64,000 nt of DNA from a virus (IMGVR_UViG_3300036399_001571:32001-96000); one strand, 5' to 3'; shown: positions 1-64,000, counted from the first letter of the stretch. Notes: generated by a model from the sequence alone, not told the origin. Made by a program: numbers and translations.

Positions 1-71
1 TGAAAGCGGTTAATGAAGCTGGTGTTAGCGCAGTTGAATCAGCCGCCGTTACCTTCACGACTTCGGCATAA
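1..71 (+). CDS. 3' end of an upstream gene, FN3-like C-terminus (partial)
   Basis: Frame starting at nt 3 reads KAVNEAGVSAVESAAVTFTTSA-stop (TAA 69-71), which resembles the last strands of an FN3 domain. Confidence 0.45.
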   Translation, partial: KAVNEAGVSAVESAAVTFTTSA

Positions 72-101
72 ATAAAAATGATAAACTTTTCACTTAATAA
101 T

Positions 102-107
102 AAGGAG
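102..107 (+). promoter_or_regulatory. Ribosome-binding site
   Basis: AAGGAG 8 nt upstream of ATG 116. Confidence 0.65.
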
Positions 108-115
108 ATTTAAAA

Positions 116-1093
116 ATGGCTGGCTCAGGAATCAGGGTATTTGCTTCTGGAGAGATACTCACGGCAGCACAGGTTAATGGCTATCTCATGGACCAGACTG
201 TCACCCGTTTCGCGGACGCCGCAACTCGCGACGCCGCTTTTGGCGGAGTGGGGCAGCCAGCGCTAGATGAGGGCCGTATTTGCTACCTCGATGATGTGAA
301 CTTAATTCAATTTTTTGACGGCGCTACATGGGTTGACTCAGCCCAGTTTACCGTAGGCGACGGAACAATCTCTAACGTAAAGCTTGCTGCAAACTCTGTA
401 ACATCAGACAAAATTGCTCCGGGAACCGTAATCGCGGCGGATATAGCTGCTGGAACAATCACGGCAACAGAGTTGGCAGATGGGGCGGTTACTTCAGGCA
501 AAATTCTTAACGACACCATTGTCAACGCCGATATAAACAGTTCCGCGGCAATTGCTGACACCAAGCTTGCAACAATTTCAACTGCTGGAAAAGTTTCTAA
601 CTCGGCAACAACTGCTACAGATGCCAACACTGCTTCCGCGATAGTGGCCCGAGATGCTTCTGGAAACTTTGTTGCTGGAAAAGCAACGCTTGCAACGGCA
701 GATGTAACCACAGTAATTGAAATGGCAAATATTGTTTCAGCTTCAGCCAATGGGACAATCAATATTGATTTCAACACAAATCCAACTGTGTACTACACCG
801 GAAATGCATCAGCTGACTGGACGCTAAACGTAAGAGGAACATCAAGCGTCTCTCTTAATGACACTATCTCAACTGGACAAATTGCTACAGTGACTTTTCT
901 TGCAACGATAGGTACGACGCAGAGAAGACCGACTGTATTCCAAGTCGACGGTTCAGCTATTACGCCAAAGTGGATGGGTGGAGCAGCTCCAACTATCGGA
1001 AATGCAAGCTCGATAGACGCCTATACGCTGGCAATTATAAAGACTGGTAGCGCTGCGTTCACGATGCTTGCGAGTCAGACAAGATTCGCATAA
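116..1093 (+). CDS. Phage tail fibre / virion protein (module 1)
   Basis: N-terminal F.SGEILTAAQVNGYLMDQ; repeated NSVTSDKI / GAVTSGKI / IVNADI fibre-shaft motifs; beta-rich C-terminal domain ending SIDAYTLAIIKTGSAAFTMLASQTRFA. Confidence 0.75.
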   Translation: MAGSGIRVFASGEILTAAQVNGYLMDQTVTRFADAATRDAAFGGVGQPALDEGRICYLDDVNLIQFFDGATWVDSAQFTVGDGTISNVKLAANSVTSDKIAPGTVIAADIAAGTITATELADGAVTSGKILNDTIVNADINSSAAIADTKLATISTAGKVSNSATTATDANTASAIVARDASGNFVAGKATLATADVTTVIEMANIVSASANGTINIDFNTNPTVYYTGNASADWTLNVRGTSSVSLNDTISTGQIATVTFLATIGTTQRRPTVFQVDGSAITPKWMGGAAPTIGNASSIDAYTLAIIKTGSAAFTMLASQTRFA

Positions 1094-1099
1094 AAATAT

Positions 1100-2035
1100 A
1101 TGCCATTTGTCAATCGCATCGGAAGCGGAGCAACCCGCAAGTTCGGGTTTGGGACAGGGGTTAAACCTGGCGCACCAACGATTGGGACGGCCACACGGGG
1201 AGACCAGCAGGCAAGCGTTGTTTTTACTGAACCCGCAGTACTTGGAACTGGGGCACCTACGTATACGGCTACTTCAAGCCCAGGTGGCTTAACGGCGTCC
1301 GGTGCAAGCTCGCCAGTCGTGGTTACAGGTTTAACAAACGGTACCGAATACACATTTACAGTCACGGCATCCAACTCTTTTGGCTCGTCGACATCTGGGT
1401 CTTCAAATTCAGTGACCCCAGCAGGAGTTCCAGCTACACCTTCAGCTCCAACGCAATCTGCAGGGAACGCTTCAGTCGCCCTCTCATGGACTGCACCATC
1501 GGCCAATGGTTCTGCAATTACCGATTACAAGATTTACTACGCAACTTCAGAAGCCGGCACTTACACGCTATTCAGCGACACCGTAAGCACCACTACGTCA
1601 GTCACGGTTACTGGACTAACGAATGGCACAGCCTATTACTTCAAGATTGCCGCAGTAAACTCAGTTGGAGATAGCGCCCTGTCTGCTGCTTCTGCTTCTT
1701 CCACTCCTGCCGCTCCACCGTTCTTCCCGTTCTTCCCTACCTTCGCTCCACCGTTCTTCCCGTTCTTCCCGTTCTTCCCTGACTTCGTCGACCCATGTGC
1801 TGGCGTGAATTGCGCTGCATACGGAGCCCCACCAGGGGGAGTATGGCAATCACAGGGATTTAACACCCAACCTTGGGACCCACACTGCATTAATGCAGGA
1901 TACCCTGCAGACCCACCATACTGCTGTAACTTTGGCACCAACACATGTGGGAGCGGTAATTCGTATTGGACCTCGTATATCAGCTCAGATGGTTGTTGTC
2001 AATTTAACTTGTATGTATACTGTGCTTGCAGTTAA
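1100..2035 (+). CDS. FN3 x2 protein with Pro/Phe repeat and 10-Cys C-terminal tip
   Basis: Two FN3 domains (PGAPT...VTGLTNGTEYTFTVTASN; W.AP...ITDY...VTGLTNGTAYYFKIAAVN), then APPFFPFFPTFAPPFFPFFPFFPDF, then a Cys-rich tail. Confidence 0.85.
   Translation: MPFVNRIGSGATRKFGFGTGVKPGAPTIGTATRGDQQASVVFTEPAVLGTGAPTYTATSSPGGLTASGASSPVVVTGLTNGTEYTFTVTASNSFGSSTSGSSNSVTPAGVPATPSAPTQSAGNASVALSWTAPSANGSAITDYKIYYATSEAGTYTLFSDTVSTTTSVTVTGLTNGTAYYFKIAAVNSVGDSALSAASASSTPAAPPFFPFFPTFAPPFFPFFPFFPDFVDPCAGVNCAAYGAPPGGVWQSQGFNTQPWDPHCINAGYPADPPYCCNFGTNTCGSGNSYWTSYISSDGCCQFNLYVYCACS
1712..1786 (+). repeat. CCGTTCTTC (Pro-Phe-Phe) tandem repeat within a two-copy higher-order unit
   Basis: gctccaccgttcttcccgttcttccctaccttc followed by gctccaccgttcttcccgttcttcccgttcttccctgacttc. 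Confidence 0.9.
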
Positions 2036-2072
2036 GATGTTCACAACCAACACGCTAAAGGATTGACTATCA

Positions 2073-2306
2073 ATGGAACCAATTAACATTTATCCGCAAG
2101 ATAACCCGGACAACTTTCTATGGGTTGCTTTTGTCGTTGATGGAGAGGTTGGGGTCAAAATGCCGTTTCCACTACAAGCAAACCTATTGACAGCGGTTAT
2201 GTCATCAAACCCACAGGCTATTGTCATCACTGAAGAAGACAGACTCAATGTTACAACCGGATGGACATATAGTGACGGAGTATTCAGTCCGCCGGCAGGT
2301 GAGTGA
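2073..2306 (+). CDS. Small VVDGEV protein, possible tail-fibre assembly / cap partner
   Basis: FVVDGEV...MSSNPQAIVI...GWTYSDGVFSPP; paralog of 31253..31498; GWxYxxGxFxxP resembles tail-fibre assembly proteins. Confidence 0.7.
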   Translation: MEPINIYPQDNPDNFLWVAFVVDGEVGVKMPFPLQANLLTAVMSSNPQAIVITEEDRLNVTTGWTYSDGVFSPPAGE

Positions 2307-2536
2307 GAATGACGCCATGGCAGGAATATAAGAAAAAACTTGGCACGACCAGGCCATGGGACATGGTCAATCCAAAAGCTGAGCATGTTTCGGTAGAGGA
2401 GGCTACGGCGCGTATGGATATATGCGAATTGTGCCCAAGTCTTCTAGGGGCTACTCATCAATGCAAGGAGTGCGGATGTTTCATGAAGTTGAAGACGAAA
2501 CTCAAGAACGCTGAGTGCCCTCTTGGAAAATGGTAA
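2303..2536 (+). CDS. Cys-rich probable metal-binding protein (DUF6171-like)
   Basis: RMDICELC...HQCKECGCFMKLK...ECPLGKW pattern; 4-nt overlap with the previous gene. Confidence 0.75.
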   Translation: MRMTPWQEYKKKLGTTRPWDMVNPKAEHVSVEEATARMDICELCPSLLGATHQCKECGCFMKLKTKLKNAECPLGKW

Positions 2537-2552
2537 TTTCAATCACTAATCT

Positions 2553-3212
2553 TTAATACCTGTTTCTTTCGTAAAAACCTATTTCTTTTACGAAACCAAC
2601 TACAACATACCTCACTGGTCCATCAGAAACAGTCTTTACCCCATGTTCGTACTCGCTGTTGCCAGGGAAAAATAAAAGGTCTTTTGGATTTGGTTTCAAG
2701 GCAATTTCACGATTCTTGAAGAAAATCTCCCCAGAATTGTAATCATCGTTTATATATAGTATTGAGGCATACCTGATTGACGGGTCAGTATGTTGGTCAA
2801 CATGTGATTTCAATTCCGTGCCGGGTGGCAATCTTTGCACGGTTGATAAACCGCTAAGAGTTAGAGATTGGTCGCATTCAAGTATCATTGATGACAAGCG
2901 GCGATGAATAGAGCGACAAACACCAAGATGCTCAATACCTAGTGTCTTGTCTGAAAAACCATGGGTGATTTCAAATTTTCCCTCTGCAATCAAGTTGTCA
3001 ATATCGGTTCTTCCAAACTTGAGCTTGCAAAAATTAACAACACCAGACATGTAGTGGGTTTCCCAATCTTTTTGCGTAGTGTTCTCTATTGCACTAGTTA
3101 TCGCATCTAGCTCTTCCTGTGTTATGAAATTTTTAATCCGAATCAACTCGTCGGTAATTTCTTCAAATTCCAGATTATTCAACTTGAGTTGAAGCAGAAA
3201 GTTCTCAATCAT
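2553..3212 (-). CDS. 2OG-Fe(II) oxygenase (prolyl 4-hydroxylase-like)
   Basis: HVD...YINDDYNSGEIFF...HGV...RY; start moved to ATG 3212 (ATGA overlap with the GT gene). Confidence 0.85.
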   Translation of the reverse strand: MIENFLLQLKLNNLEFEEITDELIRIKNFITQEELDAITSAIENTTQKDWETHYMSGVVNFCKLKFGRTDIDNLIAEGKFEITHGFSDKTLGIEHLGVCRSIHRRLSSMILECDQSLTLSGLSTVQRLPPGTELKSHVDQHTDPSIRYASILYINDDYNSGEIFFKNREIALKPNPKDLLFFPGNSEYEHGVKTVSDGPVRYVVVGFVKEIGFYERNRY

Positions 3213-3901
3213 TGGCGACACCACAAACAGTCACAATATTCCTCAACAAAATAACTATGATTCATTTGTTTTTCATTTCTAAGCCTATAATCTGTATCTG
3301 GCTTGTAGTCTCTGCTATGAGTGACATATCGCTGGTCGAATATCTGCGCCACTTTAGACCTGTTAGAAGCAACTGTTTTTCTAAATAAGTGATGTGTAGG
3401 TGTTTTTTTTGGTTTTGCATTATTTTTGAGTCTTTCTTCATTTTCTTCAAAATGTTTTTTTACGTCAGCTAAAAGACTAAGACCTATTTCACTATGTAAT
3501 TTAAGAATAAAATTACAATTGTTGGACCCAGGAAGCCCATTTACTTGGTCCCCATTTGGCAAGGCAACCATTTCTATTGTGTGGTTTAATTCATGAAGTA
3601 TTGGCTCTATATTTAATATTGGAATTGAATCCAAATCCGCATACATGCCGCCGTAAAAACAGGTCACAGAATATCTCCAGATATCCGATTGAGTCATTCC
3701 TGAATAATTGTCATATATTTCGGCCTCAATTGGAGATAGGCATAAAATATTTATTACTTCTTCGCGTCTTTCTTTGGGGTTTTTAAAACAATATTTCCAA
3801 TCTGGATATGTGTTTTTCCATAAGTTGCAGCATTTTTTGAAAGATTCATGAAGTTCTTCAAAGTCGCACTCATATGTTTGAAATATGTTTTTATTCCACA
3901 T
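3209..3901 (-). CDS. Glycosyltransferase, GT32/OCH1-like DXD sugar-binding family
   Basis: IFQTY...W...PDWKY...SDIWRYSVTCFYGGMYADLD. Confidence 0.8.
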   Translation of the reverse strand: MWNKNIFQTYECDFEELHESFKKCCNLWKNTYPDWKYCFKNPKERREEVINILCLSPIEAEIYDNYSGMTQSDIWRYSVTCFYGGMYADLDSIPILNIEPILHELNHTIEMVALPNGDQVNGLPGSNNCNFILKLHSEIGLSLLADVKKHFEENEERLKNNAKPKKTPTHHLFRKTVASNRSKVAQIFDQRYVTHSRDYKPDTDYRLRNEKQMNHSYFVEEYCDCLWCRQ

Positions 3902-3930
3902 TTCAAATTCTTACACTGTTATATAATTTT

Positions 3931-4635
3931 TTATTTTGTTGTGTCATTCACATATAATCTTAACACTTTTGCTTCGTGCGAACCTATGGATTCGTTCTTC
4001 TCGTTTACTGCATCCCTGTACCAGTCGGTGAACTCTCCAGCTCGATTAAGTTTTTGCGCTGCGTACCCATAGCTCGAATTTGCTTTAAGTCTTGTGTTTT
4101 CTGGGTCCGAATAAGTTGTGATATTTATTGACGAATTATTTAAAGCAGTTAGCGATATAGGGATTATTGTGGCAATTGGTGTTCCAGCTATTATTCGTGT
4201 CTCCGCATTGGCATTTTTTGCTTTTATTGCCAGAGGTATCGGGTGGTCATAAAATGACGTGCTAATAAAGTTGGACATTGTCTCAAAATCATTATTAAAA
4301 TAATTGACTGGATTGATTGTCCAAAGACTTATGTCTTCGGCGGTTCTAAAAATTAGTCCGGTGTTTAAACTTATCGAAGACTGACCCCTGCCAGCATATG
4401 CATCAATAGGGCTTGTTATTTTTATATGGTCTGGGGTCTGGTCGTTGATTCCGTCCCATGTGAAAACTATGTCTTCTTTACAGGAGAGGCTCCACCCGAC
4501 CACATTCGCCTGCGTGACCGGGAAGCACCTATACGCATGGTTCCCTGATGTTTCGTCCATCCAGTCTCTTTTTACGGACATCTGAGAGATTTCAAAAATT
4601 GAACCGTTTGTTTTTTCAACAGAAATTTCAATCAT
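3931..4635 (-). CDS. DUF6065-like protein
   Basis: KRDWMD...HAYRCFPVTQANVVGW...GTPIATIIPI. Confidence 0.75.
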   Translation of the reverse strand: MIEISVEKTNGSIFEISQMSVKRDWMDETSGNHAYRCFPVTQANVVGWSLSCKEDIVFTWDGINDQTPDHIKITSPIDAYAGRGQSSISLNTGLIFRTAEDISLWTINPVNYFNNDFETMSNFISTSFYDHPIPLAIKAKNANAETRIIAGTPIATIIPISLTALNNSSINITTYSDPENTRLKANSSYGYAAQKLNRAGEFTDWYRDAVNEKNESIGSHEAKVLRLYVNDTTK

Positions 4636-5297
4636 TTCTCATCATTCCATTTCCTGTCGTACATATCTGGCGTATGATATTTTTTGCTGTAATCAAGCAT
4701 GGTTACGATTGAGTACTTTGTCCCTGCGGTCACCGGCATGGCTTGATGTGGGTACATGTAGTTTGACGGAAATACATAAAGGTCTCCTGCCTGTGGTTTT
4801 ATTTTTAAATTTTGCAGTCTAAAAAATAGCTCTCCGCCTTCGTAATCGTCGTTGACATATCCAACCAACGAGACCGTGCAGTTATATGAGAATCCGTGGT
4901 CTTGGTGTTCTTTGAAGTGCTGACCTGGGCCATACTTAACAAAATTCATTGCTTCCCAATACTTGAGGGACGCTATGTTGTGTTCGGAGCGATAGTCTCT
5001 GACGGCCGGAAGTGCGGAATCATAAATGTCCTGCCAAAGCGATTGTAAATTCAAGCTAACAGTGCTTTTGTCGTGTTCAATATCTGTTTTTTTAAATTTA
5101 AAATCAACACAGTCTCTGTACTCTGGCACTAATTCTTGGTATCCAACATATGCTGGCTGCCAACTATAACCAGTTGTATCGCCGACTGGTTTTAGGTTCG
5201 ATTCAATTCTATTGATAACATCAAAACTCGATTTGATTATATTTCTGTAACACTTTATGCCATGCCCAAAATCGATTTTTTCTGTCCATGTTTGCAT
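4632..5297 (-). CDS. 2OG-Fe(II) oxygenase (HxDHG subfamily)
   Basis: HQDHGFSYNCTVS...NDDYEGGELFF...HQAMPV...KYSIV; start moved to MQTW (5297), 10 nt after the upstream stop. Confidence 0.85.
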   Translation of the reverse strand: MQTWTEKIDFGHGIKCYRNIIKSSFDVINRIESNLKPVGDTTGYSWQPAYVGYQELVPEYRDCVDFKFKKTDIEHDKSTVSLNLQSLWQDIYDSALPAVRDYRSEHNIASLKYWEAMNFVKYGPGQHFKEHQDHGFSYNCTVSLVGYVNDDYEGGELFFRLQNLKIKPQAGDLYVFPSNYMYPHQAMPVTAGTKYSIVTMLDYSKKYHTPDMYDRKWNDEK

Positions 5298-5307
5298 TTG
5301 AAATGCC

Positions 5308-6084
5308 CTACTTGTATTTTCTTCTTGACCAAATTTTGTTTTTGTAAACCCCACCATCGGGCTGGCGGTAAAATCTTGCATTGTTCATGTATTTGGACTG
5401 CATTTCTTCTTGTCCCAACATTTCCACTTTGTGTTCCCAGTCTTCTCTTTTGAACGGGAAAATCTGGAGATAGGGAGTCCCAGCAGGTATTACGCCCTCC
5501 CAGCCCTCAATGAGGAAAAACGGAAAACTTCCCAGTAAATGAACCTTATCTGAGTCAACGATTCCTGTTGTGTTCAAGAATGGAAGGTCAAACCTATTCA
5601 TCGGCGTCATAAACAAGGCACTATAACCTTCTGGGAGTTCTATGCCCCAGTCAGCAAACCATGCAAAATGGTGGTCGTAATAACCCTGTGGATGTACGAA
5701 ATCCGGCATCGGCGTTCTTGGCGTGCAGAAGTTTTTATACTGACTATTTTCTACCTTGACGTCAATTAAACCTTGAGTGTTTTTGTAAAATGTCAAGTCG
5801 CAAGGAGTTTTAAAAACATATCCGGTTAAAAAGGCGTCCAGAATAGCAGGACAGGCTTTCCATGTCGGAATTTTACCGTAATCGTCTGTTGTTCCTTCTT
5901 TTGGAAATGGACAAATTTCTTTTGTTGCTTTACGGTATTCCCCGTTTAGATTTTTTTCAAAACTGTCAGCATCTTTATACCATTGTGGAGCGGCGCTTTG
6001 TGCTGCTGATGGGGCGTATTTATTTTCTTTGTCCAGCCATGGTCTATGTGGTCTGAATATTGCGATGTTGTATTGCTCGCTCAT
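5308..6084 (-). CDS. Conserved phage protein, distant DUF6065-like
   Basis: PQWYK...TWKACPAILDAFLTGY...LPEGYSALF..P.NR...GIVDSD...GTPYLQIFPFKR. Confidence 0.65.
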   Translation of the reverse strand: MSEQYNIAIFRPHRPWLDKENKYAPSAAQSAAPQWYKDADSFEKNLNGEYRKATKEICPFPKEGTTDDYGKIPTWKACPAILDAFLTGYVFKTPCDLTFYKNTQGLIDVKVENSQYKNFCTPRTPMPDFVHPQGYYDHHFAWFADWGIELPEGYSALFMTPMNRFDLPFLNTTGIVDSDKVHLLGSFPFFLIEGWEGVIPAGTPYLQIFPFKREDWEHKVEMLGQEEMQSKYMNNARFYRQPDGGVYKNKIWSRRKYK

Positions 6085-6794
6085 TGTTTATGCCCTAGCT
6101 TATTTATGTCGGTCATGACTACTACACAGTACTTTATGCCAGATTTTATTGGAAGTGACGCATGCTCGTAAATATAATTTGATGGAAAAATTGCAATATC
6201 CCCAACTTTTGGTTTGTGCACATAACCGTCAAGTCTTGGGAATTCAATTTCTCCACCCTCATAATCGTCGTTGATGTAGATGACGGCAGAAACAGTGCAA
6301 TTGTATGCCGGTCCATGGTCTGCATGTATATTGAAATGCTTACCCTCGCCATCGTATTTTACGAAGTTGAAAGCTTCATAGTAAACAACACTTATACCCC
6401 AGTATCTAGCATAGTCATCAATGCAAAACTTGAGTTTTTCATATATCTCTTGATGAAGGTCCAGAAGCTCGGAGTTGTGCTCGTCTCTTGGTCCTAGATT
6501 TTCTTGCTTGTATTTGAAATCGTAACAGTCTCTTGCTTTTTTTATCGGAATATTAGAATTTGTTACCTGGGCTTCGTTCCAGCTGTATTTTTTGTTCCCG
6601 GACAAATTTGACTCAAGAATCTTGATGTATCTATTTGAATCTTCAAGCGAAAAAGTATTTTGGTATATGTTTAATCCTAGTGCTGGATTTTGGGCTGTAA
6701 TTGTTTCACTGGCAGCTCGATGGATTCTATTTGACGCAGTCTCTGACCTGTCTTTTGTGAACCATGGAATTGCGTTTTCATCATAAATACTCAT
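6081..6794 (-). CDS. 2OG-Fe(II) oxygenase (HxDHG subfamily)
   Basis: HADHGPAYNCTVS...NDDYEGGEIEF...HASLPI...KYCVV. Confidence 0.85.
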   Translation of the reverse strand: MSIYDENAIPWFTKDRSETASNRIHRAASETITAQNPALGLNIYQNTFSLEDSNRYIKILESNLSGNKKYSWNEAQVTNSNIPIKKARDCYDFKYKQENLGPRDEHNSELLDLHQEIYEKLKFCIDDYARYWGISVVYYEAFNFVKYDGEGKHFNIHADHGPAYNCTVSAVIYINDDYEGGEIEFPRLDGYVHKPKVGDIAIFPSNYIYEHASLPIKSGIKYCVVVMTDINKLGHKQ

Positions 6795-6834
6795 ACATGT
6801 ATCTTATAGTCAGGCTCGGTGCTAGCATCGTTAC

Positions 6835-7134
6835 ATGGAATTAATAGGAACATGGTTCATAACCGCAACCTCGCCCCTGGGAAAAGAGACATATAACCTG
6901 CGTTTGAATGACGATGGTTCTGGCTCAATTTCACATGACAGGGGAATCGTGGAATTTTCAGATGCTCTAATCAGCACCTCTGACGAGTCCATGACAGTGA
7001 AGATTTGCGGCCACACAGACATACCAATGAGCGTCGACTTTCTGTGTCAATTTGAGTCAGTAGGCAAATCTCTTGCTGGATTTGTAGAAATCGGCAAATA
7101 CGCAAACATCGAAATAAACGGGGTAAAGATATGA
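6835..7134 (+). CDS. Hypothetical small beta-rich protein
   Basis: ORF beginning LIGTWFITATSPLG; ATGA overlap with the GPx-like gene. Confidence 0.6.
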   Translation: MELIGTWFITATSPLGKETYNLRLNDDGSGSISHDRGIVEFSDALISTSDESMTVKICGHTDIPMSVDFLCQFESVGKSLAGFVEIGKYANIEINGVKI

Positions 7135-7754
7135 GCATCAAGTCAGTTTTTGATATGCCGATAAAATCTGTAGATGGAACGTTTGATGTTATGGACTCGG
7201 TTCGTGGCAAGGTTTGCTTATTCACGAACATCGTCACCAAGACTGGCTACACCCCAAAATGTAGCCCCATCTGGTCTTACGCAAGAGCTGCCAGACAATT
7301 ATGGGAGCTACAGCAGCTTCATGAAATGTTTTCAGACAAAGGTTTTAGCGTTGTGGGATTTCCGTGCAATCAGTTTGGCCAAATGGAACCATCCGACAAT
7401 GAGGATATAAGTCAATTCATATCAGAGGCCTATCCATTTGTGACTTTCCCAATTACAGAAAAAATTGAAGTAAACGGTCCGGGCGAACATAAAATATGGA
7501 GTTTCCTAAAAGGTGACACCGTTCGTGCTTTTGATGACAGCAAGGCAGATGGTTCAGATAAAGCTGCATCCGGGCAGAACCTAGCTGGACAAGCGATAAT
7601 GCGCATACCTCACAACTATGAGAAATTCATGGTTAGCAGAGAAGGTCAGCAAGTTGCGAGATTGAACTGGGCCGACCTCCCACTTGCCGAACAGCCGCTT
7701 GCAGCGGGCTCCTCATGGACCGTTATAGAGGCAGTGAAGTCTCTTGTAGGTTGA
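7131..7754 (+). CDS. Glutathione peroxidase-like protein (atypical active site)
   Basis: RGKVCLFTN...GFSVVGFPCNQFGQMEP...FPITEKIEVNG...NYEKFMV; Thr replaces the canonical peroxidatic Cys (VTKTG). Confidence 0.8.
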   Translation: MSIKSVFDMPIKSVDGTFDVMDSVRGKVCLFTNIVTKTGYTPKCSPIWSYARAARQLWELQQLHEMFSDKGFSVVGFPCNQFGQMEPSDNEDISQFISEAYPFVTFPITEKIEVNGPGEHKIWSFLKGDTVRAFDDSKADGSDKAASGQNLAGQAIMRIPHNYEKFMVSREGQQVARLNWADLPLAEQPLAAGSSWTVIEAVKSLVG

Positions 7755-7756
7755 TT

Positions 7757-8755
7757 ATGAAAATGCCTTCGACCCCGACCATTGGGGCCAATGAACTTAA
7801 AGAGATAAGTGAATTAGTTGTCGAGGACCTTGGCAGTGGAATAGTCGTTTTTAGAAACGCTTTTTCCGTTGAGGACTTTATTCTCAGACATATAGACGAT
7901 TGTGCTGCAGAGGCACATAAGAGCAGATGGTCGTATGTAACCGATGAGGATGGGGTTGAATACGGGATAAACGAGGACGGCTTTAGATACCGCCTAGAAG
8001 ACGTCCCAAATGCCCCTGTAAGGCTCCTGGAGCCCGTTACAGAGGCGACAAGCCCCAATGTGGTCGAATACTTCACCTATCTTGAGGACGCAATCTACAA
8101 GTGTCTAATACGCTATACGGACATGTTTCCGCTGATAGTCGGAAGCCTCTGGTGGAGGACCAGGGGTCACATACTCAGATATGACGGTGGGGGCATTCTT
8201 GGGTGGCATCAAGACAATGACACGAACTACAAAGTGACCCAGGGTGTCAGGTATATGCCAAGGGGGCAGGTGGCGCTCCGACAGACCGCTGGAGCCCTTG
8301 CGTATTTCAACGACTGCGTTGACACTAAGGAAGAACTTGATGGCACCAACTTTTCTGGCGGCCATCTTAAGTTTGCATACCTCGGGATTGACTACAAGCC
8401 CAAAAAGGGGGACATCATTATGTTCCCTACAAACTACATATGCGCTCACGGTGTAACAAAGATGGATGGTGGCACAAGATATGCATATCTCTCGTTCTTC
8501 GGACAAGGCGGAACAGATAATGCTGCAAACATAAGAATAAAGGAAAAAGACGCGAGTATTCAATGGTGTGAGCCAGTTTGGTTCGACAACATCTATGACG
8601 ACTACGAGTTTTATTGCAAGTCTGAATACTCAATCTGGTCAAAACCAACCCCAGGTTTAGAGCTTGGCTCAAACCCTGTATTCCAAAATAGATGCGTCAC
8701 TCAATACGGCGATACGCACACTGCGCTGGAGGTGAACCAAGTTGAAACGATATGA
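7757..8755 (+). CDS. 2OG-Fe(II) oxygenase (WW-GH subfamily)
   Basis: LGSGIVVFRNA...MFP...LWWRTRGHILRY...HQDND...HGV...RYAYL; start moved to 7757. Confidence 0.85.
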   Translation: MKMPSTPTIGANELKEISELVVEDLGSGIVVFRNAFSVEDFILRHIDDCAAEAHKSRWSYVTDEDGVEYGINEDGFRYRLEDVPNAPVRLLEPVTEATSPNVVEYFTYLEDAIYKCLIRYTDMFPLIVGSLWWRTRGHILRYDGGGILGWHQDNDTNYKVTQGVRYMPRGQVALRQTAGALAYFNDCVDTKEELDGTNFSGGHLKFAYLGIDYKPKKGDIIMFPTNYICAHGVTKMDGGTRYAYLSFFGQGGTDNAANIRIKEKDASIQWCEPVWFDNIYDDYEFYCKSEYSIWSKPTPGLELGSNPVFQNRCVTQYGDTHTALEVNQVETI

Positions 8756-9713
8756 GACCAGGACACTTGAAGTCACGGATGAGGTTATAGAAGAAATATC
8801 GAATCTTGAATTCACGGACCTTGGTGGAGGTGTGATTGTATTTCATAATGCAGTCGACGTTGACCTAGAAACCATGTCGAATTGGATTGACAAAAATGCT
8901 CTTGCAGCACACCAGCAAAGATGGAAGTACGACATCGACATAAATGGCGTAGTCTACGCAAAGAACGAAGATGGGAATAAGTTCTCTATCGAGCAAGTGG
9001 AGAGAGTCCCTGTAAGAGTTCTTGAGCCGGTCCAGGACCATACAGAAGAAGAAATTGTATCCGTGTTCAGAAACTGGGAAGACTGCATATACAAGTCTCT
9101 AATACGGTATGTGGATATGTTTCCACTCGTGGTTGGGACTATATGGTGGAGAAGCAGGGGACACGTTCTGAGGTACGACTCTGGAAAGTACCTGGGACTA
9201 CACAACGACAACGACACAAACTATAGAGCCACGAACGGGGAGAGGTACATCCCCTATGGTCAGCTTGGAGCCAGGCAGACAGTTGCCGTCTTGCTGTATA
9301 TAAATGACTGCGTTGCCACTCCGGACGAATTAGACGGAACGAATTACTCTGGAGGGGAGCTCTACTTCCCATACCTTGGAATTAGCCATATGGCAAAGCG
9401 TGGGGACATCATAATATTCCCAACAAATTACATTGCTTCGCACGGGGTAAACACCGTCACCGGCGGAACAAGGTACGCCTATCTTGAATTCTTTTCGCAA
9501 GGAAGCCCTGACCCAAACGCAAGGATAGAAGTCTCGGAAGAGGATGAGGTTTCCAGCTGGTGCGTTCCGCACTGGATTGATACGATTTACGATGACTACC
9601 AAAAGTACGCGTCCTCAGTTAACCCAGGTGACAGCAAAACACTCGTAAGAAATCTTGAGGGCAAAAATGGTTACATTAATCCGTTGAACATGAAAGCTGA
9701 ATCAGTTGAGTAA
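8742..9713 (+). CDS. 2OG-Fe(II) oxygenase (WW-GH subfamily), tandem paralog
   Basis: LGGGVIVFHNA...IWWRSRGHVLRY...HNDND...HGV...RYAYL. Confidence 0.85.
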   Translation: MKRYETRTLEVTDEVIEEISNLEFTDLGGGVIVFHNAVDVDLETMSNWIDKNALAAHQQRWKYDIDINGVVYAKNEDGNKFSIEQVERVPVRVLEPVQDHTEEEIVSVFRNWEDCIYKSLIRYVDMFPLVVGTIWWRSRGHVLRYDSGKYLGLHNDNDTNYRATNGERYIPYGQLGARQTVAVLLYINDCVATPDELDGTNYSGGELYFPYLGISHMAKRGDIIIFPTNYIASHGVNTVTGGTRYAYLEFFSQGSPDPNARIEVSEEDEVSSWCVPHWIDTIYDDYQKYASSVNPGDSKTLVRNLEGKNGYINPLNMKAESVE

Positions 9714-10248
9714 GGTTGGAATAGTATCTCTTGGCAATATGGGTGTGACAATTGCTCACAGCGTTATTAATTCTGGGCATATTGTCCACTGGACATCAGA
9801 AGGTCGTTCTGAAACGACAGTTGCCGCAGGCAGAAAAATAAAAGATGCCATAGAACACGAGTCGGTTAAAGAACTATTTGGCTCAGTAGACATTTTCATT
9901 TGCATCGGCAGAGGTGGAGTTGCAGAGGAAACAATAGAGCTGGCAAAGAAGTACGCATTTACAGGAATATATGTAGACGGCAACAATCTCCACGGTCTAG
10001 AATCAGAACTGAATATTGCATCAATAGCGGAATCTGGCGGGATTAATTATGTGGAGGCTCTTTTCCGAGGCTATCCGCTTGGTTATGACCAAGGTGGAGG
10101 AGAGGACAAAAGAAATTTATATCTTTCAGGTCTGTGGAAGTCAGCAAAAGTGATTGAATCACTATTCGTTGACGGAATATGGAAAGTAGAAATTGTTGCA
10201 GAGTCAGCAAAAGCTTTAAACCGAACAAGATTTAAAAGACTTTTTTAA
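9706..10248 (+). CDS. NAD(P)-binding Rossmann domain (6PGD / 3-hydroxyisobutyrate dehydrogenase-like N-domain only)
   Basis: KVGIVSLGNMGVTIA...WTSEGRS...YVDGN; ends at 180 aa with no C-terminal domain. Confidence 0.7.
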   Translation: MSKVGIVSLGNMGVTIAHSVINSGHIVHWTSEGRSETTVAAGRKIKDAIEHESVKELFGSVDIFICIGRGGVAEETIELAKKYAFTGIYVDGNNLHGLESELNIASIAESGGINYVEALFRGYPLGYDQGGGEDKRNLYLSGLWKSAKVIESLFVDGIWKVEIVAESAKALNRTRFKRLF

Positions 10249-10985
10249 TGGTTTTGTGTTTTATGCTCGCCGACTAAAACCTGTTTTTGTTGGCTATTCA
10301 GCAAACCAACATCTGACCTGAATTTATTAACCCAATCATAAGCGCCTGGTTTATTTTCTTGGCCATTACCGTGATAAAACCACGACAGAAATGCCCAGCG
10401 CTCTCCACTTGTGACTTCATCTACTTCGTGGCAACCAATAAAATTAGATGGATATATAAGTGCGGAGCCAAACTCCGGTTTTGCATTTATTCCCCAGGTC
10501 CTGAATCTGACGTCCCCGCCTGCATAGCCATCATTTATAAAAATTGATGTTGTGAGCGTGTTGAAAGCAGGGCTTGTTGTTAGTGGTTCCAATGTTCCGG
10601 GTTTGTAAGGAATGTTGCAGTCTGAATGCGGCCCCATTCCATTGCCAGTTAGGTATCTAATTAGGTATCCATCGGTTTGACCAGTTATGCACTCCGTTGC
10701 AACAGGAAAAATTTTGCAGTACTCCACAGCAGCTGAATAAATTGCTTTTCTTAGCAATGTTGTTATCCCGAGTTCTTCTATGTCCGTGTATCTGCTTGGA
10801 GCTGCTTGCTTGCCTTGTTCGTCAAATTCATAACCACCATCACTTATAAGCTTGCCGTCAATAAGCGAATAACCCTGAGGAATCTTTGCATTGGCTATAT
10901 GCAGCAATTCGTTTTCGTCAATTTCATCACGCTCGATTAGGCCATAAACGATGGCTATCCCATGACCCAAGTGTTTGATTTTCAT
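10245..10985 (-). CDS. 2OG-Fe(II) oxygenase
   Basis: HSD...INDGYAGGDVRF...YPSNFIGCHEV...RWAFL. Confidence 0.85.
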   Translation of the reverse strand: MKIKHLGHGIAIVYGLIERDEIDENELLHIANAKIPQGYSLIDGKLISDGGYEFDEQGKQAAPSRYTDIEELGITTLLRKAIYSAAVEYCKIFPVATECITGQTDGYLIRYLTGNGMGPHSDCNIPYKPGTLEPLTTSPAFNTLTTSIFINDGYAGGDVRFRTWGINAKPEFGSALIYPSNFIGCHEVDEVTSGERWAFLSWFYHGNGQENKPGAYDWVNKFRSDVGLLNSQQKQVLVGEHKTQNH

Positions 10986-11872
10986 GCGTGTTCACCCATT
11001 GCCAGTCGATATGTATTAGAAGATTTTTCCTCGCCAACCGATTCCAGATATTCAATAAATCTTTCCCTGAGATGCGGGATATAAACATTGGAGGATACAG
11101 CCGCTTTTTCTGGGTTGACGAGAGGGTCTTCAACTTCTTCGTTAACTGATGGATTTGGCGTTCCATGAGCGTACCATCCAAGATAGGTGAATCTGTTGCC
11201 TGATTCAACCGGAGTAACTTCATGCGCAGCAATATAGTTTGATGGAAACATCAAAACATCGCCTCTTCTTGGAATGTACTCAATATCCAAATATGTAAAC
11301 TTATGATGCCCACCTGTAAAGTCACCCAGCTCAAAAACTTTCTCCCCATCTAGGCAGTTACCAAAATAAACCAAACATGACAGTGTGTTTCTTGAAGCAA
11401 GCTGATGTTGAGGGTGTGGTAATCCATAAACATAGTCAACGCTCGTGTCGCTATGCTCCCCTATGAAACCCCCACACTCGGAAGAGTAATTGACTAAATG
11501 TCCTTTCACTTTCCACCATATGTTTTTGAAAACAATTGGGAACATGTGCATATATCTGAAAAGATATTTATCTTTGCATTCCTCAATAAAACAAAATAAT
11601 TCAGCTACTTCTGGTCTTGTGTCCTGGTGTACCCTAGACCCCCTTCTTGGCATTCTATCTATCCCATTTTTTGAAAAAAAATAACCACTTCTGTTAACAT
11701 ATTCTTCCAAGCCATTGTCTGGATTGATAGCCGGCTGGTACATATCGCCCATCTCTCTGTCAACAATTTCTTTAGATATTCGGTTAACGTAATCCCAATC
11801 AAGGCTTATGGCGTTACGAAATACAACAACACCACCACCAAGATGTTCGGCTTTAGAGTTGTTAAAAATCAT
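10982..11872 (-). CDS. 2OG-Fe(II) oxygenase (WW-GH subfamily)
   Basis: LGGGVVVFRNA...IWWKVKGHL...HSD...FPSNYIAAHEV...RFTYL. Confidence 0.85.
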   Translation of the reverse strand: MIFNNSKAEHLGGGVVVFRNAISLDWDYVNRISKEIVDREMGDMYQPAINPDNGLEEYVNRSGYFFSKNGIDRMPRRGSRVHQDTRPEVAELFCFIEECKDKYLFRYMHMFPIVFKNIWWKVKGHLVNYSSECGGFIGEHSDTSVDYVYGLPHPQHQLASRNTLSCLVYFGNCLDGEKVFELGDFTGGHHKFTYLDIEYIPRRGDVLMFPSNYIAAHEVTPVESGNRFTYLGWYAHGTPNPSVNEEVEDPLVNPEKAAVSSNVYIPHLRERFIEYLESVGEEKSSNTYRLAMGEHA

Positions 11873-12729
11873 TGATGGTCATCTTTTCTTGATTTGAATG
11901 GAGTCTTTCCTGATGGTATCTTACCCTCATCACCATATTTATCCATTAAGTATTGTTCGTAGTCTTCAACTATGGTTTTCATCCACCATTGTCCACCCAC
12001 CGGCCTTTGTGCGGAATCCGTTGGCTCTTGCGGTGAGACCCCTTTGTCTTGTTGCGGGGAGCCCTGTGCAAACCACGAAAGGTATGAGTACCTAGAACCT
12101 GAAGTTACTTCTAGTATTTCATGAGCGCCCAAGTAGTTTGCTGGCATAAAAAGAATTGTTCCACTTTTAGGTTTTATGGTTATGTCAAAATACGGCAAAA
12201 CCATTTCTCCGCCAGTAAATGAATACTCATCGCAATCCGATTCATCGCAATTATCGTTTATATAGAGGAGAGCACTTATGACGTTTCTAGTGGCGTGCTC
12301 AAAAGGAGGGAAATGACCATACCTGTAGTTGACATCGTTGTCGCAGTGGAAACCCAGTTTTGAGCCAGATGGATATTTAAGTGCGTGCCCTTCGCTTTTC
12401 CACCAAAGACACTGCAGTACAGCGGGAAACATTTCTACATACTCAAGTAAGCACCTGTAGATAGCTTCTTCGCACTCTATAAAGAAACCGTGATTCAGCT
12501 CTTGAACTCTTATTGGAGTTTTTGATATTTCATTAAGTTCGTAAATAAAACCACTTTTGTTTATTGCGTGAATTGGTTTTCCGTCAATATCGTATACATA
12601 CTCATACTGTGCTTTTATGGCTGCGTCAGAAAGTTCATCTATCAGGCCTGTAATCTCCACGACTGGAACATTTACTGCATCCCTGAATACAACTACACCA
12701 CCACCGAGATTTTCCACATTGAAAGACAT
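11869..12729 (-). CDS. 2OG-Fe(II) oxygenase (WW-GH subfamily)
   Basis: LGGGVVVFRDA...LWWKSEGHALKY...HCDND...GGEM...HEI...RYSYL. Confidence 0.85.
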   Translation of the reverse strand: MSFNVENLGGGVVVFRDAVNVPVVEITGLIDELSDAAIKAQYEYVYDIDGKPIHAINKSGFIYELNEISKTPIRVQELNHGFFIECEEAIYRCLLEYVEMFPAVLQCLWWKSEGHALKYPSGSKLGFHCDNDVNYRYGHFPPFEHATRNVISALLYINDNCDESDCDEYSFTGGEMVLPYFDITIKPKSGTILFMPANYLGAHEILEVTSGSRYSYLSWFAQGSPQQDKGVSPQEPTDSAQRPVGGQWWMKTIVEDYEQYLMDKYGDEGKIPSGKTPFKSRKDDHQ

Positions 12730-12738
12730 GTCAGTATG

Positions 12739-13383
12739 TTAGTCAGTTTTTTTAACCACCGGAGATTCTATGATTGGTCTATCCGTGTATATTCCCCAAT
12801 CTGCATTTGGGTTTACTCTGGGTTCAATTGGGCTAAGATTCATGCTTACAACAATCCTTGGACTTTCAATCATTTGCCGTGCTGTCATGTGGGTAATAAA
12901 TGAGTTAAAAATAATCAACAGTCCATCTTGCGGCTTAACAGAAATAGTGTTGTGCATATAACCACACCAGTGCGCTGAAAAAATTAAATCCGCAGAATCA
13001 AGTGGGGCAGATGGGTAGTAAGCAATAGAAAAATAGTCACCAGGGTGTGTGTGATGGTTTTTGTAATGACTGTGAGCTATCACACTCTGCCCAGGCATTA
13101 ATTTTATCGCCCATATTTCATCAATTTTGTATTTACGATTTGTTACTTCGTCAACAATTTGAACAATTAATTTTTCAAGTTTTGTGAATTCAGGTGTTAC
13201 TGGAACAACTGTATCTTCATACTGCACAAAACCACGACTTACTGAGCCATATTCTTCGCAATCTGCATTAACTGGAAAACCGTATAAGTTTATATCGGAC
13301 ACAATCTGTTCATTGTCTATGTCCAAAAGCTGCGATGTAAATATGTTTTGATTTATTAAAGGAATAGTATTTATTTTACTCAT
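12739..13383 (-). CDS. Putative 2OG-Fe(II) oxygenase (TIGR02466-like)
   Basis: WAIKL...HSH...HPGDYFSIAYY...PQDGLLIIFNSFITH...RIVVSMNL. Confidence 0.7.
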   Translation of the reverse strand: MSKINTIPLINQNIFTSQLLDIDNEQIVSDINLYGFPVNADCEEYGSVSRGFVQYEDTVVPVTPEFTKLEKLIVQIVDEVTNRKYKIDEIWAIKLMPGQSVIAHSHYKNHHTHPGDYFSIAYYPSAPLDSADLIFSAHWCGYMHNTISVKPQDGLLIIFNSFITHMTARQMIESPRIVVSMNLSPIEPRVNPNADWGIYTDRPIIESPVVKKTD

Positions 13384-14047
13384 ATACAAAGTTGGACATA
13401 TCTACTGGTGGGTTTGATTTCAGCCACACATTGACAACCATTACATTTCTAACCCCATACAAACAAGGGCTAGTTTGATGCACAACCCGACCTGCATCAA
13501 ATATAACCAATCGATTTTCTCTAAAGGCAATTCGCTCTCGCATCTCAATCGGGTCAATATGTTTTTTCAAATTTTCCCATTCAAGCGCATTGTGCTCACC
13601 AAAGACAAGCTTTGATTCAAAAAGCTCAAGAAACCCACCAACCACTTTTTCTTTTGATGGGCCGTAATAGACACACCCAACTTCAGGCCCGTTGTATATT
13701 TTTTTATCCTGATAAAGAAAAGTGTCTTCATCAACATGGGGTCCAAGAAACTGTCCAGCCCCAAATGTTCTTGTCCAGTACTCAAATCCAAGAACTTCAC
13801 TTATCGGCATTGGTAGATTGGTTTCCCATATCTCCCTAATGACTTGCTTCCTAAGTGTGTTGGCCGAAGAAGACCACCAACCATGCCAAAACATATAAGG
13901 TGCATAGCAGCTGGATTTTTCATCATGATAAGAGTTGAGCTCGCTAGCAATGCGTGAATCAGCTGTCATTGGACCAGGGAAAAATGATGCATCCTGGATG
14001 ATTGCTGAATAAACAGTCTCATCTATGGCGTCATCGTAAATTTTCAT
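13376..14047 (-). CDS. 2OG-Fe(II) oxygenase-like protein
   Basis: FEYW...HVDEDT...YY...GGFLEL...NRLVIFDAGRVVH...RNVMVVNVW. Confidence 0.75.
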   Translation of the reverse strand: MKIYDDAIDETVYSAIIQDASFFPGPMTADSRIASELNSYHDEKSSCYAPYMFWHGWWSSSANTLRKQVIREIWETNLPMPISEVLGFEYWTRTFGAGQFLGPHVDEDTFLYQDKKIYNGPEVGCVYYGPSKEKVVGGFLELFESKLVFGEHNALEWENLKKHIDPIEMRERIAFRENRLVIFDAGRVVHQTSPCLYGVRNVMVVNVWLKSNPPVDMSNFVYE

Positions 14048-14868
14048 ATATTTTTAACTTTATTCAATTTGTAAAATGGTACGCTTGGCTTTAGGTGGTG
14101 GTTAAGGTGCTTATGGTGTAGTCCGGTAAATATGAATCCAAAAACAAATTTATTATTTTTTGCAGTAAAATTTTGGTTCTCTGCCTCTGTTGTTTTCCCA
14201 GAAACGTACGAATAGCTTATGTGTGGGAACCACGATAAGAAAACGAACACTAGATACGGAAAAATAAAGGTTGGGAAAAGCCATATGAACGTAAATTCCA
14301 TCAGTTTCCCAAACATATACGACGAAAGAAATAAGACGAAAGTTGCTCTGTAAAAATTAACTTGAGCCTTATCTTTATACATTAAATACGCAAATATCGC
14401 CTCTCTTCTGCCTAACGTTTTTTTTAAAAGCTTAATGCCACCTGGAAAACAAACAACTACTTTTTCGTACAATCTTTTTGTTGGGAATTCAATTATTGAA
14501 ATAGCACCATCCGAACAACTACTATCAGGGTCCAATTTTGAATTTGCGTACCTATGATGCGCGATATGTAATTTGCCGTAACCCAAAAACGGCAAACCCA
14601 AAAACACGGAACTAGAATGACCAACTAACTTATTCAAAAATTTAAACTTTTTTATTCCACCGTTTACGTTCCCGTGTATTGCCTCGTGCATTACCACAAA
14701 TAGGTAGTAACAAATTACCGTGTTTATTAATGTGGCGATAAACAGTGGGAAATGCCCAACAATGGAAACTAACGCAACCAACACGTAGGAGAACATAAGA
14801 GAAATCCAGAAAAAAATTATCGGCCACCTTATTCCGTCGTTTGTTTTGTCTGGGTACAGTTGGTTCAC
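14044..14868 (-). CDS. Membrane fatty-acid desaturase / carotenoid hydroxylase family
   Basis: His boxes HEAIH, HIAHH and HLNHH (followed by PSVPFYKL); several hydrophobic segments. Confidence 0.85.
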   Translation of the reverse strand: MNQLYPDKTNDGIRWPIIFFWISLMFSYVLVALVSIVGHFPLFIATLINTVICYYLFVVMHEAIHGNVNGGIKKFKFLNKLVGHSSSVFLGLPFLGYGKLHIAHHRYANSKLDPDSSCSDGAISIIEFPTKRLYEKVVVCFPGGIKLLKKTLGRREAIFAYLMYKDKAQVNFYRATFVLFLSSYMFGKLMEFTFIWLFPTFIFPYLVFVFLSWFPHISYSYVSGKTTEAENQNFTAKNNKFVFGFIFTGLHHKHLNHHLKPSVPFYKLNKVKNI

Positions 14869-15560
14869 AGGTACCCACTACCAACCGTATCGCGTAGATA
14901 CTCTAGGTCAAAATCAAATATTAAAACCACCCTGTCATTTGTTCCTTCGTGTATTACAGAGTGCCTGTATGGCGGGCCATCCTTGAACGCAAGAATTTTC
15001 CCCTCATCCCATGTCCTGGTCTCATTTCCAACGGTAATTTTGCATTGTTTATCGTTTACAATGCATAAGTGACATCTCATTATTTTGTCAGAACCATTGT
15101 GTGGATTAATTATTGCCCCTGGTTTCACTATGCTGAACATTCCGCCAGAACACTGTCCATCATCTGCAAACTCTGAGACTATTGAATTAAATGTCTTAAA
15201 ATAAGAACTTGAGTAATCAAGATGTGCCTCTAGGTCTTTTTTTGTCTTCCACTTAACCACGCTACCCAGCAGTTCGGTATTTCCCCACTGCCTGCTATCT
15301 GCGCTTGGTCTTGTCCCAGCAAAACAAACATCCCACACCCCTGAATAAAGGTCTATTTCTTCTTCTTCTTCTTTTTCGTTTGATTTTATCTTGAGCTTTG
15401 GCGACGCAAGAGTGTTGCCGCCACCCCTGGTTGGGAATGGGTGGCTATGTTCCATATAGGAATTAAATTCGTCTTTTATAGAGAGCCAATTTTTTTCAAT
15501 CTCCACGCATACGGGGATTTCCCTAATAATATCATCCCAGAATGCTGGCTCCATTGACAT
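14865..15560 (-). CDS. Aspartyl/asparaginyl beta-hydroxylase family
   Basis: FSIVKPGAIINPHNG...RCHL...TWDEGK...HSV.H.G..DRVVLIFD; start moved to 15560. Confidence 0.85.
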   Translation of the reverse strand: MSMEPAFWDDIIREIPVCVEIEKNWLSIKDEFNSYMEHSHPFPTRGGGNTLASPKLKIKSNEKEEEEEIDLYSGVWDVCFAGTRPSADSRQWGNTELLGSVVKWKTKKDLEAHLDYSSSYFKTFNSIVSEFADDGQCSGGMFSIVKPGAIINPHNGSDKIMRCHLCIVNDKQCKITVGNETRTWDEGKILAFKDGPPYRHSVIHEGTNDRVVLIFDFDLEYLRDTVGSGYL

Positions 15561-15561
15561 T

Positions 15562-16323
15562 TTAGTCCTTAACGAAAGCCGTGTATCCGTAACTTTCAGA
15601 GTTGTGAAATGTGCTTCCATTTGAAAACTTTAGCACTTCGTGTAAATCACTTAGTGGGTGCAGGTTGTAATCGTCTCTGTAAATCTTCCCGGAATTGTTT
15701 GTTGAGTTTATCAGCAGCACACCGCCAGAAGACAGGGAGCCAATGCATTTTTCAAGCAACTCTATATCGTAAGCAACATCCCAGCCCATAACTTGAATTA
15801 GGTCAAAACCGGAAGCCTCTCCGTCGCCTATCTCGTCTGGCTCGACAACGCCATAACTTGTATCTCTAAGGCTTTCCGAACCGATACTCATGGAGTGGTC
15901 ACGTAGAAAAGTTTCAAAATTATAAAGAGATTGATTGTTAACAAAATTTATGCTGATGTTTTTTCTCTTAGAGAATTCTATGAATTGCGAACTCCACAAA
16001 TCCGGACTAAAAAACAGTATTTTTTCTGGATTCTTGACAGACATAAACAACTCAACCGAGTTATGCATGTTTGCCATTATCTCTCTCCACCCAGTCTGTG
16101 GGTTTAGGAGCAAATCCATATACCAAACCCCCTCCGAAGTACCCCTGGATGCGATTGACATATTCAAGTTCAAGGATGCTCGCCAATCAATTGCTTTTTG
16201 CGCTGACTCAAAGACCTCGTTAGTTATATCTTCCCAGGATGATTCCGTCCCCAGAACACGCTGCATGGGAGTATTACTCAACAGATGCGTAACCATTGCA
16301 GTACGTAGCCACCTATTGTCCAT
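15562..16323 (-). CDS. Hypothetical protein, possible class I SAM methyltransferase-like fold
   Basis: C-terminal FDLIQVMG...CIGSLSSGGVLLIN resembles MTase strands 4-5; no clear motif I. Confidence 0.45.
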   Translation of the reverse strand: MDNRWLRTAMVTHLLSNTPMQRVLGTESSWEDITNEVFESAQKAIDWRASLNLNMSIASRGTSEGVWYMDLLLNPQTGWREIMANMHNSVELFMSVKNPEKILFFSPDLWSSQFIEFSKRKNISINFVNNQSLYNFETFLRDHSMSIGSESLRDTSYGVVEPDEIGDGEASGFDLIQVMGWDVAYDIELLEKCIGSLSSGGVLLINSTNNSGKIYRDDYNLHPLSDLHEVLKFSNGSTFHNSESYGYTAFVKD

Positions 16324-16633
16324 TTTCAGACGCCTTTGCCAACTTGTAGTTCCAGTATGCCTCTCGTGCAATACTTGTCATCTTTACATTTATTTTTGCC
16401 AAAAATCTTGGTATTGAATTAGACGTATAATCAGCGCTTGCGCCTCCCCTAATGTCACTGCTGTACTTCCAGAGCTGGCGTATTTTTACAGCTGCGTAAT
16501 CAATCCTCATTGAATCAATGTCGCTTGGGTCTTGGTCTGTAATAAAACATATGACCGCAAGTTTTTGTTCATTTCTTTTGGCGTCTTTTTCGGCGTCGTA
16601 CAAGTTTGCTCCGCCACTTTCCCTAGTTCTCAT
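16313..16633 (-). CDS. Small hypothetical protein (paralog family with 16941 and 17184)
   Basis: EQKLAVICFITDQDPSDIDS; overlaps both neighbours. Confidence 0.6.
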   Translation of the reverse strand: MRTRESGGANLYDAEKDAKRNEQKLAVICFITDQDPSDIDSMRIDYAAVKIRQLWKYSSDIRGGASADYTSNSIPRFLAKINVKMTSIAREAYWNYKLAKASENGQ

Positions 16634-16931
16634 TTGCTATTTCCTCCACTAATTCGTTACGGGTGAAGTCTCCAGGTTCTGTTTCTTCCCATTTTCTCTG
16701 TGGGTCATTTGACTGGAGTAGGTCGCAAAAAAAGGCAGCTCCATCTGGGAGTTCAAAGGATAAAAGCGCTGGATTCCAGCGAGGAACTTGGCTATCCCTA
16801 TTCGGGTTTTGCATTGGTTCTTGGATGAATGGATAATCCGGGTCCATATCTGGGCATATTTCATACCTCCCAGAATTTAGTGCAATTTCGACTATTGAAA
16901 TCTTCCGTGGTATTTTTGGAGCTATTTTCAT
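16623..16931 (-). CDS. Hypothetical protein
   Basis: ORF tightly packed within the operon. Confidence 0.6.
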   Translation of the reverse strand: MKIAPKIPRKISIVEIALNSGRYEICPDMDPDYPFIQEPMQNPNRDSQVPRWNPALLSFELPDGAAFFCDLLQSNDPQRKWEETEPGDFTRNELVEEIANEN

Positions 16932-16940
16932 AACCGCCCA

Positions 16941-17174
16941 CTAATCCCGGAGTCTTGCCAGCGCCGCCAATTGAAGTTTCAAACATTCGTATGCATCGTA
17001 CTGTGCAAGCAATGCAGTGTTTTCGTTTACCGAAAGGTCAACTGGGTTTTCCATACCAGCCTCTAGGTCATCATCTTCCACACCAAGAACAAAAGCAAGC
17101 GTGTATATTGAGTATTCGAGTATCTGAATTGCTTCAGCCTTGGCCTTTGCCAATTGTTCTGGTGTTAGTGCCAT
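16941..17174 (-). CDS. Small helical hypothetical protein
   Basis: EYSIYTLAFVLGVEDDDLEA. Confidence 0.65.
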   Translation of the reverse strand: MALTPEQLAKAKAEAIQILEYSIYTLAFVLGVEDDDLEAGMENPVDLSVNENTALLAQYDAYECLKLQLAALARLRD

Positions 17175-17183
17175 GTTGGAAGC

Positions 17184-17420
17184 TTACTCAGCAATTCTTA
17201 ACTTGATGTTGTTAATCTTTGAGATAAAATCAGCAATCAATTTGTGGCCATGAATAATGCCGTTTGAGTCCATACCTGGGGTGAAGTTGACATCATCAAA
17301 CGTGTCTGGGTCGAAACCTTCTTGGAGCAGTCTCTCCATAAGCTGTCTCTCAATGTCCTTCAGGGTGCGCTGATAAACAAGCTTTTTTTCCTGAGTTGTA
17401 AAAGAAGATTCAAATTTCAT
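17184..17420 (-). CDS. Small helical hypothetical protein
   Basis: ERQLMERLLQEGFDPDTFDD; GGAG-like RBS upstream. Confidence 0.65.
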   Translation of the reverse strand: MKFESSFTTQEKKLVYQRTLKDIERQLMERLLQEGFDPDTFDDVNFTPGMDSNGIIHGHKLIADFISKINNIKLRIAE

Positions 17421-17465
17421 GGCTGCTCCGTAATCCGTACGTTGGACAAGTACCCATATTCTACA

Positions 17466-18167
17466 CTACGGATTGGCCAATTTCGGCAGACCAGTGAATG
17501 TCGGCCCTATCCGATTATCGTCAGCGTCAAGACCTGTACGAATCCCTTTGGTCCAAGTCCATGGTTTTTCAATACCATTTCGCGCCTTGAGTTCACCATA
17601 TTTCATTCTAGAATCCACCAGCTCGGCATCGTCCCAGAAATTTGAAACAATAACTTCGGTGTTTTCCAGAATTGAATTATCGTAAATATTAAAAAAACAA
17701 AATGGACTTCCTGCTTCAAAAACTACAGGCTCTCCAATTTTTGTTATTTTCCAGTTCATTTGAGATTCATCCGGCCACCAGTAGCTGGGTATTGTCGCAG
17801 TGAGCGGTATTGCTCCATCTACAAAATAGTTTGGAGAGCCTGAAAACCACGTGTTGTAACCTTCTTCAGTATTAATGACCCACCCCATATGGATGGAAAT
17901 CATTCCTATTATTGAAGATGTAGCCTGAACGCGACCGGATGAAGATATCTCGCCAGAAAGAATAACGGGAGGAGTATTTCCTCCATCCCACTGGACAACA
18001 AGGTCTTCCTCCATTTGCAATTCCCATCCGTAGACGTTTGCAACAGTCATTGGCAGGCACTGATAAGCGTGTTTATTGTAGGTGTTATCCATCCAGTCTC
18101 TTTTAATACGAGACTGTTCTATAACAGGTGGTTTCGAGTGCATTTTTTTAAGGAATAACTTTGTCAT
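17466..18167 (-). CDS. DUF6065-like protein
   Basis: KRDWMD...HAYQCLPMTVANVYGW...WFSGSPN; paralog of 3931..4635. Confidence 0.8.
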   Translation of the reverse strand: MTKLFLKKMHSKPPVIEQSRIKRDWMDNTYNKHAYQCLPMTVANVYGWELQMEEDLVVQWDGGNTPPVILSGEISSSGRVQATSSIIGMISIHMGWVINTEEGYNTWFSGSPNYFVDGAIPLTATIPSYWWPDESQMNWKITKIGEPVVFEAGSPFCFFNIYDNSILENTEVIVSNFWDDAELVDSRMKYGELKARNGIEKPWTWTKGIRTGLDADDNRIGPTFTGLPKLANP

Positions 18168-18898
18168 TTTTTAAAAATAAACCTTTCCCCAATGTCGCTA
18201 GATGTTGAAAAAACATTTGACTTATCGTATGTTGCTTTTTCCCCGTCAAGGTCTTTGCCGTAACCTTTCCACATTTTATGGAATCTGTCATTGTAGTCAA
18301 ACATTGTAACTGCTGCGTATTTGGTACCCCTCGTTACAGGCAGAGATGCATGAGCATAAATGTATGTAGATGGGAACATCACTATGTCGCCATAAGTTGG
18401 TTTGAACTTTATGTCAAGGTATGGGAACCATAATTCTCCACCCTCGTAATCGTCATTTAAATACATAACCGAAGACACTGTGCATATGTAAGAAAAACCA
18501 TGGTCAGCGTGTATGCTGAAGTGCTGCCCCTCCCTGTATCTAACATAATTAATTGCCTCCATAAAATCCATGCGCAAGTTGTATCTTGCTTCGTAATCTT
18601 GAAGGCAGGCTGTTAATCCATATACGGTATCGTTGTATATATTTATTAATTCAGAAAATTCTGATGGACAATTTTCAAGATGTGTTGGACTTATTTTACA
18701 GTCCACGCAATCTCTGTAGTCCTTCATTACTTCACCATCGCCAACCAGCGCCTGCATCCATGAGTATGGTGGCGTACTGCTTCCCCCAACAGTCGCCTCG
18801 AGGCGCTCTGGGATTCTCAAATCCTCGCTAAGCACATTTCTGTAAACTAGAAAACCTGCTTTGGGGTCGCCAACATATTCTACTTCAATGTTTTTCAT
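18164..18898 (-). CDS. 2OG-Fe(II) oxygenase (HxDHG subfamily)
   Basis: YRDCVD...HADHGFSYICTVS...NDDYEGGELWF...HASLPV...KYAAV. Confidence 0.85.
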   Translation of the reverse strand: MKNIEVEYVGDPKAGFLVYRNVLSEDLRIPERLEATVGGSSTPPYSWMQALVGDGEVMKDYRDCVDCKISPTHLENCPSEFSELINIYNDTVYGLTACLQDYEARYNLRMDFMEAINYVRYREGQHFSIHADHGFSYICTVSSVMYLNDDYEGGELWFPYLDIKFKPTYGDIVMFPSTYIYAHASLPVTRGTKYAAVTMFDYNDRFHKMWKGYGKDLDGEKATYDKSNVFSTSSDIGERFIFKK

Positions 18899-18902
18899 GA
18901 AA

Positions 18903-19436
18903 TCATCCTACACCCTCAAACCAGAGCGGCAACACCAAGCGATAGCCGTTTTTTACATTATCCACATAGTGCGAATAATCGATTCCGCTTGGGAAAAGCA
19001 CGCAGCTACGAGCAATTGGTTTGTATGAAATAGATAATTTTGGAAAAACTAGTTCTCCTCCTAAAAAATCATCATTAAAGTAAACAATCGAAGAAACAAC
19101 AAAATTTGAACAGCCATCCTTGTGGGAGCCATCCATGTTGACATTGTCTGCATGCTCTTCCGGTTTGTGGCCGACCTCCGTTTTGAACAAATTTGGCACA
19201 CAGGAATCAAGACTCAAACCGAACATTTCCTCAGCAGCAATTCGCACCCTTTCGGAAATAGAAAAAAGAATACCGTAGACAAAATCGTCTAAACACAAAA
19301 TATAATCACTACTGTAATACCTTACGCAATCATCGTCTTTTGCGTGATTTTCAACTTCTGGATATTTATTTACAAATTCAATAATTAACGAGCGTTCTTT
19401 CTCGGAAATAAAATTAAATTCATAGAATATTTTCAC
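18903..19436 (-). CDS. 2OG-Fe(II) oxygenase
   Basis: HADN...YFNDDFLGGELVF...HYV...RLVLPLW. Confidence 0.85.
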   Translation of the reverse strand: MKIFYEFNFISEKERSLIIEFVNKYPEVENHAKDDDCVRYYSSDYILCLDDFVYGILFSISERVRIAAEEMFGLSLDSCVPNLFKTEVGHKPEEHADNVNMDGSHKDGCSNFVVSSIVYFNDDFLGGELVFPKLSISYKPIARSCVLFPSGIDYSHYVDNVKNGYRLVLPLWFEGVG

Positions 19437-20066
19437 TCACTTCTCCACAGTATAAAAAGATGGCGTTGTATACCTGTAGCCTTTTTCAATCATGGTCACA
19501 CCATGCAAATAATTAACATCTCCTGGGTGTATTACTGCTAAACCTGGTCTTGGTTTAACGCTGATTTCGTGTTGCGGATAATAAAGTTCGCCACCGTCAA
19601 AATCATCGTTGTAATAAAATAACGAGTTTATATCGTAATTTACAAAAGCGTTTGGTCTTCCATCATTGAGCTGTTTGTCTGCATGCGGGCGTTGCTCTAT
19701 CCCGGGTCGCCACTTCATTATCACGGGTGGTCGGACTGATACCTGTACATTGAAAATATTTTCAATTGTGTTCTTCATTTTATGTATATATTTATCTATT
19801 ATTTTATGGACATCAGGATTTAGTCTAAGAATGATTTCGCTGCTGCACTGTCTATCATTCCAATAATCAGCGTTGTACAAACATGTTCCATCTTCCGAGT
19901 AAACGCTTTCTGCTTCATTGTTCCACTCGTTTATAGTTGGGCAAAAATTTTGTATTTTGTTTAGGTCTTCTTGGTCTATAAAATTTTCGATTATATGAAT
20001 ATTTTCTGGACCGCTACCAAAATGGCCCGGTGGTATTTCCCATGGTGAATTTTCAATTGCCGACAT
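19437..20066 (-). CDS. 2OG-Fe(II) oxygenase
   Basis: HADK...YYNDDFDGGELYY...HGV...RYT. Confidence 0.85.
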   Translation of the reverse strand: MSAIENSPWEIPPGHFGSGPENIHIIENFIDQEDLNKIQNFCPTINEWNNEAESVYSEDGTCLYNADYWNDRQCSSEIILRLNPDVHKIIDKYIHKMKNTIENIFNVQVSVRPPVIMKWRPGIEQRPHADKQLNDGRPNAFVNYDINSLFYYNDDFDGGELYYPQHEISVKPRPGLAVIHPGDVNYLHGVTMIEKGYRYTTPSFYTVEK

Positions 20067-20084
20067 GTCAACAAGACTACCAAA

Positions 20085-20846
20085 TTACCGTTTCTGCACC
20101 AAATCATACAAATATTGGTCTATCTCAGAACGTCGTTTTATTTCTTTTATGTGGCTTTTATCTGGTTTGAATCCATTTTTATTTGAACAATTTAATGTGT
20201 TATAAATTGATTTATCCAAAGAAAAACCATGTGATTTTTTTAATTTTTGCTCAAGCCAGCTAATTGCCTCTAATCTTTTAGGAAGCGAAAACAAGTTCAT
20301 ATATTCAATTAACTCTTTTATCCCATCTTCGTCCGGCATGTCATTTTCTATAAAAACAATATTTTCATCATTCCGAACATCGTCATTACTAAGCGACACA
20401 AGAGACTTGTCAACAAATGCAATTCTGCAAAACAACATTTTTGACTGTATGTTTCCAGAGTTTGAAAACAGCTCATTAACCCCAAAGGGTGTCATGTTCC
20501 CATAGATGAACTCATCCATGTATTCATTCGACATTTTTAAACCAGCGCCAACTGATGCGTAAGCCGCAATACTCACAAAATGCTCTACTGGGTCTCTGAC
20601 TATTGAGAAAACTTCAAAGCCGTCGTTATTGTAAACAATTGGATTTTTTGCAAAGTGTCCAGATATGAAAGGAAAGTCTCTCATTCCTTCGTCGTCGTAC
20701 ATTAGCTGTGATTCATGTGCGTCTGGTAAATACACATCAACAATTCCATTATTGTAAAATGTTTTCCATAGTGCGTGGCAAATACCCATTCCTGAAGTTC
20801 TGGGTATATGCAAGTGGTACAAGCGCTTCATAAATTTATCGTGCAT
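20085..20846 (-). CDS. Sulfotransferase family 2-like protein
   Basis: HLHIPRTSG (5'-PSB-like), FISGHF, SIVRDPVEHFVS (3'-PB-like). Confidence 0.7.
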   Translation of the reverse strand: MHDKFMKRLYHLHIPRTSGMGICHALWKTFYNNGIVDVYLPDAHESQLMYDDEGMRDFPFISGHFAKNPIVYNNDGFEVFSIVRDPVEHFVSIAAYASVGAGLKMSNEYMDEFIYGNMTPFGVNELFSNSGNIQSKMLFCRIAFVDKSLVSLSNDDVRNDENIVFIENDMPDEDGIKELIEYMNLFSLPKRLEAISWLEQKLKKSHGFSLDKSIYNTLNCSNKNGFKPDKSHIKEIKRRSEIDQYLYDLVQKR

Positions 20847-21585
20847 CAAGAATTCTTTTTTGTTCTTTAGTAAAAAGTATGTTGTAAATTTCAAAATCTA
20901 GCCAAATTTTTGACATGATTAAATTTTTATGTTTTTTGCTTATCTTAAAATCTAGTCTTGGTGTTGAATTTACTATCTCAATGCTGTTCTCTATTTTTAT
21001 CTGAAACAAATCATACAAATACGCATTTAAAATATTGATAAAATAATCTCTATTTACAACAGTTCCAATAATTATGTTTTCAATTTTATTCATCACATCT
21101 TCTATTGATTGTGGTTTTTCCACAAACACAACTTTTTCGTGATTTGCAGTTTGCAATGCGAGGTATGAAGTCTTTGAATAAAGAAAACAAGACTGAGGGT
21201 TTTCGCAGCCGGACATACCCTCAAATTGAGACAACATTTCATTGCCCTCTGTCAAAAAAAAATCAAGAAAATCTTCCGTGAACGGTTGATTCGTATAGCT
21301 CGCAGCGTATTTTAATGTGCTTAGGTATTGTTCGTATGGCTCACGAATCATAGAAAATGAAAAAATGTTTTTAACTGTTTCTATTGGATTTCTCCCGAAA
21401 TGTCCACAGATTATTTCATTTGTTTTGGCTGTATCTGGGTTGAATACAAATTCAAATTCGCCCGGCAAATACACAGAAGGCTTAACTTTGTTTTTGCATT
21501 TACGAGCAGCATTTAACAAGTCGTACTGCATCTTCATTCCGGATGTTTTTGGTATGTGCAAAAAATAAGCTTTTTTATATTTCAT
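20836..21585 (-). CDS. Sulfotransferase family 2-like protein, tandem paralog
   Basis: FLHIPKTSG, IICGHF, SMIREPYEQYLS. Confidence 0.75.
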   Translation of the reverse strand: MKYKKAYFLHIPKTSGMKMQYDLLNAARKCKNKVKPSVYLPGEFEFVFNPDTAKTNEIICGHFGRNPIETVKNIFSFSMIREPYEQYLSTLKYAASYTNQPFTEDFLDFFLTEGNEMLSQFEGMSGCENPQSCFLYSKTSYLALQTANHEKVVFVEKPQSIEDVMNKIENIIIGTVVNRDYFINILNAYLYDLFQIKIENSIEIVNSTPRLDFKISKKHKNLIMSKIWLDFEIYNILFTKEQKRILDAR

Positions 21586-22189
21586 TAATTTTAGCCATGT
21601 CAACCAACATTTTATTTTTTGTTGGAACCCAAAAATGGGCAGATGTGTACCGCACGCCAGAAATAATTTCGTTAACTCCGTGAGTGTAATTTCTGTTTGA
21701 TGGGAAAAATATGAGTGTCCCAGGTTTCGGTTTAAGTTTTATGTGATATTTTGGGAAAAAAATTTCTCCGCCCTCATAGTTGTCGTTCAAATACATAATT
21801 GAACCATAATCAACTATGTAGTTGTATGTAGGCCATCCACCTGCGGTTTCTCCGTCAGCATGAAGGTCTTGTCTTTCGCCTGGATGCCATTTCCTTAAAC
21901 CTGGATTTGCTTTTTCGAGTTCTCTACCAAAATGATATTCAATTTCATATTGAACATCATTTACACAATTTTGCAGTATCTGGTGTATCTGCGGAGAATT
22001 GTTTTGTATTTGAATATGTGTATGAATACTGTCAGAACCTAGTGGGCTCTGTGTTCCCCACTCAGTTGTTTTTTTGCAATATTCGTATATTTTTTTTACA
22101 TTTTCCGCAGAAATAAAATTTTCTTTTATAACTATGTTTCCAGGGTTTGAAAATGGAAGAGACTCTACATCAATCCAATCTGAATCCAT
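21575..22189 (-). CDS. 2OG-Fe(II) oxygenase
   Basis: HADG...YLNDNYEGGEIFF...HGV...RYT. Confidence 0.85.
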   Translation of the reverse strand: MDSDWIDVESLPFSNPGNIVIKENFISAENVKKIYEYCKKTTEWGTQSPLGSDSIHTHIQIQNNSPQIHQILQNCVNDVQYEIEYHFGRELEKANPGLRKWHPGERQDLHADGETAGGWPTYNYIVDYGSIMYLNDNYEGGEIFFPKYHIKLKPKPGTLIFFPSNRNYTHGVNEIISGVRYTSAHFWVPTKNKMLVDMAKINEI

Positions 22190-22198
22190 CTACAGCGC

Positions 22199-23440
22199 TC
22201 ACTTAAATCCTGGAAAGAATGACGGAGGGAAGAACGGTGGGAAGAAAGGTGGGAAAAACGGTGGGAAAAACGGTGGGAAGAAAGGTGGAAAAAATGGAGG
22301 GAAGAATGGCGGGAAGAATGGAGGAAAATAAGGTGGAAAGTAAGGTGGGGCAACTGGTGTAACCGAACCTGAAGTTGCAGATTGCGAGCCATACGCGTTT
22401 GATGCCGTTACGGTAAACGTATAAGAAGTACCGTTGCTAAGACCAGTAAGGGTGACTGGTGATGCCCCAGTTGATGAAACCCCACCAGGGGACGAAACTG
22501 TTGTATGCGTTGTAGCACCAGTTCCAGCAGTGGCATTTGTATATGTAATAGTTGCTTGCGCGTTGCCGCCAGCAGCAGAAACGCTCGTTGGCGCTCCTGG
22601 TCTATTTCCTGCAGTAACAGAGTTTGATGATACTGACGTTGCAGAGCCGTATGTCGTAGATGCACTGACGGTGAATGTATAAGCGGTTCCAGCTGTTAGC
22701 CCAGTTGCTCTGATTGGACTTGTACCAGTAAAAGTCAAGCTGCCTGGAGTCGTGGTTACCGTATAAGTTGGAGAACCAGTCCCAGCTGAACCAGGAGTGA
22801 AGGGGACATCGATTGCTCTGTCCACGTTTTGAACTATTGCTGCGGTACCAATTGTTGGAGCGGTTGGAGCGTTACCTGCAGTCACTGAGTTTGAAGAACC
22901 AGAAGTTGCTGAACCAAATAGGTTTGATGCAGTAACGGTAAACGTATAAGCGGTTCCAGCAGTTAGGCCGGTAACTCGAATTGGGCTAGAACCAGTTGCG
23001 GTTATTCCACCGGGTGATGATGTCGCGGTAAAAGTTGTTACACCAGTTCCTGCAGTTCCAGCTGTGTATGGAACATCAATTGCTCTATCGACGTTTGCGA
23101 CAATTGAAGCAGTTCCAATTGTTGGTGCACCTGGGTTTTGGCCGATTGCAACAGACCCAGTTGTGACAGTGTCGGATGGAACTCCATAGTTTGTGTTTGC
23201 TACTAGAGAAAATGTATAAGTTGTTCCAGAAGTAAGACCTGTGAGTGTTATTGGTGAGCTAGATGCTGAAGCACTAACGTCTCCAGGGCTAGACGTCACC
23301 GTATAGGTAATTGTGTCTTTGCCAATATATTCAGACGGGGTAAAAGATATTGAAGCTACTGTGCCTGCGCCGGTATTGGTCGCAACGACATCTGTCGGTG
23401 TCGTTGGCTTTTTACCGCCACTATCTTTTAGTGCTTCCAT
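22199..23440 (-). CDS. FN3 x4 protein with C-terminal (PPYF)2(PPFF)8 repeat
   Basis: Four PxAPT...SSPG...VTGL..GT.YTF FN3 units, then the Pro/Phe repeat, ending PPSFFPGFK. Confidence 0.85.
   Translation of the reverse strand: MEALKDSGGKKPTTPTDVVATNTGAGTVASISFTPSEYIGKDTITYTVTSSPGDVSASASSSPITLTGLTSGTTYTFSLVANTNYGVPSDTVTTGSVAIGQNPGAPTIGTASIVANVDRAIDVPYTAGTAGTGVTTFTATSSPGGITATGSSPIRVTGLTAGTAYTFTVTASNLFGSATSGSSNSVTAGNAPTAPTIGTAAIVQNVDRAIDVPFTPGSAGTGSPTYTVTTTPGSLTFTGTSPIRATGLTAGTAYTFTVSASTTYGSATSVSSNSVTAGNRPGAPTSVSAAGGNAQATITYTNATAGTGATTHTTVSSPGGVSSTGASPVTLTGLSNGTSYTFTVTASNAYGSQSATSGSVTPVAPPYFPPYFPPFFPPFFPPFFPPFFPPFFPPFFPPFFPPFFPPSFFPGFK
22229..22348 (-). repeat. 10 x 12-nt degenerate repeat encoding PP(F/Y)F
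   Basis: Units differ at synonymous positions (CCA/CCT/CCG, TTC/TTT) while the peptide is conserved. Confidence 0.9.
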
Positions 23441-23443
23441 GAT

Positions 23444-24220
23444 TTACGCCGAAAGGTCTCCGATGAGCACCCAGGTATCGGCTGCTCTTTTTATCAGCGT
23501 AGCACCAGACCACTGTGCGCGAAGCTTACGTCCTGGAGTTGCATTGACTGTCACCCCTGAACCTTGTGTTACAGTGCACTGCCCTGAGCCGGTCTGAATA
23601 ATCGTGATGTGAGTTCCAGTGGGAAATAGGACTGTTGAGTCTGGCGGAACCGTCAAAGTGTTTGCAGTTCCAACACCCATTTCAACAATCTTATTTCTAT
23701 CTGAAAGCACAAGTACGTAACTGGCTGCTTGAGCATTTGTCAATGGCTCGGCCAATTTGTTTCTACCTATTCCAGCATCTGATGATATGTCTCCGTCGAC
23801 GATGGTTCCATCTTCAATCATGTATGAAGTAATCACTGCCTGGTCTGTTAAAACTACAGCAGTACCCGCAATTTTGTCCGGGTTAATTTCTGCGCCGCTG
23901 GTAATATGGATATCGCTAATAGCGTCATCATTAATCGTCAAAACACCAGAGCTAGTCATTTCAACATCGCCGGATATGGCGGTTGAAGTAGCAACACCGG
24001 ATGAGTTGTACATAACAATTTTCCCAGCGTCGCTGTCCACAAGTCTGTTGAGAGGAACAGAATCCTCGGTTAGAGACGAACCAGCAACAGCGCCCGAAGA
24101 AAACATTGCTGATGGGATTGTTACAAGAACCCAACCAGAACCGTTGAAGGTCCAGGTCTTACCCGCACTTACGTGAAGGTCGCCTGATTGCGCGTCTGAT
24201 GGAAAGTCAATCGCTGGCAT
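23444..24220 (-). CDS. Tail fibre / virion protein (module 2)
   Basis: N-terminal MPAIDFP...GKTWTFNGSGW; IVDGDI shaft motifs; ~95-aa C-terminal domain shared with 32588..35647 (YxL..D...TVP...F..GT.I...Q.G.G...L...W...GDL). Confidence 0.75.
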   Translation of the reverse strand: MPAIDFPSDAQSGDLHVSAGKTWTFNGSGWVLVTIPSAMFSSGAVAGSSLTEDSVPLNRLVDSDAGKIVMYNSSGVATSTAISGDVEMTSSGVLTINDDAISDIHITSGAEINPDKIAGTAVVLTDQAVITSYMIEDGTIVDGDISSDAGIGRNKLAEPLTNAQAASYVLVLSDRNKIVEMGVGTANTLTVPPDSTVLFPTGTHITIIQTGSGQCTVTQGSGVTVNATPGRKLRAQWSGATLIKRAADTWVLIGDLSA

Positions 24221-24222
24221 GA

Positions 24223-26988
24223 TTAAGCCTGTGCTTCCGTCCATGAGAGGCGGGCAAACACTGTCGCAGAAGCAGAACCGATGTTTGTAGCAACAATGTG
24301 CAATGTGTCTGGACCGTCTGGGTAAATGCCTGTTGTTGTTATCGTCGTGCCTCCGCCAAGAATTGAGTTACCAAGGTCTCGAACGTCTCCGAGGTCAATC
24401 TGCACACCACCTGTACCACCCACAAAGAAACCACCAGTTACTTCGCCACCGCTAACCGTTGTTGATGTTCCTTGGTAGTCTGCAATTTGGGCCAAACTTG
24501 ATGTAACCGCTGTTGGCTTTGCCCATGTACGAGAGTTTGATGGAACACCATTCAGGATAGCCTGAACAAGAACGTTTGATGTAGAAGAAGTAGTCGTTAC
24601 GTCAAGGTTTCTTAGCACCAACTGCATTCTGTTAACAAGCTCTCTTTCACCGAAGAACGCCGAGGTTCCGTTGTCTGCTGATGGAGAGACGCGAATAGCA
24701 ATCAGGGTTCGTGTTGCTCCTGCCGAGATAGAAATACCGGTTGTCTGACCATAAGTAAACACGAGCGACTTGTCGTCGTCGAATCTTCCGTCCATGATTG
24801 CCGATGTACCCCAGTGAGATATTGAAGGCGCATATGTTGGGAATGCAAGCTCAACTCCAACTGGATTGGATGCTGAGTATGTAAATGCAAGAGCTGCGCT
24901 TGTTCCCATCGGGATTGCGTTTACTGTTGGGTTAGCCCCAGTCACAGCAGCACTTAACTTGATATTGGTGCCATCAATCTGTTGAATGAATGTTCCGTCT
25001 GGTACGTCTGTTCCAGTGACTCTTTGACCGACTTGCAGTCCAGAGTTTGATGCGACAGTTCCATCGTTTGCCCCAGCAGCAATTGTTAAGGCGAGGGAAG
25101 CGTTTCCTGTTTTTTGTCTTGTAAGACCAGTAAATGTTGTTGCAGTTTTCCCAGTGTAGTTGATGTATTCGTAACCAGTTGCCGTATTGAATACACACAA
25201 TGTTCCAATGCTTGGGAATCCTGTTGTGCTTCCAACATTCATCGTTGTTGTTTCGGAGTCAGACAAAGTTCCAGTTAGCTGCGTATGTGGCGGCTGGCTG
25301 AGAGATTCGTATCGCGCTGGAAGGTTTCCCGAACGCATGTACGCTTCGGCATTTGTGTTGTTGTTGATTATCTTGTGACAGTAAGTAACTTTTCCGTCTT
25401 TTGCACGCATACCCCAACGGATGAAACCAGCACCATACCAAGAATAGTCGATGTAGAACATCTGCATTCTAGAAAGGTCAACGTTGTAACCAGATGCTCC
25501 AGTTCCATCAAACTTGTCTAGATTCCATTCAGCTTGTGGATACTTTGAGTCCACTGTTTTGGAAACTGAAACCATGGTTGAAGTAGAACCACGCCATGCA
25601 GGGCTGATTGTCAATTCAGTGTTGCTTGCAATGTCGGTAATTCTGTACGACTGACCTCGAGCAACGATGTAGTCACCGATTTCAAGCTGACCAGCATATC
25701 TCGTTGGGAACGCTGCGTTTGTTTGAGTCACGGTGCATGAGCCATTTGTGAATGTTGACTTTCCAGAAATCTGGAATGTTGATGAACGTTTTACGGCCCA
25801 CAACGTTTGCCCGTCAAATTCAAAGAACACTCCGTTTTGGTCGTCAAACAAACCAATTCTGTTTACGTTTCCATACCAACCTGCAACGGTAATGTAATAA
25901 GGACCAGAAGCAAGAACGTTCGTTCCAGTCGAAGTTGCTGGAGTATACGTAAATGTATTGTACCCAGTAATCGTATAAACGGTTGTTGTACCGTTAAAGA
26001 TTGCCTCATTAGCACCAAAAATGGTTATTGTCGAGCCTGGGTAGAGGTTATGCTTTTCCTTGGTTTGCACTGTAACCAAGTTTGTTGACGTGCTGTATGA
26101 CAACTGGTCCAACTGAAGGTCTGGTTTGAGCAGTGTTCCAGATGACATCTGGATGCCTTTTCCTGACTGATAGCGGAAATAACGGCGTGTTTGACGTGCG
26201 GCCATTTCGTAATTAGATGTTCCGTTGTTTGAGAAAATAACACCGCCGTCAAAAGGTCTGTGTAGAAAGTTTCCTGATGGGGCTGTATAAATCGCCGCGC
26301 TTGTTGCTGTAAGAGTCCCGGTTGGTGCAACTGGGGCATGATAAACAAACTGTGTTGCGCTAATTATTCTTGAAACAAAGTTTGCGCCGTTTGGTGGGTT
26401 TGTGCCTGAAGTAGTAATTCCAGTTACTGCCACTTCGTTACCGATTGAAAGACCGTGCGGAATTGTCGTGGTCACTGTAACTGCAGTGCCAGAATACGAA
26501 ACTGTTGGAGCTGCGCCTATTTTTGCGTTTGTAAAAATAACACCAGTAAAAATTGAAGTCTTATTTGCATCAAAAATTGCTGTCAATGTTCCGGTGTTTA
26601 CCGCTTTACCTGTGTACGTAAATGATGTATTTGTCGTAACAGATTCAATTAGGTACGCACCGTTGGCAATAGATAGCTGTGTATCTCTGACGGTAATAGG
26701 CGTTCCAACAGCAAGCCCAGTTGTATCAGTCAGTGCAACCGTGACTGTTCTTGATGAAGTACTCATCGTAATGCCAGTAATCGACGATATAAAACTTGCC
26801 GAGTCATAAATAAACGGTCTATTTCCAACTGTCGTAAGGTTTTCCCACTTTGAAATTTGTGTTCCATACTCAAAGTCGGTGTCAATCAACGACTGTGGCT
26901 GTGAGACTCTTAACTTTTGGACAGGGTCAAAAAGTACTTCTTCTGGTGTAATCGGCGTTAAGCCAGGTGGTATTTGGTTAAGACCCAT
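24223..26988 (-). CDS. Large virion structural protein
   Basis: KLRVSQPQSLIDTDFEYG.Q..KWE, RQTRRYFRYQSGKG and IDYSWYGAG motifs; repeated small beta-barrel units (HGLSIGNEV, HNLYPGSTI). Confidence 0.75.
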   Translation of the reverse strand: MGLNQIPPGLTPITPEEVLFDPVQKLRVSQPQSLIDTDFEYGTQISKWENLTTVGNRPFIYDSASFISSITGITMSTSSRTVTVALTDTTGLAVGTPITVRDTQLSIANGAYLIESVTTNTSFTYTGKAVNTGTLTAIFDANKTSIFTGVIFTNAKIGAAPTVSYSGTAVTVTTTIPHGLSIGNEVAVTGITTSGTNPPNGANFVSRIISATQFVYHAPVAPTGTLTATSAAIYTAPSGNFLHRPFDGGVIFSNNGTSNYEMAARQTRRYFRYQSGKGIQMSSGTLLKPDLQLDQLSYSTSTNLVTVQTKEKHNLYPGSTITIFGANEAIFNGTTTVYTITGYNTFTYTPATSTGTNVLASGPYYITVAGWYGNVNRIGLFDDQNGVFFEFDGQTLWAVKRSSTFQISGKSTFTNGSCTVTQTNAAFPTRYAGQLEIGDYIVARGQSYRITDIASNTELTISPAWRGSTSTMVSVSKTVDSKYPQAEWNLDKFDGTGASGYNVDLSRMQMFYIDYSWYGAGFIRWGMRAKDGKVTYCHKIINNNTNAEAYMRSGNLPARYESLSQPPHTQLTGTLSDSETTTMNVGSTTGFPSIGTLCVFNTATGYEYINYTGKTATTFTGLTRQKTGNASLALTIAAGANDGTVASNSGLQVGQRVTGTDVPDGTFIQQIDGTNIKLSAAVTGANPTVNAIPMGTSAALAFTYSASNPVGVELAFPTYAPSISHWGTSAIMDGRFDDDKSLVFTYGQTTGISISAGATRTLIAIRVSPSADNGTSAFFGERELVNRMQLVLRNLDVTTTSSTSNVLVQAILNGVPSNSRTWAKPTAVTSSLAQIADYQGTSTTVSGGEVTGGFFVGGTGGVQIDLGDVRDLGNSILGGGTTITTTGIYPDGPDTLHIVATNIGSASATVFARLSWTEAQA

Positions 26989-27299
26989 TACGCTATCTCC
27001 ATCCCGCTGATGTGGAATTTAATGTCAGTTGAGTTTGCATTCCCAGTGATTGTGTCCCCTGCCGCGAGAACCTGCTTGAGGTCTAGGGAAATAACAGAAT
27101 TTCCAGGTATTTCAAGTGTTGGAACAAGAGGGATACCATCCAGACCGATTGAGTATGTGCCGCCAGCTACGGCATTATTGGCCACGACAATATTCGTAAC
27201 AACAGTAGTCGTCAACGACGGCACTGTGTAGAGCACCGTCGCAGGGTTTGTGTAAACCGTTGCAGCGCCTCTAAAAAGAATTTCAGCTGTATTAGCCAT
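26988..27299 (-). CDS. Small virion structural protein
   Basis: LYTVP...VVTNIVVAN...LKQVLAAGDTI...ISGMEI, a common phage structural pattern. Confidence 0.7.
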   Translation of the reverse strand: MANTAEILFRGAATVYTNPATVLYTVPSLTTTVVTNIVVANNAVAGGTYSIGLDGIPLVPTLEIPGNSVISLDLKQVLAAGDTITGNANSTDIKFHISGMEIA

Positions 27300-27315
27300 T
27301 GATTACTCCAGTCAT

Positions 27316-30300
27316 TTAGAACGCTCCCATGATAGACGCTACTCCGACATCGTCGGTGCTAGTTGAACGAGATACAAGAACCCAGGCTCCGTCATAGTAG
27401 ACGAAAACTTCGCTAGTTGTATTTTTAAACCAAAATTGTCCATTGGACGGGTTTTCTGGAGAGCTAGACCCAATGACGGCACCAATTCCAGATGAGCCAA
27501 TTTCAACCCAGTACGAGTCGTAGTAGACAAAGGTTATGGCGGAGTCTGTCTCAAACCAGAAGTCACCATCATCTGGGGAGCTTGGCGGCGTTGTACTTAG
27601 CGTCATTTTTGCGCCAGCGTCAATGATGTGGTAGCTACTTCCGTCTCTAGTTGCTTCCCATCTGTCTTCTATTTCATTCCATCTAATATCGACGCTTGCA
27701 CTTGAGCCTCGGTCAATTACGATTGCACCGTTGACCGTAGGTGCGCCAATTGTCCCAGCATTAAGAACAATCTTGCTGTCGGCGATATTTAGTTCTGCTT
27801 GGCTAGTTGTTTCTTGGTTTGTAGCAAATAGGTTAGTTACTACAAGTGTGTCAAACTGAACGCATGCGCTGGTTCCAACTTCCTGCCCAATTGAAATAGT
27901 TGGGGTTGCGCTTTCCCCGGAATTTTCAATAATCGTTACACCTGTGCCAGCAATAAGGTTGGCTACATAATTCCCAGTTGTATCAGTTCCCATTACAACA
28001 GAGTTTGGCTGGATGGCTGTTGACATCGTCACATTGCCAAGGTCGGTGAAGGTAACTGAGCCAGAAACATCACCAGACAATGTCAGTATTGGAGATACGC
28101 CAGTAATTATTGGGCTTGTTAAGGTCTTATTTGTTAACGTGTCTGTGGTGTTCGTTCCAATTAGGGTGGTAGTTGCGTCTGGGAATGAAATAACCCTATC
28201 TGCTGTTGGATTTGTAAACGTGATTACTGTTTCAAATTCATCAGGGCTTGAGCCTTCAAAGGTTATTCCTCCGCCAAACTTCACCTCTGGGCTTCCAGAC
28301 GAGATTGATGATGACGGTGTTACTACTGGGGTGTATCTAAACTGGTATGCAGATGTTACTTGAGCAACAGTAAAGTCTCCGTTATACCCCTCTTGCGTTG
28401 CTCCGGAAACTGTAATCCTTGCTCCGACATAAAGGCCGTGCTCGGAAAGAGTGTTGACAGTAGCAAGATTTGTTCCTGCATTATATGTCAAGTTGCCGTT
28501 TACGCTTAGGTTTGTGTTCCCTATCGAGAGTCCTGAAAATAGTGGTGAGTCTCCAGAACCGACAGGTTGTCCGATATTGATAGTTGGGGTTCCTGCCTCT
28601 GAAGCCACTCCATTTGTTAGAGAAACACCAGTTCCGGCTATGACCGAAGCAACGAAGTTTCCACTTGTGTCAGTGCTTAGGTCAACCAAATCTGGAACCC
28701 AAGCTGTTCCGTTCCACTTAAGAAACTGACCACTTGTTGGTGCTGATGCAGAAACATCAGAAAGTTCATCCAATGCATGAGTTGATATTGATGAAACTGT
28801 TGCCGAGTTTCCTGAGATGCTTCCGTCAACAGAACCGGTTACGTTTCCGGTTAAGTTTCCAGTTACGTTTCCAAATAGGTTTCCAGTAACATTTCCAAGA
28901 ACATCTCCGCTTACGCTTCCAGAGACGTTTCCAATCAGGTTTCCCGTTACATCTCCTGATACGTTTCCAATATGAAGACCTGTTGTATCTCCAAACACAT
29001 CTCCGTAGACATTGCCAGTTAAATCTCCGGTTACATTTCCTGCCACGCTTCCAGAAACACTTCCGTATAGAATTCCTGTTACATCTCCAGTAACTTCTCC
29101 AATATGAGTACCAACTAGCGTGCCTTGAAACTCGGAGGCATAGATATTGTTGGTTGCGGTTATATTGCTGTAGAAAATTGGATTAAGCAGGTCTGCTTTT
29201 TCATTTAGCTGTGATTGAATATTTGCGCTTGCGCTATTTAGATATTCGAGCTGTTCTCTTGTGGTTGCAATTTCAAATAATTTATTTAAATCACCAGAAG
29301 TTGCAGTAAGACCATTTATGTCTGTTGTGTATAGGGTGATATTAGCTGAACCATCAAATGATTGACCGCCAATCAATCTTGGCGTTTCAAGAACTACAGC
29401 TTCAGCGGCTACACCGTTTAGATATGCAGTTACTCCAGCAAATGTAACGCTTGAGCTTGTGGCTACATTTTGACCAATAGCAAGTGTGTTTCCGGTTTTT
29501 GTTATTCCAGTTCCAGCTGTTATTGGTGCTGTTCCAGAAAATTGTGTAAAGTTTATTGCGTCTACGCCGATTATGTGTGCTTTGTCATCACCGGTTCCAG
29601 ACGAGACAACTAGAAAACCTTGGTTTACATTGGTTGCTCCAGAACCTACATAAAGTGCTTCTCCAGGTTGTATTTCTGCGCTATATGTACTTGAGTCAAA
29701 ATCTGAAGCTCTTTCCAAAACCCATTGAGAAGAAACACTTCCCTGAGCTTCTACAACGTAGACACCGTTATGAATGGGATTGGCTTGGTTCTTTACAAGA
29801 ATTCGTTGCCCGTCTGATGCGTTTTGTCCGTCAACAACAAGTCTTGCGTTGCCAACAGAAGTGAGTGTTGCGCCAACACCATTAGTTCCATTTGAGTACG
29901 TTGGTGTGTTTGGAAGAACTGCGGCAGTAGCGAAGATTGCAAAATCATGCCAATTTATAGACGCAGCAATTCCGTCAACATAGGCTTTTGTGGCTGCATG
30001 GGAGTCATCTGTCGGGAGATTATTAAGAGTTACCTGAGCAAATGCTGGAGACGCTGAAACAGCAACGCTCTGCCCGATGTTTATGGTCGGCGTAGTTCCA
30101 GAGCCTGAGTTGCCCGTAATTGTTACGCCAGTGCCCTGTGTGAGGGACTCTACGTAGTTGACAGCGTCAAGACTTCCATAGAAATAGTCAAGCTCAGTCC
30201 ATGAACTCGACCCATCGCCAAGCTTTATCTTCTCAGTGTCTGACTCAAGGCCTATTTCGCCGGCCGAAAGTACTGGGTCTACTGAGGTCCAGTTGGCAGC

Positions 30301-30336
30301 AAGGTCGCGACGGAATAAAATCTTCTTATAAGCCAT
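27316..30336 (-). CDS. Long tail fibre with Mtd-N/hyaluronidase-like N-terminus and G-x-x-x repeats
   Basis: ILFRRD.AANW...VLSAGEIGLE.D..KIKLGDG; a run of GNVTG-type tetrapeptide repeats; GTDTTGNY modules; two C-terminal GDFWF/GQFWF modules. Confidence 0.85.
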   Translation of the reverse strand: MAYKKILFRRDLAANWTSVDPVLSAGEIGLESDTEKIKLGDGSSSWTELDYFYGSLDAVNYVESLTQGTGVTITGNSGSGTTPTINIGQSVAVSASPAFAQVTLNNLPTDDSHAATKAYVDGIAASINWHDFAIFATAAVLPNTPTYSNGTNGVGATLTSVGNARLVVDGQNASDGQRILVKNQANPIHNGVYVVEAQGSVSSQWVLERASDFDSSTYSAEIQPGEALYVGSGATNVNQGFLVVSSGTGDDKAHIIGVDAINFTQFSGTAPITAGTGITKTGNTLAIGQNVATSSSVTFAGVTAYLNGVAAEAVVLETPRLIGGQSFDGSANITLYTTDINGLTATSGDLNKLFEIATTREQLEYLNSASANIQSQLNEKADLLNPIFYSNITATNNIYASEFQGTLVGTHIGEVTGDVTGILYGSVSGSVAGNVTGDLTGNVYGDVFGDTTGLHIGNVSGDVTGNLIGNVSGSVSGDVLGNVTGNLFGNVTGNLTGNVTGSVDGSISGNSATVSSISTHALDELSDVSASAPTSGQFLKWNGTAWVPDLVDLSTDTSGNFVASVIAGTGVSLTNGVASEAGTPTINIGQPVGSGDSPLFSGLSIGNTNLSVNGNLTYNAGTNLATVNTLSEHGLYVGARITVSGATQEGYNGDFTVAQVTSAYQFRYTPVVTPSSSISSGSPEVKFGGGITFEGSSPDEFETVITFTNPTADRVISFPDATTTLIGTNTTDTLTNKTLTSPIITGVSPILTLSGDVSGSVTFTDLGNVTMSTAIQPNSVVMGTDTTGNYVANLIAGTGVTIIENSGESATPTISIGQEVGTSACVQFDTLVVTNLFATNQETTSQAELNIADSKIVLNAGTIGAPTVNGAIVIDRGSSASVDIRWNEIEDRWEATRDGSSYHIIDAGAKMTLSTTPPSSPDDGDFWFETDSAITFVYYDSYWVEIGSSGIGAVIGSSSPENPSNGQFWFKNTTSEVFVYYDGAWVLVSRSTSTDDVGVASIMGAF

Positions 30337-30518
30337 TAAGCATCGCCTCCGTCAGCAACCTGGGTATCGTTGGCCTCATCGATTTCGATGTCGGCAAACC
30401 CACCGTCAATTATCGCAGATTTAAACCTTTGCCAACGCAACCCATTCCACACCCAAGACTTTCCGGCGACAGAAAACTCGTCATTTGTTGACGGCGATGG
30501 TGGGAAAACAATTGGCAT
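30336..30518 (-). CDS. Mini virion protein
   Basis: MPIVFP...GKSWVWNGLRW matches the N-terminus of the 24220 protein; ends with two DGG motifs. Confidence 0.65.
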   Translation of the reverse strand: MPIVFPPSPSTNDEFSVAGKSWVWNGLRWQRFKSAIIDGGFADIEIDEANDTQVADGGDA

Positions 30519-30537
30519 GTGTTCATTATGGCATACC

Positions 30538-30780
30538 TCAGTCTTTCACTACCTCTAGTCTTTCGTTTTCCATTAGCTTTTTTGAAAATGTATTCAGTCC
30601 GTGAACATAGCCGAGTGGTTCTGGAATGTTTAATTCAATGCAAACATCTACGAGCTTTCCGTCCCTAATGTCAGTCCAGGCATCAATCATTGCTTGCGCC
30701 CCAGATTTGCCACTGATGTGGTATTTATCTGAAATAAGCTGAACAAGCTCATCATCGTAATTCCATGTTTTTAAAGTCAT
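30538..30780 (-). CDS. Hypothetical protein
   Basis: ORF with ATGA overlap to the upstream gene. Confidence 0.6.
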   Translation of the reverse strand: MTLKTWNYDDELVQLISDKYHISGKSGAQAMIDAWTDIRDGKLVDVCIELNIPEPLGYVHGLNTFSKKLMENERLEVVKD

Positions 30781-31244
30781 TGTGGATTTTCTTCTGCTCG
30801 CTTCTGCTCAATGTATTTTTGAGCCCATCTTGCTCCGGCTGCAGTGCTTTTTACACCCAATAGACCCTCATTGAAGTCGTATTCATATCCGCGCCCGTTC
30901 AGAAACTCTTCTCGCGAATAATCCAAGACCTTTGAAGCTATTCCCATATTTTGGTAATCTGGGTGGACATTGAGCATGAACGGCTTTTGCACCTCGTCTT
31001 TTATGTACGAACCGTAAACACACAGAAGCAAGCCATCTTCTCCGCGATATAAATCTATGTTTACATCGACCGAATTCTCGTGGCCGAAAAGGTGTGGGGC
31101 GGCTGCTGGAATTGTCTGTTTAGAAAAACCTGGCTCTCCAAATTCTCCAAACCTATACTCCAAAAAAGACCATTCGGCAAATGTGAAATCCTGAACGTTG
31201 GTATCTAGATTTTCCCATGGCTTATCTACGTTTGCATCGCTCAT
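30777..31244 (-). CDS. GNAT acetyltransferase-like protein
   Basis: LNVHPDYQNMGIASKVL matches GNAT motif A (V.P.yq..GiG..L); T..G..W. Confidence 0.65.
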   Translation of the reverse strand: MSDANVDKPWENLDTNVQDFTFAEWSFLEYRFGEFGEPGFSKQTIPAAAPHLFGHENSVDVNIDLYRGEDGLLLCVYGSYIKDEVQKPFMLNVHPDYQNMGIASKVLDYSREEFLNGRGYEYDFNEGLLGVKSTAAGARWAQKYIEQKRAEENPQ

Positions 31245-31252
31245 AACTGTGA

Positions 31253-31498
31253 CTAATCCTCCAATGGCGCTCGTGGGGCGCCGTTTTCATACACCCATCC
31301 ACCTCGGATGTGGTCGTAGTATTCACTATCTATTGGTATCTCTATTATCTTTGGGTCACTTGCTAGGGCTGTAACAATATATTCATAGCCGCCCTGCTGG
31401 TCTATCCATTCAGGATTTGGAGCCCAAGTAAAGGCAACTTCTCCGTCAACGACAACTGAGAATTTTCTTAAACGTTTTGCAGTTTTTTGTTGTTCCAT
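31253..31498 (-). CDS. Small VVDGEV protein (paralog of 2073..2306)
   Basis: VVVDGEV...LASDPKIIEI...GGWVYENG...P. Confidence 0.7.
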   Translation of the reverse strand: MEQQKTAKRLRKFSVVVDGEVAFTWAPNPEWIDQQGGYEYIVTALASDPKIIEIPIDSEYYDHIRGGWVYENGAPRAPLED

Positions 31499-31550
31499 AG
31501 TGTTTAGATTCTAGCGGTATCTAATGCACTACCGAATACCGATTCACACT

Positions 31551-32591
31551 CTAGATACATATAAAACCGTCCTTAAACCCGCCGCAACCAGCTGGAGGGC
31601 AACATGGTCCAATTCCTGGACAGTCAGGGCATGCGAAGGTCGGGAAGAACGGGAAGAACGGGAAGAACGGGAAGAACGGGAAGAACGGCGGCGCTGGGTT
31701 GGTGGTTTCTGATATGTAGATAGCGTCAGAGTTTGCCCACCCTGGTTTTGAAACATATACATATGTGTATCTAGTTGTGTCATAACCAAGACCAAACCAT
31801 CCATGACAACTTCCAGATTGGTCGTTTGGCGCGTCAACATTGAATCCGTAGTAATTGTACGTAGCGGTTCCACCGTTGCCAGGTTGCTCTAGGCCATCAG
31901 TGAAGTAGTTGGTGTAACACCATGGAATTGAACTTTCCGTCTCTGCAATATCTCCAATAATCGGAGTTGGAACCTTGCCGAACAACGGAGTGATTGAGCT
32001 AGACGCAGTCGAGTAGCTTCCAGTCCCAATTCCGTTTATTGCATTCACTCTGAATACATATGCAGTTCCGTTTGTCAAACCGGTAACCGTCACGGAAGTT
32101 GCTGTCGACGCGGCACGGCTGAACGTCGTCCATGTCGAACCACTGTCTGACGAGTATTGAACTGTGTAGTCAGTAATCGAAGAGCCAACAGAGGCTGGCG
32201 CAATCCAGGCTACAGAAGCCGTTGTATTTCCATAAGTGCTTGGAAGAGTTACTGTTGGTGTTGCTGGAGCGGAAGGTGCAGAACCAAGAACAAGTGGACT
32301 AGAAGATGCTGACGCCACTGATTCAGTAGCACTTGTTGACTCAATCGCAACAGCAGAGAATGTGTAAGTTTCTCCCGGGGTGAGTCCGGCCAGCATGGAT
32401 ACCGTTGTGGAACTAGTTGTTGCAGTTACTCCATTGCTCGCAGTTACGCGATATGTAACTATTCCAGACTTGCCCTTATATCCAGTATGGGTGATTGTTA
32501 TGTCTGCTGTTCCGCCAGCACCTACAACACTAGTTACTTCGCTTGGTGGGTCGATAAACTTCCCACCACTTGCCTGATTGCCAGGAATCAT
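31551..32591 (-). CDS. FN3 protein with (PFF)5 repeat and 6-Cys C-terminal tip
   Basis: Two clear FN3 domains plus one divergent unit; APPFFPFFPFFPFFPFFPTFA; CPDCPGIGPCCPPAGCGGFKDGFICI. Confidence 0.85.
   Translation of the reverse strand: MIPGNQASGGKFIDPPSEVTSVVGAGGTADITITHTGYKGKSGIVTYRVTASNGVTATTSSTTVSMLAGLTPGETYTFSAVAIESTSATESVASASSSPLVLGSAPSAPATPTVTLPSTYGNTTASVAWIAPASVGSSITDYTVQYSSDSGSTWTTFSRAASTATSVTVTGLTNGTAYVFRVNAINGIGTGSYSTASSSITPLFGKVPTPIIGDIAETESSIPWCYTNYFTDGLEQPGNGGTATYNYYGFNVDAPNDQSGSCHGWFGLGYDTTRYTYVYVSKPGWANSDAIYISETTNPAPPFFPFFPFFPFFPFFPTFACPDCPGIGPCCPPAGCGGFKDGFICI
31641..31685 (-). repeat. Perfect 9-nt tandem repeat, 5 copies (CGGGAAGAA on + strand; Pro-Phe-Phe codons on - strand)
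   Basis: Five exact copies read directly from the sequence. Confidence 0.95.
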
Positions 32592-35500
32592 GACGCCGCC
32601 AAGTCACCTATAACAAACCATTCGTTTGCATTTTCTGTTTTGACCAATGTGCAAGATGAATAGCGTGCTCTTAGATAAACACCAGGTGTTGCAAGAAGTG
32701 TCACTCCAGAGCCAGCAAGTATTCTTGTTTTACCGGTTCCTCTTTGAACAACGGTAATGCTTGTGCCAGTACCGAACGCAACAACTGAAGCGCTTGGAAC
32801 AGTCAAGTCATTAGCAGAGCTCGAGTCCATAATGATGATTGTCTCTGCGGCATCTCCGGAAGCGAGCGTATAGTTGCCGGCCTTTGCACTGAGTGATTGA
32901 ACACCCGTTGTTGAAACCGAAGCAGTAGAGCCTTCGCCCTGAGTGTGAGAGATAGCGATTCCAGTTCCAGCAGATACGTTGAGCATGTAGTCACCGACGG
33001 TATCTGTGCCAAGATTAATTGAATCGTTAACCCATACGGTTGATGCACTGTTGTAGCGCAAGAATTGACCGTCAGACACTCCATTGATTTTTACGTTGTG
33101 GAGTTCTTCTATCTCGTAACCGTTTTGACACTTGACATACATGATACCGTTTCCGGAGTTTGCCCTGGCCACCACTCCAACAAACACGGTATGAGCAGGA
33201 GCAACTGGCTTCGTTACGGTGAACGTTCCGGGAGTTGAACCCAGCCAGAGTGCGTCACCAGCAGTGTATGAACCCAATGCGATTCCACTTACATATCCAA
33301 GCGTTGTAACTGTTACATTTGCGCCTGAATCCGCGCCAACAGAAACAACACCGACAGTTTTGGATGATGTTGCCTCTGATGAATTAGATGCCCTCTTTAC
33401 TGAAGCCAAGTCCCCAGCAGCACCAAATAGGTAAACAACTTCTCCAACGCTAAGTGCGTTTGCTTCGGCATTTCTTGCATACGTTACCGTAGAAGCAAAT
33501 TCGTTGACCCAGTTTGTTCCGTCATAAACAAGAGACTGACGATTAAGCGGACTTGTAATGACTGTATCGTTGAGACTGTCTTGACCTATTTCTGACAGAA
33601 GCAGAACGTTGTTATAAGTAGTTCCGTCGTTGGTGAAGTCCCATCTATCTGCGGACTCGTTCCAGCGCATAACGACATTTGCGGAAGTTCCACGCTCTAC
33701 TTCAATTCCAGAGTTAAGTGTTGGTAACCCTGTGATTCCCGAATTCAAAACAACTATGTTGTCTTCGACTAATAACGTTTCGGTGTTTAATGTCGTGGTG
33801 GTTCCGTTTACAGTTAAGTCCCCACCGACAACGACATCACCAGATGTTTCAAGTCTTGCAAATGAAACAGACGAACTAGTTGCTACAGCTTGCCCAATTG
33901 CAATAGTTGCATTTGAGCCCTCACCTGGAGTATGTGTAATTGTTATGCCAGTGCCCTGGGTAAGGTCGGACATGTAGTTCCCGGTTGTGTCAGTTCCGAG
34001 CGCTATGGAACCAGCAAGCGCCACAGTTCCATCTGCATTGGGGAGTGTGATTGTCCTATCTGCAGTTGGGTCTGTTGCAACAAGGAATGTTTCGTAGTCG
34101 TTTGCGGTGGCTCCTTCAAAGACAACTCCGCCACCCACAGTGACGCTTCCGGCAACAGTTAGATGGCCTGGGTCGGAAATAGAAGAAGATGCAAGAATTT
34201 CAGCTGAGCCCTGTATCTCTGTCTTGCCACCACCAGCGGCGGCGTTTGAAGTCACTCGCACGAACCTGGTTGCCTCGTGGCTTATTAATTCAACGGTGCC
34301 GGTGTTTGGTGCAATAAACCTTATTCCGCTAGCTGTTCCTGCATTATCAGCTAAAAGCGCAGTTCTTGCTCTTCCGTCAGTGAAGTATAAATTTGTAGTT
34401 CCCTCTGTTACGTTGTCAGAGTTTCCAGTTGTATCTGTCCCAAGCGCTACGGAGTTTGGCTGAATTGTTGCAGTTATACTTACATCAGACGAACCATTGA
34501 ACGATACAGAACCAGTAACATCTCCACCTAAAGAGATTGTTCGTGCATTTTCAAGAGTTGTAGCAGTAGAGGAATTACCGATTAATGGTGCAGTGACTGC
34601 TGCGAACTGAACAGAAGATGAAGTTCCGACGGCCTGACCAATTGCCACGGTTGGGCTTGAGCCTTCACCAGGTGTATGAGTTATGGTGACACCAGTTCCA
34701 GCAGTCAGGTCGTTTACATAGTTTCCTGTTGTGTCGGTCCCAAGTGTAACGCTATTTGGTTGAATAGTCGTAGAAATATTTACGCTTGCAGAACTGTCAA
34801 ATAAAACAGAGCCAGACACATCTCCGCTTAATGCAATTATATGAGAACCGAGCAAATTTGAAACAGTGTCGTTGTACCAATCAAGACCATCAAATGCAAG
34901 AACGTCGCCAGTACTAGCTGTGCTGATGTATACGTTATTAAGCTCTTCGACTGTTGGGAATTCTGGTGTGAGCGTTACTTGAATCCAAGAACCTGAGTAA
35001 TAGGTATAAAGCTCAAGTTCGCTTGAGTTATACCAAAGGTCGCCGACTCTTATCTCGTCAGTAGGTTCCGTGTCCGAGACTGTAATGAAGTGGATTGTTT
35101 CGTTAATCCAAGCAGAAGCAGAGTTCTTGTAAACAAGGAAATCTCCCTCTTCTACATCACTGATTGTTACGTCGCCAATGTCGTTTAGGCTGTTGATTGT
35201 CGGGATTGATGCCCACTCGACTCCAGCGGATGCTGAGCTACTTGCTTTGAGGAAGTAGCCTTCTGCTCCAACACCCAAACGAAGAAGGTTGGTTCCATCA
35301 GTGACGAGTAAGTCACCTTTGGTGGTGAGTTTGCTTACAAGTTCATTGGCTTCATCTGCGTCGTTGGCGGTGAATACTGGGTAGATGACAGAGCCAATTT
35401 GGTGCTCTGAAGCGGTGGTGTCATCCTGAGCTCTAACGAGAGTGAGGGTTGAACCGGAAATCGTTGCCAGACACTTTTCTTCATAAATAGAAGATGGATT

Positions 35501-35647
35501 GATGACAACATAAAAAGGGATACCAGCAATTGATGGCCAGCCAGTGGTTGCTGCAATGTCAACAGTTGTTCCGACATTCGTCAAGAGTGTCGTCGTTGTC
35601 GTATTGCGAGCCGCGCCCGAATATTGTTTACGTGTATATGCTGCCAT
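32588..35647 (-). CDS. Long tail fibre (module 3)
   Basis: GTDTTGNY modules, FEGAT..D.ET...PTADRTITLP, L.DL.DV-type motifs; C-terminal domain shared with 23444..24220. Confidence 0.85.
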   Translation of the reverse strand: MAAYTRKQYSGAARNTTTTTLLTNVGTTVDIAATTGWPSIAGIPFYVVINPSSIYEEKCLATISGSTLTLVRAQDDTTASEHQIGSVIYPVFTANDADEANELVSKLTTKGDLLVTDGTNLLRLGVGAEGYFLKASSSASAGVEWASIPTINSLNDIGDVTISDVEEGDFLVYKNSASAWINETIHFITVSDTEPTDEIRVGDLWYNSSELELYTYYSGSWIQVTLTPEFPTVEELNNVYISTASTGDVLAFDGLDWYNDTVSNLLGSHIIALSGDVSGSVLFDSSASVNISTTIQPNSVTLGTDTTGNYVNDLTAGTGVTITHTPGEGSSPTVAIGQAVGTSSSVQFAAVTAPLIGNSSTATTLENARTISLGGDVTGSVSFNGSSDVSITATIQPNSVALGTDTTGNSDNVTEGTTNLYFTDGRARTALLADNAGTASGIRFIAPNTGTVELISHEATRFVRVTSNAAAGGGKTEIQGSAEILASSSISDPGHLTVAGSVTVGGGVVFEGATANDYETFLVATDPTADRTITLPNADGTVALAGSIALGTDTTGNYMSDLTQGTGITITHTPGEGSNATIAIGQAVATSSSVSFARLETSGDVVVGGDLTVNGTTTTLNTETLLVEDNIVVLNSGITGLPTLNSGIEVERGTSANVVMRWNESADRWDFTNDGTTYNNVLLLSEIGQDSLNDTVITSPLNRQSLVYDGTNWVNEFASTVTYARNAEANALSVGEVVYLFGAAGDLASVKRASNSSEATSSKTVGVVSVGADSGANVTVTTLGYVSGIALGSYTAGDALWLGSTPGTFTVTKPVAPAHTVFVGVVARANSGNGIMYVKCQNGYEIEELHNVKINGVSDGQFLRYNSASTVWVNDSINLGTDTVGDYMLNVSAGTGIAISHTQGEGSTASVSTTGVQSLSAKAGNYTLASGDAAETIIIMDSSSANDLTVPSASVVAFGTGTSITVVQRGTGKTRILAGSGVTLLATPGVYLRARYSSCTLVKTENANEWFVIGDLAAS

Positions 35648-35670
35648 GATTACTCCTAGTTTACTTCATC

Positions 35671-38082
35671 TCAACTAACAAGGGCCTGAATACCCCAGTA
35701 CCCAGCAGTAATGCCTGATACTGGGTCTTGGTCATAAGTTGCAAATCCTCCGGATATACCAGTTCCACTTGCGGTTCTAGGCGCAGTGTGCAGACCAACT
35801 GCAGTATCTCCTGCAGTAGCTCCGCCGGTACCAGTTGCTGTAAGTGGAGTTGTTATTAGTTGAGTTGTTGACTGCGAACTTTGACCATGTGCTGATGCTG
35901 TTCTTAGGATTGTCAGCAATTGAACTAATGATGATGAACCATTTCCATTTCCATTTGCAGCTCTTGGTGCTGTGTGCAGACCTATCGCTATGTCCCCAAC
36001 GGTTGCGCCACCAGAAGCAGTTGCTGAACGCAAATTGCCATGAAGGGTTAGGTTGCTAGAGCCGCTAGTTCCTGTTCCAGTTGCGGTTCTTGGTGCTGTG
36101 TGCAATCCGACAGCAGTATCTCCTGCCGTAGCTCCGCCTGATGCAGTTGCCCCTCTCGGTGAAGTGTGCTTTCCGATTGCTGTTTGTGTCGCTGTTCCAG
36201 AAGATATTGATGTTCTATAAAGAATCTTGAATTCGTTAGTGCTTTGGCTTCCAGTTCCAGAACCAGTTGCACTTCTAGGAGCGATATGTAGACAAATCGC
36301 TTCATCTCCAGCTGTCGCTCCACCAGATGCAGTTGCGGAGCGGAGATTACTGTGAAGAGTCGTATTGCTTGACCCACCAGTTCCAAAACCTGATGCAGTG
36401 CGTGGAGCAGTATGCAATCCGATTGCAGTATCGCCAGCAGTCGCAGAGCCAGAGCCATATCCGGTTCGTAGATTCGAGTACAGAATTGTGTTATTCGAAG
36501 TTCCAGCACCAGAACCAGAAGCAGTTCTAATGAATGTTGTAATAATCGATGCTGAAGAATCACCAGTTCCAGAACCGTTTGCATCTCGTGGTGCAGTATG
36601 CAAACCAGTTGAATCCTCTGAACCCTGACCGGACGCGCCTCCTGTTCTGATTGGAGTCTTAAATGATGCAGTACTTTCTGAACCGACTCCATCTCCACTG
36701 GCTGAACGAGGTGCGGTATGGAGGCCAATCGCTTCGTCATTAACAGTTGCTCCACCATCACCGTATGCGGTTCTAATTTTTCCATATCTAAATGATGCAA
36801 GAGACCCAGACTGTCCTGATGCTGTTCCAGTTCTATAAACTGTGTGCAATTGCTCTGAAGTTGAAGAGCCGCTTCCATTAGCTGAAACAGTTCTAAAGAA
36901 TGTGCTCTTTTCTTCAGATGTCTCTGAACCTGTTCCACTTGCAGATGCTGTTCTAAGCGAAGAGTGAAGAATCGTTGCTTCATCACCAGCTGTAGCCGAA
37001 CCAGAACCATATCCAGTTCTGATATTTGAATACAGAACAGAGTTATTTGATGAACCAGTGCCCGATGCAGATGCCGTTCTCGGATGAGTGAACAGCTGAG
37101 AAACTGATGAATCTCCATCGCCAGAACCATTTGCTGTTCGTGGCGCTGTATGCAGACCATTTGAAGAATCAGAAGATTGTCCTGCTGCAGAACCTGTTCT
37201 GACTGGGGTCTTAAATGATGATGAACTTTCAGAACCGCTTCCAGAAGCACTTGCAGTTCTGAGACTTGAATGAAGGATTAATGCAGTGTCACCTGCAGTT
37301 GCGGAACCTGAACCTTGAGCGGTTCTAAGGTTCGAATGAACGATTGAGTTGTTTGATGTTCCAGAACCACTAGCTGAAGCAGTTCTAAGATGCGTGTGAA
37401 GGGCGGAAACAAATGAATCGCCATTTCCTGAACCGGTAACACTTCTTGGTGAAATGATAAGTCGTGTTGCAGACTCGCTTGACGTTCCATCTGCAGTTGC
37501 TGTTCTTGGGGATGTGTGCAGTCCAGTTGCAGTTGAACCACTTGTTGCTGAACCGGAAGCAGAAACAACAGCTGTTCTAACTCTTGTTGATGATTCACTG
37601 GACTGACCAGAACCAGTTGCCCCTCTAGGAGCTGTGTGAAGACCAATTGCTTCGTCACCAGCTGTCGCCCCACCTGATGCACTTGCAGCTCTAAGGAATG
37701 TTATTACTTCACTTAGATTGCTTGAAGAGCCGGTTCCGCTTCCGCTTGCTGTTCTTGGCGAGATATGCAAGCCAGTTGCAGAGCTGTTTCCGGCTGCAGA
37801 AGCAGAGGCTTGTCTTGGTGAGACGTGTAGACCAATTGCTTCGTCTCCCGCAGTTGCAGAACCAGAGCCAGTGGCCCCTCGTGGAGAAATATGTACCGAG
37901 ACAATAGCGTGGCTAGATGTAGCAGATGCTGAAGCGGTTCTTATCGCCGTATGAAGTTGCGATACGGACGAAGAACCGATTGCTGTAGCGGAGGCAGTCT
38001 CCGATACTGTTTTAAATCCTACATAGAACGACGACGTCCCTCGGAACGGCTCCGAGAAACTAATTATCTCTTGTTCATCCAT
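35671..38082 (-). CDS. Ser/Gly/Thr/Ala-rich repeat protein (20/22-aa units)
   Basis: About 36-38 units of xLHTxPRTASGSGxGSSSxx by eye, with an ATAGD(E/T)A 22-aa variant. Confidence 0.85.
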   Translation of the reverse strand: MDEQEIISFSEPFRGTSSFYVGFKTVSETASATAIGSSSVSQLHTAIRTASASATSSHAIVSVHISPRGATGSGSATAGDEAIGLHVSPRQASASAAGNSSATGLHISPRTASGSGTGSSSNLSEVITFLRAASASGGATAGDEAIGLHTAPRGATGSGQSSESSTRVRTAVVSASGSATSGSTATGLHTSPRTATADGTSSESATRLIISPRSVTGSGNGDSFVSALHTHLRTASASGSGTSNNSIVHSNLRTAQGSGSATAGDTALILHSSLRTASASGSGSESSSSFKTPVRTGSAAGQSSDSSNGLHTAPRTANGSGDGDSSVSQLFTHPRTASASGTGSSNNSVLYSNIRTGYGSGSATAGDEATILHSSLRTASASGTGSETSEEKSTFFRTVSANGSGSSTSEQLHTVYRTGTASGQSGSLASFRYGKIRTAYGDGGATVNDEAIGLHTAPRSASGDGVGSESTASFKTPIRTGGASGQGSEDSTGLHTAPRDANGSGTGDSSASIITTFIRTASGSGAGTSNNTILYSNLRTGYGSGSATAGDTAIGLHTAPRTASGFGTGGSSNTTLHSNLRSATASGGATAGDEAICLHIAPRSATGSGTGSQSTNEFKILYRTSISSGTATQTAIGKHTSPRGATASGGATAGDTAVGLHTAPRTATGTGTSGSSNLTLHGNLRSATASGGATVGDIAIGLHTAPRAANGNGNGSSSLVQLLTILRTASAHGQSSQSTTQLITTPLTATGTGGATAGDTAVGLHTAPRTASGTGISGGFATYDQDPVSGITAGYWGIQALVS

Positions 38083-38104
38083 GAGGGGTCACTCCCCTTG
38101 TGGA

Positions 38105-38473
38105 TTAGTCGAGTGTTAGTGTAAGAGAAGTAATCTCGAAAGTGTCGCCTGCAGTAACTGAAGCGTTTGCAGAAAGAGCACCGTACCAGAGGCAGTTGCC
38201 AGCTGTTGAGTTGTCCCACATTGACCAGTGTGAGTATGTCTCTGTTGCAGCTACAAGTAACCACTCAACAGTTGCTGTTGAAGTCTTTGAACCGCCAGAT
38301 GCAGCGCCAAAAGCGACAGCCTTTCGGTCTGTTTCTACTGCAGGGTTGCCGGTTCCATTTTCGCCCGGGTCCCCAAGATGAAGCTTGAGATAAGTAGCAG
38401 AAGCCGAGTATGCCGAACCCGAACCATCCAAGGTATCGAGTAGCTCGTTTTCTAAGTAGTTTGAAATTGTCAT
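38105..38473 (-). CDS. Phage tail / virion structural protein
   Basis: ISNYLENELLD...YLKLHLGDPGE...W...TAGNCLWYGAL...VTAGDTF. Confidence 0.8.
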   Translation of the reverse strand: MTISNYLENELLDTLDGSGSAYSASATYLKLHLGDPGENGTGNPAVETDRKAVAFGAASGGSKTSTATVEWLLVAATETYSHWSMWDNSTAGNCLWYGALSANASVTAGDTFEITSLTLTLD

Positions 38474-38529
38474 GTGAATGATACCTTTTCGCTAGGGGCC
38501 GGTTAATACCGCTTGCTAATAGAATACAC

Positions 38530-38964
38530 CTATGGAGTGAACTCTATTTGAACAGTTAGGTCCATTCCTGGATTTAATGAACCAACAGTGTCAATATCAA
38601 CAGTTATGTAGTCACCTGCAGAAAACTCTTTGATATTCGGTGTAGACGTTGACACAAGAGTTTGACCAGCAAAAATTTTGGGCCTGTTTGCTTGGGTGGT
38701 GAAAACGGTTGTCCCATTTTTGTTCACATCTATGGTTATGTCCGCCCCTGTTGGCGCTGTACCAACAGATGCTCTGACGTTTCCGAGAGTAATTGGCCCC
38801 GGGATATAGAACTTTGCCCTACCTGTTCCCACGCTCAGGGTTCCAGGAACGGTAAAAACCTGCACCTGGTAAGTGAACTGCTGAACCCCAGGAGCACGCG
38901 TAGTTGTAACGAGAACCCTGTTAGGGGTTTCTGTCGTAATTACTTGGACAACATTCTGCGTCAT
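38530..38964 (-). CDS. Virion structural protein
   Basis: VRASVGTAPTGADITIDVNKNGTTVF...GDYITVDID.VGS..PG.DL. Confidence 0.7.
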   Translation of the reverse strand: MTQNVVQVITTETPNRVLVTTTRAPGVQQFTYQVQVFTVPGTLSVGTGRAKFYIPGPITLGNVRASVGTAPTGADITIDVNKNGTTVFTTQANRPKIFAGQTLVSTSTPNIKEFSAGDYITVDIDTVGSLNPGMDLTVQIEFTP

Positions 38965-39371
38965 CGCGTCACCTCTTTGGAGAGGATAAAGTCACCCTCA
39001 AGAATTCTGTCTACTTCATTTGAGGGCGAGATTATCTCAATGTCATAAACGCCGGATGTTGATATCGCCCTGGTGTCCTCGGCCCGTATAAAAAGATTTA
39101 TCGTTCCGTCATCTGGGTCTGCATTCCCAAGAATTATTCTAAATGTTGATATGTTCTCAGTTGTCAGGGTGGCAATTGGTGTTGCCGAATCAATGTACTT
39201 TCTAACCTGCATTCTTGCTGTGTATCCAGTTAAGTCCCAAATCAGGAATTCTGGGCAAACTTCTGGGTCTTCGCAATTCCCTGGATAATCCGGGTTCGTG
39301 TACTGCAGGGTCAGTTGGAGGTCAAAAGTTGACCCTTGCTGACAAGTTATATTGTATTTTCCCGCAACCAT
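38961..39371 (-). CDS. Virion structural protein (baseplate/tail-associated)
   Basis: YNITCQQGSTF...DLTGYTARMQVRK...GVYDIEI...RILEGDF; start moved to MVAGK. Confidence 0.75.
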   Translation of the reverse strand: MVAGKYNITCQQGSTFDLQLTLQYTNPDYPGNCEDPEVCPEFLIWDLTGYTARMQVRKYIDSATPIATLTTENISTFRIILGNADPDDGTINLFIRAEDTRAISTSGVYDIEIISPSNEVDRILEGDFILSKEVTR

Positions 39372-39444
39372 TGACACGGTTTTCTCCAATCATTGACCTA
39401 GAAGATTGTAGATTAGAACACGTCGACTTGGTCGGTAGTTAGCA

Positions 39445-39660
39445 TCAAATTGCTGAAGCAGAGTCCTTATTTGGTCCGACCTTCTTGAGACCCATTGACA
39501 TTGCCACTGAGAGAGCAACGGCTGTAACTCCAACTTTCAAATTGCTCTGGTTGACCAAACCATCAAAGTCGGCTCCAGTAGCAACCCATGCGGCAAGGTA
39601 GGCCTGAAGAAAAGTTCTGACTGCTCGCTCAACTGTGTCTTTAACAAATTTGCTTTCCAT
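39445..39660 (-). CDS. Holin, r1t-like
   Basis: KDTVERAVRTFLQA; two hydrophobic segments; GAGGAG RBS before ATG 39660. Confidence 0.75.
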   Translation of the reverse strand: MESKFVKDTVERAVRTFLQAYLAAWVATGADFDGLVNQSNLKVGVTAVALSVAMSMGLKKVGPNKDSASAI

Positions 39661-39743
39661 ATCTATCTCCTCAATCTTTCGGTATACCCAATTTACCACA
39701 CCTGCCTACTCTGCAACTTTTTGGATTCTGCTAAAGTCTCGGC

Positions 39744-40841
39744 GTGGCTCCAAAAAAACGAAAACCAACAATCGGTTTCTTGACCAGCGACTGGTCATGG
39801 GGGACTGACCCACTTCAGCCAAACGGCTGTGCGTGGTATAGATGCAAACTGCCTTCTGACGAACTAAACAAAAGGGGCTGGTTCACTACCGTTGGTTTCC
39901 CTGGTTTCAATCCACAACGCGGATTTGGGATGGTTGTACCTGGAGACAAGGCTGTCCACGGCTGGGACATTATTGTTTTCAAGCTTTTAATGCAGCGTGC
40001 GGTTTTGGAGGCGATGCCGCGAGCCAAGGAGCTTGGTCAAAAAATAGTTGTCGACATAGATGACTGGTTCGATGGTTTGGCTGTAACCAATCGCGCACAT
40101 GCAGCAACTGACCCCAAAAACAATCCAGACAATAACCGTGAAATTTATGCTGAAATAATCATGCGGGCTGATGCGGTAATTACATCAACTCCGTTTCTTT
40201 TTGATTATTACGCAAAGAAGCGCGACAACGTATTCCTGGTTAGAAATGGGATTGATATTAATAGGTGGAGACCACGAACCCCAAGAATGAACCATCGGTT
40301 AAAACTTGGCTGGGTTGGTGCGACCCCGTGGCGTTCCAACGACCTGGAGACACTTTCGCCGTTTTTAGGTAAATACCTAGTGAGCAGAAAGATGGGTTTT
40401 CATCACTCTGGACACACATTAAACGGAGCTCCATTTGCCAATAAACAACTTGGGATACCAGACAACATAACAAGAACCTCTCCATTAGTTCCGATTATGT
40501 CTTATCCGAAACTGTTTGAGCCAATCGACATAGGGATGGTTCCACTTAGCAATGTCCCTTTTAATCATGCAAAGTCGTTCATTAAAGGTCTTGAGTACGC
40601 AGCTGCTGGGGTTCCCTTTATATCTTCTTACTCTCCTGAGTACAAATACCTAGCCGATAAGGGTATTGGCAGAGTTGCCTATACGGCAGATGACTGGATT
40701 TATCATTTTGATGAATTGAGGATAACTCAAATCAGAAGAGATGAAATAGAGCACAATTTAGAGATGCTGAAGGATTTTACGATAGACAAAAGAGGTGAAG
40801 ATTGGGATGCCACTTTTAGGGTGATTTTGGAAAAAATATAG
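39744..40841 (+). CDS. Glycosyltransferase, GT-B (GT4-like)
   Basis: G..WYR..LP, VDIDD, DAVITSTPFL, LGWVG, DIGMVPL...FN.AKS.IK.LEYAAAGVP. Confidence 0.85.
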   Translation: MAPKKRKPTIGFLTSDWSWGTDPLQPNGCAWYRCKLPSDELNKRGWFTTVGFPGFNPQRGFGMVVPGDKAVHGWDIIVFKLLMQRAVLEAMPRAKELGQKIVVDIDDWFDGLAVTNRAHAATDPKNNPDNNREIYAEIIMRADAVITSTPFLFDYYAKKRDNVFLVRNGIDINRWRPRTPRMNHRLKLGWVGATPWRSNDLETLSPFLGKYLVSRKMGFHHSGHTLNGAPFANKQLGIPDNITRTSPLVPIMSYPKLFEPIDIGMVPLSNVPFNHAKSFIKGLEYAAAGVPFISSYSPEYKYLADKGIGRVAYTADDWIYHFDELRITQIRRDEIEHNLEMLKDFTIDKRGEDWDATFRVILEKI

Positions 40842-40850
40842 GCCACCGTA

Positions 40851-41507
40851 ATGAGCGATATAGATTTTACATTTGGCATAATCACTGTCTACGAGGACAA
40901 GCAAAGACTTGACGAAATAATAGACAATATTCGAAGTTTAAAAATTCCAAGATTTGAAATACTTATTGTTGGTGGTGGTGATTCATCTGGTATTGATGGA
41001 CCAGACATTGTGAAAATTGACTTTGACGAATCAGTTAAACCAAAGTGGATTACAAGGAAGAAAAACATTCTTGTTCAGAATGCAAAGTACGAGAATATTG
41101 TGCTGATGCATGACTATCACGTATTTGACGCGAGCTGGTATGAGGAGTTCAAGAAGTTTGGTACAGACTGGGAAATCTGTTCGTGCCCCCAGTACCTAAT
41201 CAATGGCGACAGAAATCCAATGGATTGGTCACTTTGGGACAAGCCAGGACATGGGCGCGCCTGGTCGCTTGATTACAACGACTGGACGCAAACACAATAT
41301 ATGTACATATCTGGTGGATTCTTCATGATTAAAAAGCACGTCATGATTGAGGAACCTCTTGATGAATCGCGCGGGTGGAACGAAGAAGAAGACGTTGAGT
41401 GGTCAATGCGTGTGCGCAACAAATACGTAATGAAGTGCAACGGAAATAGTATTGTTCGTCACAACAAGTGGCACAGACATGCAGGGCCCAATCCAAATGA
41501 AAAATAA
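40851..41507 (+). CDS. Glycosyltransferase, GT-A (GT2-like)
   Basis: FTFGIIT...EILIVG...KKNIL...AKYENIVLMHDY...ISGGFF...EEDVEW. Confidence 0.8.
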   Translation: MSDIDFTFGIITVYEDKQRLDEIIDNIRSLKIPRFEILIVGGGDSSGIDGPDIVKIDFDESVKPKWITRKKNILVQNAKYENIVLMHDYHVFDASWYEEFKKFGTDWEICSCPQYLINGDRNPMDWSLWDKPGHGRAWSLDYNDWTQTQYMYISGGFFMIKKHVMIEEPLDESRGWNEEEDVEWSMRVRNKYVMKCNGNSIVRHNKWHRHAGPNPNEK

Positions 41508-42870
41508 CTTTCTTGTCATCTTCGACCTCGATGGGGTTCTGATTGAATCACGAGAAGTCCACTACGATTCGCTGAACATCGCTCTAAGTCGAATTGGACA
41601 AGAGTATGTTATTTCCGAAGAAGAGCACCTATCCAGATATGACGGCCTTGGAACAACAACAAAACTAAAGATGCTCACCGAGGAAAAGGGTTTACCAGAG
41701 TCAGCGCATCAGCAAGTCTGGGAAGACAAGCAAAAAGCTACTCTTCAAATACTTTCAGGTTTTCCCAAAAACTATATAGCCATTGACATAATGCAGACCC
41801 TTAAAGAAAAGGGTTGGCGAATAGCTGTTGCGTCAAACGCTATAAGAGACACTGTAATTACAGCACTAGATGCAATTGGCGTACTCAAATATGTCAGTTA
41901 CATAATGAGCAATGAAGATGTAAGGAACCACAAACCTCATCCTGAAATGTATTGGCAATGCATGGTCTCCCTTGATGCGACACCAGCAAATACTATAATT
42001 ATTGAGGATTCCCATATCGGCAGGGAAGGTGCGCTTAGTTCTGGGGCAAACCTACATGCAATAAAGAACGCCAGCGACTTAAGCAAAGAACGTTTAATGC
42101 GCTTTGTTGATGAAATAGAAACAAGAGGCAAGAAGCCTGTTGCGTGGAGGAATGAAAAAATGAATGTTTTAATACCAATGGCTGGAGCTGGTTCGCGTTT
42201 TGCGCAGGCTGGATATACGTTTCCAAAACCGCTAATCGAAGTTAACGGGAAGCCAATGATTCAAGTTGTTGTTGAGAACTTGAATATTGATGCTCACTTC
42301 ATATTCCTTGTTCAAAAAGAACATTACGAGAAATACAACCTAAAACAAGTATTAGGACTCATCAAGCCAGGTTGCGACATTGTTTTAGTTGATGGAATGA
42401 CCGAAGGTGCTGCATGCACGACGCTTTTGGCATCTGGTCTAATAGATAACGACGAACCATTATTGATGGCAAACTCCGACCAGATAGTGGACTGGAATAG
42501 CAACGAGTGCTTGTACGCATTTGGAGCAGAAGGTGTTGATGGTGGGATTCTTACATTTAAGGCAACTCATCCAAAGTGGTCATACGCGAAGCTTGGGGAT
42601 GACGGCCTTGTCGATGAGGTTGCAGAAAAGAACCCAATTTCAGATAATGCCACAGTTGGAATTTATTACTGGAAGCACGGCTCGGATTACGTGAAATACG
42701 CAAATCAAATGATTGAAAAAGACATCAGAACTAATAATGAGTTCTATGTTTGCCCAGTATTCAATGAAGCAATTCAAGATGGGAAAAAGATTCGGATAAA
42801 GGAAGTTCCAAAGATGTGGGGTATTGGAACACCGGAAGACCTCAATTACTACTTGGAGAACAACAAATGA
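41497..42870 (+). CDS. HAD phosphatase fused to a sugar-phosphate nucleotidyltransferase-like domain
   Basis: FDLDGVL, ASNA, KPHP, IEDS (HAD); IPMAGAGSRF...PKPLI, GAACT, NSDQ, GTPEDL (NTP transferase). Confidence 0.85.
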   Translation: MKNNFLVIFDLDGVLIESREVHYDSLNIALSRIGQEYVISEEEHLSRYDGLGTTTKLKMLTEEKGLPESAHQQVWEDKQKATLQILSGFPKNYIAIDIMQTLKEKGWRIAVASNAIRDTVITALDAIGVLKYVSYIMSNEDVRNHKPHPEMYWQCMVSLDATPANTIIIEDSHIGREGALSSGANLHAIKNASDLSKERLMRFVDEIETRGKKPVAWRNEKMNVLIPMAGAGSRFAQAGYTFPKPLIEVNGKPMIQVVVENLNIDAHFIFLVQKEHYEKYNLKQVLGLIKPGCDIVLVDGMTEGAACTTLLASGLIDNDEPLLMANSDQIVDWNSNECLYAFGAEGVDGGILTFKATHPKWSYAKLGDDGLVDEVAEKNPISDNATVGIYYWKHGSDYVKYANQMIEKDIRTNNEFYVCPVFNEAIQDGKKIRIKEVPKMWGIGTPEDLNYYLENNK

Positions 42871-43574
42871 GCAAAAGTAAAAAAGATTATCTAGCTATGC
42901 AAAATTCGTATTATGACGAATATGCATCAAAATGGTCGCTTGACTTCAGAGACCCAGTTGTTGGCTCGTACGACGCACACAATAACTGGTCAGACTATGA
43001 CAATTTCTTATTCAAGGACTTTGATACAAATGGTCTTGTAGCACTTGAATATGGATGCGGACCTGGGAGAAACTTGGTCAAGTTTGCAGACAGATTTGCT
43101 CGAGTTGACGGAATTGATATATCTGATGTAAATATAGAAAAAGCCAGAATCAATACAAAAGCAAATAATATTTCAGAGCCAAATCTCTATGTAACCAGCG
43201 GAGATAATCTTTCAGCAATTGAGGACGACATTTACGATGTTGTTTTTGCAGTTATTTGTTTTCAGCATATTTGCGTGCATGAAATCAGATTTAACATCCT
43301 TAAAGACATCTTCAGAGTCTTGAAGCCAGGTGGAAAGTTGTGTTTCCAGATGGGGTACGGCGGAAAAGGTGAAATACCGACTGCTGGCTATTACGACAAT
43401 AACTACGATGCTGGAAGCACTAATGGTCACTCGGATGTAAGCATCCAGGATGAGCAAACACTTTTTGATGACCTGGTTGGCAAAATTGGTTTCACGAACT
43501 TTAAATACGACATTAGGCCAACTGGCCCTGGTGATAACCACAAGAACTGGATATGGGTTCAGGTTGAAAAATGA
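42867..43574 (+). CDS. Class I SAM-dependent methyltransferase
   Basis: ALEYGCGPGR, GIDIS, YDVVFAVICFQH, LKPGG. Confidence 0.9.
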   Translation: MSKSKKDYLAMQNSYYDEYASKWSLDFRDPVVGSYDAHNNWSDYDNFLFKDFDTNGLVALEYGCGPGRNLVKFADRFARVDGIDISDVNIEKARINTKANNISEPNLYVTSGDNLSAIEDDIYDVVFAVICFQHICVHEIRFNILKDIFRVLKPGGKLCFQMGYGGKGEIPTAGYYDNNYDAGSTNGHSDVSIQDEQTLFDDLVGKIGFTNFKYDIRPTGPGDNHKNWIWVQVEK

Positions 43575-44845
43575 TTTACATATCTCACAGAGGAAACACA
43601 ACAGGTCCAAAACCAGAATTTGAGAATCATCCAGACTATGTGGAGGAAGCAATAGCAAATGGTTTTGACGTAGAAGTAGACCTTTGGGTTAACGAGTCTG
43701 GGATATTTCTTGGCCACGATAGCCCTCAATACTCAGTGCCTAAAGAATGGCTTATCGATAGGACGCATCAGTTATGGGTCCATTGCAAAAATCCAGAGGC
43801 TCTTAGCTTTTCACTGCATTATCAATTGCATTGTTTTTTCCACAATACGGACGATTACACAATTACAAGCAGGGGTTATGTTTGGGCATACCCAGGTAAA
43901 AAATCAACTTCAGATAAATGTATAAATGTTTTGCCAGAGCGTTCATGGTGGGAAATTGATTCCAATTGGAAAATAGGTTTTTCAGGTGTTTGTTCAGACT
44001 TTGTTGGGATGTTAAATAAACCACAAATCAAGATACCTGATGCTCCAGTATTCAAGCCAATTGACTATGACAAACATTTCGTAATTGGAACACCGCTTGT
44101 TGCCTGGAAATGTGACGCTAAAGAACACTTGAACTGGCTGTCAGACAGAGTTGAGATATGTCGAAAGTTCCCAAATGTGAAATGGTTTTCTGCATTCGAG
44201 GTTGACAACAGAGGGATAGAGCCTTTTGCAGAAGTAATTGAAGCTCTTCGTGAAGTAAATGGGGATTACTGGACATACTCCATAAACGACATGCAAGCCA
44301 AAGTGGATTCCGGAAACAGATGGATTCGCATAGAAACCGGCAGAAACCTAATAAGAGAATTTGCTCAAAGAAACAGAGTGACAAGCGGTCATCATTGGGG
44401 CGAAGATTGCACTGAATTGAATTATGGCGTAATTAATTACTCTGCAGTACTTTACATAGATTCTGACATGTCTCTTGATAGCAACGCTATTGAAAAAATG
44501 CTTGAAGTCAACAGGCCTCTAGTGGGTGTGGATGTTCCTGCCTACTGCCTGTCTGGTCCAATCATTAACCAGGAACCAAGAATTGAAGAGCACTGGAATA
44601 CCGCAGGAGCGCTTCTTGTTAATGCTCCGGCGTTCTATGACTTGCCATGGTCGCACAATGCTTATCTAAACCTGAGTGATGACCCGACGTTCCAGTCCAT
44701 GGCCGAGAGATTGTTGCGCAGAGAAGGTGCTGAGAATCTTGACACAACATACGGAATGACTTGGGTTAGAAAAGACGTGCAGGCAAAGCACGAAGGCAAG
44801 CTAGTGGCTGTTGAGCAAAGGAAGATAGCGGACAGAGCTATTTGA
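43571..44845 (+). CDS. GDPD-like domain fused to a glycosyltransferase-like domain
   Basis: ISHRGN..G.....EN...Y...A...GFDVEVD.W (PLC/GDPD-like); C-half has VIGTP...VLYIDSD (DXD). Confidence 0.7.
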   Translation: MIYISHRGNTTGPKPEFENHPDYVEEAIANGFDVEVDLWVNESGIFLGHDSPQYSVPKEWLIDRTHQLWVHCKNPEALSFSLHYQLHCFFHNTDDYTITSRGYVWAYPGKKSTSDKCINVLPERSWWEIDSNWKIGFSGVCSDFVGMLNKPQIKIPDAPVFKPIDYDKHFVIGTPLVAWKCDAKEHLNWLSDRVEICRKFPNVKWFSAFEVDNRGIEPFAEVIEALREVNGDYWTYSINDMQAKVDSGNRWIRIETGRNLIREFAQRNRVTSGHHWGEDCTELNYGVINYSAVLYIDSDMSLDSNAIEKMLEVNRPLVGVDVPAYCLSGPIINQEPRIEEHWNTAGALLVNAPAFYDLPWSHNAYLNLSDDPTFQSMAERLLRREGAENLDTTYGMTWVRKDVQAKHEGKLVAVEQRKIADRAI

Positions 44846-45725
44846 TTTTTTGATTTAGATACTCATCAATATCTTCGCTAATTGACTTAAGCGAAAACTC
44901 AATCCCTTTTCTCTGTTCTTTTGTTGGCCAACTTGATTCCTGCTCATGGCTTGTTGGCTCCTGGTTCTCCTGTGGGGTCATGACTGGATTCCAATCACGT
45001 TTTCCATTTTCCTGATATCTCTCTTCAACCCATGGGAAAGCTATGCCAATATAATCTCTTTCTCCAAGCAGGAATCCATTTGCGTATCTTTTAACTTTTG
45101 TTCCAGTTCTATCAACTAAAAACTTTTCAAAATTTCCTCTTAGCGGGGGAAATGATTTTTTGTTTTCTGGGTTTAGCAGCTTGTAGTCCGACCAAGGGAC
45201 GTCCTCATCGTGGAACGGCAATCCGTTTTCATCCTTGTCAGCCTCATATGCACCAGTGAGATAATGCCAAAGTGTGTGTTGCTCTTGTTCTTTTACTTTT
45301 CCTGGGACAAAATCAGAGTCATATCGATGCTTGTCATATCTGCCATTAGTAAGTTCTGAAAACTCGTAAGTAACGTCAAAGTGGTCAACTGCATATTTTT
45401 GAGATACCTGCCCAGGAGTCAATTCAAGATTGTTAATTTCGATATATTTCTTAATCCCATCTTGAAATTCTGGATATCCGTGGCAGGTGAAGTCGTCTAC
45501 AACTACAGCAATTATTGAGAAGTCTTTTTCGTCTTTGTACTTTTGATTCAACTCCTCAATAACCGAGTGCTGTGGGATATTTCCACATCCTGCAGCAACG
45601 TTGAATATCAATGTGACTTTTCCTTTTTGGCTTGACAGGATGTCGCTCTTCTTGCCACCCGCAGACTGAAGCTCGATGTCGTATATCGAGATTGGGATAA
45701 TTTTTTCAAAATTGTTGTAAGCCAT
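44838..45725 (-). CDS. Glutathione peroxidase-like protein
   Basis: KGKVTLIFNVAAGCG (peroxidatic Cys), GNFEKFLVDRTG; long insertions. Confidence 0.75.
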   Translation of the reverse strand: MAYNNFEKIIPISIYDIELQSAGGKKSDILSSQKGKVTLIFNVAAGCGNIPQHSVIEELNQKYKDEKDFSIIAVVVDDFTCHGYPEFQDGIKKYIEINNLELTPGQVSQKYAVDHFDVTYEFSELTNGRYDKHRYDSDFVPGKVKEQEQHTLWHYLTGAYEADKDENGLPFHDEDVPWSDYKLLNPENKKSFPPLRGNFEKFLVDRTGTKVKRYANGFLLGERDYIGIAFPWVEERYQENGKRDWNPVMTPQENQEPTSHEQESSWPTKEQRKGIEFSLKSISEDIDEYLNQKIK

Positions 45726-45806
45726 ACGAACATGTTACATCACGAAAATTCATCAGTTTAATAATTTCTGAATGGTAGAATTGGAGGCTCTTTTAAAGGA
45801 GGCACC

Positions 45807-48800
45807 ATGTTCGTACGGCGTCGCCGCGTTAATAAGCCTGCATTGATAATGGCGGTTCCTTCGGTATTCCTTTTGTTGGTATCGATTTTCGGTTTTTCTG
45901 CGCCAGTCCAGGCTGATTCTTTCCCTGATGCTGGATTTGAGGATGGAACCTTTACGGGCTGGGAAAAGGGAAGCCAGTCAGGGAGCCTAGGAAGCACCAT
46001 TACTGGAAACGGAACTGGCGTAACTATATTTACTGGTTCTAGGACATTCACCCATAGTCAACATGGAGCAATGGGCAGCCCTACAAAACAAGATGGGTCA
46101 GCGAACCCATATTACGCTCCAGCGGTATCTGCTGGAAGTTGGACATTTGGGCCAAACAATGCAGCAAAAGCAGTCGCCCTGCAACCGATGGGACAAATTA
46201 CATTCTCTGACGCAATGACTGCGCTCGGATTGTCTGGGTCTCCGCAAACAGCAATACAGGCACAGTTGACAGCAGATAGAAATGCATCTGGGTTTGGGAG
46301 TCCTACGCCAACCAACGCGGCATGGATTACTAGAGAAGTACAACTAACTGCTGGCACTACCTACACAATGTCTTGGAACTACCTAGGAACGGACTATGTT
46401 CCTTATAACGATGGTTCCGTGACCGGCCTTGTGCCAGTAACTGTAACTGGAACTCCAGTTATAAGAGTGAACAATTACGTACAGTCGTATGCCCTTCTTG
46501 GATTCACCAACCCAGGAACTGGCGACTATTCAACGAATTCCTATGGTGCTACTGGTTGGCAAACATCTACATACAAAGTCGATATAACCGGAACATACAA
46601 ACTTGGTTTTGCTGTCTTTAACCTTGGGGACACCTCCCTCTCTCCAGTGCTGATGATTGACAGCGAGGCTGGCTCAACAGAGCGTTGCGTCTCTGGAACT
46701 TGCACTACATTCGGTGGAGTTGCTTCTAATAGCGAAACCGCACCAACGGTTCCCCCTACAACTACAACTACAACTACTGTTGCCCAAACTACTACTACCA
46801 GTAGCACAACTACCACAAGTACTACGACTACTACTATTCCTGCTGCAACATCGCTTGAAGTTACAAGTCTCTTGGATGATGGTTCAAGCGGAACTCTTCG
46901 CTGGGCAATCAATCAAGCCAACGCAAATGCTGGTGGGATTTACGATGCCATTGACATCACCACAGAAGGAACAATCACCCTCACTTCCGACTTGCCCAAC
47001 ATTACGGCTGGGGTGACAATCACCGGCACGGGAATGGCTACGACAATTATTGATGGCAATAATTTGTGGCGAGCCATTTACAACAATGGCTCAAGAACAA
47101 TTGTTATTGAAGACATCACATTCAAGCAAGGTAAAAATGTTTCATGGAACGGTGGGCTGATTTACAACGCCTCTGGAACAATGACGTTCAATCGGATAAA
47201 GATTTCCAATCATTCATCGTGGGCTTTCTACCAAGGCGGCGGTGGAGTTACCACATTCAATGATTCCCAATTCACCAATAATGGTTATGCAATTACCTCT
47301 GACCACGGCGGAACACCTACAGCCCTGAGCCTTACGGATACTGATTACTCAAATCGTATTTATGTAAACGATTCAACATTTACATCAAATACTTATGGCA
47401 TTCGTACCGAGCGCTTTGTCAAAATAAATAACAGTCAGTTCACAGGCAACACACAGGTTGGTGCGTATCTAGGAGGGCTCAACCGTCAGCAAGTTCTAAA
47501 TTCAACATTTACTTCAAACGGTGTTGGCGTGTACTTCTCGTCATGGATTCCGACAAGTTGGGCGGTTGGCGCTGGCAACCAAACGGTTTCAGGTAATACA
47601 TTCAACGGCAACACCACTGCTATTCAGTTTGCAAACAATTGGAATAACGGCTCTTCGGTGTACAACGGAGTAAGTGCGAACTCGTTCTCCACAGCCAGTG
47701 AAAACACCTTTGGCATTACTGCGCAAAACACAAACAATTTCTCGGGCTCTGGATATGTGGAGTCCAATAACACAATCACTGCGGCTTATCTGAATCCAGT
47801 CACAAACTTGACGGCTGTGGCAAACGCAGACGGAAGTGTTGACCTTGATTGGGATGCATCGGCGGCAAGTAATTGCGTCATCTACGGATACTCAGTAAGT
47901 TTCTACGACCTCACCGTAATTGGTGGAGCAACATCGGGTGGTTGGGGGGTTTGGACTAATCAAGGAACCAGCTACTCGTTAAGCACTGAAATGTTCTCTG
48001 GCAGTAATCCTGTCACGACTGGATACGGACCAGTTCGCTTTGGTATCAAAGCAATGACGGCTGGGTGTGCCGGAGTTGGAACTGGTAGTTGCACTTATGG
48101 TCCTGAAGTAACCGTTGATGCAACTGTTCTTGACCCGACAACCACTTCATCTACTACTACAACTACGACCAGTACGACTGTCGCTCCTGTCGTCGTGACT
48201 CCCCCATACGGTACAACAGTGCCACTCCCGCAATACCCAGAGCCTGAAACAGAATCCACAACGGTGCCGCTTCCCGTAGAAACAGGAATTGGAATCGAAT
48301 TGCCAACAGAGACAATTCCAGAATACTCAGAACCAATTGGAATAGACCCAACAGAAACCGAAACGGTAGTAGTAATAATTCCACCAGATGATTATACCGT
48401 CACAGACATAGAAGACAACGAGCCAATCACGACAGTCATATTGGACAATATCCTAGAAAATACGTTCACTACCGATATTGAGGCTGACGAGGTTGGTGCT
48501 GTTCTTGACACTCTCCTTGGCGCTGAACTTACCAACACCCAGTTTGACAATGTTCTAGAAGCCGTCTTTACCGAAGATGTTTCGGCAGATGTATTCACCG
48601 AGGCACTAACGACAATGCTGGATGCAGACATCACCAGCGCACAGTTGACGGCAGTTTTGGATTCAGCGTTCTCAGAAGATACTTCTGCTGAGAATATGGT
48701 GTCGGCTTTGGTGTCAATCTTTGATGGTCCGCTTAGTTCTGGCGACCTAGACACAGTTATGGCAGCCGTATTTGACGAAGATATATCGGTTGCGGACACT

Positions 48801-49814
48801 ATGACCGTACTTGGAGACTTGCTTGAAACAAACCTAAGCGCGTCAGAAACAGAAGCAATCTTTGACAGCGTGTTTGACAGTGACCTTTCCGACGCAGAAA
48901 CCATTGACCTCATCGTTGATGTGTTGGAGGACGAACTCACCTCAGAGTTGTTGAACACTGTTCTTGGTGCGGTCTTTGACGAAGAAGTAAGCAACGAGGT
49001 TTTGATTGAAACCTTCACCGCTGTCTTGGGTAATGAACTAGACGCTGAATCGGTCGGAGTAATCGTGGATGTGTTGGAATCCGACACAATTACGAGCGAG
49101 CAGGTTGGACAAGTCGTTACGTTGGTAATTGAGCAAGAGGGTGGCATCGAGTCTGGACAAGCAACCGAACTTGCAACAAGCTCCAAGGTTCTTGAAAGCA
49201 TTGACGGCGAACAAGCATCCGCAGTGTTTAACGCAATCGTTGTTGCTGAGGTTTCAGAAGAGGCTGGTGCTGCAATTTCAGAAGCACTCACCGAGGCACC
49301 AACCGATGTTAAGGAATCATTTGAAGAAGAAATCAACGTATTCGCCGGCGTGTTCGATACGTATACCGCATTAGGTTCTTCTATAGATGTTGGTACAAGA
49401 AGAAGCGTAATTGCGGTAAACTTGGTGACCAGTACTGTGGCTCTAGCCGCTGCTGCTGGTGGAATACCAACCCCAGGCTCTAGCCCATCTAACCCATCTG
49501 GCCCAAGACAAGACGTTGCGGTTCGCAGGGAAGATGAGGAAGCCGAGGAAGGTGGAGCCATTGAGGGCGAAGGTCCTGAATGGATTAAGCGGATATCTAT
49601 TTACAAATATGAAGATGGAGTGAGAGTTATGGACTGGAAGAACTTTACAAGAAAATTTGTTTACGGAGTTATGGCATCTGGTTTCACGCTTGCTGGAGCC
49701 ACGGTTATGTACTTCACTCTTTCTGGATTCACACAAAAGATTGCCCTCTGGGGAACGGTCTTGGCATTCACTGCATCGATGTATCTCCACATGAAGGAAC
49801 CAGACGGAGAGTAA
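45807..49814 (+). CDS. Large secreted, membrane-anchored multidomain surface protein
   Basis: Signal peptide (VQA cleavage site), beta-sandwich domain, poly-Thr linkers, pectin-lyase-like beta-helix (F..N repeats), FN3-like unit, acidic ~17-aa repeats, C-terminal TM helices. Confidence 0.75.
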   Translation: MFVRRRRVNKPALIMAVPSVFLLLVSIFGFSAPVQADSFPDAGFEDGTFTGWEKGSQSGSLGSTITGNGTGVTIFTGSRTFTHSQHGAMGSPTKQDGSANPYYAPAVSAGSWTFGPNNAAKAVALQPMGQITFSDAMTALGLSGSPQTAIQAQLTADRNASGFGSPTPTNAAWITREVQLTAGTTYTMSWNYLGTDYVPYNDGSVTGLVPVTVTGTPVIRVNNYVQSYALLGFTNPGTGDYSTNSYGATGWQTSTYKVDITGTYKLGFAVFNLGDTSLSPVLMIDSEAGSTERCVSGTCTTFGGVASNSETAPTVPPTTTTTTTVAQTTTTSSTTTTSTTTTTIPAATSLEVTSLLDDGSSGTLRWAINQANANAGGIYDAIDITTEGTITLTSDLPNITAGVTITGTGMATTIIDGNNLWRAIYNNGSRTIVIEDITFKQGKNVSWNGGLIYNASGTMTFNRIKISNHSSWAFYQGGGGVTTFNDSQFTNNGYAITSDHGGTPTALSLTDTDYSNRIYVNDSTFTSNTYGIRTERFVKINNSQFTGNTQVGAYLGGLNRQQVLNSTFTSNGVGVYFSSWIPTSWAVGAGNQTVSGNTFNGNTTAIQFANNWNNGSSVYNGVSANSFSTASENTFGITAQNTNNFSGSGYVESNNTITAAYLNPVTNLTAVANADGSVDLDWDASAASNCVIYGYSVSFYDLTVIGGATSGGWGVWTNQGTSYSLSTEMFSGSNPVTTGYGPVRFGIKAMTAGCAGVGTGSCTYGPEVTVDATVLDPTTTSSTTTTTTSTTVAPVVVTPPYGTTVPLPQYPEPETESTTVPLPVETGIGIELPTETIPEYSEPIGIDPTETETVVVIIPPDDYTVTDIEDNEPITTVILDNILENTFTTDIEADEVGAVLDTLLGAELTNTQFDNVLEAVFTEDVSADVFTEALTTMLDADITSAQLTAVLDSAFSEDTSAENMVSALVSIFDGPLSSGDLDTVMAAVFDEDISVADTMTVLGDLLETNLSASETEAIFDSVFDSDLSDAETIDLIVDVLEDELTSELLNTVLGAVFDEEVSNEVLIETFTAVLGNELDAESVGVIVDVLESDTITSEQVGQVVTLVIEQEGGIESGQATELATSSKVLESIDGEQASAVFNAIVVAEVSEEAGAAISEALTEAPTDVKESFEEEINVFAGVFDTYTALGSSIDVGTRRSVIAVNLVTSTVALAAAAGGIPTPGSSPSNPSGPRQDVAVRREDEEAEEGGAIEGEGPEWIKRISIYKYEDGVRVMDWKNFTRKFVYGVMASGFTLAGATVMYFTLSGFTQKIALWGTVLAFTASMYLHMKEPDGE

Positions 49815-49834
49815 TCCTGATATAGACTCTTTTC

Positions 49835-50704
49835 ATGTCTGGAAAAATTGATAAAAATCAGCTTTTATCCGACATATATGAAAAGAACTTTAGTCCTGGA
49901 GTATTAAAATTTTCTGCGCAAGCAGAGTTCCCTCCCAAAAGATACCCCTATGAGGAATCTGGTTATTCAGGTCCGGATATCCTTGCAAACTTATATCACC
50001 CAGATGTTCTTTACAGGCTAAATACCGATGGGTTCTTTGGTGATGACTTTATTAAAAACTCGGACATCATTGCGCTTGGGTGCTCTATAACAGCAGGCGT
50101 TGGAGTGCAAACGAAATACTCGTGGCCGCAGATAGTAAAAGAACGAACGGGGATGAGCGTAAATCACATAGGGTTGCTTGGTGGCTCAATACAACAACTG
50201 GTGACACTTGTTGTTGATTTTATGGCTATATATGGAAAACCCAAACATCTTCTATTCCTTGCACCAGATATGACTAGGCAGTGGGTTTTTGATTCTGTCT
50301 ATCCATTTAGACATAGATACGAATTCGACGAATCAATAGATGACTTTTTTTGCTTTGACAAAAAACCAACGATAAAAAAGAGTCTAAACGGATTGAATAT
50401 TGATATGAAATTGGTTGCCCAAAATTCATTTAACTCACTATCAATCCTGTCCAACCTGTGCCAACTGCTTGATATTAATTATGGGTTTTGCACATGGAGT
50501 CATAGCGACTCAAAGATATATGAGAATTTTAATGTGAAAAACTATATTCCAAATATCCCACAAGATGTTTTGAATAAGAAATTAAGCTCATACAAACCCA
50601 ACGATGAAAATTCCGCCTATTGGGATATTGGTACAGACAAAATGCACCAAGGAGTTCGTGGACATCTCTTTCATGCTGAAAGATTTATGACAATACTGGA
50701 CTAA
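49835..50704 (+). CDS. SGNH/GDSL-like hypothetical protein
   Basis: YRLN..GF...IALGCSITAGVG...SWP...GGS...D..HQG. Confidence 0.6.
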   Translation: MSGKIDKNQLLSDIYEKNFSPGVLKFSAQAEFPPKRYPYEESGYSGPDILANLYHPDVLYRLNTDGFFGDDFIKNSDIIALGCSITAGVGVQTKYSWPQIVKERTGMSVNHIGLLGGSIQQLVTLVVDFMAIYGKPKHLLFLAPDMTRQWVFDSVYPFRHRYEFDESIDDFFCFDKKPTIKKSLNGLNIDMKLVAQNSFNSLSILSNLCQLLDINYGFCTWSHSDSKIYENFNVKNYIPNIPQDVLNKKLSSYKPNDENSAYWDIGTDKMHQGVRGHLFHAERFMTILD

Positions 50705-50805
50705 AAAACCATTTGATAATTAGTACATAATAATTGACCAACTATTGTTGTAAAATTGCAGCACGCCAACTTGGCGAATTGACACTTTTTACGAAATGAG
50801 TTGAC

Positions 50806-51576
50806 ATGAGCAAAGTTGCATGGAATTACATCGTCCCTGTAGTGCTTCCAAAAGACCTTAAAGGAATTGAGCCAGGGAAGCTTCCAGCCAACCTTTTGAG
50901 GGCTGTTCCCGGCGGCGGCAAGATGCATTGGATTGCTGCATCGGCATGGACTGCTATGGTCGAAAAGGCAAAGGCTGAAGGCGTTGAGCTAAAACCGACT
51001 TCCAGCGGCGACACATATAGAGATTACGAGACCCAGAAAAAAGGATTTCTCACCCGCTACACACTTGACAAAGTGGACGGAACCAGCACTAAAACCTTTG
51101 AAGGCAAGACTTGGTATCTCAAGAAAGGTATGGCGATGCTTGCCACGCCTGGTAAATCGCAGCATAACCTCGGTTTGGCCTGTGACGTTCATTCCGCGTC
51201 TGAGCCAAAGCGCCTCAACTGGCTTATTGCGAATGTCAAAGAGTTTGGCTTCTCATGGGAAGTAGTTCCATCTGAGCCATGGCATCTTCGCTATGTTTCC
51301 GGAGACAATGTTCCAGCCTCTGTAAAGGCATGGATGGACGCCAACGGAGTTACCGCACCAGCAGCAGGCGGAGCGCCAGTCGTAACACCTGCAGCAGGCG
51401 GCAATGACATCAGCAAGCTCCAAGAGGCACTTAAAGCTAAGGGTTTCTATAAAGGCGCTATCAATGGTCAAAAAGATGTCGCAACCGACGCTGCGGTAAA
51501 AGCTTTCAAAGTAGCAAACAAGCTTGCTGCTGACTCTGTAGTTGGTCCAAAAGTAAAAGAACTGCTCGGACTCTAA
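50806..51576 (+). CDS. Endolysin: M15 (VanY-like) Zn peptidase plus peptidoglycan-binding domain
   Basis: YR...Q, A.PGKSQHNLGLACD, EPWH; C-terminal LQEALKAKGF...AVKAFK...L.AD.VVGP. Confidence 0.9.
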   Translation: MSKVAWNYIVPVVLPKDLKGIEPGKLPANLLRAVPGGGKMHWIAASAWTAMVEKAKAEGVELKPTSSGDTYRDYETQKKGFLTRYTLDKVDGTSTKTFEGKTWYLKKGMAMLATPGKSQHNLGLACDVHSASEPKRLNWLIANVKEFGFSWEVVPSEPWHLRYVSGDNVPASVKAWMDANGVTAPAAGGAPVVTPAAGGNDISKLQEALKAKGFYKGAINGQKDVATDAAVKAFKVANKLAADSVVGPKVKELLGL

Positions 51577-51581
51577 TAGTC

Positions 51582-51830
51582 ATGACCGAGATAATCGTCG
51601 CCCTTGTTGGTGTTATTGGACTTATAGCCGTAGCGCTCATTGAAAAAGACCGTCGTTCATCAAAGATTATGTGGGAAGAAAACAAGGCAGACCATAACTA
51701 CGTTGTCGAGAAGATTGAAACTCTTGGCAAAAGTCTTGGACGCTCAATTGATAAAACCAATAAATCACTCGACAGGGTGGAAGACAAACTCGACACACAC
51801 ATTCGCGACCACGCAATAGGAGACCTCTAA
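51582..51830 (+). CDS. Single-TM coiled-coil protein (lysis-associated / holin-like)
   Basis: N-terminal TM IIVALVGVIGLIAVALI; RVEDKLDTHI. Confidence 0.65.
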   Translation: MTEIIVALVGVIGLIAVALIEKDRRSSKIMWEENKADHNYVVEKIETLGKSLGRSIDKTNKSLDRVEDKLDTHIRDHAIGDL

Positions 51831-52063
51831 TGGCAAGTGGAAAGCCAGCTAAAAGAAACGTATCAAACACTGTCGTTTCAACACCAAAAATTGACGATGG
51901 CCAAAACGTACTTTACGTTGGCGCCGGTAAATCTGTGTTTCATAAATGCCCTGTTTGCAGTAAGTCAACAGGCAAGGGAATGGTGAGAGAATACAAAAGC
52001 GAACTTTTCTGCTCTCGCGGTTGTGTTGTCTCTCATAAATCAAAGACTGAAGTTTCCGTATGA
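51830..52063 (+). CDS. Small Zn-finger-like protein
   Basis: CPVC...FCSRGC. Confidence 0.6.
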   Translation: MASGKPAKRNVSNTVVSTPKIDDGQNVLYVGAGKSVFHKCPVCSKSTGKGMVREYKSELFCSRGCVVSHKSKTEVSV

Positions 52064-52332
52064 AAAAGGACTTACTCGTAAATGTCTTACTTAGAATTCT
52101 TGCTACTTTCGCCGCATCTGGTCTTGGCGTTATCGGCGCAGGAACTATCGCTGGTGTTCCAGTACTCAAAGCTGTCTTCATGGCTGGAATTGCAGGGGTT
52201 GCAGTCGTAGTTGAAGGACTCTCACGCGCATTCCTCGAAGATGGAAAACTTTCAAGTTCTGAAATCAATGATGTGTTCAACAAGGTTGACAAAAAAGCAC
52301 CAGCGAAAGCAAAGGAAAATAATGCCCGGTAG
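52060..52332 (+). CDS. Two-TM membrane protein (holin-like)
   Basis: LRILATFAASGLGVIGAG...A..AGVAVVVEGL.RAFL.DG. Confidence 0.65.
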   Translation: MKKDLLVNVLLRILATFAASGLGVIGAGTIAGVPVLKAVFMAGIAGVAVVVEGLSRAFLEDGKLSSSEINDVFNKVDKKAPAKAKENNAR

Positions 52333-52447
52333 CCACGAAAAGTCTGAGTGCCAATGTGCACATTGCGGTTGTGAAACTTGGTGCATGAACGATTGTCCTT
52401 GCACCGAATTAATGGGTGCCAGTGCATGCACAAGTCAACACGATTAA
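52322..52447 (+). CDS. Possible metallothionein-like 41-aa peptide
   Basis: MPGSHEKSECQCAHCGCETWCMNDCPCTELMGASACTSQHD, 8 Cys and 3 His; bridges two genes by overlapping both. Confidence 0.4.
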   Translation: MPGSHEKSECQCAHCGCETWCMNDCPCTELMGASACTSQHD

Positions 52448-52659
52448 TTAAACTGCTTCCAATCATGCTGATTGCAGTTTCAGCCTGCGGCTATGATGGA
52501 AAGTATCGTTATCCATGCCAAGACCCAGAAAATTGGGGCAAAAGTGAATGTGAGCCACCAGAATGCAAGGTAGATGGAGCGTGCACAGAGACGCTGCTTG
52601 GATGGGACCCAAGCGCAGAGGTAACAGAAACTACAACAGGAGAGGTAGTCGCCCCATGA
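52426..52659 (+). CDS. Putative lipoprotein
   Basis: Hydrophobic leader and lipobox-like VSAC; mature part GYDGKYRYPCQDP..W...EC.PP.C...G.C. Confidence 0.65.
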   Translation: MHKSTRLIKLLPIMLIAVSACGYDGKYRYPCQDPENWGKSECEPPECKVDGACTETLLGWDPSAEVTETTTGEVVAP

Positions 52660-52937
52660 GACCACGCCTAACACCAGCCGAACTAGATGCTCGCCTTAAG
52701 TTTGTTATTGGCTGCATGCTTGGATTTGTTCTCCTCATAACAACCGTTGGAGTCCTCTGGGCACTTGTATTCGTGACACAGCCAATTGGTGCTCAAGCCG
52801 AAAACGACAAGATGTTCTTTGGGGTCCTGTCCTCGGTTGCAACATTTATCACCGGAACTTTGGCTGGATTGATGATTTCAACAGGTCGTAATGCAGAAGA
52901 CAAAAACGGTAACGGGATTCCAGACAGCGAAGAGTAA
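52656..52937 (+). CDS. Two-TM membrane protein with a C-terminal DxNxNG Ca-binding-like motif
   Basis: ATGA overlap with the lipoprotein gene; two TMs; DKNGNGIPD. Confidence 0.7.
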   Translation: MRPRLTPAELDARLKFVIGCMLGFVLLITTVGVLWALVFVTQPIGAQAENDKMFFGVLSSVATFITGTLAGLMISTGRNAEDKNGNGIPDSEE

Positions 52938-52940
52938 ATA

Positions 52941-53543
52941 GTGTCTTTACACGAATTGGGTCTGAAACATGGAACCGATAAATCGACGTTCCATAAGTAC
53001 ATGGAGTTCTACGAAAAGCACATTCCAAAGAATGAGATAAAAACATTCCTTGAGATAGGCGTCCAAGGTGGATTCTCGCTCCGCACATGGAGAGAGTGGT
53101 TTAATGATGATTGTGAAATTGAGGGTTGGGACATAAACCCTCTTATACACATACCTGGATGTACCGTAAAGATAGTCGACCAGGCTGAAAGAAAACAAAT
53201 AAAATCAAGTTCTAGAGATTTCTATGACCTCATTATTGATGATGGAGGTCATACCCCAGAACAGATGCAGACGTCATTTTCTGTCCTCTTCCCTAAATGT
53301 AAGTACTTCATAATTGAGGACCTCCACGCGCCTTGGTGTGGAAGCGAGTTCATGCCAGAAGGCGAAGAGAACACCGTCGACCTGATAGAACGGATACCAA
53401 TGTGGAGCTCCAAGCACTCAACCAAAGAAGAATCTGATTACATAAATCAGAATGCTGAAGTTGTTGAGCTGTATATCCAAGGGGAAAGACACCACCCACA
53501 ATCAATGACGGTATTCATAAAAAATAGACAAAACCTCGAATAG
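52941..53543 (+). CDS. SAM-dependent O-methyltransferase (MycE-like)
   Basis: GTDK...H.Y...Y, LEIGVQGG.SL..W, DLIIDDGGH, IIEDL. Confidence 0.85.
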   Translation: MSLHELGLKHGTDKSTFHKYMEFYEKHIPKNEIKTFLEIGVQGGFSLRTWREWFNDDCEIEGWDINPLIHIPGCTVKIVDQAERKQIKSSSRDFYDLIIDDGGHTPEQMQTSFSVLFPKCKYFIIEDLHAPWCGSEFMPEGEENTVDLIERIPMWSSKHSTKEESDYINQNAEVVELYIQGERHHPQSMTVFIKNRQNLE

Positions 53544-53581
53544 GGGCTAGGATAGACTTAGTCTTTAATAAAAGGGGGATA

Positions 53582-53758
53582 ATGCCAGTAAAAGGTGGAT
53601 ATCAGGCTCGCAAGGACTATGAGCGAGAAAGAAAGAATCGTAAGCGCATAGAGGCCTACATGCTGCTCCCCGAGCCAGAGCGCTCCAAAAAGCTGGAGGC
53701 AAACGCCAGACGCAGAGCATACCAGATGAGATGGACTCAGGAAAAAACCTACTTTTAA
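53582..53758 (+). CDS. Small basic hypothetical protein (not in ORF track)
   Basis: AAGGGGG RBS, then a 58-aa ORF MPVKGGYQARKDYERERKN...TYF. Confidence 0.5.
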   Translation: MPVKGGYQARKDYERERKNRKRIEAYMLLPEPERSKKLEANARRRAYQMRWTQEKTYF

Positions 53759-53846
53759 GCCATACCCTACTCACCTGAAAATGGTGGTAATTTCTTTGTG
53801 TACACCACCTGCTTTGGGATGGGCGAGTTTTTTCAGATTTATCCAA

Positions 53847-54182
53847 ATGGCTTCAAACAATAACGCTGACATGCTCTGGCATGATGATGGGCACTCTATA
53901 GAGCTGCGCATAAACAGGTCAGAATTAGAAGTTCTTTCCATAAAGTGTCCAAAGACCGATGACCGCAAATGCGCATCAGAAGACCACGACTGCGTTGTTG
54001 AGTATTACATACAGCGATTTGGCATGGAATGCAATGCTGGGGTGTGTCCTGCTTCAGAGAACATCCCAATCTGCTGGACGCTTCTCGGAGACCAAAGAAA
54101 CCTTGACCTAGCTCAAGTCTGGTTCATGCCGAAAACTGACGAACTATTTTCCGCCTGGCTCATTGCCACAAAAAACCCTTAA
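53847..54182 (+). CDS. Hypothetical Cys-containing protein
   Basis: ORF from MASNN. Confidence 0.6.
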   Translation: MASNNNADMLWHDDGHSIELRINRSELEVLSIKCPKTDDRKCASEDHDCVVEYYIQRFGMECNAGVCPASENIPICWTLLGDQRNLDLAQVWFMPKTDELFSAWLIATKNP

Positions 54183-54637
54183 AAAGGTTCGTCCTCTTTT
54201 TGCTCCGGAGCTGAGGCTTCCTTCTTTTTCGGCTTTCGAAGGGCCGATATTGCATCAAAAAACTTGCGTATATCAGGGTGTTTTAAGACCTCTTCTTCAT
54301 TGACTTTGTAAATATTTTGTCGGTTGACTTTTGTCTTTGTAATTAACCCTGATGCAATAAGGGATTTAACCGTTTTGTCAATCATTGTCTCACTCAGGTC
54401 AAGGTAAACGGAAATTGCTCGCTGAGTTAATTTTGGGTCTTCGCTTAATACAACGAGAACACGACCAGCCGTTGACAAGAGACTAATCACGTCGTCGTTG
54501 TGGTATCTGAACACTTTCTGTTTATCAAGGGCACGCATGACCGCTTCCACGGCATCTTCATCTGAATCAGATTGGTTCACGCCAAGGGCAGCTTGAATGG
54601 CCTTTTTGACCTCATCTGCCCGGTTGTCGTTTTTCAT
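54179..54637 (-). CDS. Winged-helix HTH protein (MarR-like)
   Basis: RVLVVL...LTQRAIS..LDLSE..I.K.VK.L...GLI.K.K..R...Y. Confidence 0.75.
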   Translation of the reverse strand: MKNDNRADEVKKAIQAALGVNQSDSDEDAVEAVMRALDKQKVFRYHNDDVISLLSTAGRVLVVLSEDPKLTQRAISVYLDLSETMIDKTVKSLIASGLITKTKVNRQNIYKVNEEEVLKHPDIRKFFDAISALRKPKKKEASAPEQKEDEPF

Positions 54638-54769
54638 AAAATCTGCCTAGGTGTACCTGTTATTTAAATCACAATGGTGTAGTATCTCTGATGGGTCACT
54701 GATACCGCACTTGCGGTCTTGGTGAGCGGAACTCACAAGACCTACAACTTAGGAGATTAGCAGGTAAAT

Positions 54770-55048
54770 ATGCCACTCAAAGACACACTCAAATTAATCG
54801 CGGATAAATCCGGAATGGGCTCGATGTGCAAGTTTGGGAGGATTTACTCCGACATGGACGCAGAGACTAAAGACGCCCTACGCAGCGCCATGACGAGTAG
54901 CGCGTCGACTATGGATATCTGCAGAGCCCTAAATGATGACGGAATCAAAATCCGTAGAGAATTCTTAGGGGAGAAAAGAAAGTGCTTCTCATCAATTTCA
55001 GCAGCATCAAATTGTTGCCTCAACTCAGAAAGTAACGCACCAAAATGA
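54770..55048 (+). CDS. Small hypothetical protein, possibly DNA-binding
   Basis: C...R....DAET..AL...M......ICRAL..DG; overlaps the phosphoesterase gene. Confidence 0.65.
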   Translation: MPLKDTLKLIADKSGMGSMCKFGRIYSDMDAETKDALRSAMTSSASTMDICRALNDDGIKIRREFLGEKRKCFSSISAASNCCLNSESNAPK

Positions 55049-56259
55049 CAACAAAAAAGCCAAAATCGAGCATTGCAAAACTGGCTGAAACACAGCGAAA
55101 AAACGACTCAAATTCAGCCCTTGCTGCACAGTTGGCTGATTTGATAATGAAGAACAATATTGACCTTGATGAAATTGGCAATATTCAGAAAGTATCGATT
55201 AGGCACAATATCGGTCCTGACAAGAATGGCGTTCCACAGGGGAAGACAACTACAAGCATTCAGTTGTCACCAAAGTGGGATACTGGCCCAGAATGGCCTT
55301 TAATTACGCCAGCTCCAAGGCCTGCAAAACAACAACAAAAGTCAAATACAAAATCCAAGTCCATGAAGGGGTGGGAAACAGCTGTAATCGTCCCTGATAT
55401 ACAGTTCGGTTTCTACAAGACTGGAGTGGCTCATGATGCTCCAATTGCTGCAATTCATGATGACGAGGCTATCTCTGTAGCGCTTCAAGTAATCAAGGAT
55501 GTGAACCCTGACCAAGTCGTAATGGTTGGAGACAACCTAGATTTTGCTGAATTTGGCAAATATCTAACCGCACCTACGTTCAAGCAAATGATTCAGCCAG
55601 CAATCGATAGGGCTGCCCAGTTCCTTGAGGACCTGCGCGAAGCGGCACCAAATGCCAAAATCACATGGATTCAAGGCAATCACGAGAAGCGTCTGCCGAT
55701 GTATATACAGAGCAATGCCGAGGCTGCCTTTGGAATCACTAGAGGAAAGACCAAGCAATCTTCGCTCCGAGACAACTGGCCAGTGCTATCTCTCCCAGTT
55801 TTGCTTTGGATGGATGACCTTGACATTCAGTATCTGTCGGGTTATCCAGAAGCCGCCTATTACCTAAACTCAAATCTACGCATTGTCCACGGAGACAAGG
55901 TTGTTTCAAACGGAAGCACAACCAATAAATACCTGAACACAAACTCTGTTTCAGTGATTTACGGTCACATCCATAGAAATGAAATGGCATTTCAAACCAG
56001 AGAAACCGACCAGGGTCCACGAACAATCATGGCGGCAAGCCCTGGATGTTTGTGCCGTATCGATGGCGCCGTACCTTCAGTTAAATCAGGACTAGATGAA
56101 TTCGGTGTTCCTGTACTCCAAGGCGCAGAGAACTGGCAACAAGGCTTGGGTGTTGTCCAATACCAGCCAAGAGGCGTTGGAGGAGAGTACTTCAACTATG
56201 AGCCAATGTGGATTTTCAAGGGCAGAGGGGTATTCAGAGGCCAGGAGTACGTTGCATAA
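55045..56259 (+). CDS. Calcineurin-like metallophosphoesterase
   Basis: PDIQ, GDNLD, GNHE, HGD, GHIH motifs. Confidence 0.9.
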   Translation: MTTKKPKSSIAKLAETQRKNDSNSALAAQLADLIMKNNIDLDEIGNIQKVSIRHNIGPDKNGVPQGKTTTSIQLSPKWDTGPEWPLITPAPRPAKQQQKSNTKSKSMKGWETAVIVPDIQFGFYKTGVAHDAPIAAIHDDEAISVALQVIKDVNPDQVVMVGDNLDFAEFGKYLTAPTFKQMIQPAIDRAAQFLEDLREAAPNAKITWIQGNHEKRLPMYIQSNAEAAFGITRGKTKQSSLRDNWPVLSLPVLLWMDDLDIQYLSGYPEAAYYLNSNLRIVHGDKVVSNGSTTNKYLNTNSVSVIYGHIHRNEMAFQTRETDQGPRTIMAASPGCLCRIDGAVPSVKSGLDEFGVPVLQGAENWQQGLGVVQYQPRGVGGEYFNYEPMWIFKGRGVFRGQEYVA

Positions 56260-56474
56260 TGGACGAAGAGGAACTTCAACGTAAAGTAATTAGCGAAACT
56301 CTTGAAGAGTGCGTGAAGCTTGGGTTGGTTGAAGTCGTCGGAATCAATGAGGCCGGGGAATGGTTGTATGGTGCAACGGAAAAAGGAATCAGGGTTCTAA
56401 ACTCTGCTCAAGGATACAAGGCTGCCTATGAAGCAATTCTTGCCATGAGAGAAGATTACGAAGAAGAGGAATAA
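56259..56474 (+). CDS. Hypothetical protein
   Basis: TAATG overlap; LGLVEVVG....GEWLY..T.KG. Confidence 0.65.
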   Translation: MDEEELQRKVISETLEECVKLGLVEVVGINEAGEWLYGATEKGIRVLNSAQGYKAAYEAILAMREDYEEEE

Positions 56475-56479
56475 ACCCC

Positions 56480-57103
56480 ATGACAACGATTATCGGAATA
56501 CAGGGAGATGGTTTCGCATTTGCATGCGTCGACTCCCAGATTTCTGATGTTGATGACAATGGGTACGCAACGCAGATAGCCACTCTCAGAGAGTCTTCAT
56601 CAAAACTCAGCTACAACGGCAGGTACTTGCTTGGAGCCGCAGGGGATGTAAGAGCGATAAACATTCTCCACCATGCCTTCAACCCTCCAGTTTGTCCACC
56701 GACTTTAAAGGGAAAGAAGCTCGACCACTTCGTTACAGTTAAATTTATCCCAGCCTTAAGGGAATGTTTTGAAACCCACGGGTACAACTCGCCACAGAAC
56801 GAGAATTCCGAGCATGTTGCTGAACACGGTTCAGTCATTTTCATGGCTATCAATGGCGTGATATACGTAATCGACGGAGACTACTCATGGATGTCGGATA
56901 TGAATGGAGTCTATGCAATTGGGACTGGCGCGCAATATGCGCTAGGGGCGCTGCATGTCCTGATGCCAAAGACCAAGATGACTATGGCTGTCGCCAAGAA
57001 GATTGGAATCAAAGCCATAGTGACTGCCGCCAGGTTTGACCCATATACCGGCGCGCCGTACCACTCATTTACGACTGGGACCGAGAAGAAGCCAAGACCT
57101 TAG
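56480..57103 (+). CDS. HslV / proteasome beta-subunit-like Ntn peptidase
   Basis: N-terminal MTTIIG (Thr nucleophile), DSQ, GAAGD, AIGTGAQYALGAL, DPYTG. Confidence 0.85.
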   Translation: MTTIIGIQGDGFAFACVDSQISDVDDNGYATQIATLRESSSKLSYNGRYLLGAAGDVRAINILHHAFNPPVCPPTLKGKKLDHFVTVKFIPALRECFETHGYNSPQNENSEHVAEHGSVIFMAINGVIYVIDGDYSWMSDMNGVYAIGTGAQYALGALHVLMPKTKMTMAVAKKIGIKAIVTAARFDPYTGAPYHSFTTGTEKKPRP

Positions 57104-57506
57104 CACAGGCTTTACAGCCTCTATTAGGACGACCATTTCTCATTTTCACCCTGGTGTTCTCTGCGGTGAATTCATGTCCACGCTTGCAGTGGGTCAGATT
57201 AGCCAGTTGATTACTGCCCCTCTCTGACCTTTGAACCCCTGCAGTGCTTGGGTCTGTAGCCAGCAAGTGTTCAGGATTGAGGCAACCAACATCGCCGCAG
57301 GTTCTGTATATGTTGTGGGAGTAGTCGATATCCCCAACATGCATAAGGTACGAGAGTCTATGGGCATGCATAGATGTCCCTTTCCACATGAACTTAGGAT
57401 GTTCCTTGATTACATCTCCGTTTAGCTTCATGAAGTACCAACAAGAATCAGTTACTTTTATTCTCTTTTTGAACGCTGTCTGGATAGATTTATCCGGAGT
57501 TTTCAC
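57069..57506 (-). CDS. HNH endonuclease-like protein (possibly degenerate)
   Basis: CW...AHRLSY...TC....CLNPEHL; C-terminal THCKRGHEF..EN...CKAC. Confidence 0.75.
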   Translation of the reverse strand: MKTPDKSIQTAFKKRIKVTDSCWYFMKLNGDVIKEHPKFMWKGTSMHAHRLSYLMHVGDIDYSHNIYRTCGDVGCLNPEHLLATDPSTAGVQRSERGSNQLANLTHCKRGHEFTAENTRVKMRNGRPNRGCKACAKVLASSRSQS

Positions 57507-57509
57507 TGA

Positions 57510-57776
57510 CTAGCTCCGGCTCCTCATGATTTCGGCTCTTGTCATAGCGTCTCCGAATACACCATTACTCATAGCTGCTCTCATGCGGCTTCCGCTAGAG
57601 CGCTCGTAAGTAGTGCTTGCTTCAGAGCGAGTGCCAATCTCTCCAGGCTTGCACGTCAAGCACTGCTTGTACTTTCGACCACTTCCCTTATTTAGAATAC
57701 GAACATTGTCATCTGAAAGCTCATGTCCTAACTTGCAGTGAGTTCGTTCGGCTCGTTCCTTAATCTGTCGTCCCAT
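57510..57776 (-). CDS. Small Zn-binding protein
   Basis: THCKLGHEL..DN...QCLTC, the same motif as the HNH C-terminus; AAGGAAGG RBS. Confidence 0.6.
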   Translation of the reverse strand: MGRQIKERAERTHCKLGHELSDDNVRILNKGSGRKYKQCLTCKPGEIGTRSEASTTYERSSGSRMRAAMSNGVFGDAMTRAEIMRSRS

Positions 57777-57992
57777 GTGATTTCCTTCCTTCGTAGGTAT
57801 GCATAGATTACACAAAGGAGAGGAACGAAGCAACAATTGGAGGAAAGAAACGCCGCTTAATTTGCTGCCACGGGGTTAGCAAAAGCTGGGTAGTCCACTA
57901 TACCTAGAAGGGAATAATAGATGTGCTTATATAGGGAGACGTAATTAATGAGAACTCAATAAAGGGTTCTTAAGAAAGATTGCCCAATTATA

Positions 57993-58325
57993 ATGCCCAA
58001 ACAAAAAAAGGTAAATAAAACTACCCAACCAACAGAATTACCGTATATCCAAAGATTCGGTTGGTTTGAACTAGCAGCCTGTAAGAATAAGACCGCACTT
58101 ATGTTTCCCAAAGAACATAAGGATATTACTTATATTGCCCAGGCTAGGGCTATCTGTAAAGGCTGTCCAGTGAAGAATCAGTGTTTGGAGTATGCACTAG
58201 AGTTCCCACCGGCAGATATGCATGGTGTATGGGCTGGACTCACTAGTAGACAACTAGCAGCAGAGCAAAGACGCAGGGGAGTAAAGCCAACAAGGCCGAC
58301 CCTTGCACAGATGTGGGGAAGCTAA
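57993..58325 (+). CDS. whiB: WhiB-family Fe-S transcription factor
   Basis: W...AAC......MFP......A..IC.GCPV..QCLEYAL......GVWAG.T..Q. Confidence 0.92.
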   Translation: MPKQKKVNKTTQPTELPYIQRFGWFELAACKNKTALMFPKEHKDITYIAQARAICKGCPVKNQCLEYALEFPPADMHGVWAGLTSRQLAAEQRRRGVKPTRPTLAQMWGS

Positions 58326-58410
58326 TGGAAGCAACCATCTGCTCCTGTATTAAGAGAAAGATACTCCCGACATACCCAATATGCGGAGAGAAGTTAGACG
58401 ACTTCGAAGA

Positions 58411-58755
58411 CTAGTTAACTCTTAGATTACAGGTCTTACAGAACTCCATACCTGATATGTCAGTAAGGTCCTGAACACATTCCTTTTGACCACAAGGCTG
58501 GAGAAGTCTTTCACCAGTGATGTACGAACGAATGACATCGTCAGCAGTGACTTTAGAGTACTGAGAAGGACCAGGCTCAGGGATTTTCTTTTCGTTCCGT
58601 ATGAACATAAGGGCTGCATAAGTAATCAGTTGATTGACCGAAACCCCTATTTCATCGGCATAGCGAACAATCTCATTCTTTTGAGCACCCGTAACGGACA
58701 GCGCAATGCCGTACTTACGGTTAGGGAATTTAGCTAACTCTCGCTTACGCACCAT
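58411..58755 (-). CDS. Ribbon-helix-helix-like protein with C-terminal Cys cluster
   Basis: IALSVTGAQKNEIVRYADEIGVSVNQLI; PC...C...CKTC. Confidence 0.6.
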   Translation of the reverse strand: MVRKRELAKFPNRKYGIALSVTGAQKNEIVRYADEIGVSVNQLITYAALMFIRNEKKIPEPGPSQYSKVTADDVIRSYITGERLLQPCGQKECVQDLTDISGMEFCKTCNLRVN

Positions 58756-58912
58756 CCCGAATAACCAAAGCCTTTATATAGTCCGTAAGGGTAAGGTCGA
58801 CTGCTTCAGCCTGAATAATAAGGCGCTCTTTAAACTCTCTAGAGACTTTAAGAGTAACGGTCGTACTCTCTTTGACTGGGTGGACAACTGGACGCCCCTG
58901 ATTCCGTTTCAT
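58745..58912 (-). CDS. Ribbon-helix-helix (CopG/Arc-like) protein (not in ORF track)
   Basis: 55 aa: MKRNQGRPVVHPVKESTTVTLKVSREFKERLIIQAEAVDLTLTDYIKALVIRDGA. Confidence 0.7.
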   Translation of the reverse strand: MKRNQGRPVVHPVKESTTVTLKVSREFKERLIIQAEAVDLTLTDYIKALVIRDGA

Positions 58913-58921
58913 AGCCAGATG

Positions 58922-59062
58922 TTAGCGGATAACTAGGTTATGGATGAGCAGGGCTATATAGGTAACAGAAAGAGCACGAATCCAGAAGGAGGCACGGGAA
59001 TAGGAAATGATGAAAATAGCCGCCAGCCCTATAAGGAAGAAGGTGTATTCGATGATTGACAT
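58922..59062 (-). CDS. Small membrane protein (not in ORF track)
   Basis: 46 aa MSIIEYTFFLIGLAAIFII...LLIHNLVIR; two hydrophobic segments; fills the operon gap. Confidence 0.55.
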   Translation of the reverse strand: MSIIEYTFFLIGLAAIFIISYSRASFWIRALSVTYIALLIHNLVIR

Positions 59063-59072
59063 AGGTGGCCTT

Positions 59073-59249
59073 TCAGACTGCGAGGGTAACTAGGAGACGG
59101 ATTGCCCACCAGCATAGCCAGAGGTAGACGGAAATACCAGCAATCCAGAGAAAAGAAACGTATGTCCACTTCCAAAAGACTGAAAAAGAGGCAAAAAGCT
59201 TGCGTGCGTGCGGTTTTTTCGTTTCAAAATTTTTTTTGTCGGTGCTCAA
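59073..59249 (-). CDS. Small membrane protein (not in ORF track)
   Basis: TTG directly after the upstream TAG; 58 aa with Trp-rich TM segment VSFLWIAGISVYLWLCWWAIRLLV. Confidence 0.5.
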   Translation of the reverse strand: MSTDKKNFETKKPHARKLFASFSVFWKWTYVSFLWIAGISVYLWLCWWAIRLLVTLAV

Positions 59250-59726
59250 CTACAAATCTTCCTTTTGTATGGCGTACTTGTCTTGCTCTAGCTTCTGGAC
59301 TACCTGCTCATACGTGCGTACGAATACTTCCCTATCGCCATTGGTGTGCATGTCGTATGAAACTTCCCCTAATTTATTTAGCGTAATTTTTAGTGCCTCG
59401 TCGAAAGGGGGTCTTTCTGTTTGGGCACCGGAATGTACCTCTTTTAATATCCCCTGAAAAATACCCCAAGCAGAATAGGCATCTAAAAATGGGGGTATTT
59501 TATTACGGGTATCTATTGCGGTGCGTCTTACGTCCCCAGGCCTGGGCATGAACTTGGCGTGTGTCGCTAGCTGGATGAAGGCCGACTTGACGTCCTCGTA
59601 CTCTAAGTCGCGCAGTAACTCGTACCAGGCGTTAAAGGTTGCCTTCTCATCTACTTTCAGTAACTGTTGATTGTAGGTGGCGTATGCCTGTCTTACTATC
59701 TCGACTGTCTGCTCTTTGGTTATCAG
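59250..59726 (-). CDS. G39P-like helicase loader / inhibitor protein, probable CTG start
   Basis: The frame stays open upstream of ATG 59549: ITKEQ..EIV...YATY...W..LL.DL.YE.V...F.....KFMPRPGDVR, resembling the SPP1 G39P N-domain; GAGGA RBS before CTG. Confidence 0.6.
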   Translation of the reverse strand: MITKEQTVEIVRQAYATYNQQLLKVDEKATFNAWYELLRDLEYEDVKSAFIQLATHAKFMPRPGDVRRTAIDTRNKIPPFLDAYSAWGIFQGILKEVHSGAQTERPPFDEALKITLNKLGEVSYDMHTNGDREVFVRTYEQVVQKLEQDKYAIQKEDL

Positions 59727-60136
59727 AATGGTTCCTCGTTTGTGGTGTCGTCTGATACTAGGGCAAGAAAGCGCTCTATGTGCTCTGAGTCGCGCAGGAT
59801 GAGTTCTATCTCGTTATACACACGGTTGTTCTTGTTGCGCCCCATATGGAAGTCTGAGAGGGAACAGCCAGTGATTGCGTCCCTACAGGCGTCTAGTCCA
59901 TAGTCGTGTATTGCAGCTCCTATAGCTTGCCGGCGTTTCTCATCTAGGGCTACGCGCTTCTTATTGAACGTTAGGACCCAGAAGTCAAATACTTCTTTTA
60001 TTTGGTTCTGGTCTACAAGTAAGGATTTCTTGTTCTTACTGATTGTTGCAGCACGGGGGCGTTTCTGAGGTCCCCTTTTCTTAGCTGGTTCGGTCATTTC
60101 AAAAAGCCTTTCCACCACCGATATTTGTGAAGACAT
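59723..60136 (-). CDS. Phage replication initiator-like protein (C-terminal-type domain)
   Basis: VFDFW...LDEKRR.AI..A...YG...C..AI.G...S.FHMG.N....YN.IELILRD...IERF; adjacent to the G39P-like gene. Confidence 0.6.
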   Translation of the reverse strand: MSSQISVVERLFEMTEPAKKRGPQKRPRAATISKNKKSLLVDQNQIKEVFDFWVLTFNKKRVALDEKRRQAIGAAIHDYGLDACRDAITGCSLSDFHMGRNKNNRVYNEIELILRDSEHIERFLALVSDDTTNEEPF

Positions 60137-60449
60137 AGTTCTCCCCCTTGAAAGTTGAGTTTATAAGATTCGTAGGTGAATCTCTAACTTCTCTAAACCA
60201 AATTGTTTTTTCTTGGAAGAATGTTGCGACTCATAGTGAGTATGAGTTAACAACTAATTCCAAGGATAAAACTAATTGAATATAGAAAGACCTAATGACC
60301 CACTTTGGAAGGGGTCTGGGGAAACCTTTTTCTTCCGCAGACCCTATCGAGTACGTCGCCATGTAAGCCTTCTGAATATTTCAGAAAGTTAATCTAGGTG
60401 ATTTAGTTGTAGGCCTACGTATTTCACTGGGAGCTACCCAGCGGCATTC

Positions 60450-60478
60450 AAGTTAGCAGAGTCTTCCACCACCGTCAA
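60450..60478 (-). promoter_or_regulatory. Candidate sigma70/SigA-type leftward promoter
   Basis: TTGACG - 17 nt - TAACTT (TANNNT), overlapping one copy of the repeated motif. Confidence 0.5.
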
Positions 60479-60601
60479 CCTCGAAACAGATATTTTTAAG
60501 ATTTTTTTTTCGGCTGTCTGGTTTGATTTATCCAGACCTGCGCACAGCTTGTGCACGGTTCCACAGCGGGGCTTTAACCTGTGATATATTTTACCCTCGA
60601 T

Positions 60602-60697
60602 GCCGGAAGGTCCCCCCTTTCTCCTTTCGGTGTCACTCGACCCCGGGGTTGAGATAAAGCGGGTTAGTAGGTGGCGCGCTTGGTCTCCTCCGGGGTC
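60602..60697. ncRNA. Candidate structured RNA element (two hairpins)
   Basis: Stem 60602-60610 / 60623-60631 with a C6 loop; stem GACCCCGG / CCGGGGTC extended by GAGA/TCTC and AAGCG/CGCTT. Confidence 0.3.
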
Positions 60698-60723
60698 ACT
60701 TTCTTTTGCCGGCCGGCAGCAAA

Positions 60724-61068
60724 CTATTGTTCTTTTTGTCTTTGTCGTTCTGCGTTTATGCGGTAAAGCTCGATGCTTTCTTCAAACTTTTGAATCCAAA
60801 CATCCCGGTCTTCGTAGAAGCTCCAATTTTCAAACAGCATCAACTCCGCTAGGACGACTTCCGAATTTAATGGGTATCCACTTAGCGCGCTAAACCATTC
60901 AACCTCGTATGCATTTGGTGTTCCGTATTGGTCCCTGCTAAAAACAGATTTAATGAATCCCTGGGTATTCACGTATCGGTGCTTTGGGTAGTATTCCAGG
61001 TATCCAGCTTCCAGGTGTTTGTGGACAAACCTGCCGACTAGACCTTCTGATGATTTTGTTTCTGTCAT
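60724..61068 (-). CDS. Hypothetical protein
   Basis: 114-aa ORF with AG-rich RBS. Confidence 0.65.
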   Translation of the reverse strand: MTETKSSEGLVGRFVHKHLEAGYLEYYPKHRYVNTQGFIKSVFSRDQYGTPNAYEVEWFSALSGYPLNSEVVLAELMLFENWSFYEDRDVWIQKFEESIELYRINAERQRQKEQ

Positions 61069-61125
61069 GTTTCTCTTCTTTCGTTTAATAACGGATGGTC
61101 TTCCACCACCGTCATGTAAGTGGGG

Positions 61126-61674
61126 TTATTTTTTCTTCTTTTTCTTCCGGCGCGCAGCTTCCACCTCGTGTGCTGCCTCGTGCGCGAGTGCGTTTTTGGA
61201 TTTGCTGCTCAGGTCGATATTCAGAAGAACTCTTTCGTATTCGTTGTTGAGGTCGGTACTCAGGAGAGCTTTCTGAATCTTTTTGATTCTTTTCCGGCGT
61301 CTTCTGGATGGCTTCTTCTTCGATATCTGGACCAGGGAGTACTTCCCGAATTCATTATCAATCAGCAGAGCGTCTGATTCGTTTACGTCCCAGACGGGTG
61401 GATAATTATCTAAATTTTGTGAGAGGAGGACATCGAGCGGGAAAGCTGCAGCGCCATCCATATTCTGGAATAATACGTACGGCCGCACGGTCTTCGAGTA
61501 TTCGTCGTGCGCGCCGGCAACACCCCAGCCAATAATCTGAAATTTATGATATGTGCATTTAATCTTCAGCTTGCCATCTTTAACCACATCACCCATAACC
61601 AGGATTAGGTAAGCATAAAGCGGAGTTAATTGTGGGGTGAGCTGGAGCTCAGAAGATTCGAAGTGGGAGGCCAT
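61126..61674 (-). CDS. Hypothetical protein with basic C-terminus
   Basis: 182-aa ORF; AAAGGA RBS. Confidence 0.6.
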   Translation of the reverse strand: MASHFESSELQLTPQLTPLYAYLILVMGDVVKDGKLKIKCTYHKFQIIGWGVAGAHDEYSKTVRPYVLFQNMDGAAAFPLDVLLSQNLDNYPPVWDVNESDALLIDNEFGKYSLVQISKKKPSRRRRKRIKKIQKALLSTDLNNEYERVLLNIDLSSKSKNALAHEAAHEVEAARRKKKKKK

Positions 61675-61769
61675 AGTAAATTTTCCTTTTTTAGTGTTTT
61701 CCCCTCGAGCTCAGAACGTTAGCTGAAGCTGAGCTCGAGAGAAATCTGTTAATTTTTTGATTTTTTTGA

Positions 61770-62393
61770 CTACTCAGCGGCCGGCGCCAGGGGAAGTAAA
61801 AACCAATTTCTTTCCCACATAATGCCGATTGACGCGTAACCGATGACATCGATGAAGTTATCCACCACCGATTCGTTTTCTGGGTTGGTTTCGTTCTGGA
61901 GGAGGTTCTCGAGTCGCGCAACTTTGTCATGCATTCTCACGAGTAGACCGGCGCGTCCGAATCGAGCAATGTTATGGTGCCCGTAATCGCGCTGCTTTCT
62001 AACCAAAATCTTCGAAATATCTTCTACGTGGCCGGCAAGCTCTTCGTCGATTTCTTTAAAAATTTCTTTCTTTTCTGCAACAACGGCGGCCGTCCGCCCA
62101 AGGATTGCCCAGTACTCAGCCGCCACATCTCCAGAAATATTCTTTTTTGACTCTGGTCCAATCTCGTCAATCAGGTAATCGAGATACTCCCTGACGTCTG
62201 ACAGCCGGTCCCACGTGTTGAAAGAATGATTAAAAATCTGAAAAACTGCACGGCGTGCCGCGTCGTCCCAGGTAGTGGGCGGCTTCTTTTTACCGTAGAC
62301 CCAGTCGACCATTTTGACCAGGTCAAGCTGACCATCAGTCATGGTTTCCACCACCGTCGAATTAATAGGGACATCGAACTTCGTTTGTTGCAT
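61770..62393 (-). CDS. DUF1599 / nucleotide-modification-associated domain 1 protein
   Basis: KQRDYG..NI..FG..GLLVRMHDKVARL.NL.......ESVVDNFIDVIGYA; TAATG overlap. Confidence 0.8.
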   Translation of the reverse strand: MQQTKFDVPINSTVVETMTDGQLDLVKMVDWVYGKKKPPTTWDDAARRAVFQIFNHSFNTWDRLSDVREYLDYLIDEIGPESKKNISGDVAAEYWAILGRTAAVVAEKKEIFKEIDEELAGHVEDISKILVRKQRDYGHHNIARFGRAGLLVRMHDKVARLENLLQNETNPENESVVDNFIDVIGYASIGIMWERNWFLLPLAPAAE

Positions 62394-62833
62394 TACAGGT
62401 CCTTCCATGTGGGTGGGTGTGCTTCACACTCTAGCGTAATTTTGTCATTCAGCAACTCCAGGAACTCAATCCATGCATCATCGCGCAGCCCCGCTTCTAG
62501 TTCCTCGATGTAATCTATTTGAGCTTGGATGTACTCCTTGGAAAAAGCAGCGAGTATTACGTTTGGATTCGAGCACGGAAACAACACCGGTCCATTCACA
62601 TTGCCGATTGATGACTCTGGCACGTGGATTGCTTTGATGGCATAATGACCATCAGTCGCGACGAACATAACGTTGTGTTCCCGCTGTTCAGTTTCTTTAA
62701 GTTCCTCGAGCATGGCTGCGGCTACATCATCATTTATTCCGGACGCCGCGAGCGCTGCAGTTAACTCTTCTTTTCTTTCGAATGGGACCGATTTCTCGAA
62801 GTCATCAAATGGATTTTTCAATTGCACCTCCAT
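62393..62833 (-). CDS. Hypothetical protein
   Basis: 146-aa ORF; GGAGG RBS. Confidence 0.7.
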   Translation of the reverse strand: MEVQLKNPFDDFEKSVPFERKEELTAALAASGINDDVAAAMLEELKETEQREHNVMFVATDGHYAIKAIHVPESSIGNVNGPVLFPCSNPNVILAAFSKEYIQAQIDYIEELEAGLRDDAWIEFLELLNDKITLECEAHPPTWKDL

Positions 62834-62945
62834 GGGCTGAGCTAATTGTACACGCGCGCATCCCAGATGTTAAGTTTTGTTGTAATAAATAATTAAATGT
62901 CAACTGTTTCCGTGAGGCAGCGAATGCCGTACTAGTCTCTGGTTT

Positions 62946-63317
62946 ATGGATAACACGACAAGATTCAATACCTACATTAAAGCCCTTTCTCAGTTCGCCG
63001 CGCGCGAAGGACATTGCAATGTTCCAGCCATCCATACTGAAATTGTTGGAAATAATGATGTCACACTGGGAGCTTGGGTTGGCTATGTTCGCCAGAGACG
63101 CAGAAAAAATCAACTTTCTGAAGAGCGCGCATCGGCTATCCAGGCTGTTTCGGGTTGGCAATGGGGTCCACTGAAGCCTGGTCCTGCTACAGACGCTGAC
63201 AGAAATTCTGAAATTTTGCAAATGCGCGCGGCGGGTTCTTCGCTCCGCCAAATTGCAGATAAGTTTGATTTGAGCCGGCAGCGCGTTCATCAAATAGTTA
63301 AAAATATTTCTATTTAG
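62946..63317 (+). CDS. Helicase-associated (HA) domain plus C-terminal HTH protein
   Basis: AL..F..REGH.NVP......LG.WV...RQR.....LS.ER...I....W.W (HA); SLRQIADKFDLSRQRVHQIV (HTH). Confidence 0.8.
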   Translation: MDNTTRFNTYIKALSQFAAREGHCNVPAIHTEIVGNNDVTLGAWVGYVRQRRRKNQLSEERASAIQAVSGWQWGPLKPGPATDADRNSEILQMRAAGSSLRQIADKFDLSRQRVHQIVKNISI

Positions 63318-63569
63318 CTCAGCACCGGGTCGATAGAAATAGTTTAAAAAAATCGTTTTTTTGCTCTGACTCTGGGGCCGGCGCGGGAAGAAAAAAACTT
63401 TAAAAATTATCATTTTTTATCCCTGGCTGCGGCCGGCTTTGATTGCAAAAAAAGTTGTAAATTTGATATCGGTATACCTGCACTTGAGCTTCGACGGATG
63501 GTTGCAAAAAAATCATTTTTTTGAGCCATACCAGAACGTGCTTTGGTCTTCTGGATAGGATTAGGAATC

Positions 63570-63872
63570 ATGAAAAAGAAATCCTTTCCACCACCGTCAT
63601 ATAACGAACGACACGGGTACGACCTGTACGACGACACGGAAGACGATGACGACGAATCAAAAAAGAACATTGCTGGCGCGCTAGCCGTTGGGCTCATCGG
63701 GCACGCAGCGACAATCCTTTTGTACTCTGTCATCATCAACGGATTACTTTCAATAGCCCGAGAGTCCCGGGTATTCGATTGGCAAATTTCATTTCGCAAT
63801 TTAGTGACTGCAGTATTTCTAGTGCAGGCGTTGCGAATTTGGGACAGGGCTATTCGCTCTCGTCAACGATAG
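63570..63872 (+). CDS. Two-TM membrane protein
   Basis: TAGGA RBS; acidic linker then two hydrophobic segments. Confidence 0.6.
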   Translation: MKKKSFPPPSYNERHGYDLYDDTEDDDDESKKNIAGALAVGLIGHAATILLYSVIINGLLSIARESRVFDWQISFRNLVTAVFLVQALRIWDRAIRSRQR

Positions 63873-64000
63873 TTAAGCGAGGCTGTCTGAACCCACTGGT
63901 TGGGTGATTGGACTTGGACATCTCTATGGAGTGAACCATCTCTGTGAGGCTCACCCATATGCCGTCCAGCGGTAAAGAGAATTTAATTCTTTCTTCCTCT

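Follow-up and report, generated by a model that had tools for sequence, protein, structure and literature searches.

Candidate cassettes for oxidation of Pro/Phe-tailed fibre proteins in an oxygenase island of an uncultured phage

In an uncultured 172.5-kb phage, a block of 2OG-Fe(II) oxygenases is joined to tail-fibre genes whose products carry Pro/Phe repeats. In hundreds of phage fragments, these repeats and two classes of P4H-type oxygenase share their gains, losses and moves, and for this reason we regard the repeats as the likeliest, putative substrate of the enzymes. We propose, with a probability of roughly 55%, that the window (the whole 64,000-nt stretch analysed) holds two cassettes through which the phage would oxidize its own fibre-associated proteins after translation. 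The opening gene of each would be the one that closes a run of tail-fibre genes and encodes an FN3 protein with a low-complexity Pro/aromatic tail; P4H-type oxygenases would come next. We infer that, with late expression, the oxygenases would hydroxylate this tail, most probably at proline and possibly at aromatic residues, and that the spacer, strongly hydrophobic as (PP[F/Y]F)n or (P/PP)FF, would become stiffer and more soluble once hydroxylated, serving the virion as a rod or an adhesive. The first-pass annotation had also read the locus as a virion-protein modification system; that reading is strengthened by co-occurrence, phylogenetic contrasts, a transfer, the enzyme fold and the fibre context, and loses its glycosylation and RiPP elements as well as its generality, with its sulfation element weakened.

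Gene content of the island and its fibre setting

The island had been described as a ~19.6 kb block (2553-22189) with 15 2OG-Fe(II) oxygenase-type proteins, and Pfam searches bear this out (Table 1). Eleven of them (2553, 4632, 6081, 7715, 8742, 10245, 10982, 11869, 18164, 18903 and 21575) match PF13640 above its gathering cut-off of 27 bits; 13376 (24.2 bits) and 19437 (24.4 bits) fall slightly under it, and the remaining two are 12739 (PF13759) and 14865 (an Asp/Arg hydroxylase, PF05118). In a six-frame search, all 12 PF13640 matches of the whole genome fall inside the island. The 15 oxygenases form at least five groups, with pairwise identity of at most 53%, and are contiguous with the fibre genes; from the fibre genes through 17466 all genes lie on one strand with a maximum intergenic gap of 18 nt, a spacing that would fit late co-expression. 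The GT32-like, desaturase and GPx-like calls were upheld, an MTase-like call for 15562 was not confirmed (E 0.06), and the DUF6065-type genes 3931, 5308 and 17466 and the NAD-binding 9706 had been overlooked.

The repeat genes are the ends of tail-fibre gene runs. FN3 genes with Pro/Phe repeats do flank the island on both sides, but the left one does not, as had been thought, end in its repeat: an ~80-aa tip with 10 Cys comes after it. The right one lies on the same strand as the 21575 oxygenase and ends 9 nt before it, as first annotated. The left gene is a paralogue of 22199 and of a third repeat gene, 31551; the 9-nt repeat units of 31551 are 100% identical, and the repeat units of 22199 differ at synonymous sites. 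Across related loci, the N-terminal domains of the tail proteins vary from a 60-aa domain up to four FN3 repeats, and the C-terminal F-K of the Lys-end class is invariant. The Pro/Phe repeat is far from chance; a reversed control pattern gave 0 matches in every genome searched. In 4 other loci, a homologue of the 116..1093 protein lies upstream of the PFF gene, and the C-terminal domain of the 23444..24244 protein likewise recurs upstream of PFF genes.

Table 1 Features of the island and the adjoining fibre genes, with positions in the window.
Position	Strand	Feature	Evidence or remark
116..1093	+	Fibre-region structural protein, directly upstream of left FN3-PFF gene	phrog_5906; virion structural phrog_32822
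1100..2035	+	FN3 protein, mixed PPFF/PFF spacer, Cys-tip class	PF00041 E 5e-20, 71.9 bits
2073..2306	+	Small ORF, VVDGEV...GWxY	Paralogue of 31253-31498; homologue in G056
2303..2536	+	Small Cys-rich (zinc-ribbon-like) ORF	Matches in G050, G056, G058, G066, G067
2553..3224	-	C-type (Arg) P4H-like oxygenase	PF13640; HVD...H194...R205
3209..3901	-	GT32-like glycosyltransferase	PF04488; overlaps 2553 by ATGA
3931..4635	-	DUF6065 partner of 4632 oxygenase	PF19541 E 2e-24; ATGA overlap
4632..5381	-	A-type (Lys +10) P4H-like oxygenase	PF13640 E 5e-15; A1 alignment
5308..6084	-	Divergent DUF6065-like partner of 6081 oxygenase	hhalign vs DUF6065 alignment: 97.3%, E 2e-11
6081..6794	-	A-type oxygenase	Orthologues 75-83% identity, after PFF/Cys-tip genes in 73/77 loci
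6835..10248	+	Plus-strand block	99-aa ORF; GPx-like 7131-7754 (PF00255); B-type oxygenases 7715, 8742; NAD-binding 9706
10245..16931	-	Second minus-strand run, oxygenases	B-type 10245, 10982, 11869; PF13759 12739; sub-threshold 13376
10245..16931	-	Second minus-strand run, rest	Desaturase 14044-14868 (PF00487); Asp/Arg hydroxylase 14865; 15562, 16313, 16623 without assigned function
17466..18167	-	DUF6065 partner of 18164 oxygenase	PF19541 E 3e-43; invariant C37
18164..18898	-	A-type oxygenase of minimal cassette	Present in PPFF-K cassettes on MAG contigs
18903..20066	-	Two C-type oxygenases, 18903 and 19437	19437 orthologues near Lys-ended PPFF gene, 62/68 loci
20085..21603	-	Two paralogous sulfotransferase-like proteins (weak)	HIPxTSG and REP motifs nearly invariant
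21575..22189	-	C-type oxygenase, begins 9 nt after PPFF gene	PF13640
22199..23440	-	Four FN3-like repeats, Lys-end class	Ends (PPYF)2(PPFF)8-PPSFFPGFK; PF00041 64.5 bits
23444..24244	-	Fibre-like protein	Tail and virion phrogs; upstream neighbour in 29 loci
31253..31498	-	Second VVDGEV small ORF	Paralogue of 2073..2306
31551..32591	-	Third FN3-(PFF)5-Cys-tip gene	Inside fibre module; no adjacent oxygenase
32588..35647	-	Tail-fibre protein upstream of third PFF gene	phrog_23837 and tail-fibre phrogs

Linkage of Pro/Phe tails and oxygenases

The co-occurrence check suggested by the first-pass annotation was run in both directions and was strongly positive. PF13640 matches occur in 44 of 49 whole IMG/VR records with (PPFF)3; most of these records have 6-11, and contigs of 13-19 kb are no exception. 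When loci were fetched by the oxygenase alone, a same-strand repeat ORF lay within 3 kb upstream in 73 of 77 loci of the 6081 type, and a Lys-ended PPFF gene lay within 3 kb in 62 of 68 loci of the 19437 type; most of these linked contigs come from a few uncultured lineages, and about three events, two contrasts and one transfer, are truly independent. In 119 short loci, a median of 147 bp separates the PFF ORF from the oxygenase closest to it. In 596 Gb of prokaryote genomes, there are six genuine in-frame PPxFK ORFs, on five contigs, all in or beside this type of cassette: three of the loci have fibre, tail and oxygenases, and three are tails beside fibre genes.

The class of tail matches the class of enzyme. 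Of 38 Lys-ended PP[F/Y]F tails left after dereplication, 37 have a C-type (Arg) oxygenase behind them, and of 38 Cys-tipped tails, 37 have a pair of A-type (Lys) oxygenase and DUF6065; genes of the 21575 type come first downstream of Lys-ended tails in 18 dereplicated loci. In the window, Lys-ended tails would be paired with the C-type oxygenases 21575, 19437, 18903 and 2553, and Cys-tipped tails with the A-type oxygenases and their DUF6065 partners (6081/5308, 4632/3931 and 18164/17466).

The association holds in two phylogenetically independent contrasts and in one transfer between unrelated phages. We built a core tree from 49 proteins (16,886 columns), which has the topology (G000,(G056,G067)100,(G058,G066)98), where G000 is this phage. 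The complete relatives without repeats are G067 and G066, and each pairs on the tree with a carrier of repeats and an array: G056 has repeats and 10 PF13640 matches, whereas its sister G067 has no repeat and 1 match; G058 has repeats and 6 matches, whereas its sister G066 has no repeat and 0 matches. Linkage and joint loss are thus established, and so is joint movement. The complete 108-kb phage G050 shares 11 reciprocal-best ORFs with G000, at a median identity of 41%; the five cassette enzyme genes are collinear between the two at 50-83% identity and lie directly behind G050's own PFF gene, whose FN3 part is 46% identical. The cassette has been transferred jointly between these unrelated phages.

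Several points count against the tails as substrate. Synteny can persist without an enzyme-substrate relation, the third PFF gene has no oxygenase beside it, and the A-type block of the window is inverted relative to its own Cys-tip gene. Fifteen diverged enzymes also far exceed the need of a two-residue repeat. Minimal conserved cassettes have only 2-3 oxygenases, so most of the 15 island enzymes may have other targets, the B-type and remaining oxygenases among them; the same may hold for the desaturase and the GPx-like protein.

Enzyme fold, partners and further modification

The gene content is matched by intact catalytic residues: all 13 PF13640-type proteins of the window have HxD...H with Lys or Arg at +10/+11. 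The A-type alignment has an invariant H157, D159, H211 triad and 2OG-binding K221, and the C-type alignment an invariant H128, D130, H188 triad and 2OG-binding R198. The 19437 protein folds as a P4H in an AF2 model (pLDDT 91.5). Its best structural match is the PBCV-1 P4H 5c5t (E 1e-9), and its top matches, at E 1e-9 to 1e-8, are 5c5t, P3H1, B. anthracis P4H (3itq/5hv0), LH3 and PHD2; an EF-Tu-modifying P4H is also among the close matches. This fold check by model covers a single C-type protein, and the A-type was checked by profile search, where the best match is B. anthracis P4H (5hv0, E 3e-6). By structure, the tail-linked enzymes are protein prolyl/lysyl hydroxylases, with hydroxylase activity predicted.

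There is precedent for a viral P4H, that of PBCV-1, acting on Pro-rich repeat peptides. Known P4H substrate contexts are X-Pro-Gly or poly-Pro/Ser-Pro, and we know of no Pro-Pro-Phe-Phe substrate of a P4H, which also counts against the tails. Like the island, PBCV-1 encodes a P4H-type enzyme (vCPH, 5c5t), but it is a single enzyme of a eukaryotic virus, ~15% identical, with (Pro-Ala-Pro-Lys)n-like rather than Pro-Pro-Phe-Phe substrates, and it comes without an enzyme battery, a DUF6065 partner or a fibre context. Each A-type oxygenase of the island is translationally coupled to its dUTPase-fold DUF6065 partner. The model of 17466 has a dUTPase-like fold (AF2 pLDDT 79), and its best Foldseek matches are dUTPases (E 3.5e-5). 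A PDI-like subunit is absent, and the dUTPase-fold partner stands in its place.

The further steps that had been suggested fare less well. Glycosylation after hydroxylation, as in hydroxyproline O-glycosylation of the extensin/Skp1 type, would call for a glycosyltransferase conserved with hydroxylase and substrate, whereas homologues of the GT32-like gene occur in just 3 of ~270 related loci. The two sulfotransferase-like proteins have a nearly invariant, PSB-loop-like YxLHIPxTSG, invariant R100 and P102 in the REP motif and one weak 27-residue profile match to HS 6-O-sulfotransferase (HS6ST, E 8e-4), but no Pfam match; the sulfotransferase call is weak, and with it the suggested sulfation step. 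Nor is the pathway strictly RiPP-like, as a leader peptide is missing from the candidate substrates, which are FN3 proteins of 311-413 aa; Pfam searches found no RRE, protease or transporter family in the island.

Alternative readings and related systems

The oxygenases might act on other proteins, such as fibre proteins, FN3 domains, the Cys-rich tips, the terminal Lys or host EF-Tu and ribosomal proteins, with the Pro/Phe tract only a passive spacer. The tracts do occupy the place of PT-type linkers, and in some loci (L067, L070) they continue into (APTE)n or (PT)n; the structural matches to LH3 and the EF-Tu-modifying P4H, and the invariant F-K of the Lys-end class, also speak for such targets. 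We consider this unlikely: G066 and G067, with 0 and 1 oxygenase, still encode fibre-gene homologues and Gly-rich proteins, and collagen-like triplets as well, and the enzyme class tracks the tail class, not the variable N-terminal domains.

It is more doubtful that the array serves to make or modify a small molecule or a lipid and sits beside fibre genes as the usual insertion site of accessory islands. The fatty-acid desaturase, the LpxO-like Asp/Arg hydroxylase and the GPx-like and NAD-binding proteins would suit this, as would the related Syn9 array, with its DUF6065-like gp43, two Trp halogenases and no Pro/Phe repeat, which was read as secondary-metabolite biosynthesis (Iyer et al. 2010, PMC2938197). 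However, the island has no NRPS, PKS, precursor-supply or export genes, the desaturase and the Asp/Arg hydroxylase occur in just 6 and 11 of ~270 related loci, and the best structural matches are all protein hydroxylases. Nor does island placement alone explain the near one-to-one match of tail and enzyme class, or the joint loss and joint transfer. Finally, that the oxygenases are auxiliary metabolic genes drawing down 2-oxoglutarate or repairing DNA, as 2OG/NtcA modulation and DNA repair were proposed for cyanophage 2OG oxygenases (Sullivan et al. 2010, PMC3037559), is very improbable: consuming 2OG needs neither at least 13 diverged paralogues with intact active sites nor a fixed gene order behind fibre genes, no island oxygenase resembles AlkB, and the tail-linked subfamilies have only distant homologues in cultured cyanophages (28-42% identity over part of the protein).

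The tandem array type itself has been known since the 2010 description of Syn9; a Pro/Phe-repeat substrate link for such arrays was not found in the literature searched. Like the island, Syn9 gp41-gp54 is a tandem array of many diverged 2OG dioxygenases immediately behind the tail-fibre block, and it includes a dUTPase-fold protein with a conserved Cys (PMC2938197); gp43 matches DUF6065 profiles at E 2e-7 and 4e-9. Unlike the island, where Pfam searches found no halogenase, Syn9 has its two Trp halogenases and a JmjC/MINA-like member, and our A- and C-type profiles have no match at E < 0.01 among its array proteins. Its authors proposed a secondary metabolite, whereas we favour virion-protein modification. 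The expectation that Pro/Phe tails give phage 2OG oxygenases generally a substrate fails, with no such repeat anywhere in the genomes of Syn9 (10 tandem dioxygenases) or S-SCSM1 (24). In variant cassettes of G064 and G067, an A-type-like oxygenase and DUF6065 lie beside a His-rich, not a Pro/Phe, protein, and halogenase-like genes are present.

The proposed oxidation of fibre-associated proteins has a parallel in bacterial operons where collagen-like or phage tail-collar proteins are combined with beta-hydroxylase/PhyH dioxygenases and sulfotransferases, and for which Iyer et al. 2010 (PMC2938197) predicted hydroxylation of the repeat or tail protein, followed by sulfation. In both, dioxygenases and sulfotransferase-like genes accompany a structural protein of repeat or tail type; the dioxygenase families, the Gly-rich collagen-like substrates and the cellular setting differ, and that system is likewise a prediction. 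Collagen and extensin systems (C-P4H, plant P4H with Hyp-O-glycosyltransferases), with which we group the mimivirus collagen lysyl hydroxylase/GT, share P4H/PLOD-type enzymes acting on a repetitive structural polypeptide, and the window too has a glycosyltransferase; this one is not conserved with the cassette, and the repeat is without Gly or Ser positions. Among the minor genes of the region, each VVDGEV small ORF comes after a Cys-tipped FN3 gene, and the small Cys-rich ORF is kept in relatives both with and without the island.

Gene content of the island and its repeat genes

Pfam scans over 34 ORFs bear out the 15 2OG-Fe(II) oxygenase-type proteins that the first-pass annotation had claimed between 2553 and 22189. 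The window spans bases 32001-96000 of a 172,519-bp IMG/VR virus, which CheckV rates as "complete" (genes are named here by their first coordinate in the window). Eleven of the 15 exceed the PF13640 cut-off and two (13376 and 19437) fall marginally under it; the others are one PF13759 protein and one Asp/Arg beta-hydroxylase. A six-frame search of the whole genome gave twelve PF13640 matches, every one of them inside the island. The paralogues are at most 53% identical to each other, which marks them as old, and most belong to groups A, B or C (see table). The HxD...H motif and a basic residue at +10/+11 are kept in 13/13 PF13640-type proteins. Group A has Lys at this site; groups B and C have Arg. 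Every A-type gene shares an ATGA overlap with a gene of the DUF6065 type (PF19541). On the minus strand, from the fibre genes to 17466, all gaps are 18 nt or less, and scanning the island for promoters and terminators returned no more sites than scanning shuffled sequence. The methyltransferase-like call made earlier in this block found no support. A 77-aa Cys-rich, zinc-ribbon-like ORF at 2303-2536 is kept in five compared phage genomes (G050, G056, G058, G066 and G067), among them phages with and without the oxygenase island.

The two FN3 genes with Pro/Phe repeats described earlier are present, but the total is three, and each is preceded by a fibre-type gene (116, 23444 and 32588 for 1100, 22199 and 31551, respectively). 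The 21575 oxygenase starts 9 nt past the stop codon of 22199. The 12-nt units of 22199 (22222-22349) are 84% alike, with differences at synonymous sites, and the PFF-coding repeat of 31551 (31641-31688) is a perfect 9-nt microsatellite of 5.3 copies, 100% identical; from these repeats, the 31551 tract looks recently expanded and the 22199 tract old. Two genes downstream of 31551 lies a weak GNAT acetyltransferase-like protein (30777-31244; Pfam E 4e-4, under the cut-off). The 1006-aa fibre gene at 27316-30336 contains a further 12-nt tandem repeat (28838-28969; 11 copies, 65% matches).

Features of the island, its repeat genes and related loci
Feature	Position or locus	Basis or remark
FN3, mixed PPFF/PFF spacer, ~80-aa tip with 10 Cys	1100-2035	
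Four FN3-like repeats, (PPYF)2(PPFF)8-PPSFFPGFK, then stop codon	22199-23440	
FN3, (PFF)5, 6-Cys tip	31551-32591	Inside fibre module
Oxygenase group A	4632, 6081, 18164	
Oxygenase group B	7715, 8742, 10982, 11869, 10245	
Oxygenase group C	2553, 18903, 19437, 21575	
Oxygenases outside groups A, B and C		Three singletons
GT32-like glycosyltransferase	3209	Pfam scan
Fatty-acid desaturase	14044	Pfam scan
GPx-like protein	7131	Pfam scan
NAD-binding protein	9706	Pfam scan
DUF6065 proteins	3931, 17466	Pfam scan
Third DUF6065-type protein	5308	Profile comparison, probability 97.3%
Variant cassette	L396 (G064) 3703-9171; G067 10889-17582; Syn9 gp38-gp43 (L414 15344-21843)	
Pro/Phe tract leading into Hint/intein-like domain	L007, L026, L044, L056, L063, L067, L068, L086, L091, L111, L112	

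Linkage and class matching of tails and oxygenases

Co-occurrence of tails and oxygenase arrays across phage genomes, the first check proposed in the first-pass annotation, was examined from both directions, and the association is strong. In the repeat-first direction, a DNA pattern for (PPFF)3 matched at least 119 IMG/VR contigs. Among the matches listed, almost all are in frame; many of the ORFs end in PPxFK, and others run into Cys-rich tips, FN3 or Hint-like domains. Whole-record searches of listed matches found PF13640 in 44 of 49 contigs, usually 6-11 times each, and one 18.7-kb contig alone carries 11. In the short loci listed, the closest oxygenase homologue lies a median of 147 bp away from the repeat ORF, with fibre-type genes upstream and A- or C-type oxygenases downstream, mostly on the same strand.

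Across 596 Gb of prokaryote genomes the pattern turned up just 22 times. Six of these hits are genuine in-frame PPxFK ORFs; they come from five MAG contigs, and every one lies in or beside this type of cassette. Three of the loci (L199, L204, L211) show fibre, tail and oxygenases, with a 19437-like gene leading to an 18164-like gene and DUF6065 as far as the locus extends. L216 has fibre, tail, a short oxygenase-like ORF and an opposite-strand 19437-like gene, then the 18164-like gene and DUF6065; in L208 and L212 the tail follows fibre genes and nothing further of the cassette is shown.

The enzyme-first searches gave the same picture. Eighty loci collected with the A-type alignment, blind to repeats, carry orthologues of 6081 (75-83% identity), and a same-strand Pro/aromatic-repeat ORF lies within 3 kb upstream in 73 of the 77 that were evaluable. 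For the seventy-eight loci collected with the 19437 protein (57-95% identity), a repeat ORF, nearly always Lys-ended, lies within 3 kb of the orthologue in 62/68 evaluable cases. Minimal cassettes contain just 2-3 oxygenases.

The kind of tail also matches the kind of enzyme. We dereplicated identical tails and scored the first oxygenase within 1.5 kb downstream. Tails in which a PP[F/Y]F repeat ends in F-K (n=50) are followed first by a C-type oxygenase in 37 of the 38 having one; tails in which a PPFF/PFF spacer leads to a Cys-rich end (n=49) are followed by an A-type oxygenase, again in 37 of 38. Nearly all units of the Lys-ended tails are PPxF (696 PP vs 19 single-P units), with Tyr making up ~16% of aromatic residues, and the Cys-tipped tails are a mixture of PPFF and PFF (526 vs 481). 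The right side of the window fits this rule, 22199 being followed by 21575; on the left there is an A-type block, but it is inverted relative to 1100. At 11 loci among the matches listed, the Pro/Phe tract runs directly into a Hint/intein-like domain (C..DTL...AKDI.VGD); judging by this junction, the proteins of this third class of tail may cleave themselves where the tract ends.

Shared ancestry versus independent gain and loss

Linkage of this kind could reflect descent from one ancestral phage. Given that the marker with which relatives were collected turned out to be a 664-aa class II ribonucleotide reductase (142067-144058 of G000, the window's own phage genome; L313), we verified kinship by whole-genome reciprocal best hits and a tree. 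The marker is 79-100% identical among the 80 best-matching IMG/VR contigs, and its best cultured matches reach 47% only. Whole-genome comparison identified as relatives G056 (170 kb), G058 (141 kb), G066 (148 kb) and G067 (159 kb), the last three with terminal repeats. All four share 63-102 reciprocal-best ORFs with the window's phage at 51-61% identity. Maximum likelihood on 49 core proteins, none of them from the island, gives the tree (G000,(G056,G067)100,(G058,G066)98).

Within each pair the sisters differ as predicted, giving two independent contrasts: repeat genes are present in G056 (10 PF13640 matches) and G058 (6), whereas G067 (1) and G066 (0) lack any P[F/Y]F repeat. Fibre-gene homologues nevertheless persist in these last two genomes, as do Gly-rich proteins and even triplets of collagen-like type, so the enzymes track the tails and not the fibres. 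In G066, GPT/GPA triplets (19559-20065; L398-L399) sit on a homologue of the 23444 fibre-like protein, in a genome with zero PF13640 matches. G061 seemed at first a counter-example, its 6 oxygenases being unaccompanied by the PFFP(P)FFP pattern, but it proved to encode FN3-(PPYF)3-PPRFK ahead of its array.

The cassette has also crossed between distant backbones. The complete 108-kb phage G050 shares just 11 reciprocal-best ORFs with the window's genome (median 41% identity), and the RNR-like protein common to both is only 35% identical. Even so, G050 encodes, in unchanged order, homologues of 6081 (83% identity), 5308 (67%), 4632 (75%), 3931 (59%) and 2553 (50%); this block (93401-99248; window 2553-6794) directly follows G050's own PFF gene, whose FN3 part is 46% identical. 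In the closer relatives G056 and G058, by contrast, 6081, 4632 and 3931 find no better match than 18164/17466-type genes (28-44% identity), and 5308 has no match. This pattern argues that the A-type cassette moves between phage backbones, landing beside PFF genes, and, with its inversion relative to 1100, that the window's left A-type/DUF6065 block was probably acquired horizontally. Together, the sister contrasts, the resolution of G061 and the G050 transfer argue against mere shared ancestry.

The tails as candidate substrates

Pro/aromatic tails and two P4H-type oxygenase classes are associated very strongly and specifically, and in part independently of phylogeny. The AlphaFold2 model of 19437 (pLDDT 91.5) has its best structural matches (E 1e-9 to 1e-8) in the PBCV-1 viral collagen prolyl hydroxylase (5c5t), human P3H1, B. 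anthracis P4H, the lysyl hydroxylase LH3 and PHD2, and a search with the A-type profile brings up B. anthracis P4H, LH3, PiuC-type hydroxylases and PBCV-1 P4H; all named, characterised matches are protein hydroxylases. We judge it somewhat better than even (about 0.55) that the tails are the substrate of these oxygenases, and we infer the reaction, the residue it would modify and its consequence for the virion. A search for oxygenase-PFF fusion proteins found none. The DUF6065 model (pLDDT 79) has a dUTPase-like fold, a lead from the fold search only; the profile matched no PDB sequence.

The glycosylation step proposed to follow hydroxylation is not conserved, with homologues of the GT32-like gene in only 3 of ~270 related loci; given this scarcity, and that of the desaturase (6 loci) and the Asp/Arg hydroxylase (11), these genes look like cargo rather than core. 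The sulfotransferase-like pair keeps PSB-like and REP motifs, with a single weak match to HS6ST. It is possible, if doubtful, that widespread uncultured phages encode a Pro-Pro-aromatic-Phe polymer on fibre-accessory proteins and turn it into a poly-hydroxylated surface polymer through class-matched batteries of hydroxylases, joined in some lineages by sulfotransferase-like enzymes. On this reading the polymer would play in phages the part of extensins or mussel adhesive proteins, and which enzymes a phage encodes, and how many, would determine the chemistry at its virion tip and, through it, adsorption.

Few unexplained genes are as common in aquatic phages as those for 2OG-Fe(II) oxygenases, and we know of no substrate identified for their tandem arrays, known since Syn9 (2010). 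The tails provide a concrete, genetically linked candidate for two subfamilies. If this link is confirmed, phages would be seen to tailor their own receptor-binding apparatus enzymatically, and protein hydroxylation would gain a new repeat chemistry; labelling such oxygenases as host-metabolism genes would then call for caution.

Among cultured phages, megablast with the island and tblastn with the third FN3-PFF protein and DUF6065 found no match, so at the sensitivity of tblastn these cassette families are unseen in isolates; 6081 has only distant homologues there (28-42% identity over part of its length). Literature searches on phage PPFF repeats, DUF6065 and phage virion hydroxyproline found nothing relevant. 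An initial guess of a T4-like cyanomyovirus, from a 44%-identical fibre protein, was dropped; a search for T4 gp23 (PF07068) found nothing in the genome or 19 relatives, and is uninformative because the controls likewise gave nothing.

Two cultured phages limit the reach of the substrate reading. Iyer et al. 2010 (PMC2938197) described the Syn9 dioxygenase cluster and proposed secondary-metabolite synthesis, and S-SCSM1 has 24 oxygenases (PMC9602691). The Pro/aromatic repeat is absent from both entire genomes, so Pro/Phe tails cannot explain phage oxygenases generally, as had been suggested; the tail link holds for the A and C subfamilies specifically. Like the window's island, the Syn9 array is placed after fibre genes, and Syn9 gp43 matches the DUF6065 profiles built here. 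In G064 and G067, a variant cassette combines a His/Pro/Gly-rich fibre-region protein, an A-type-like oxygenase, a Trp-halogenase-like FAD protein and a DUF6065-like protein, with no Pro/Phe repeat present. Syn9 gp38 has a His/Gly-rich stretch similar to that of this variant-cassette protein, and the general theme may thus be aromatic low-complexity segments on fibre-region proteins.
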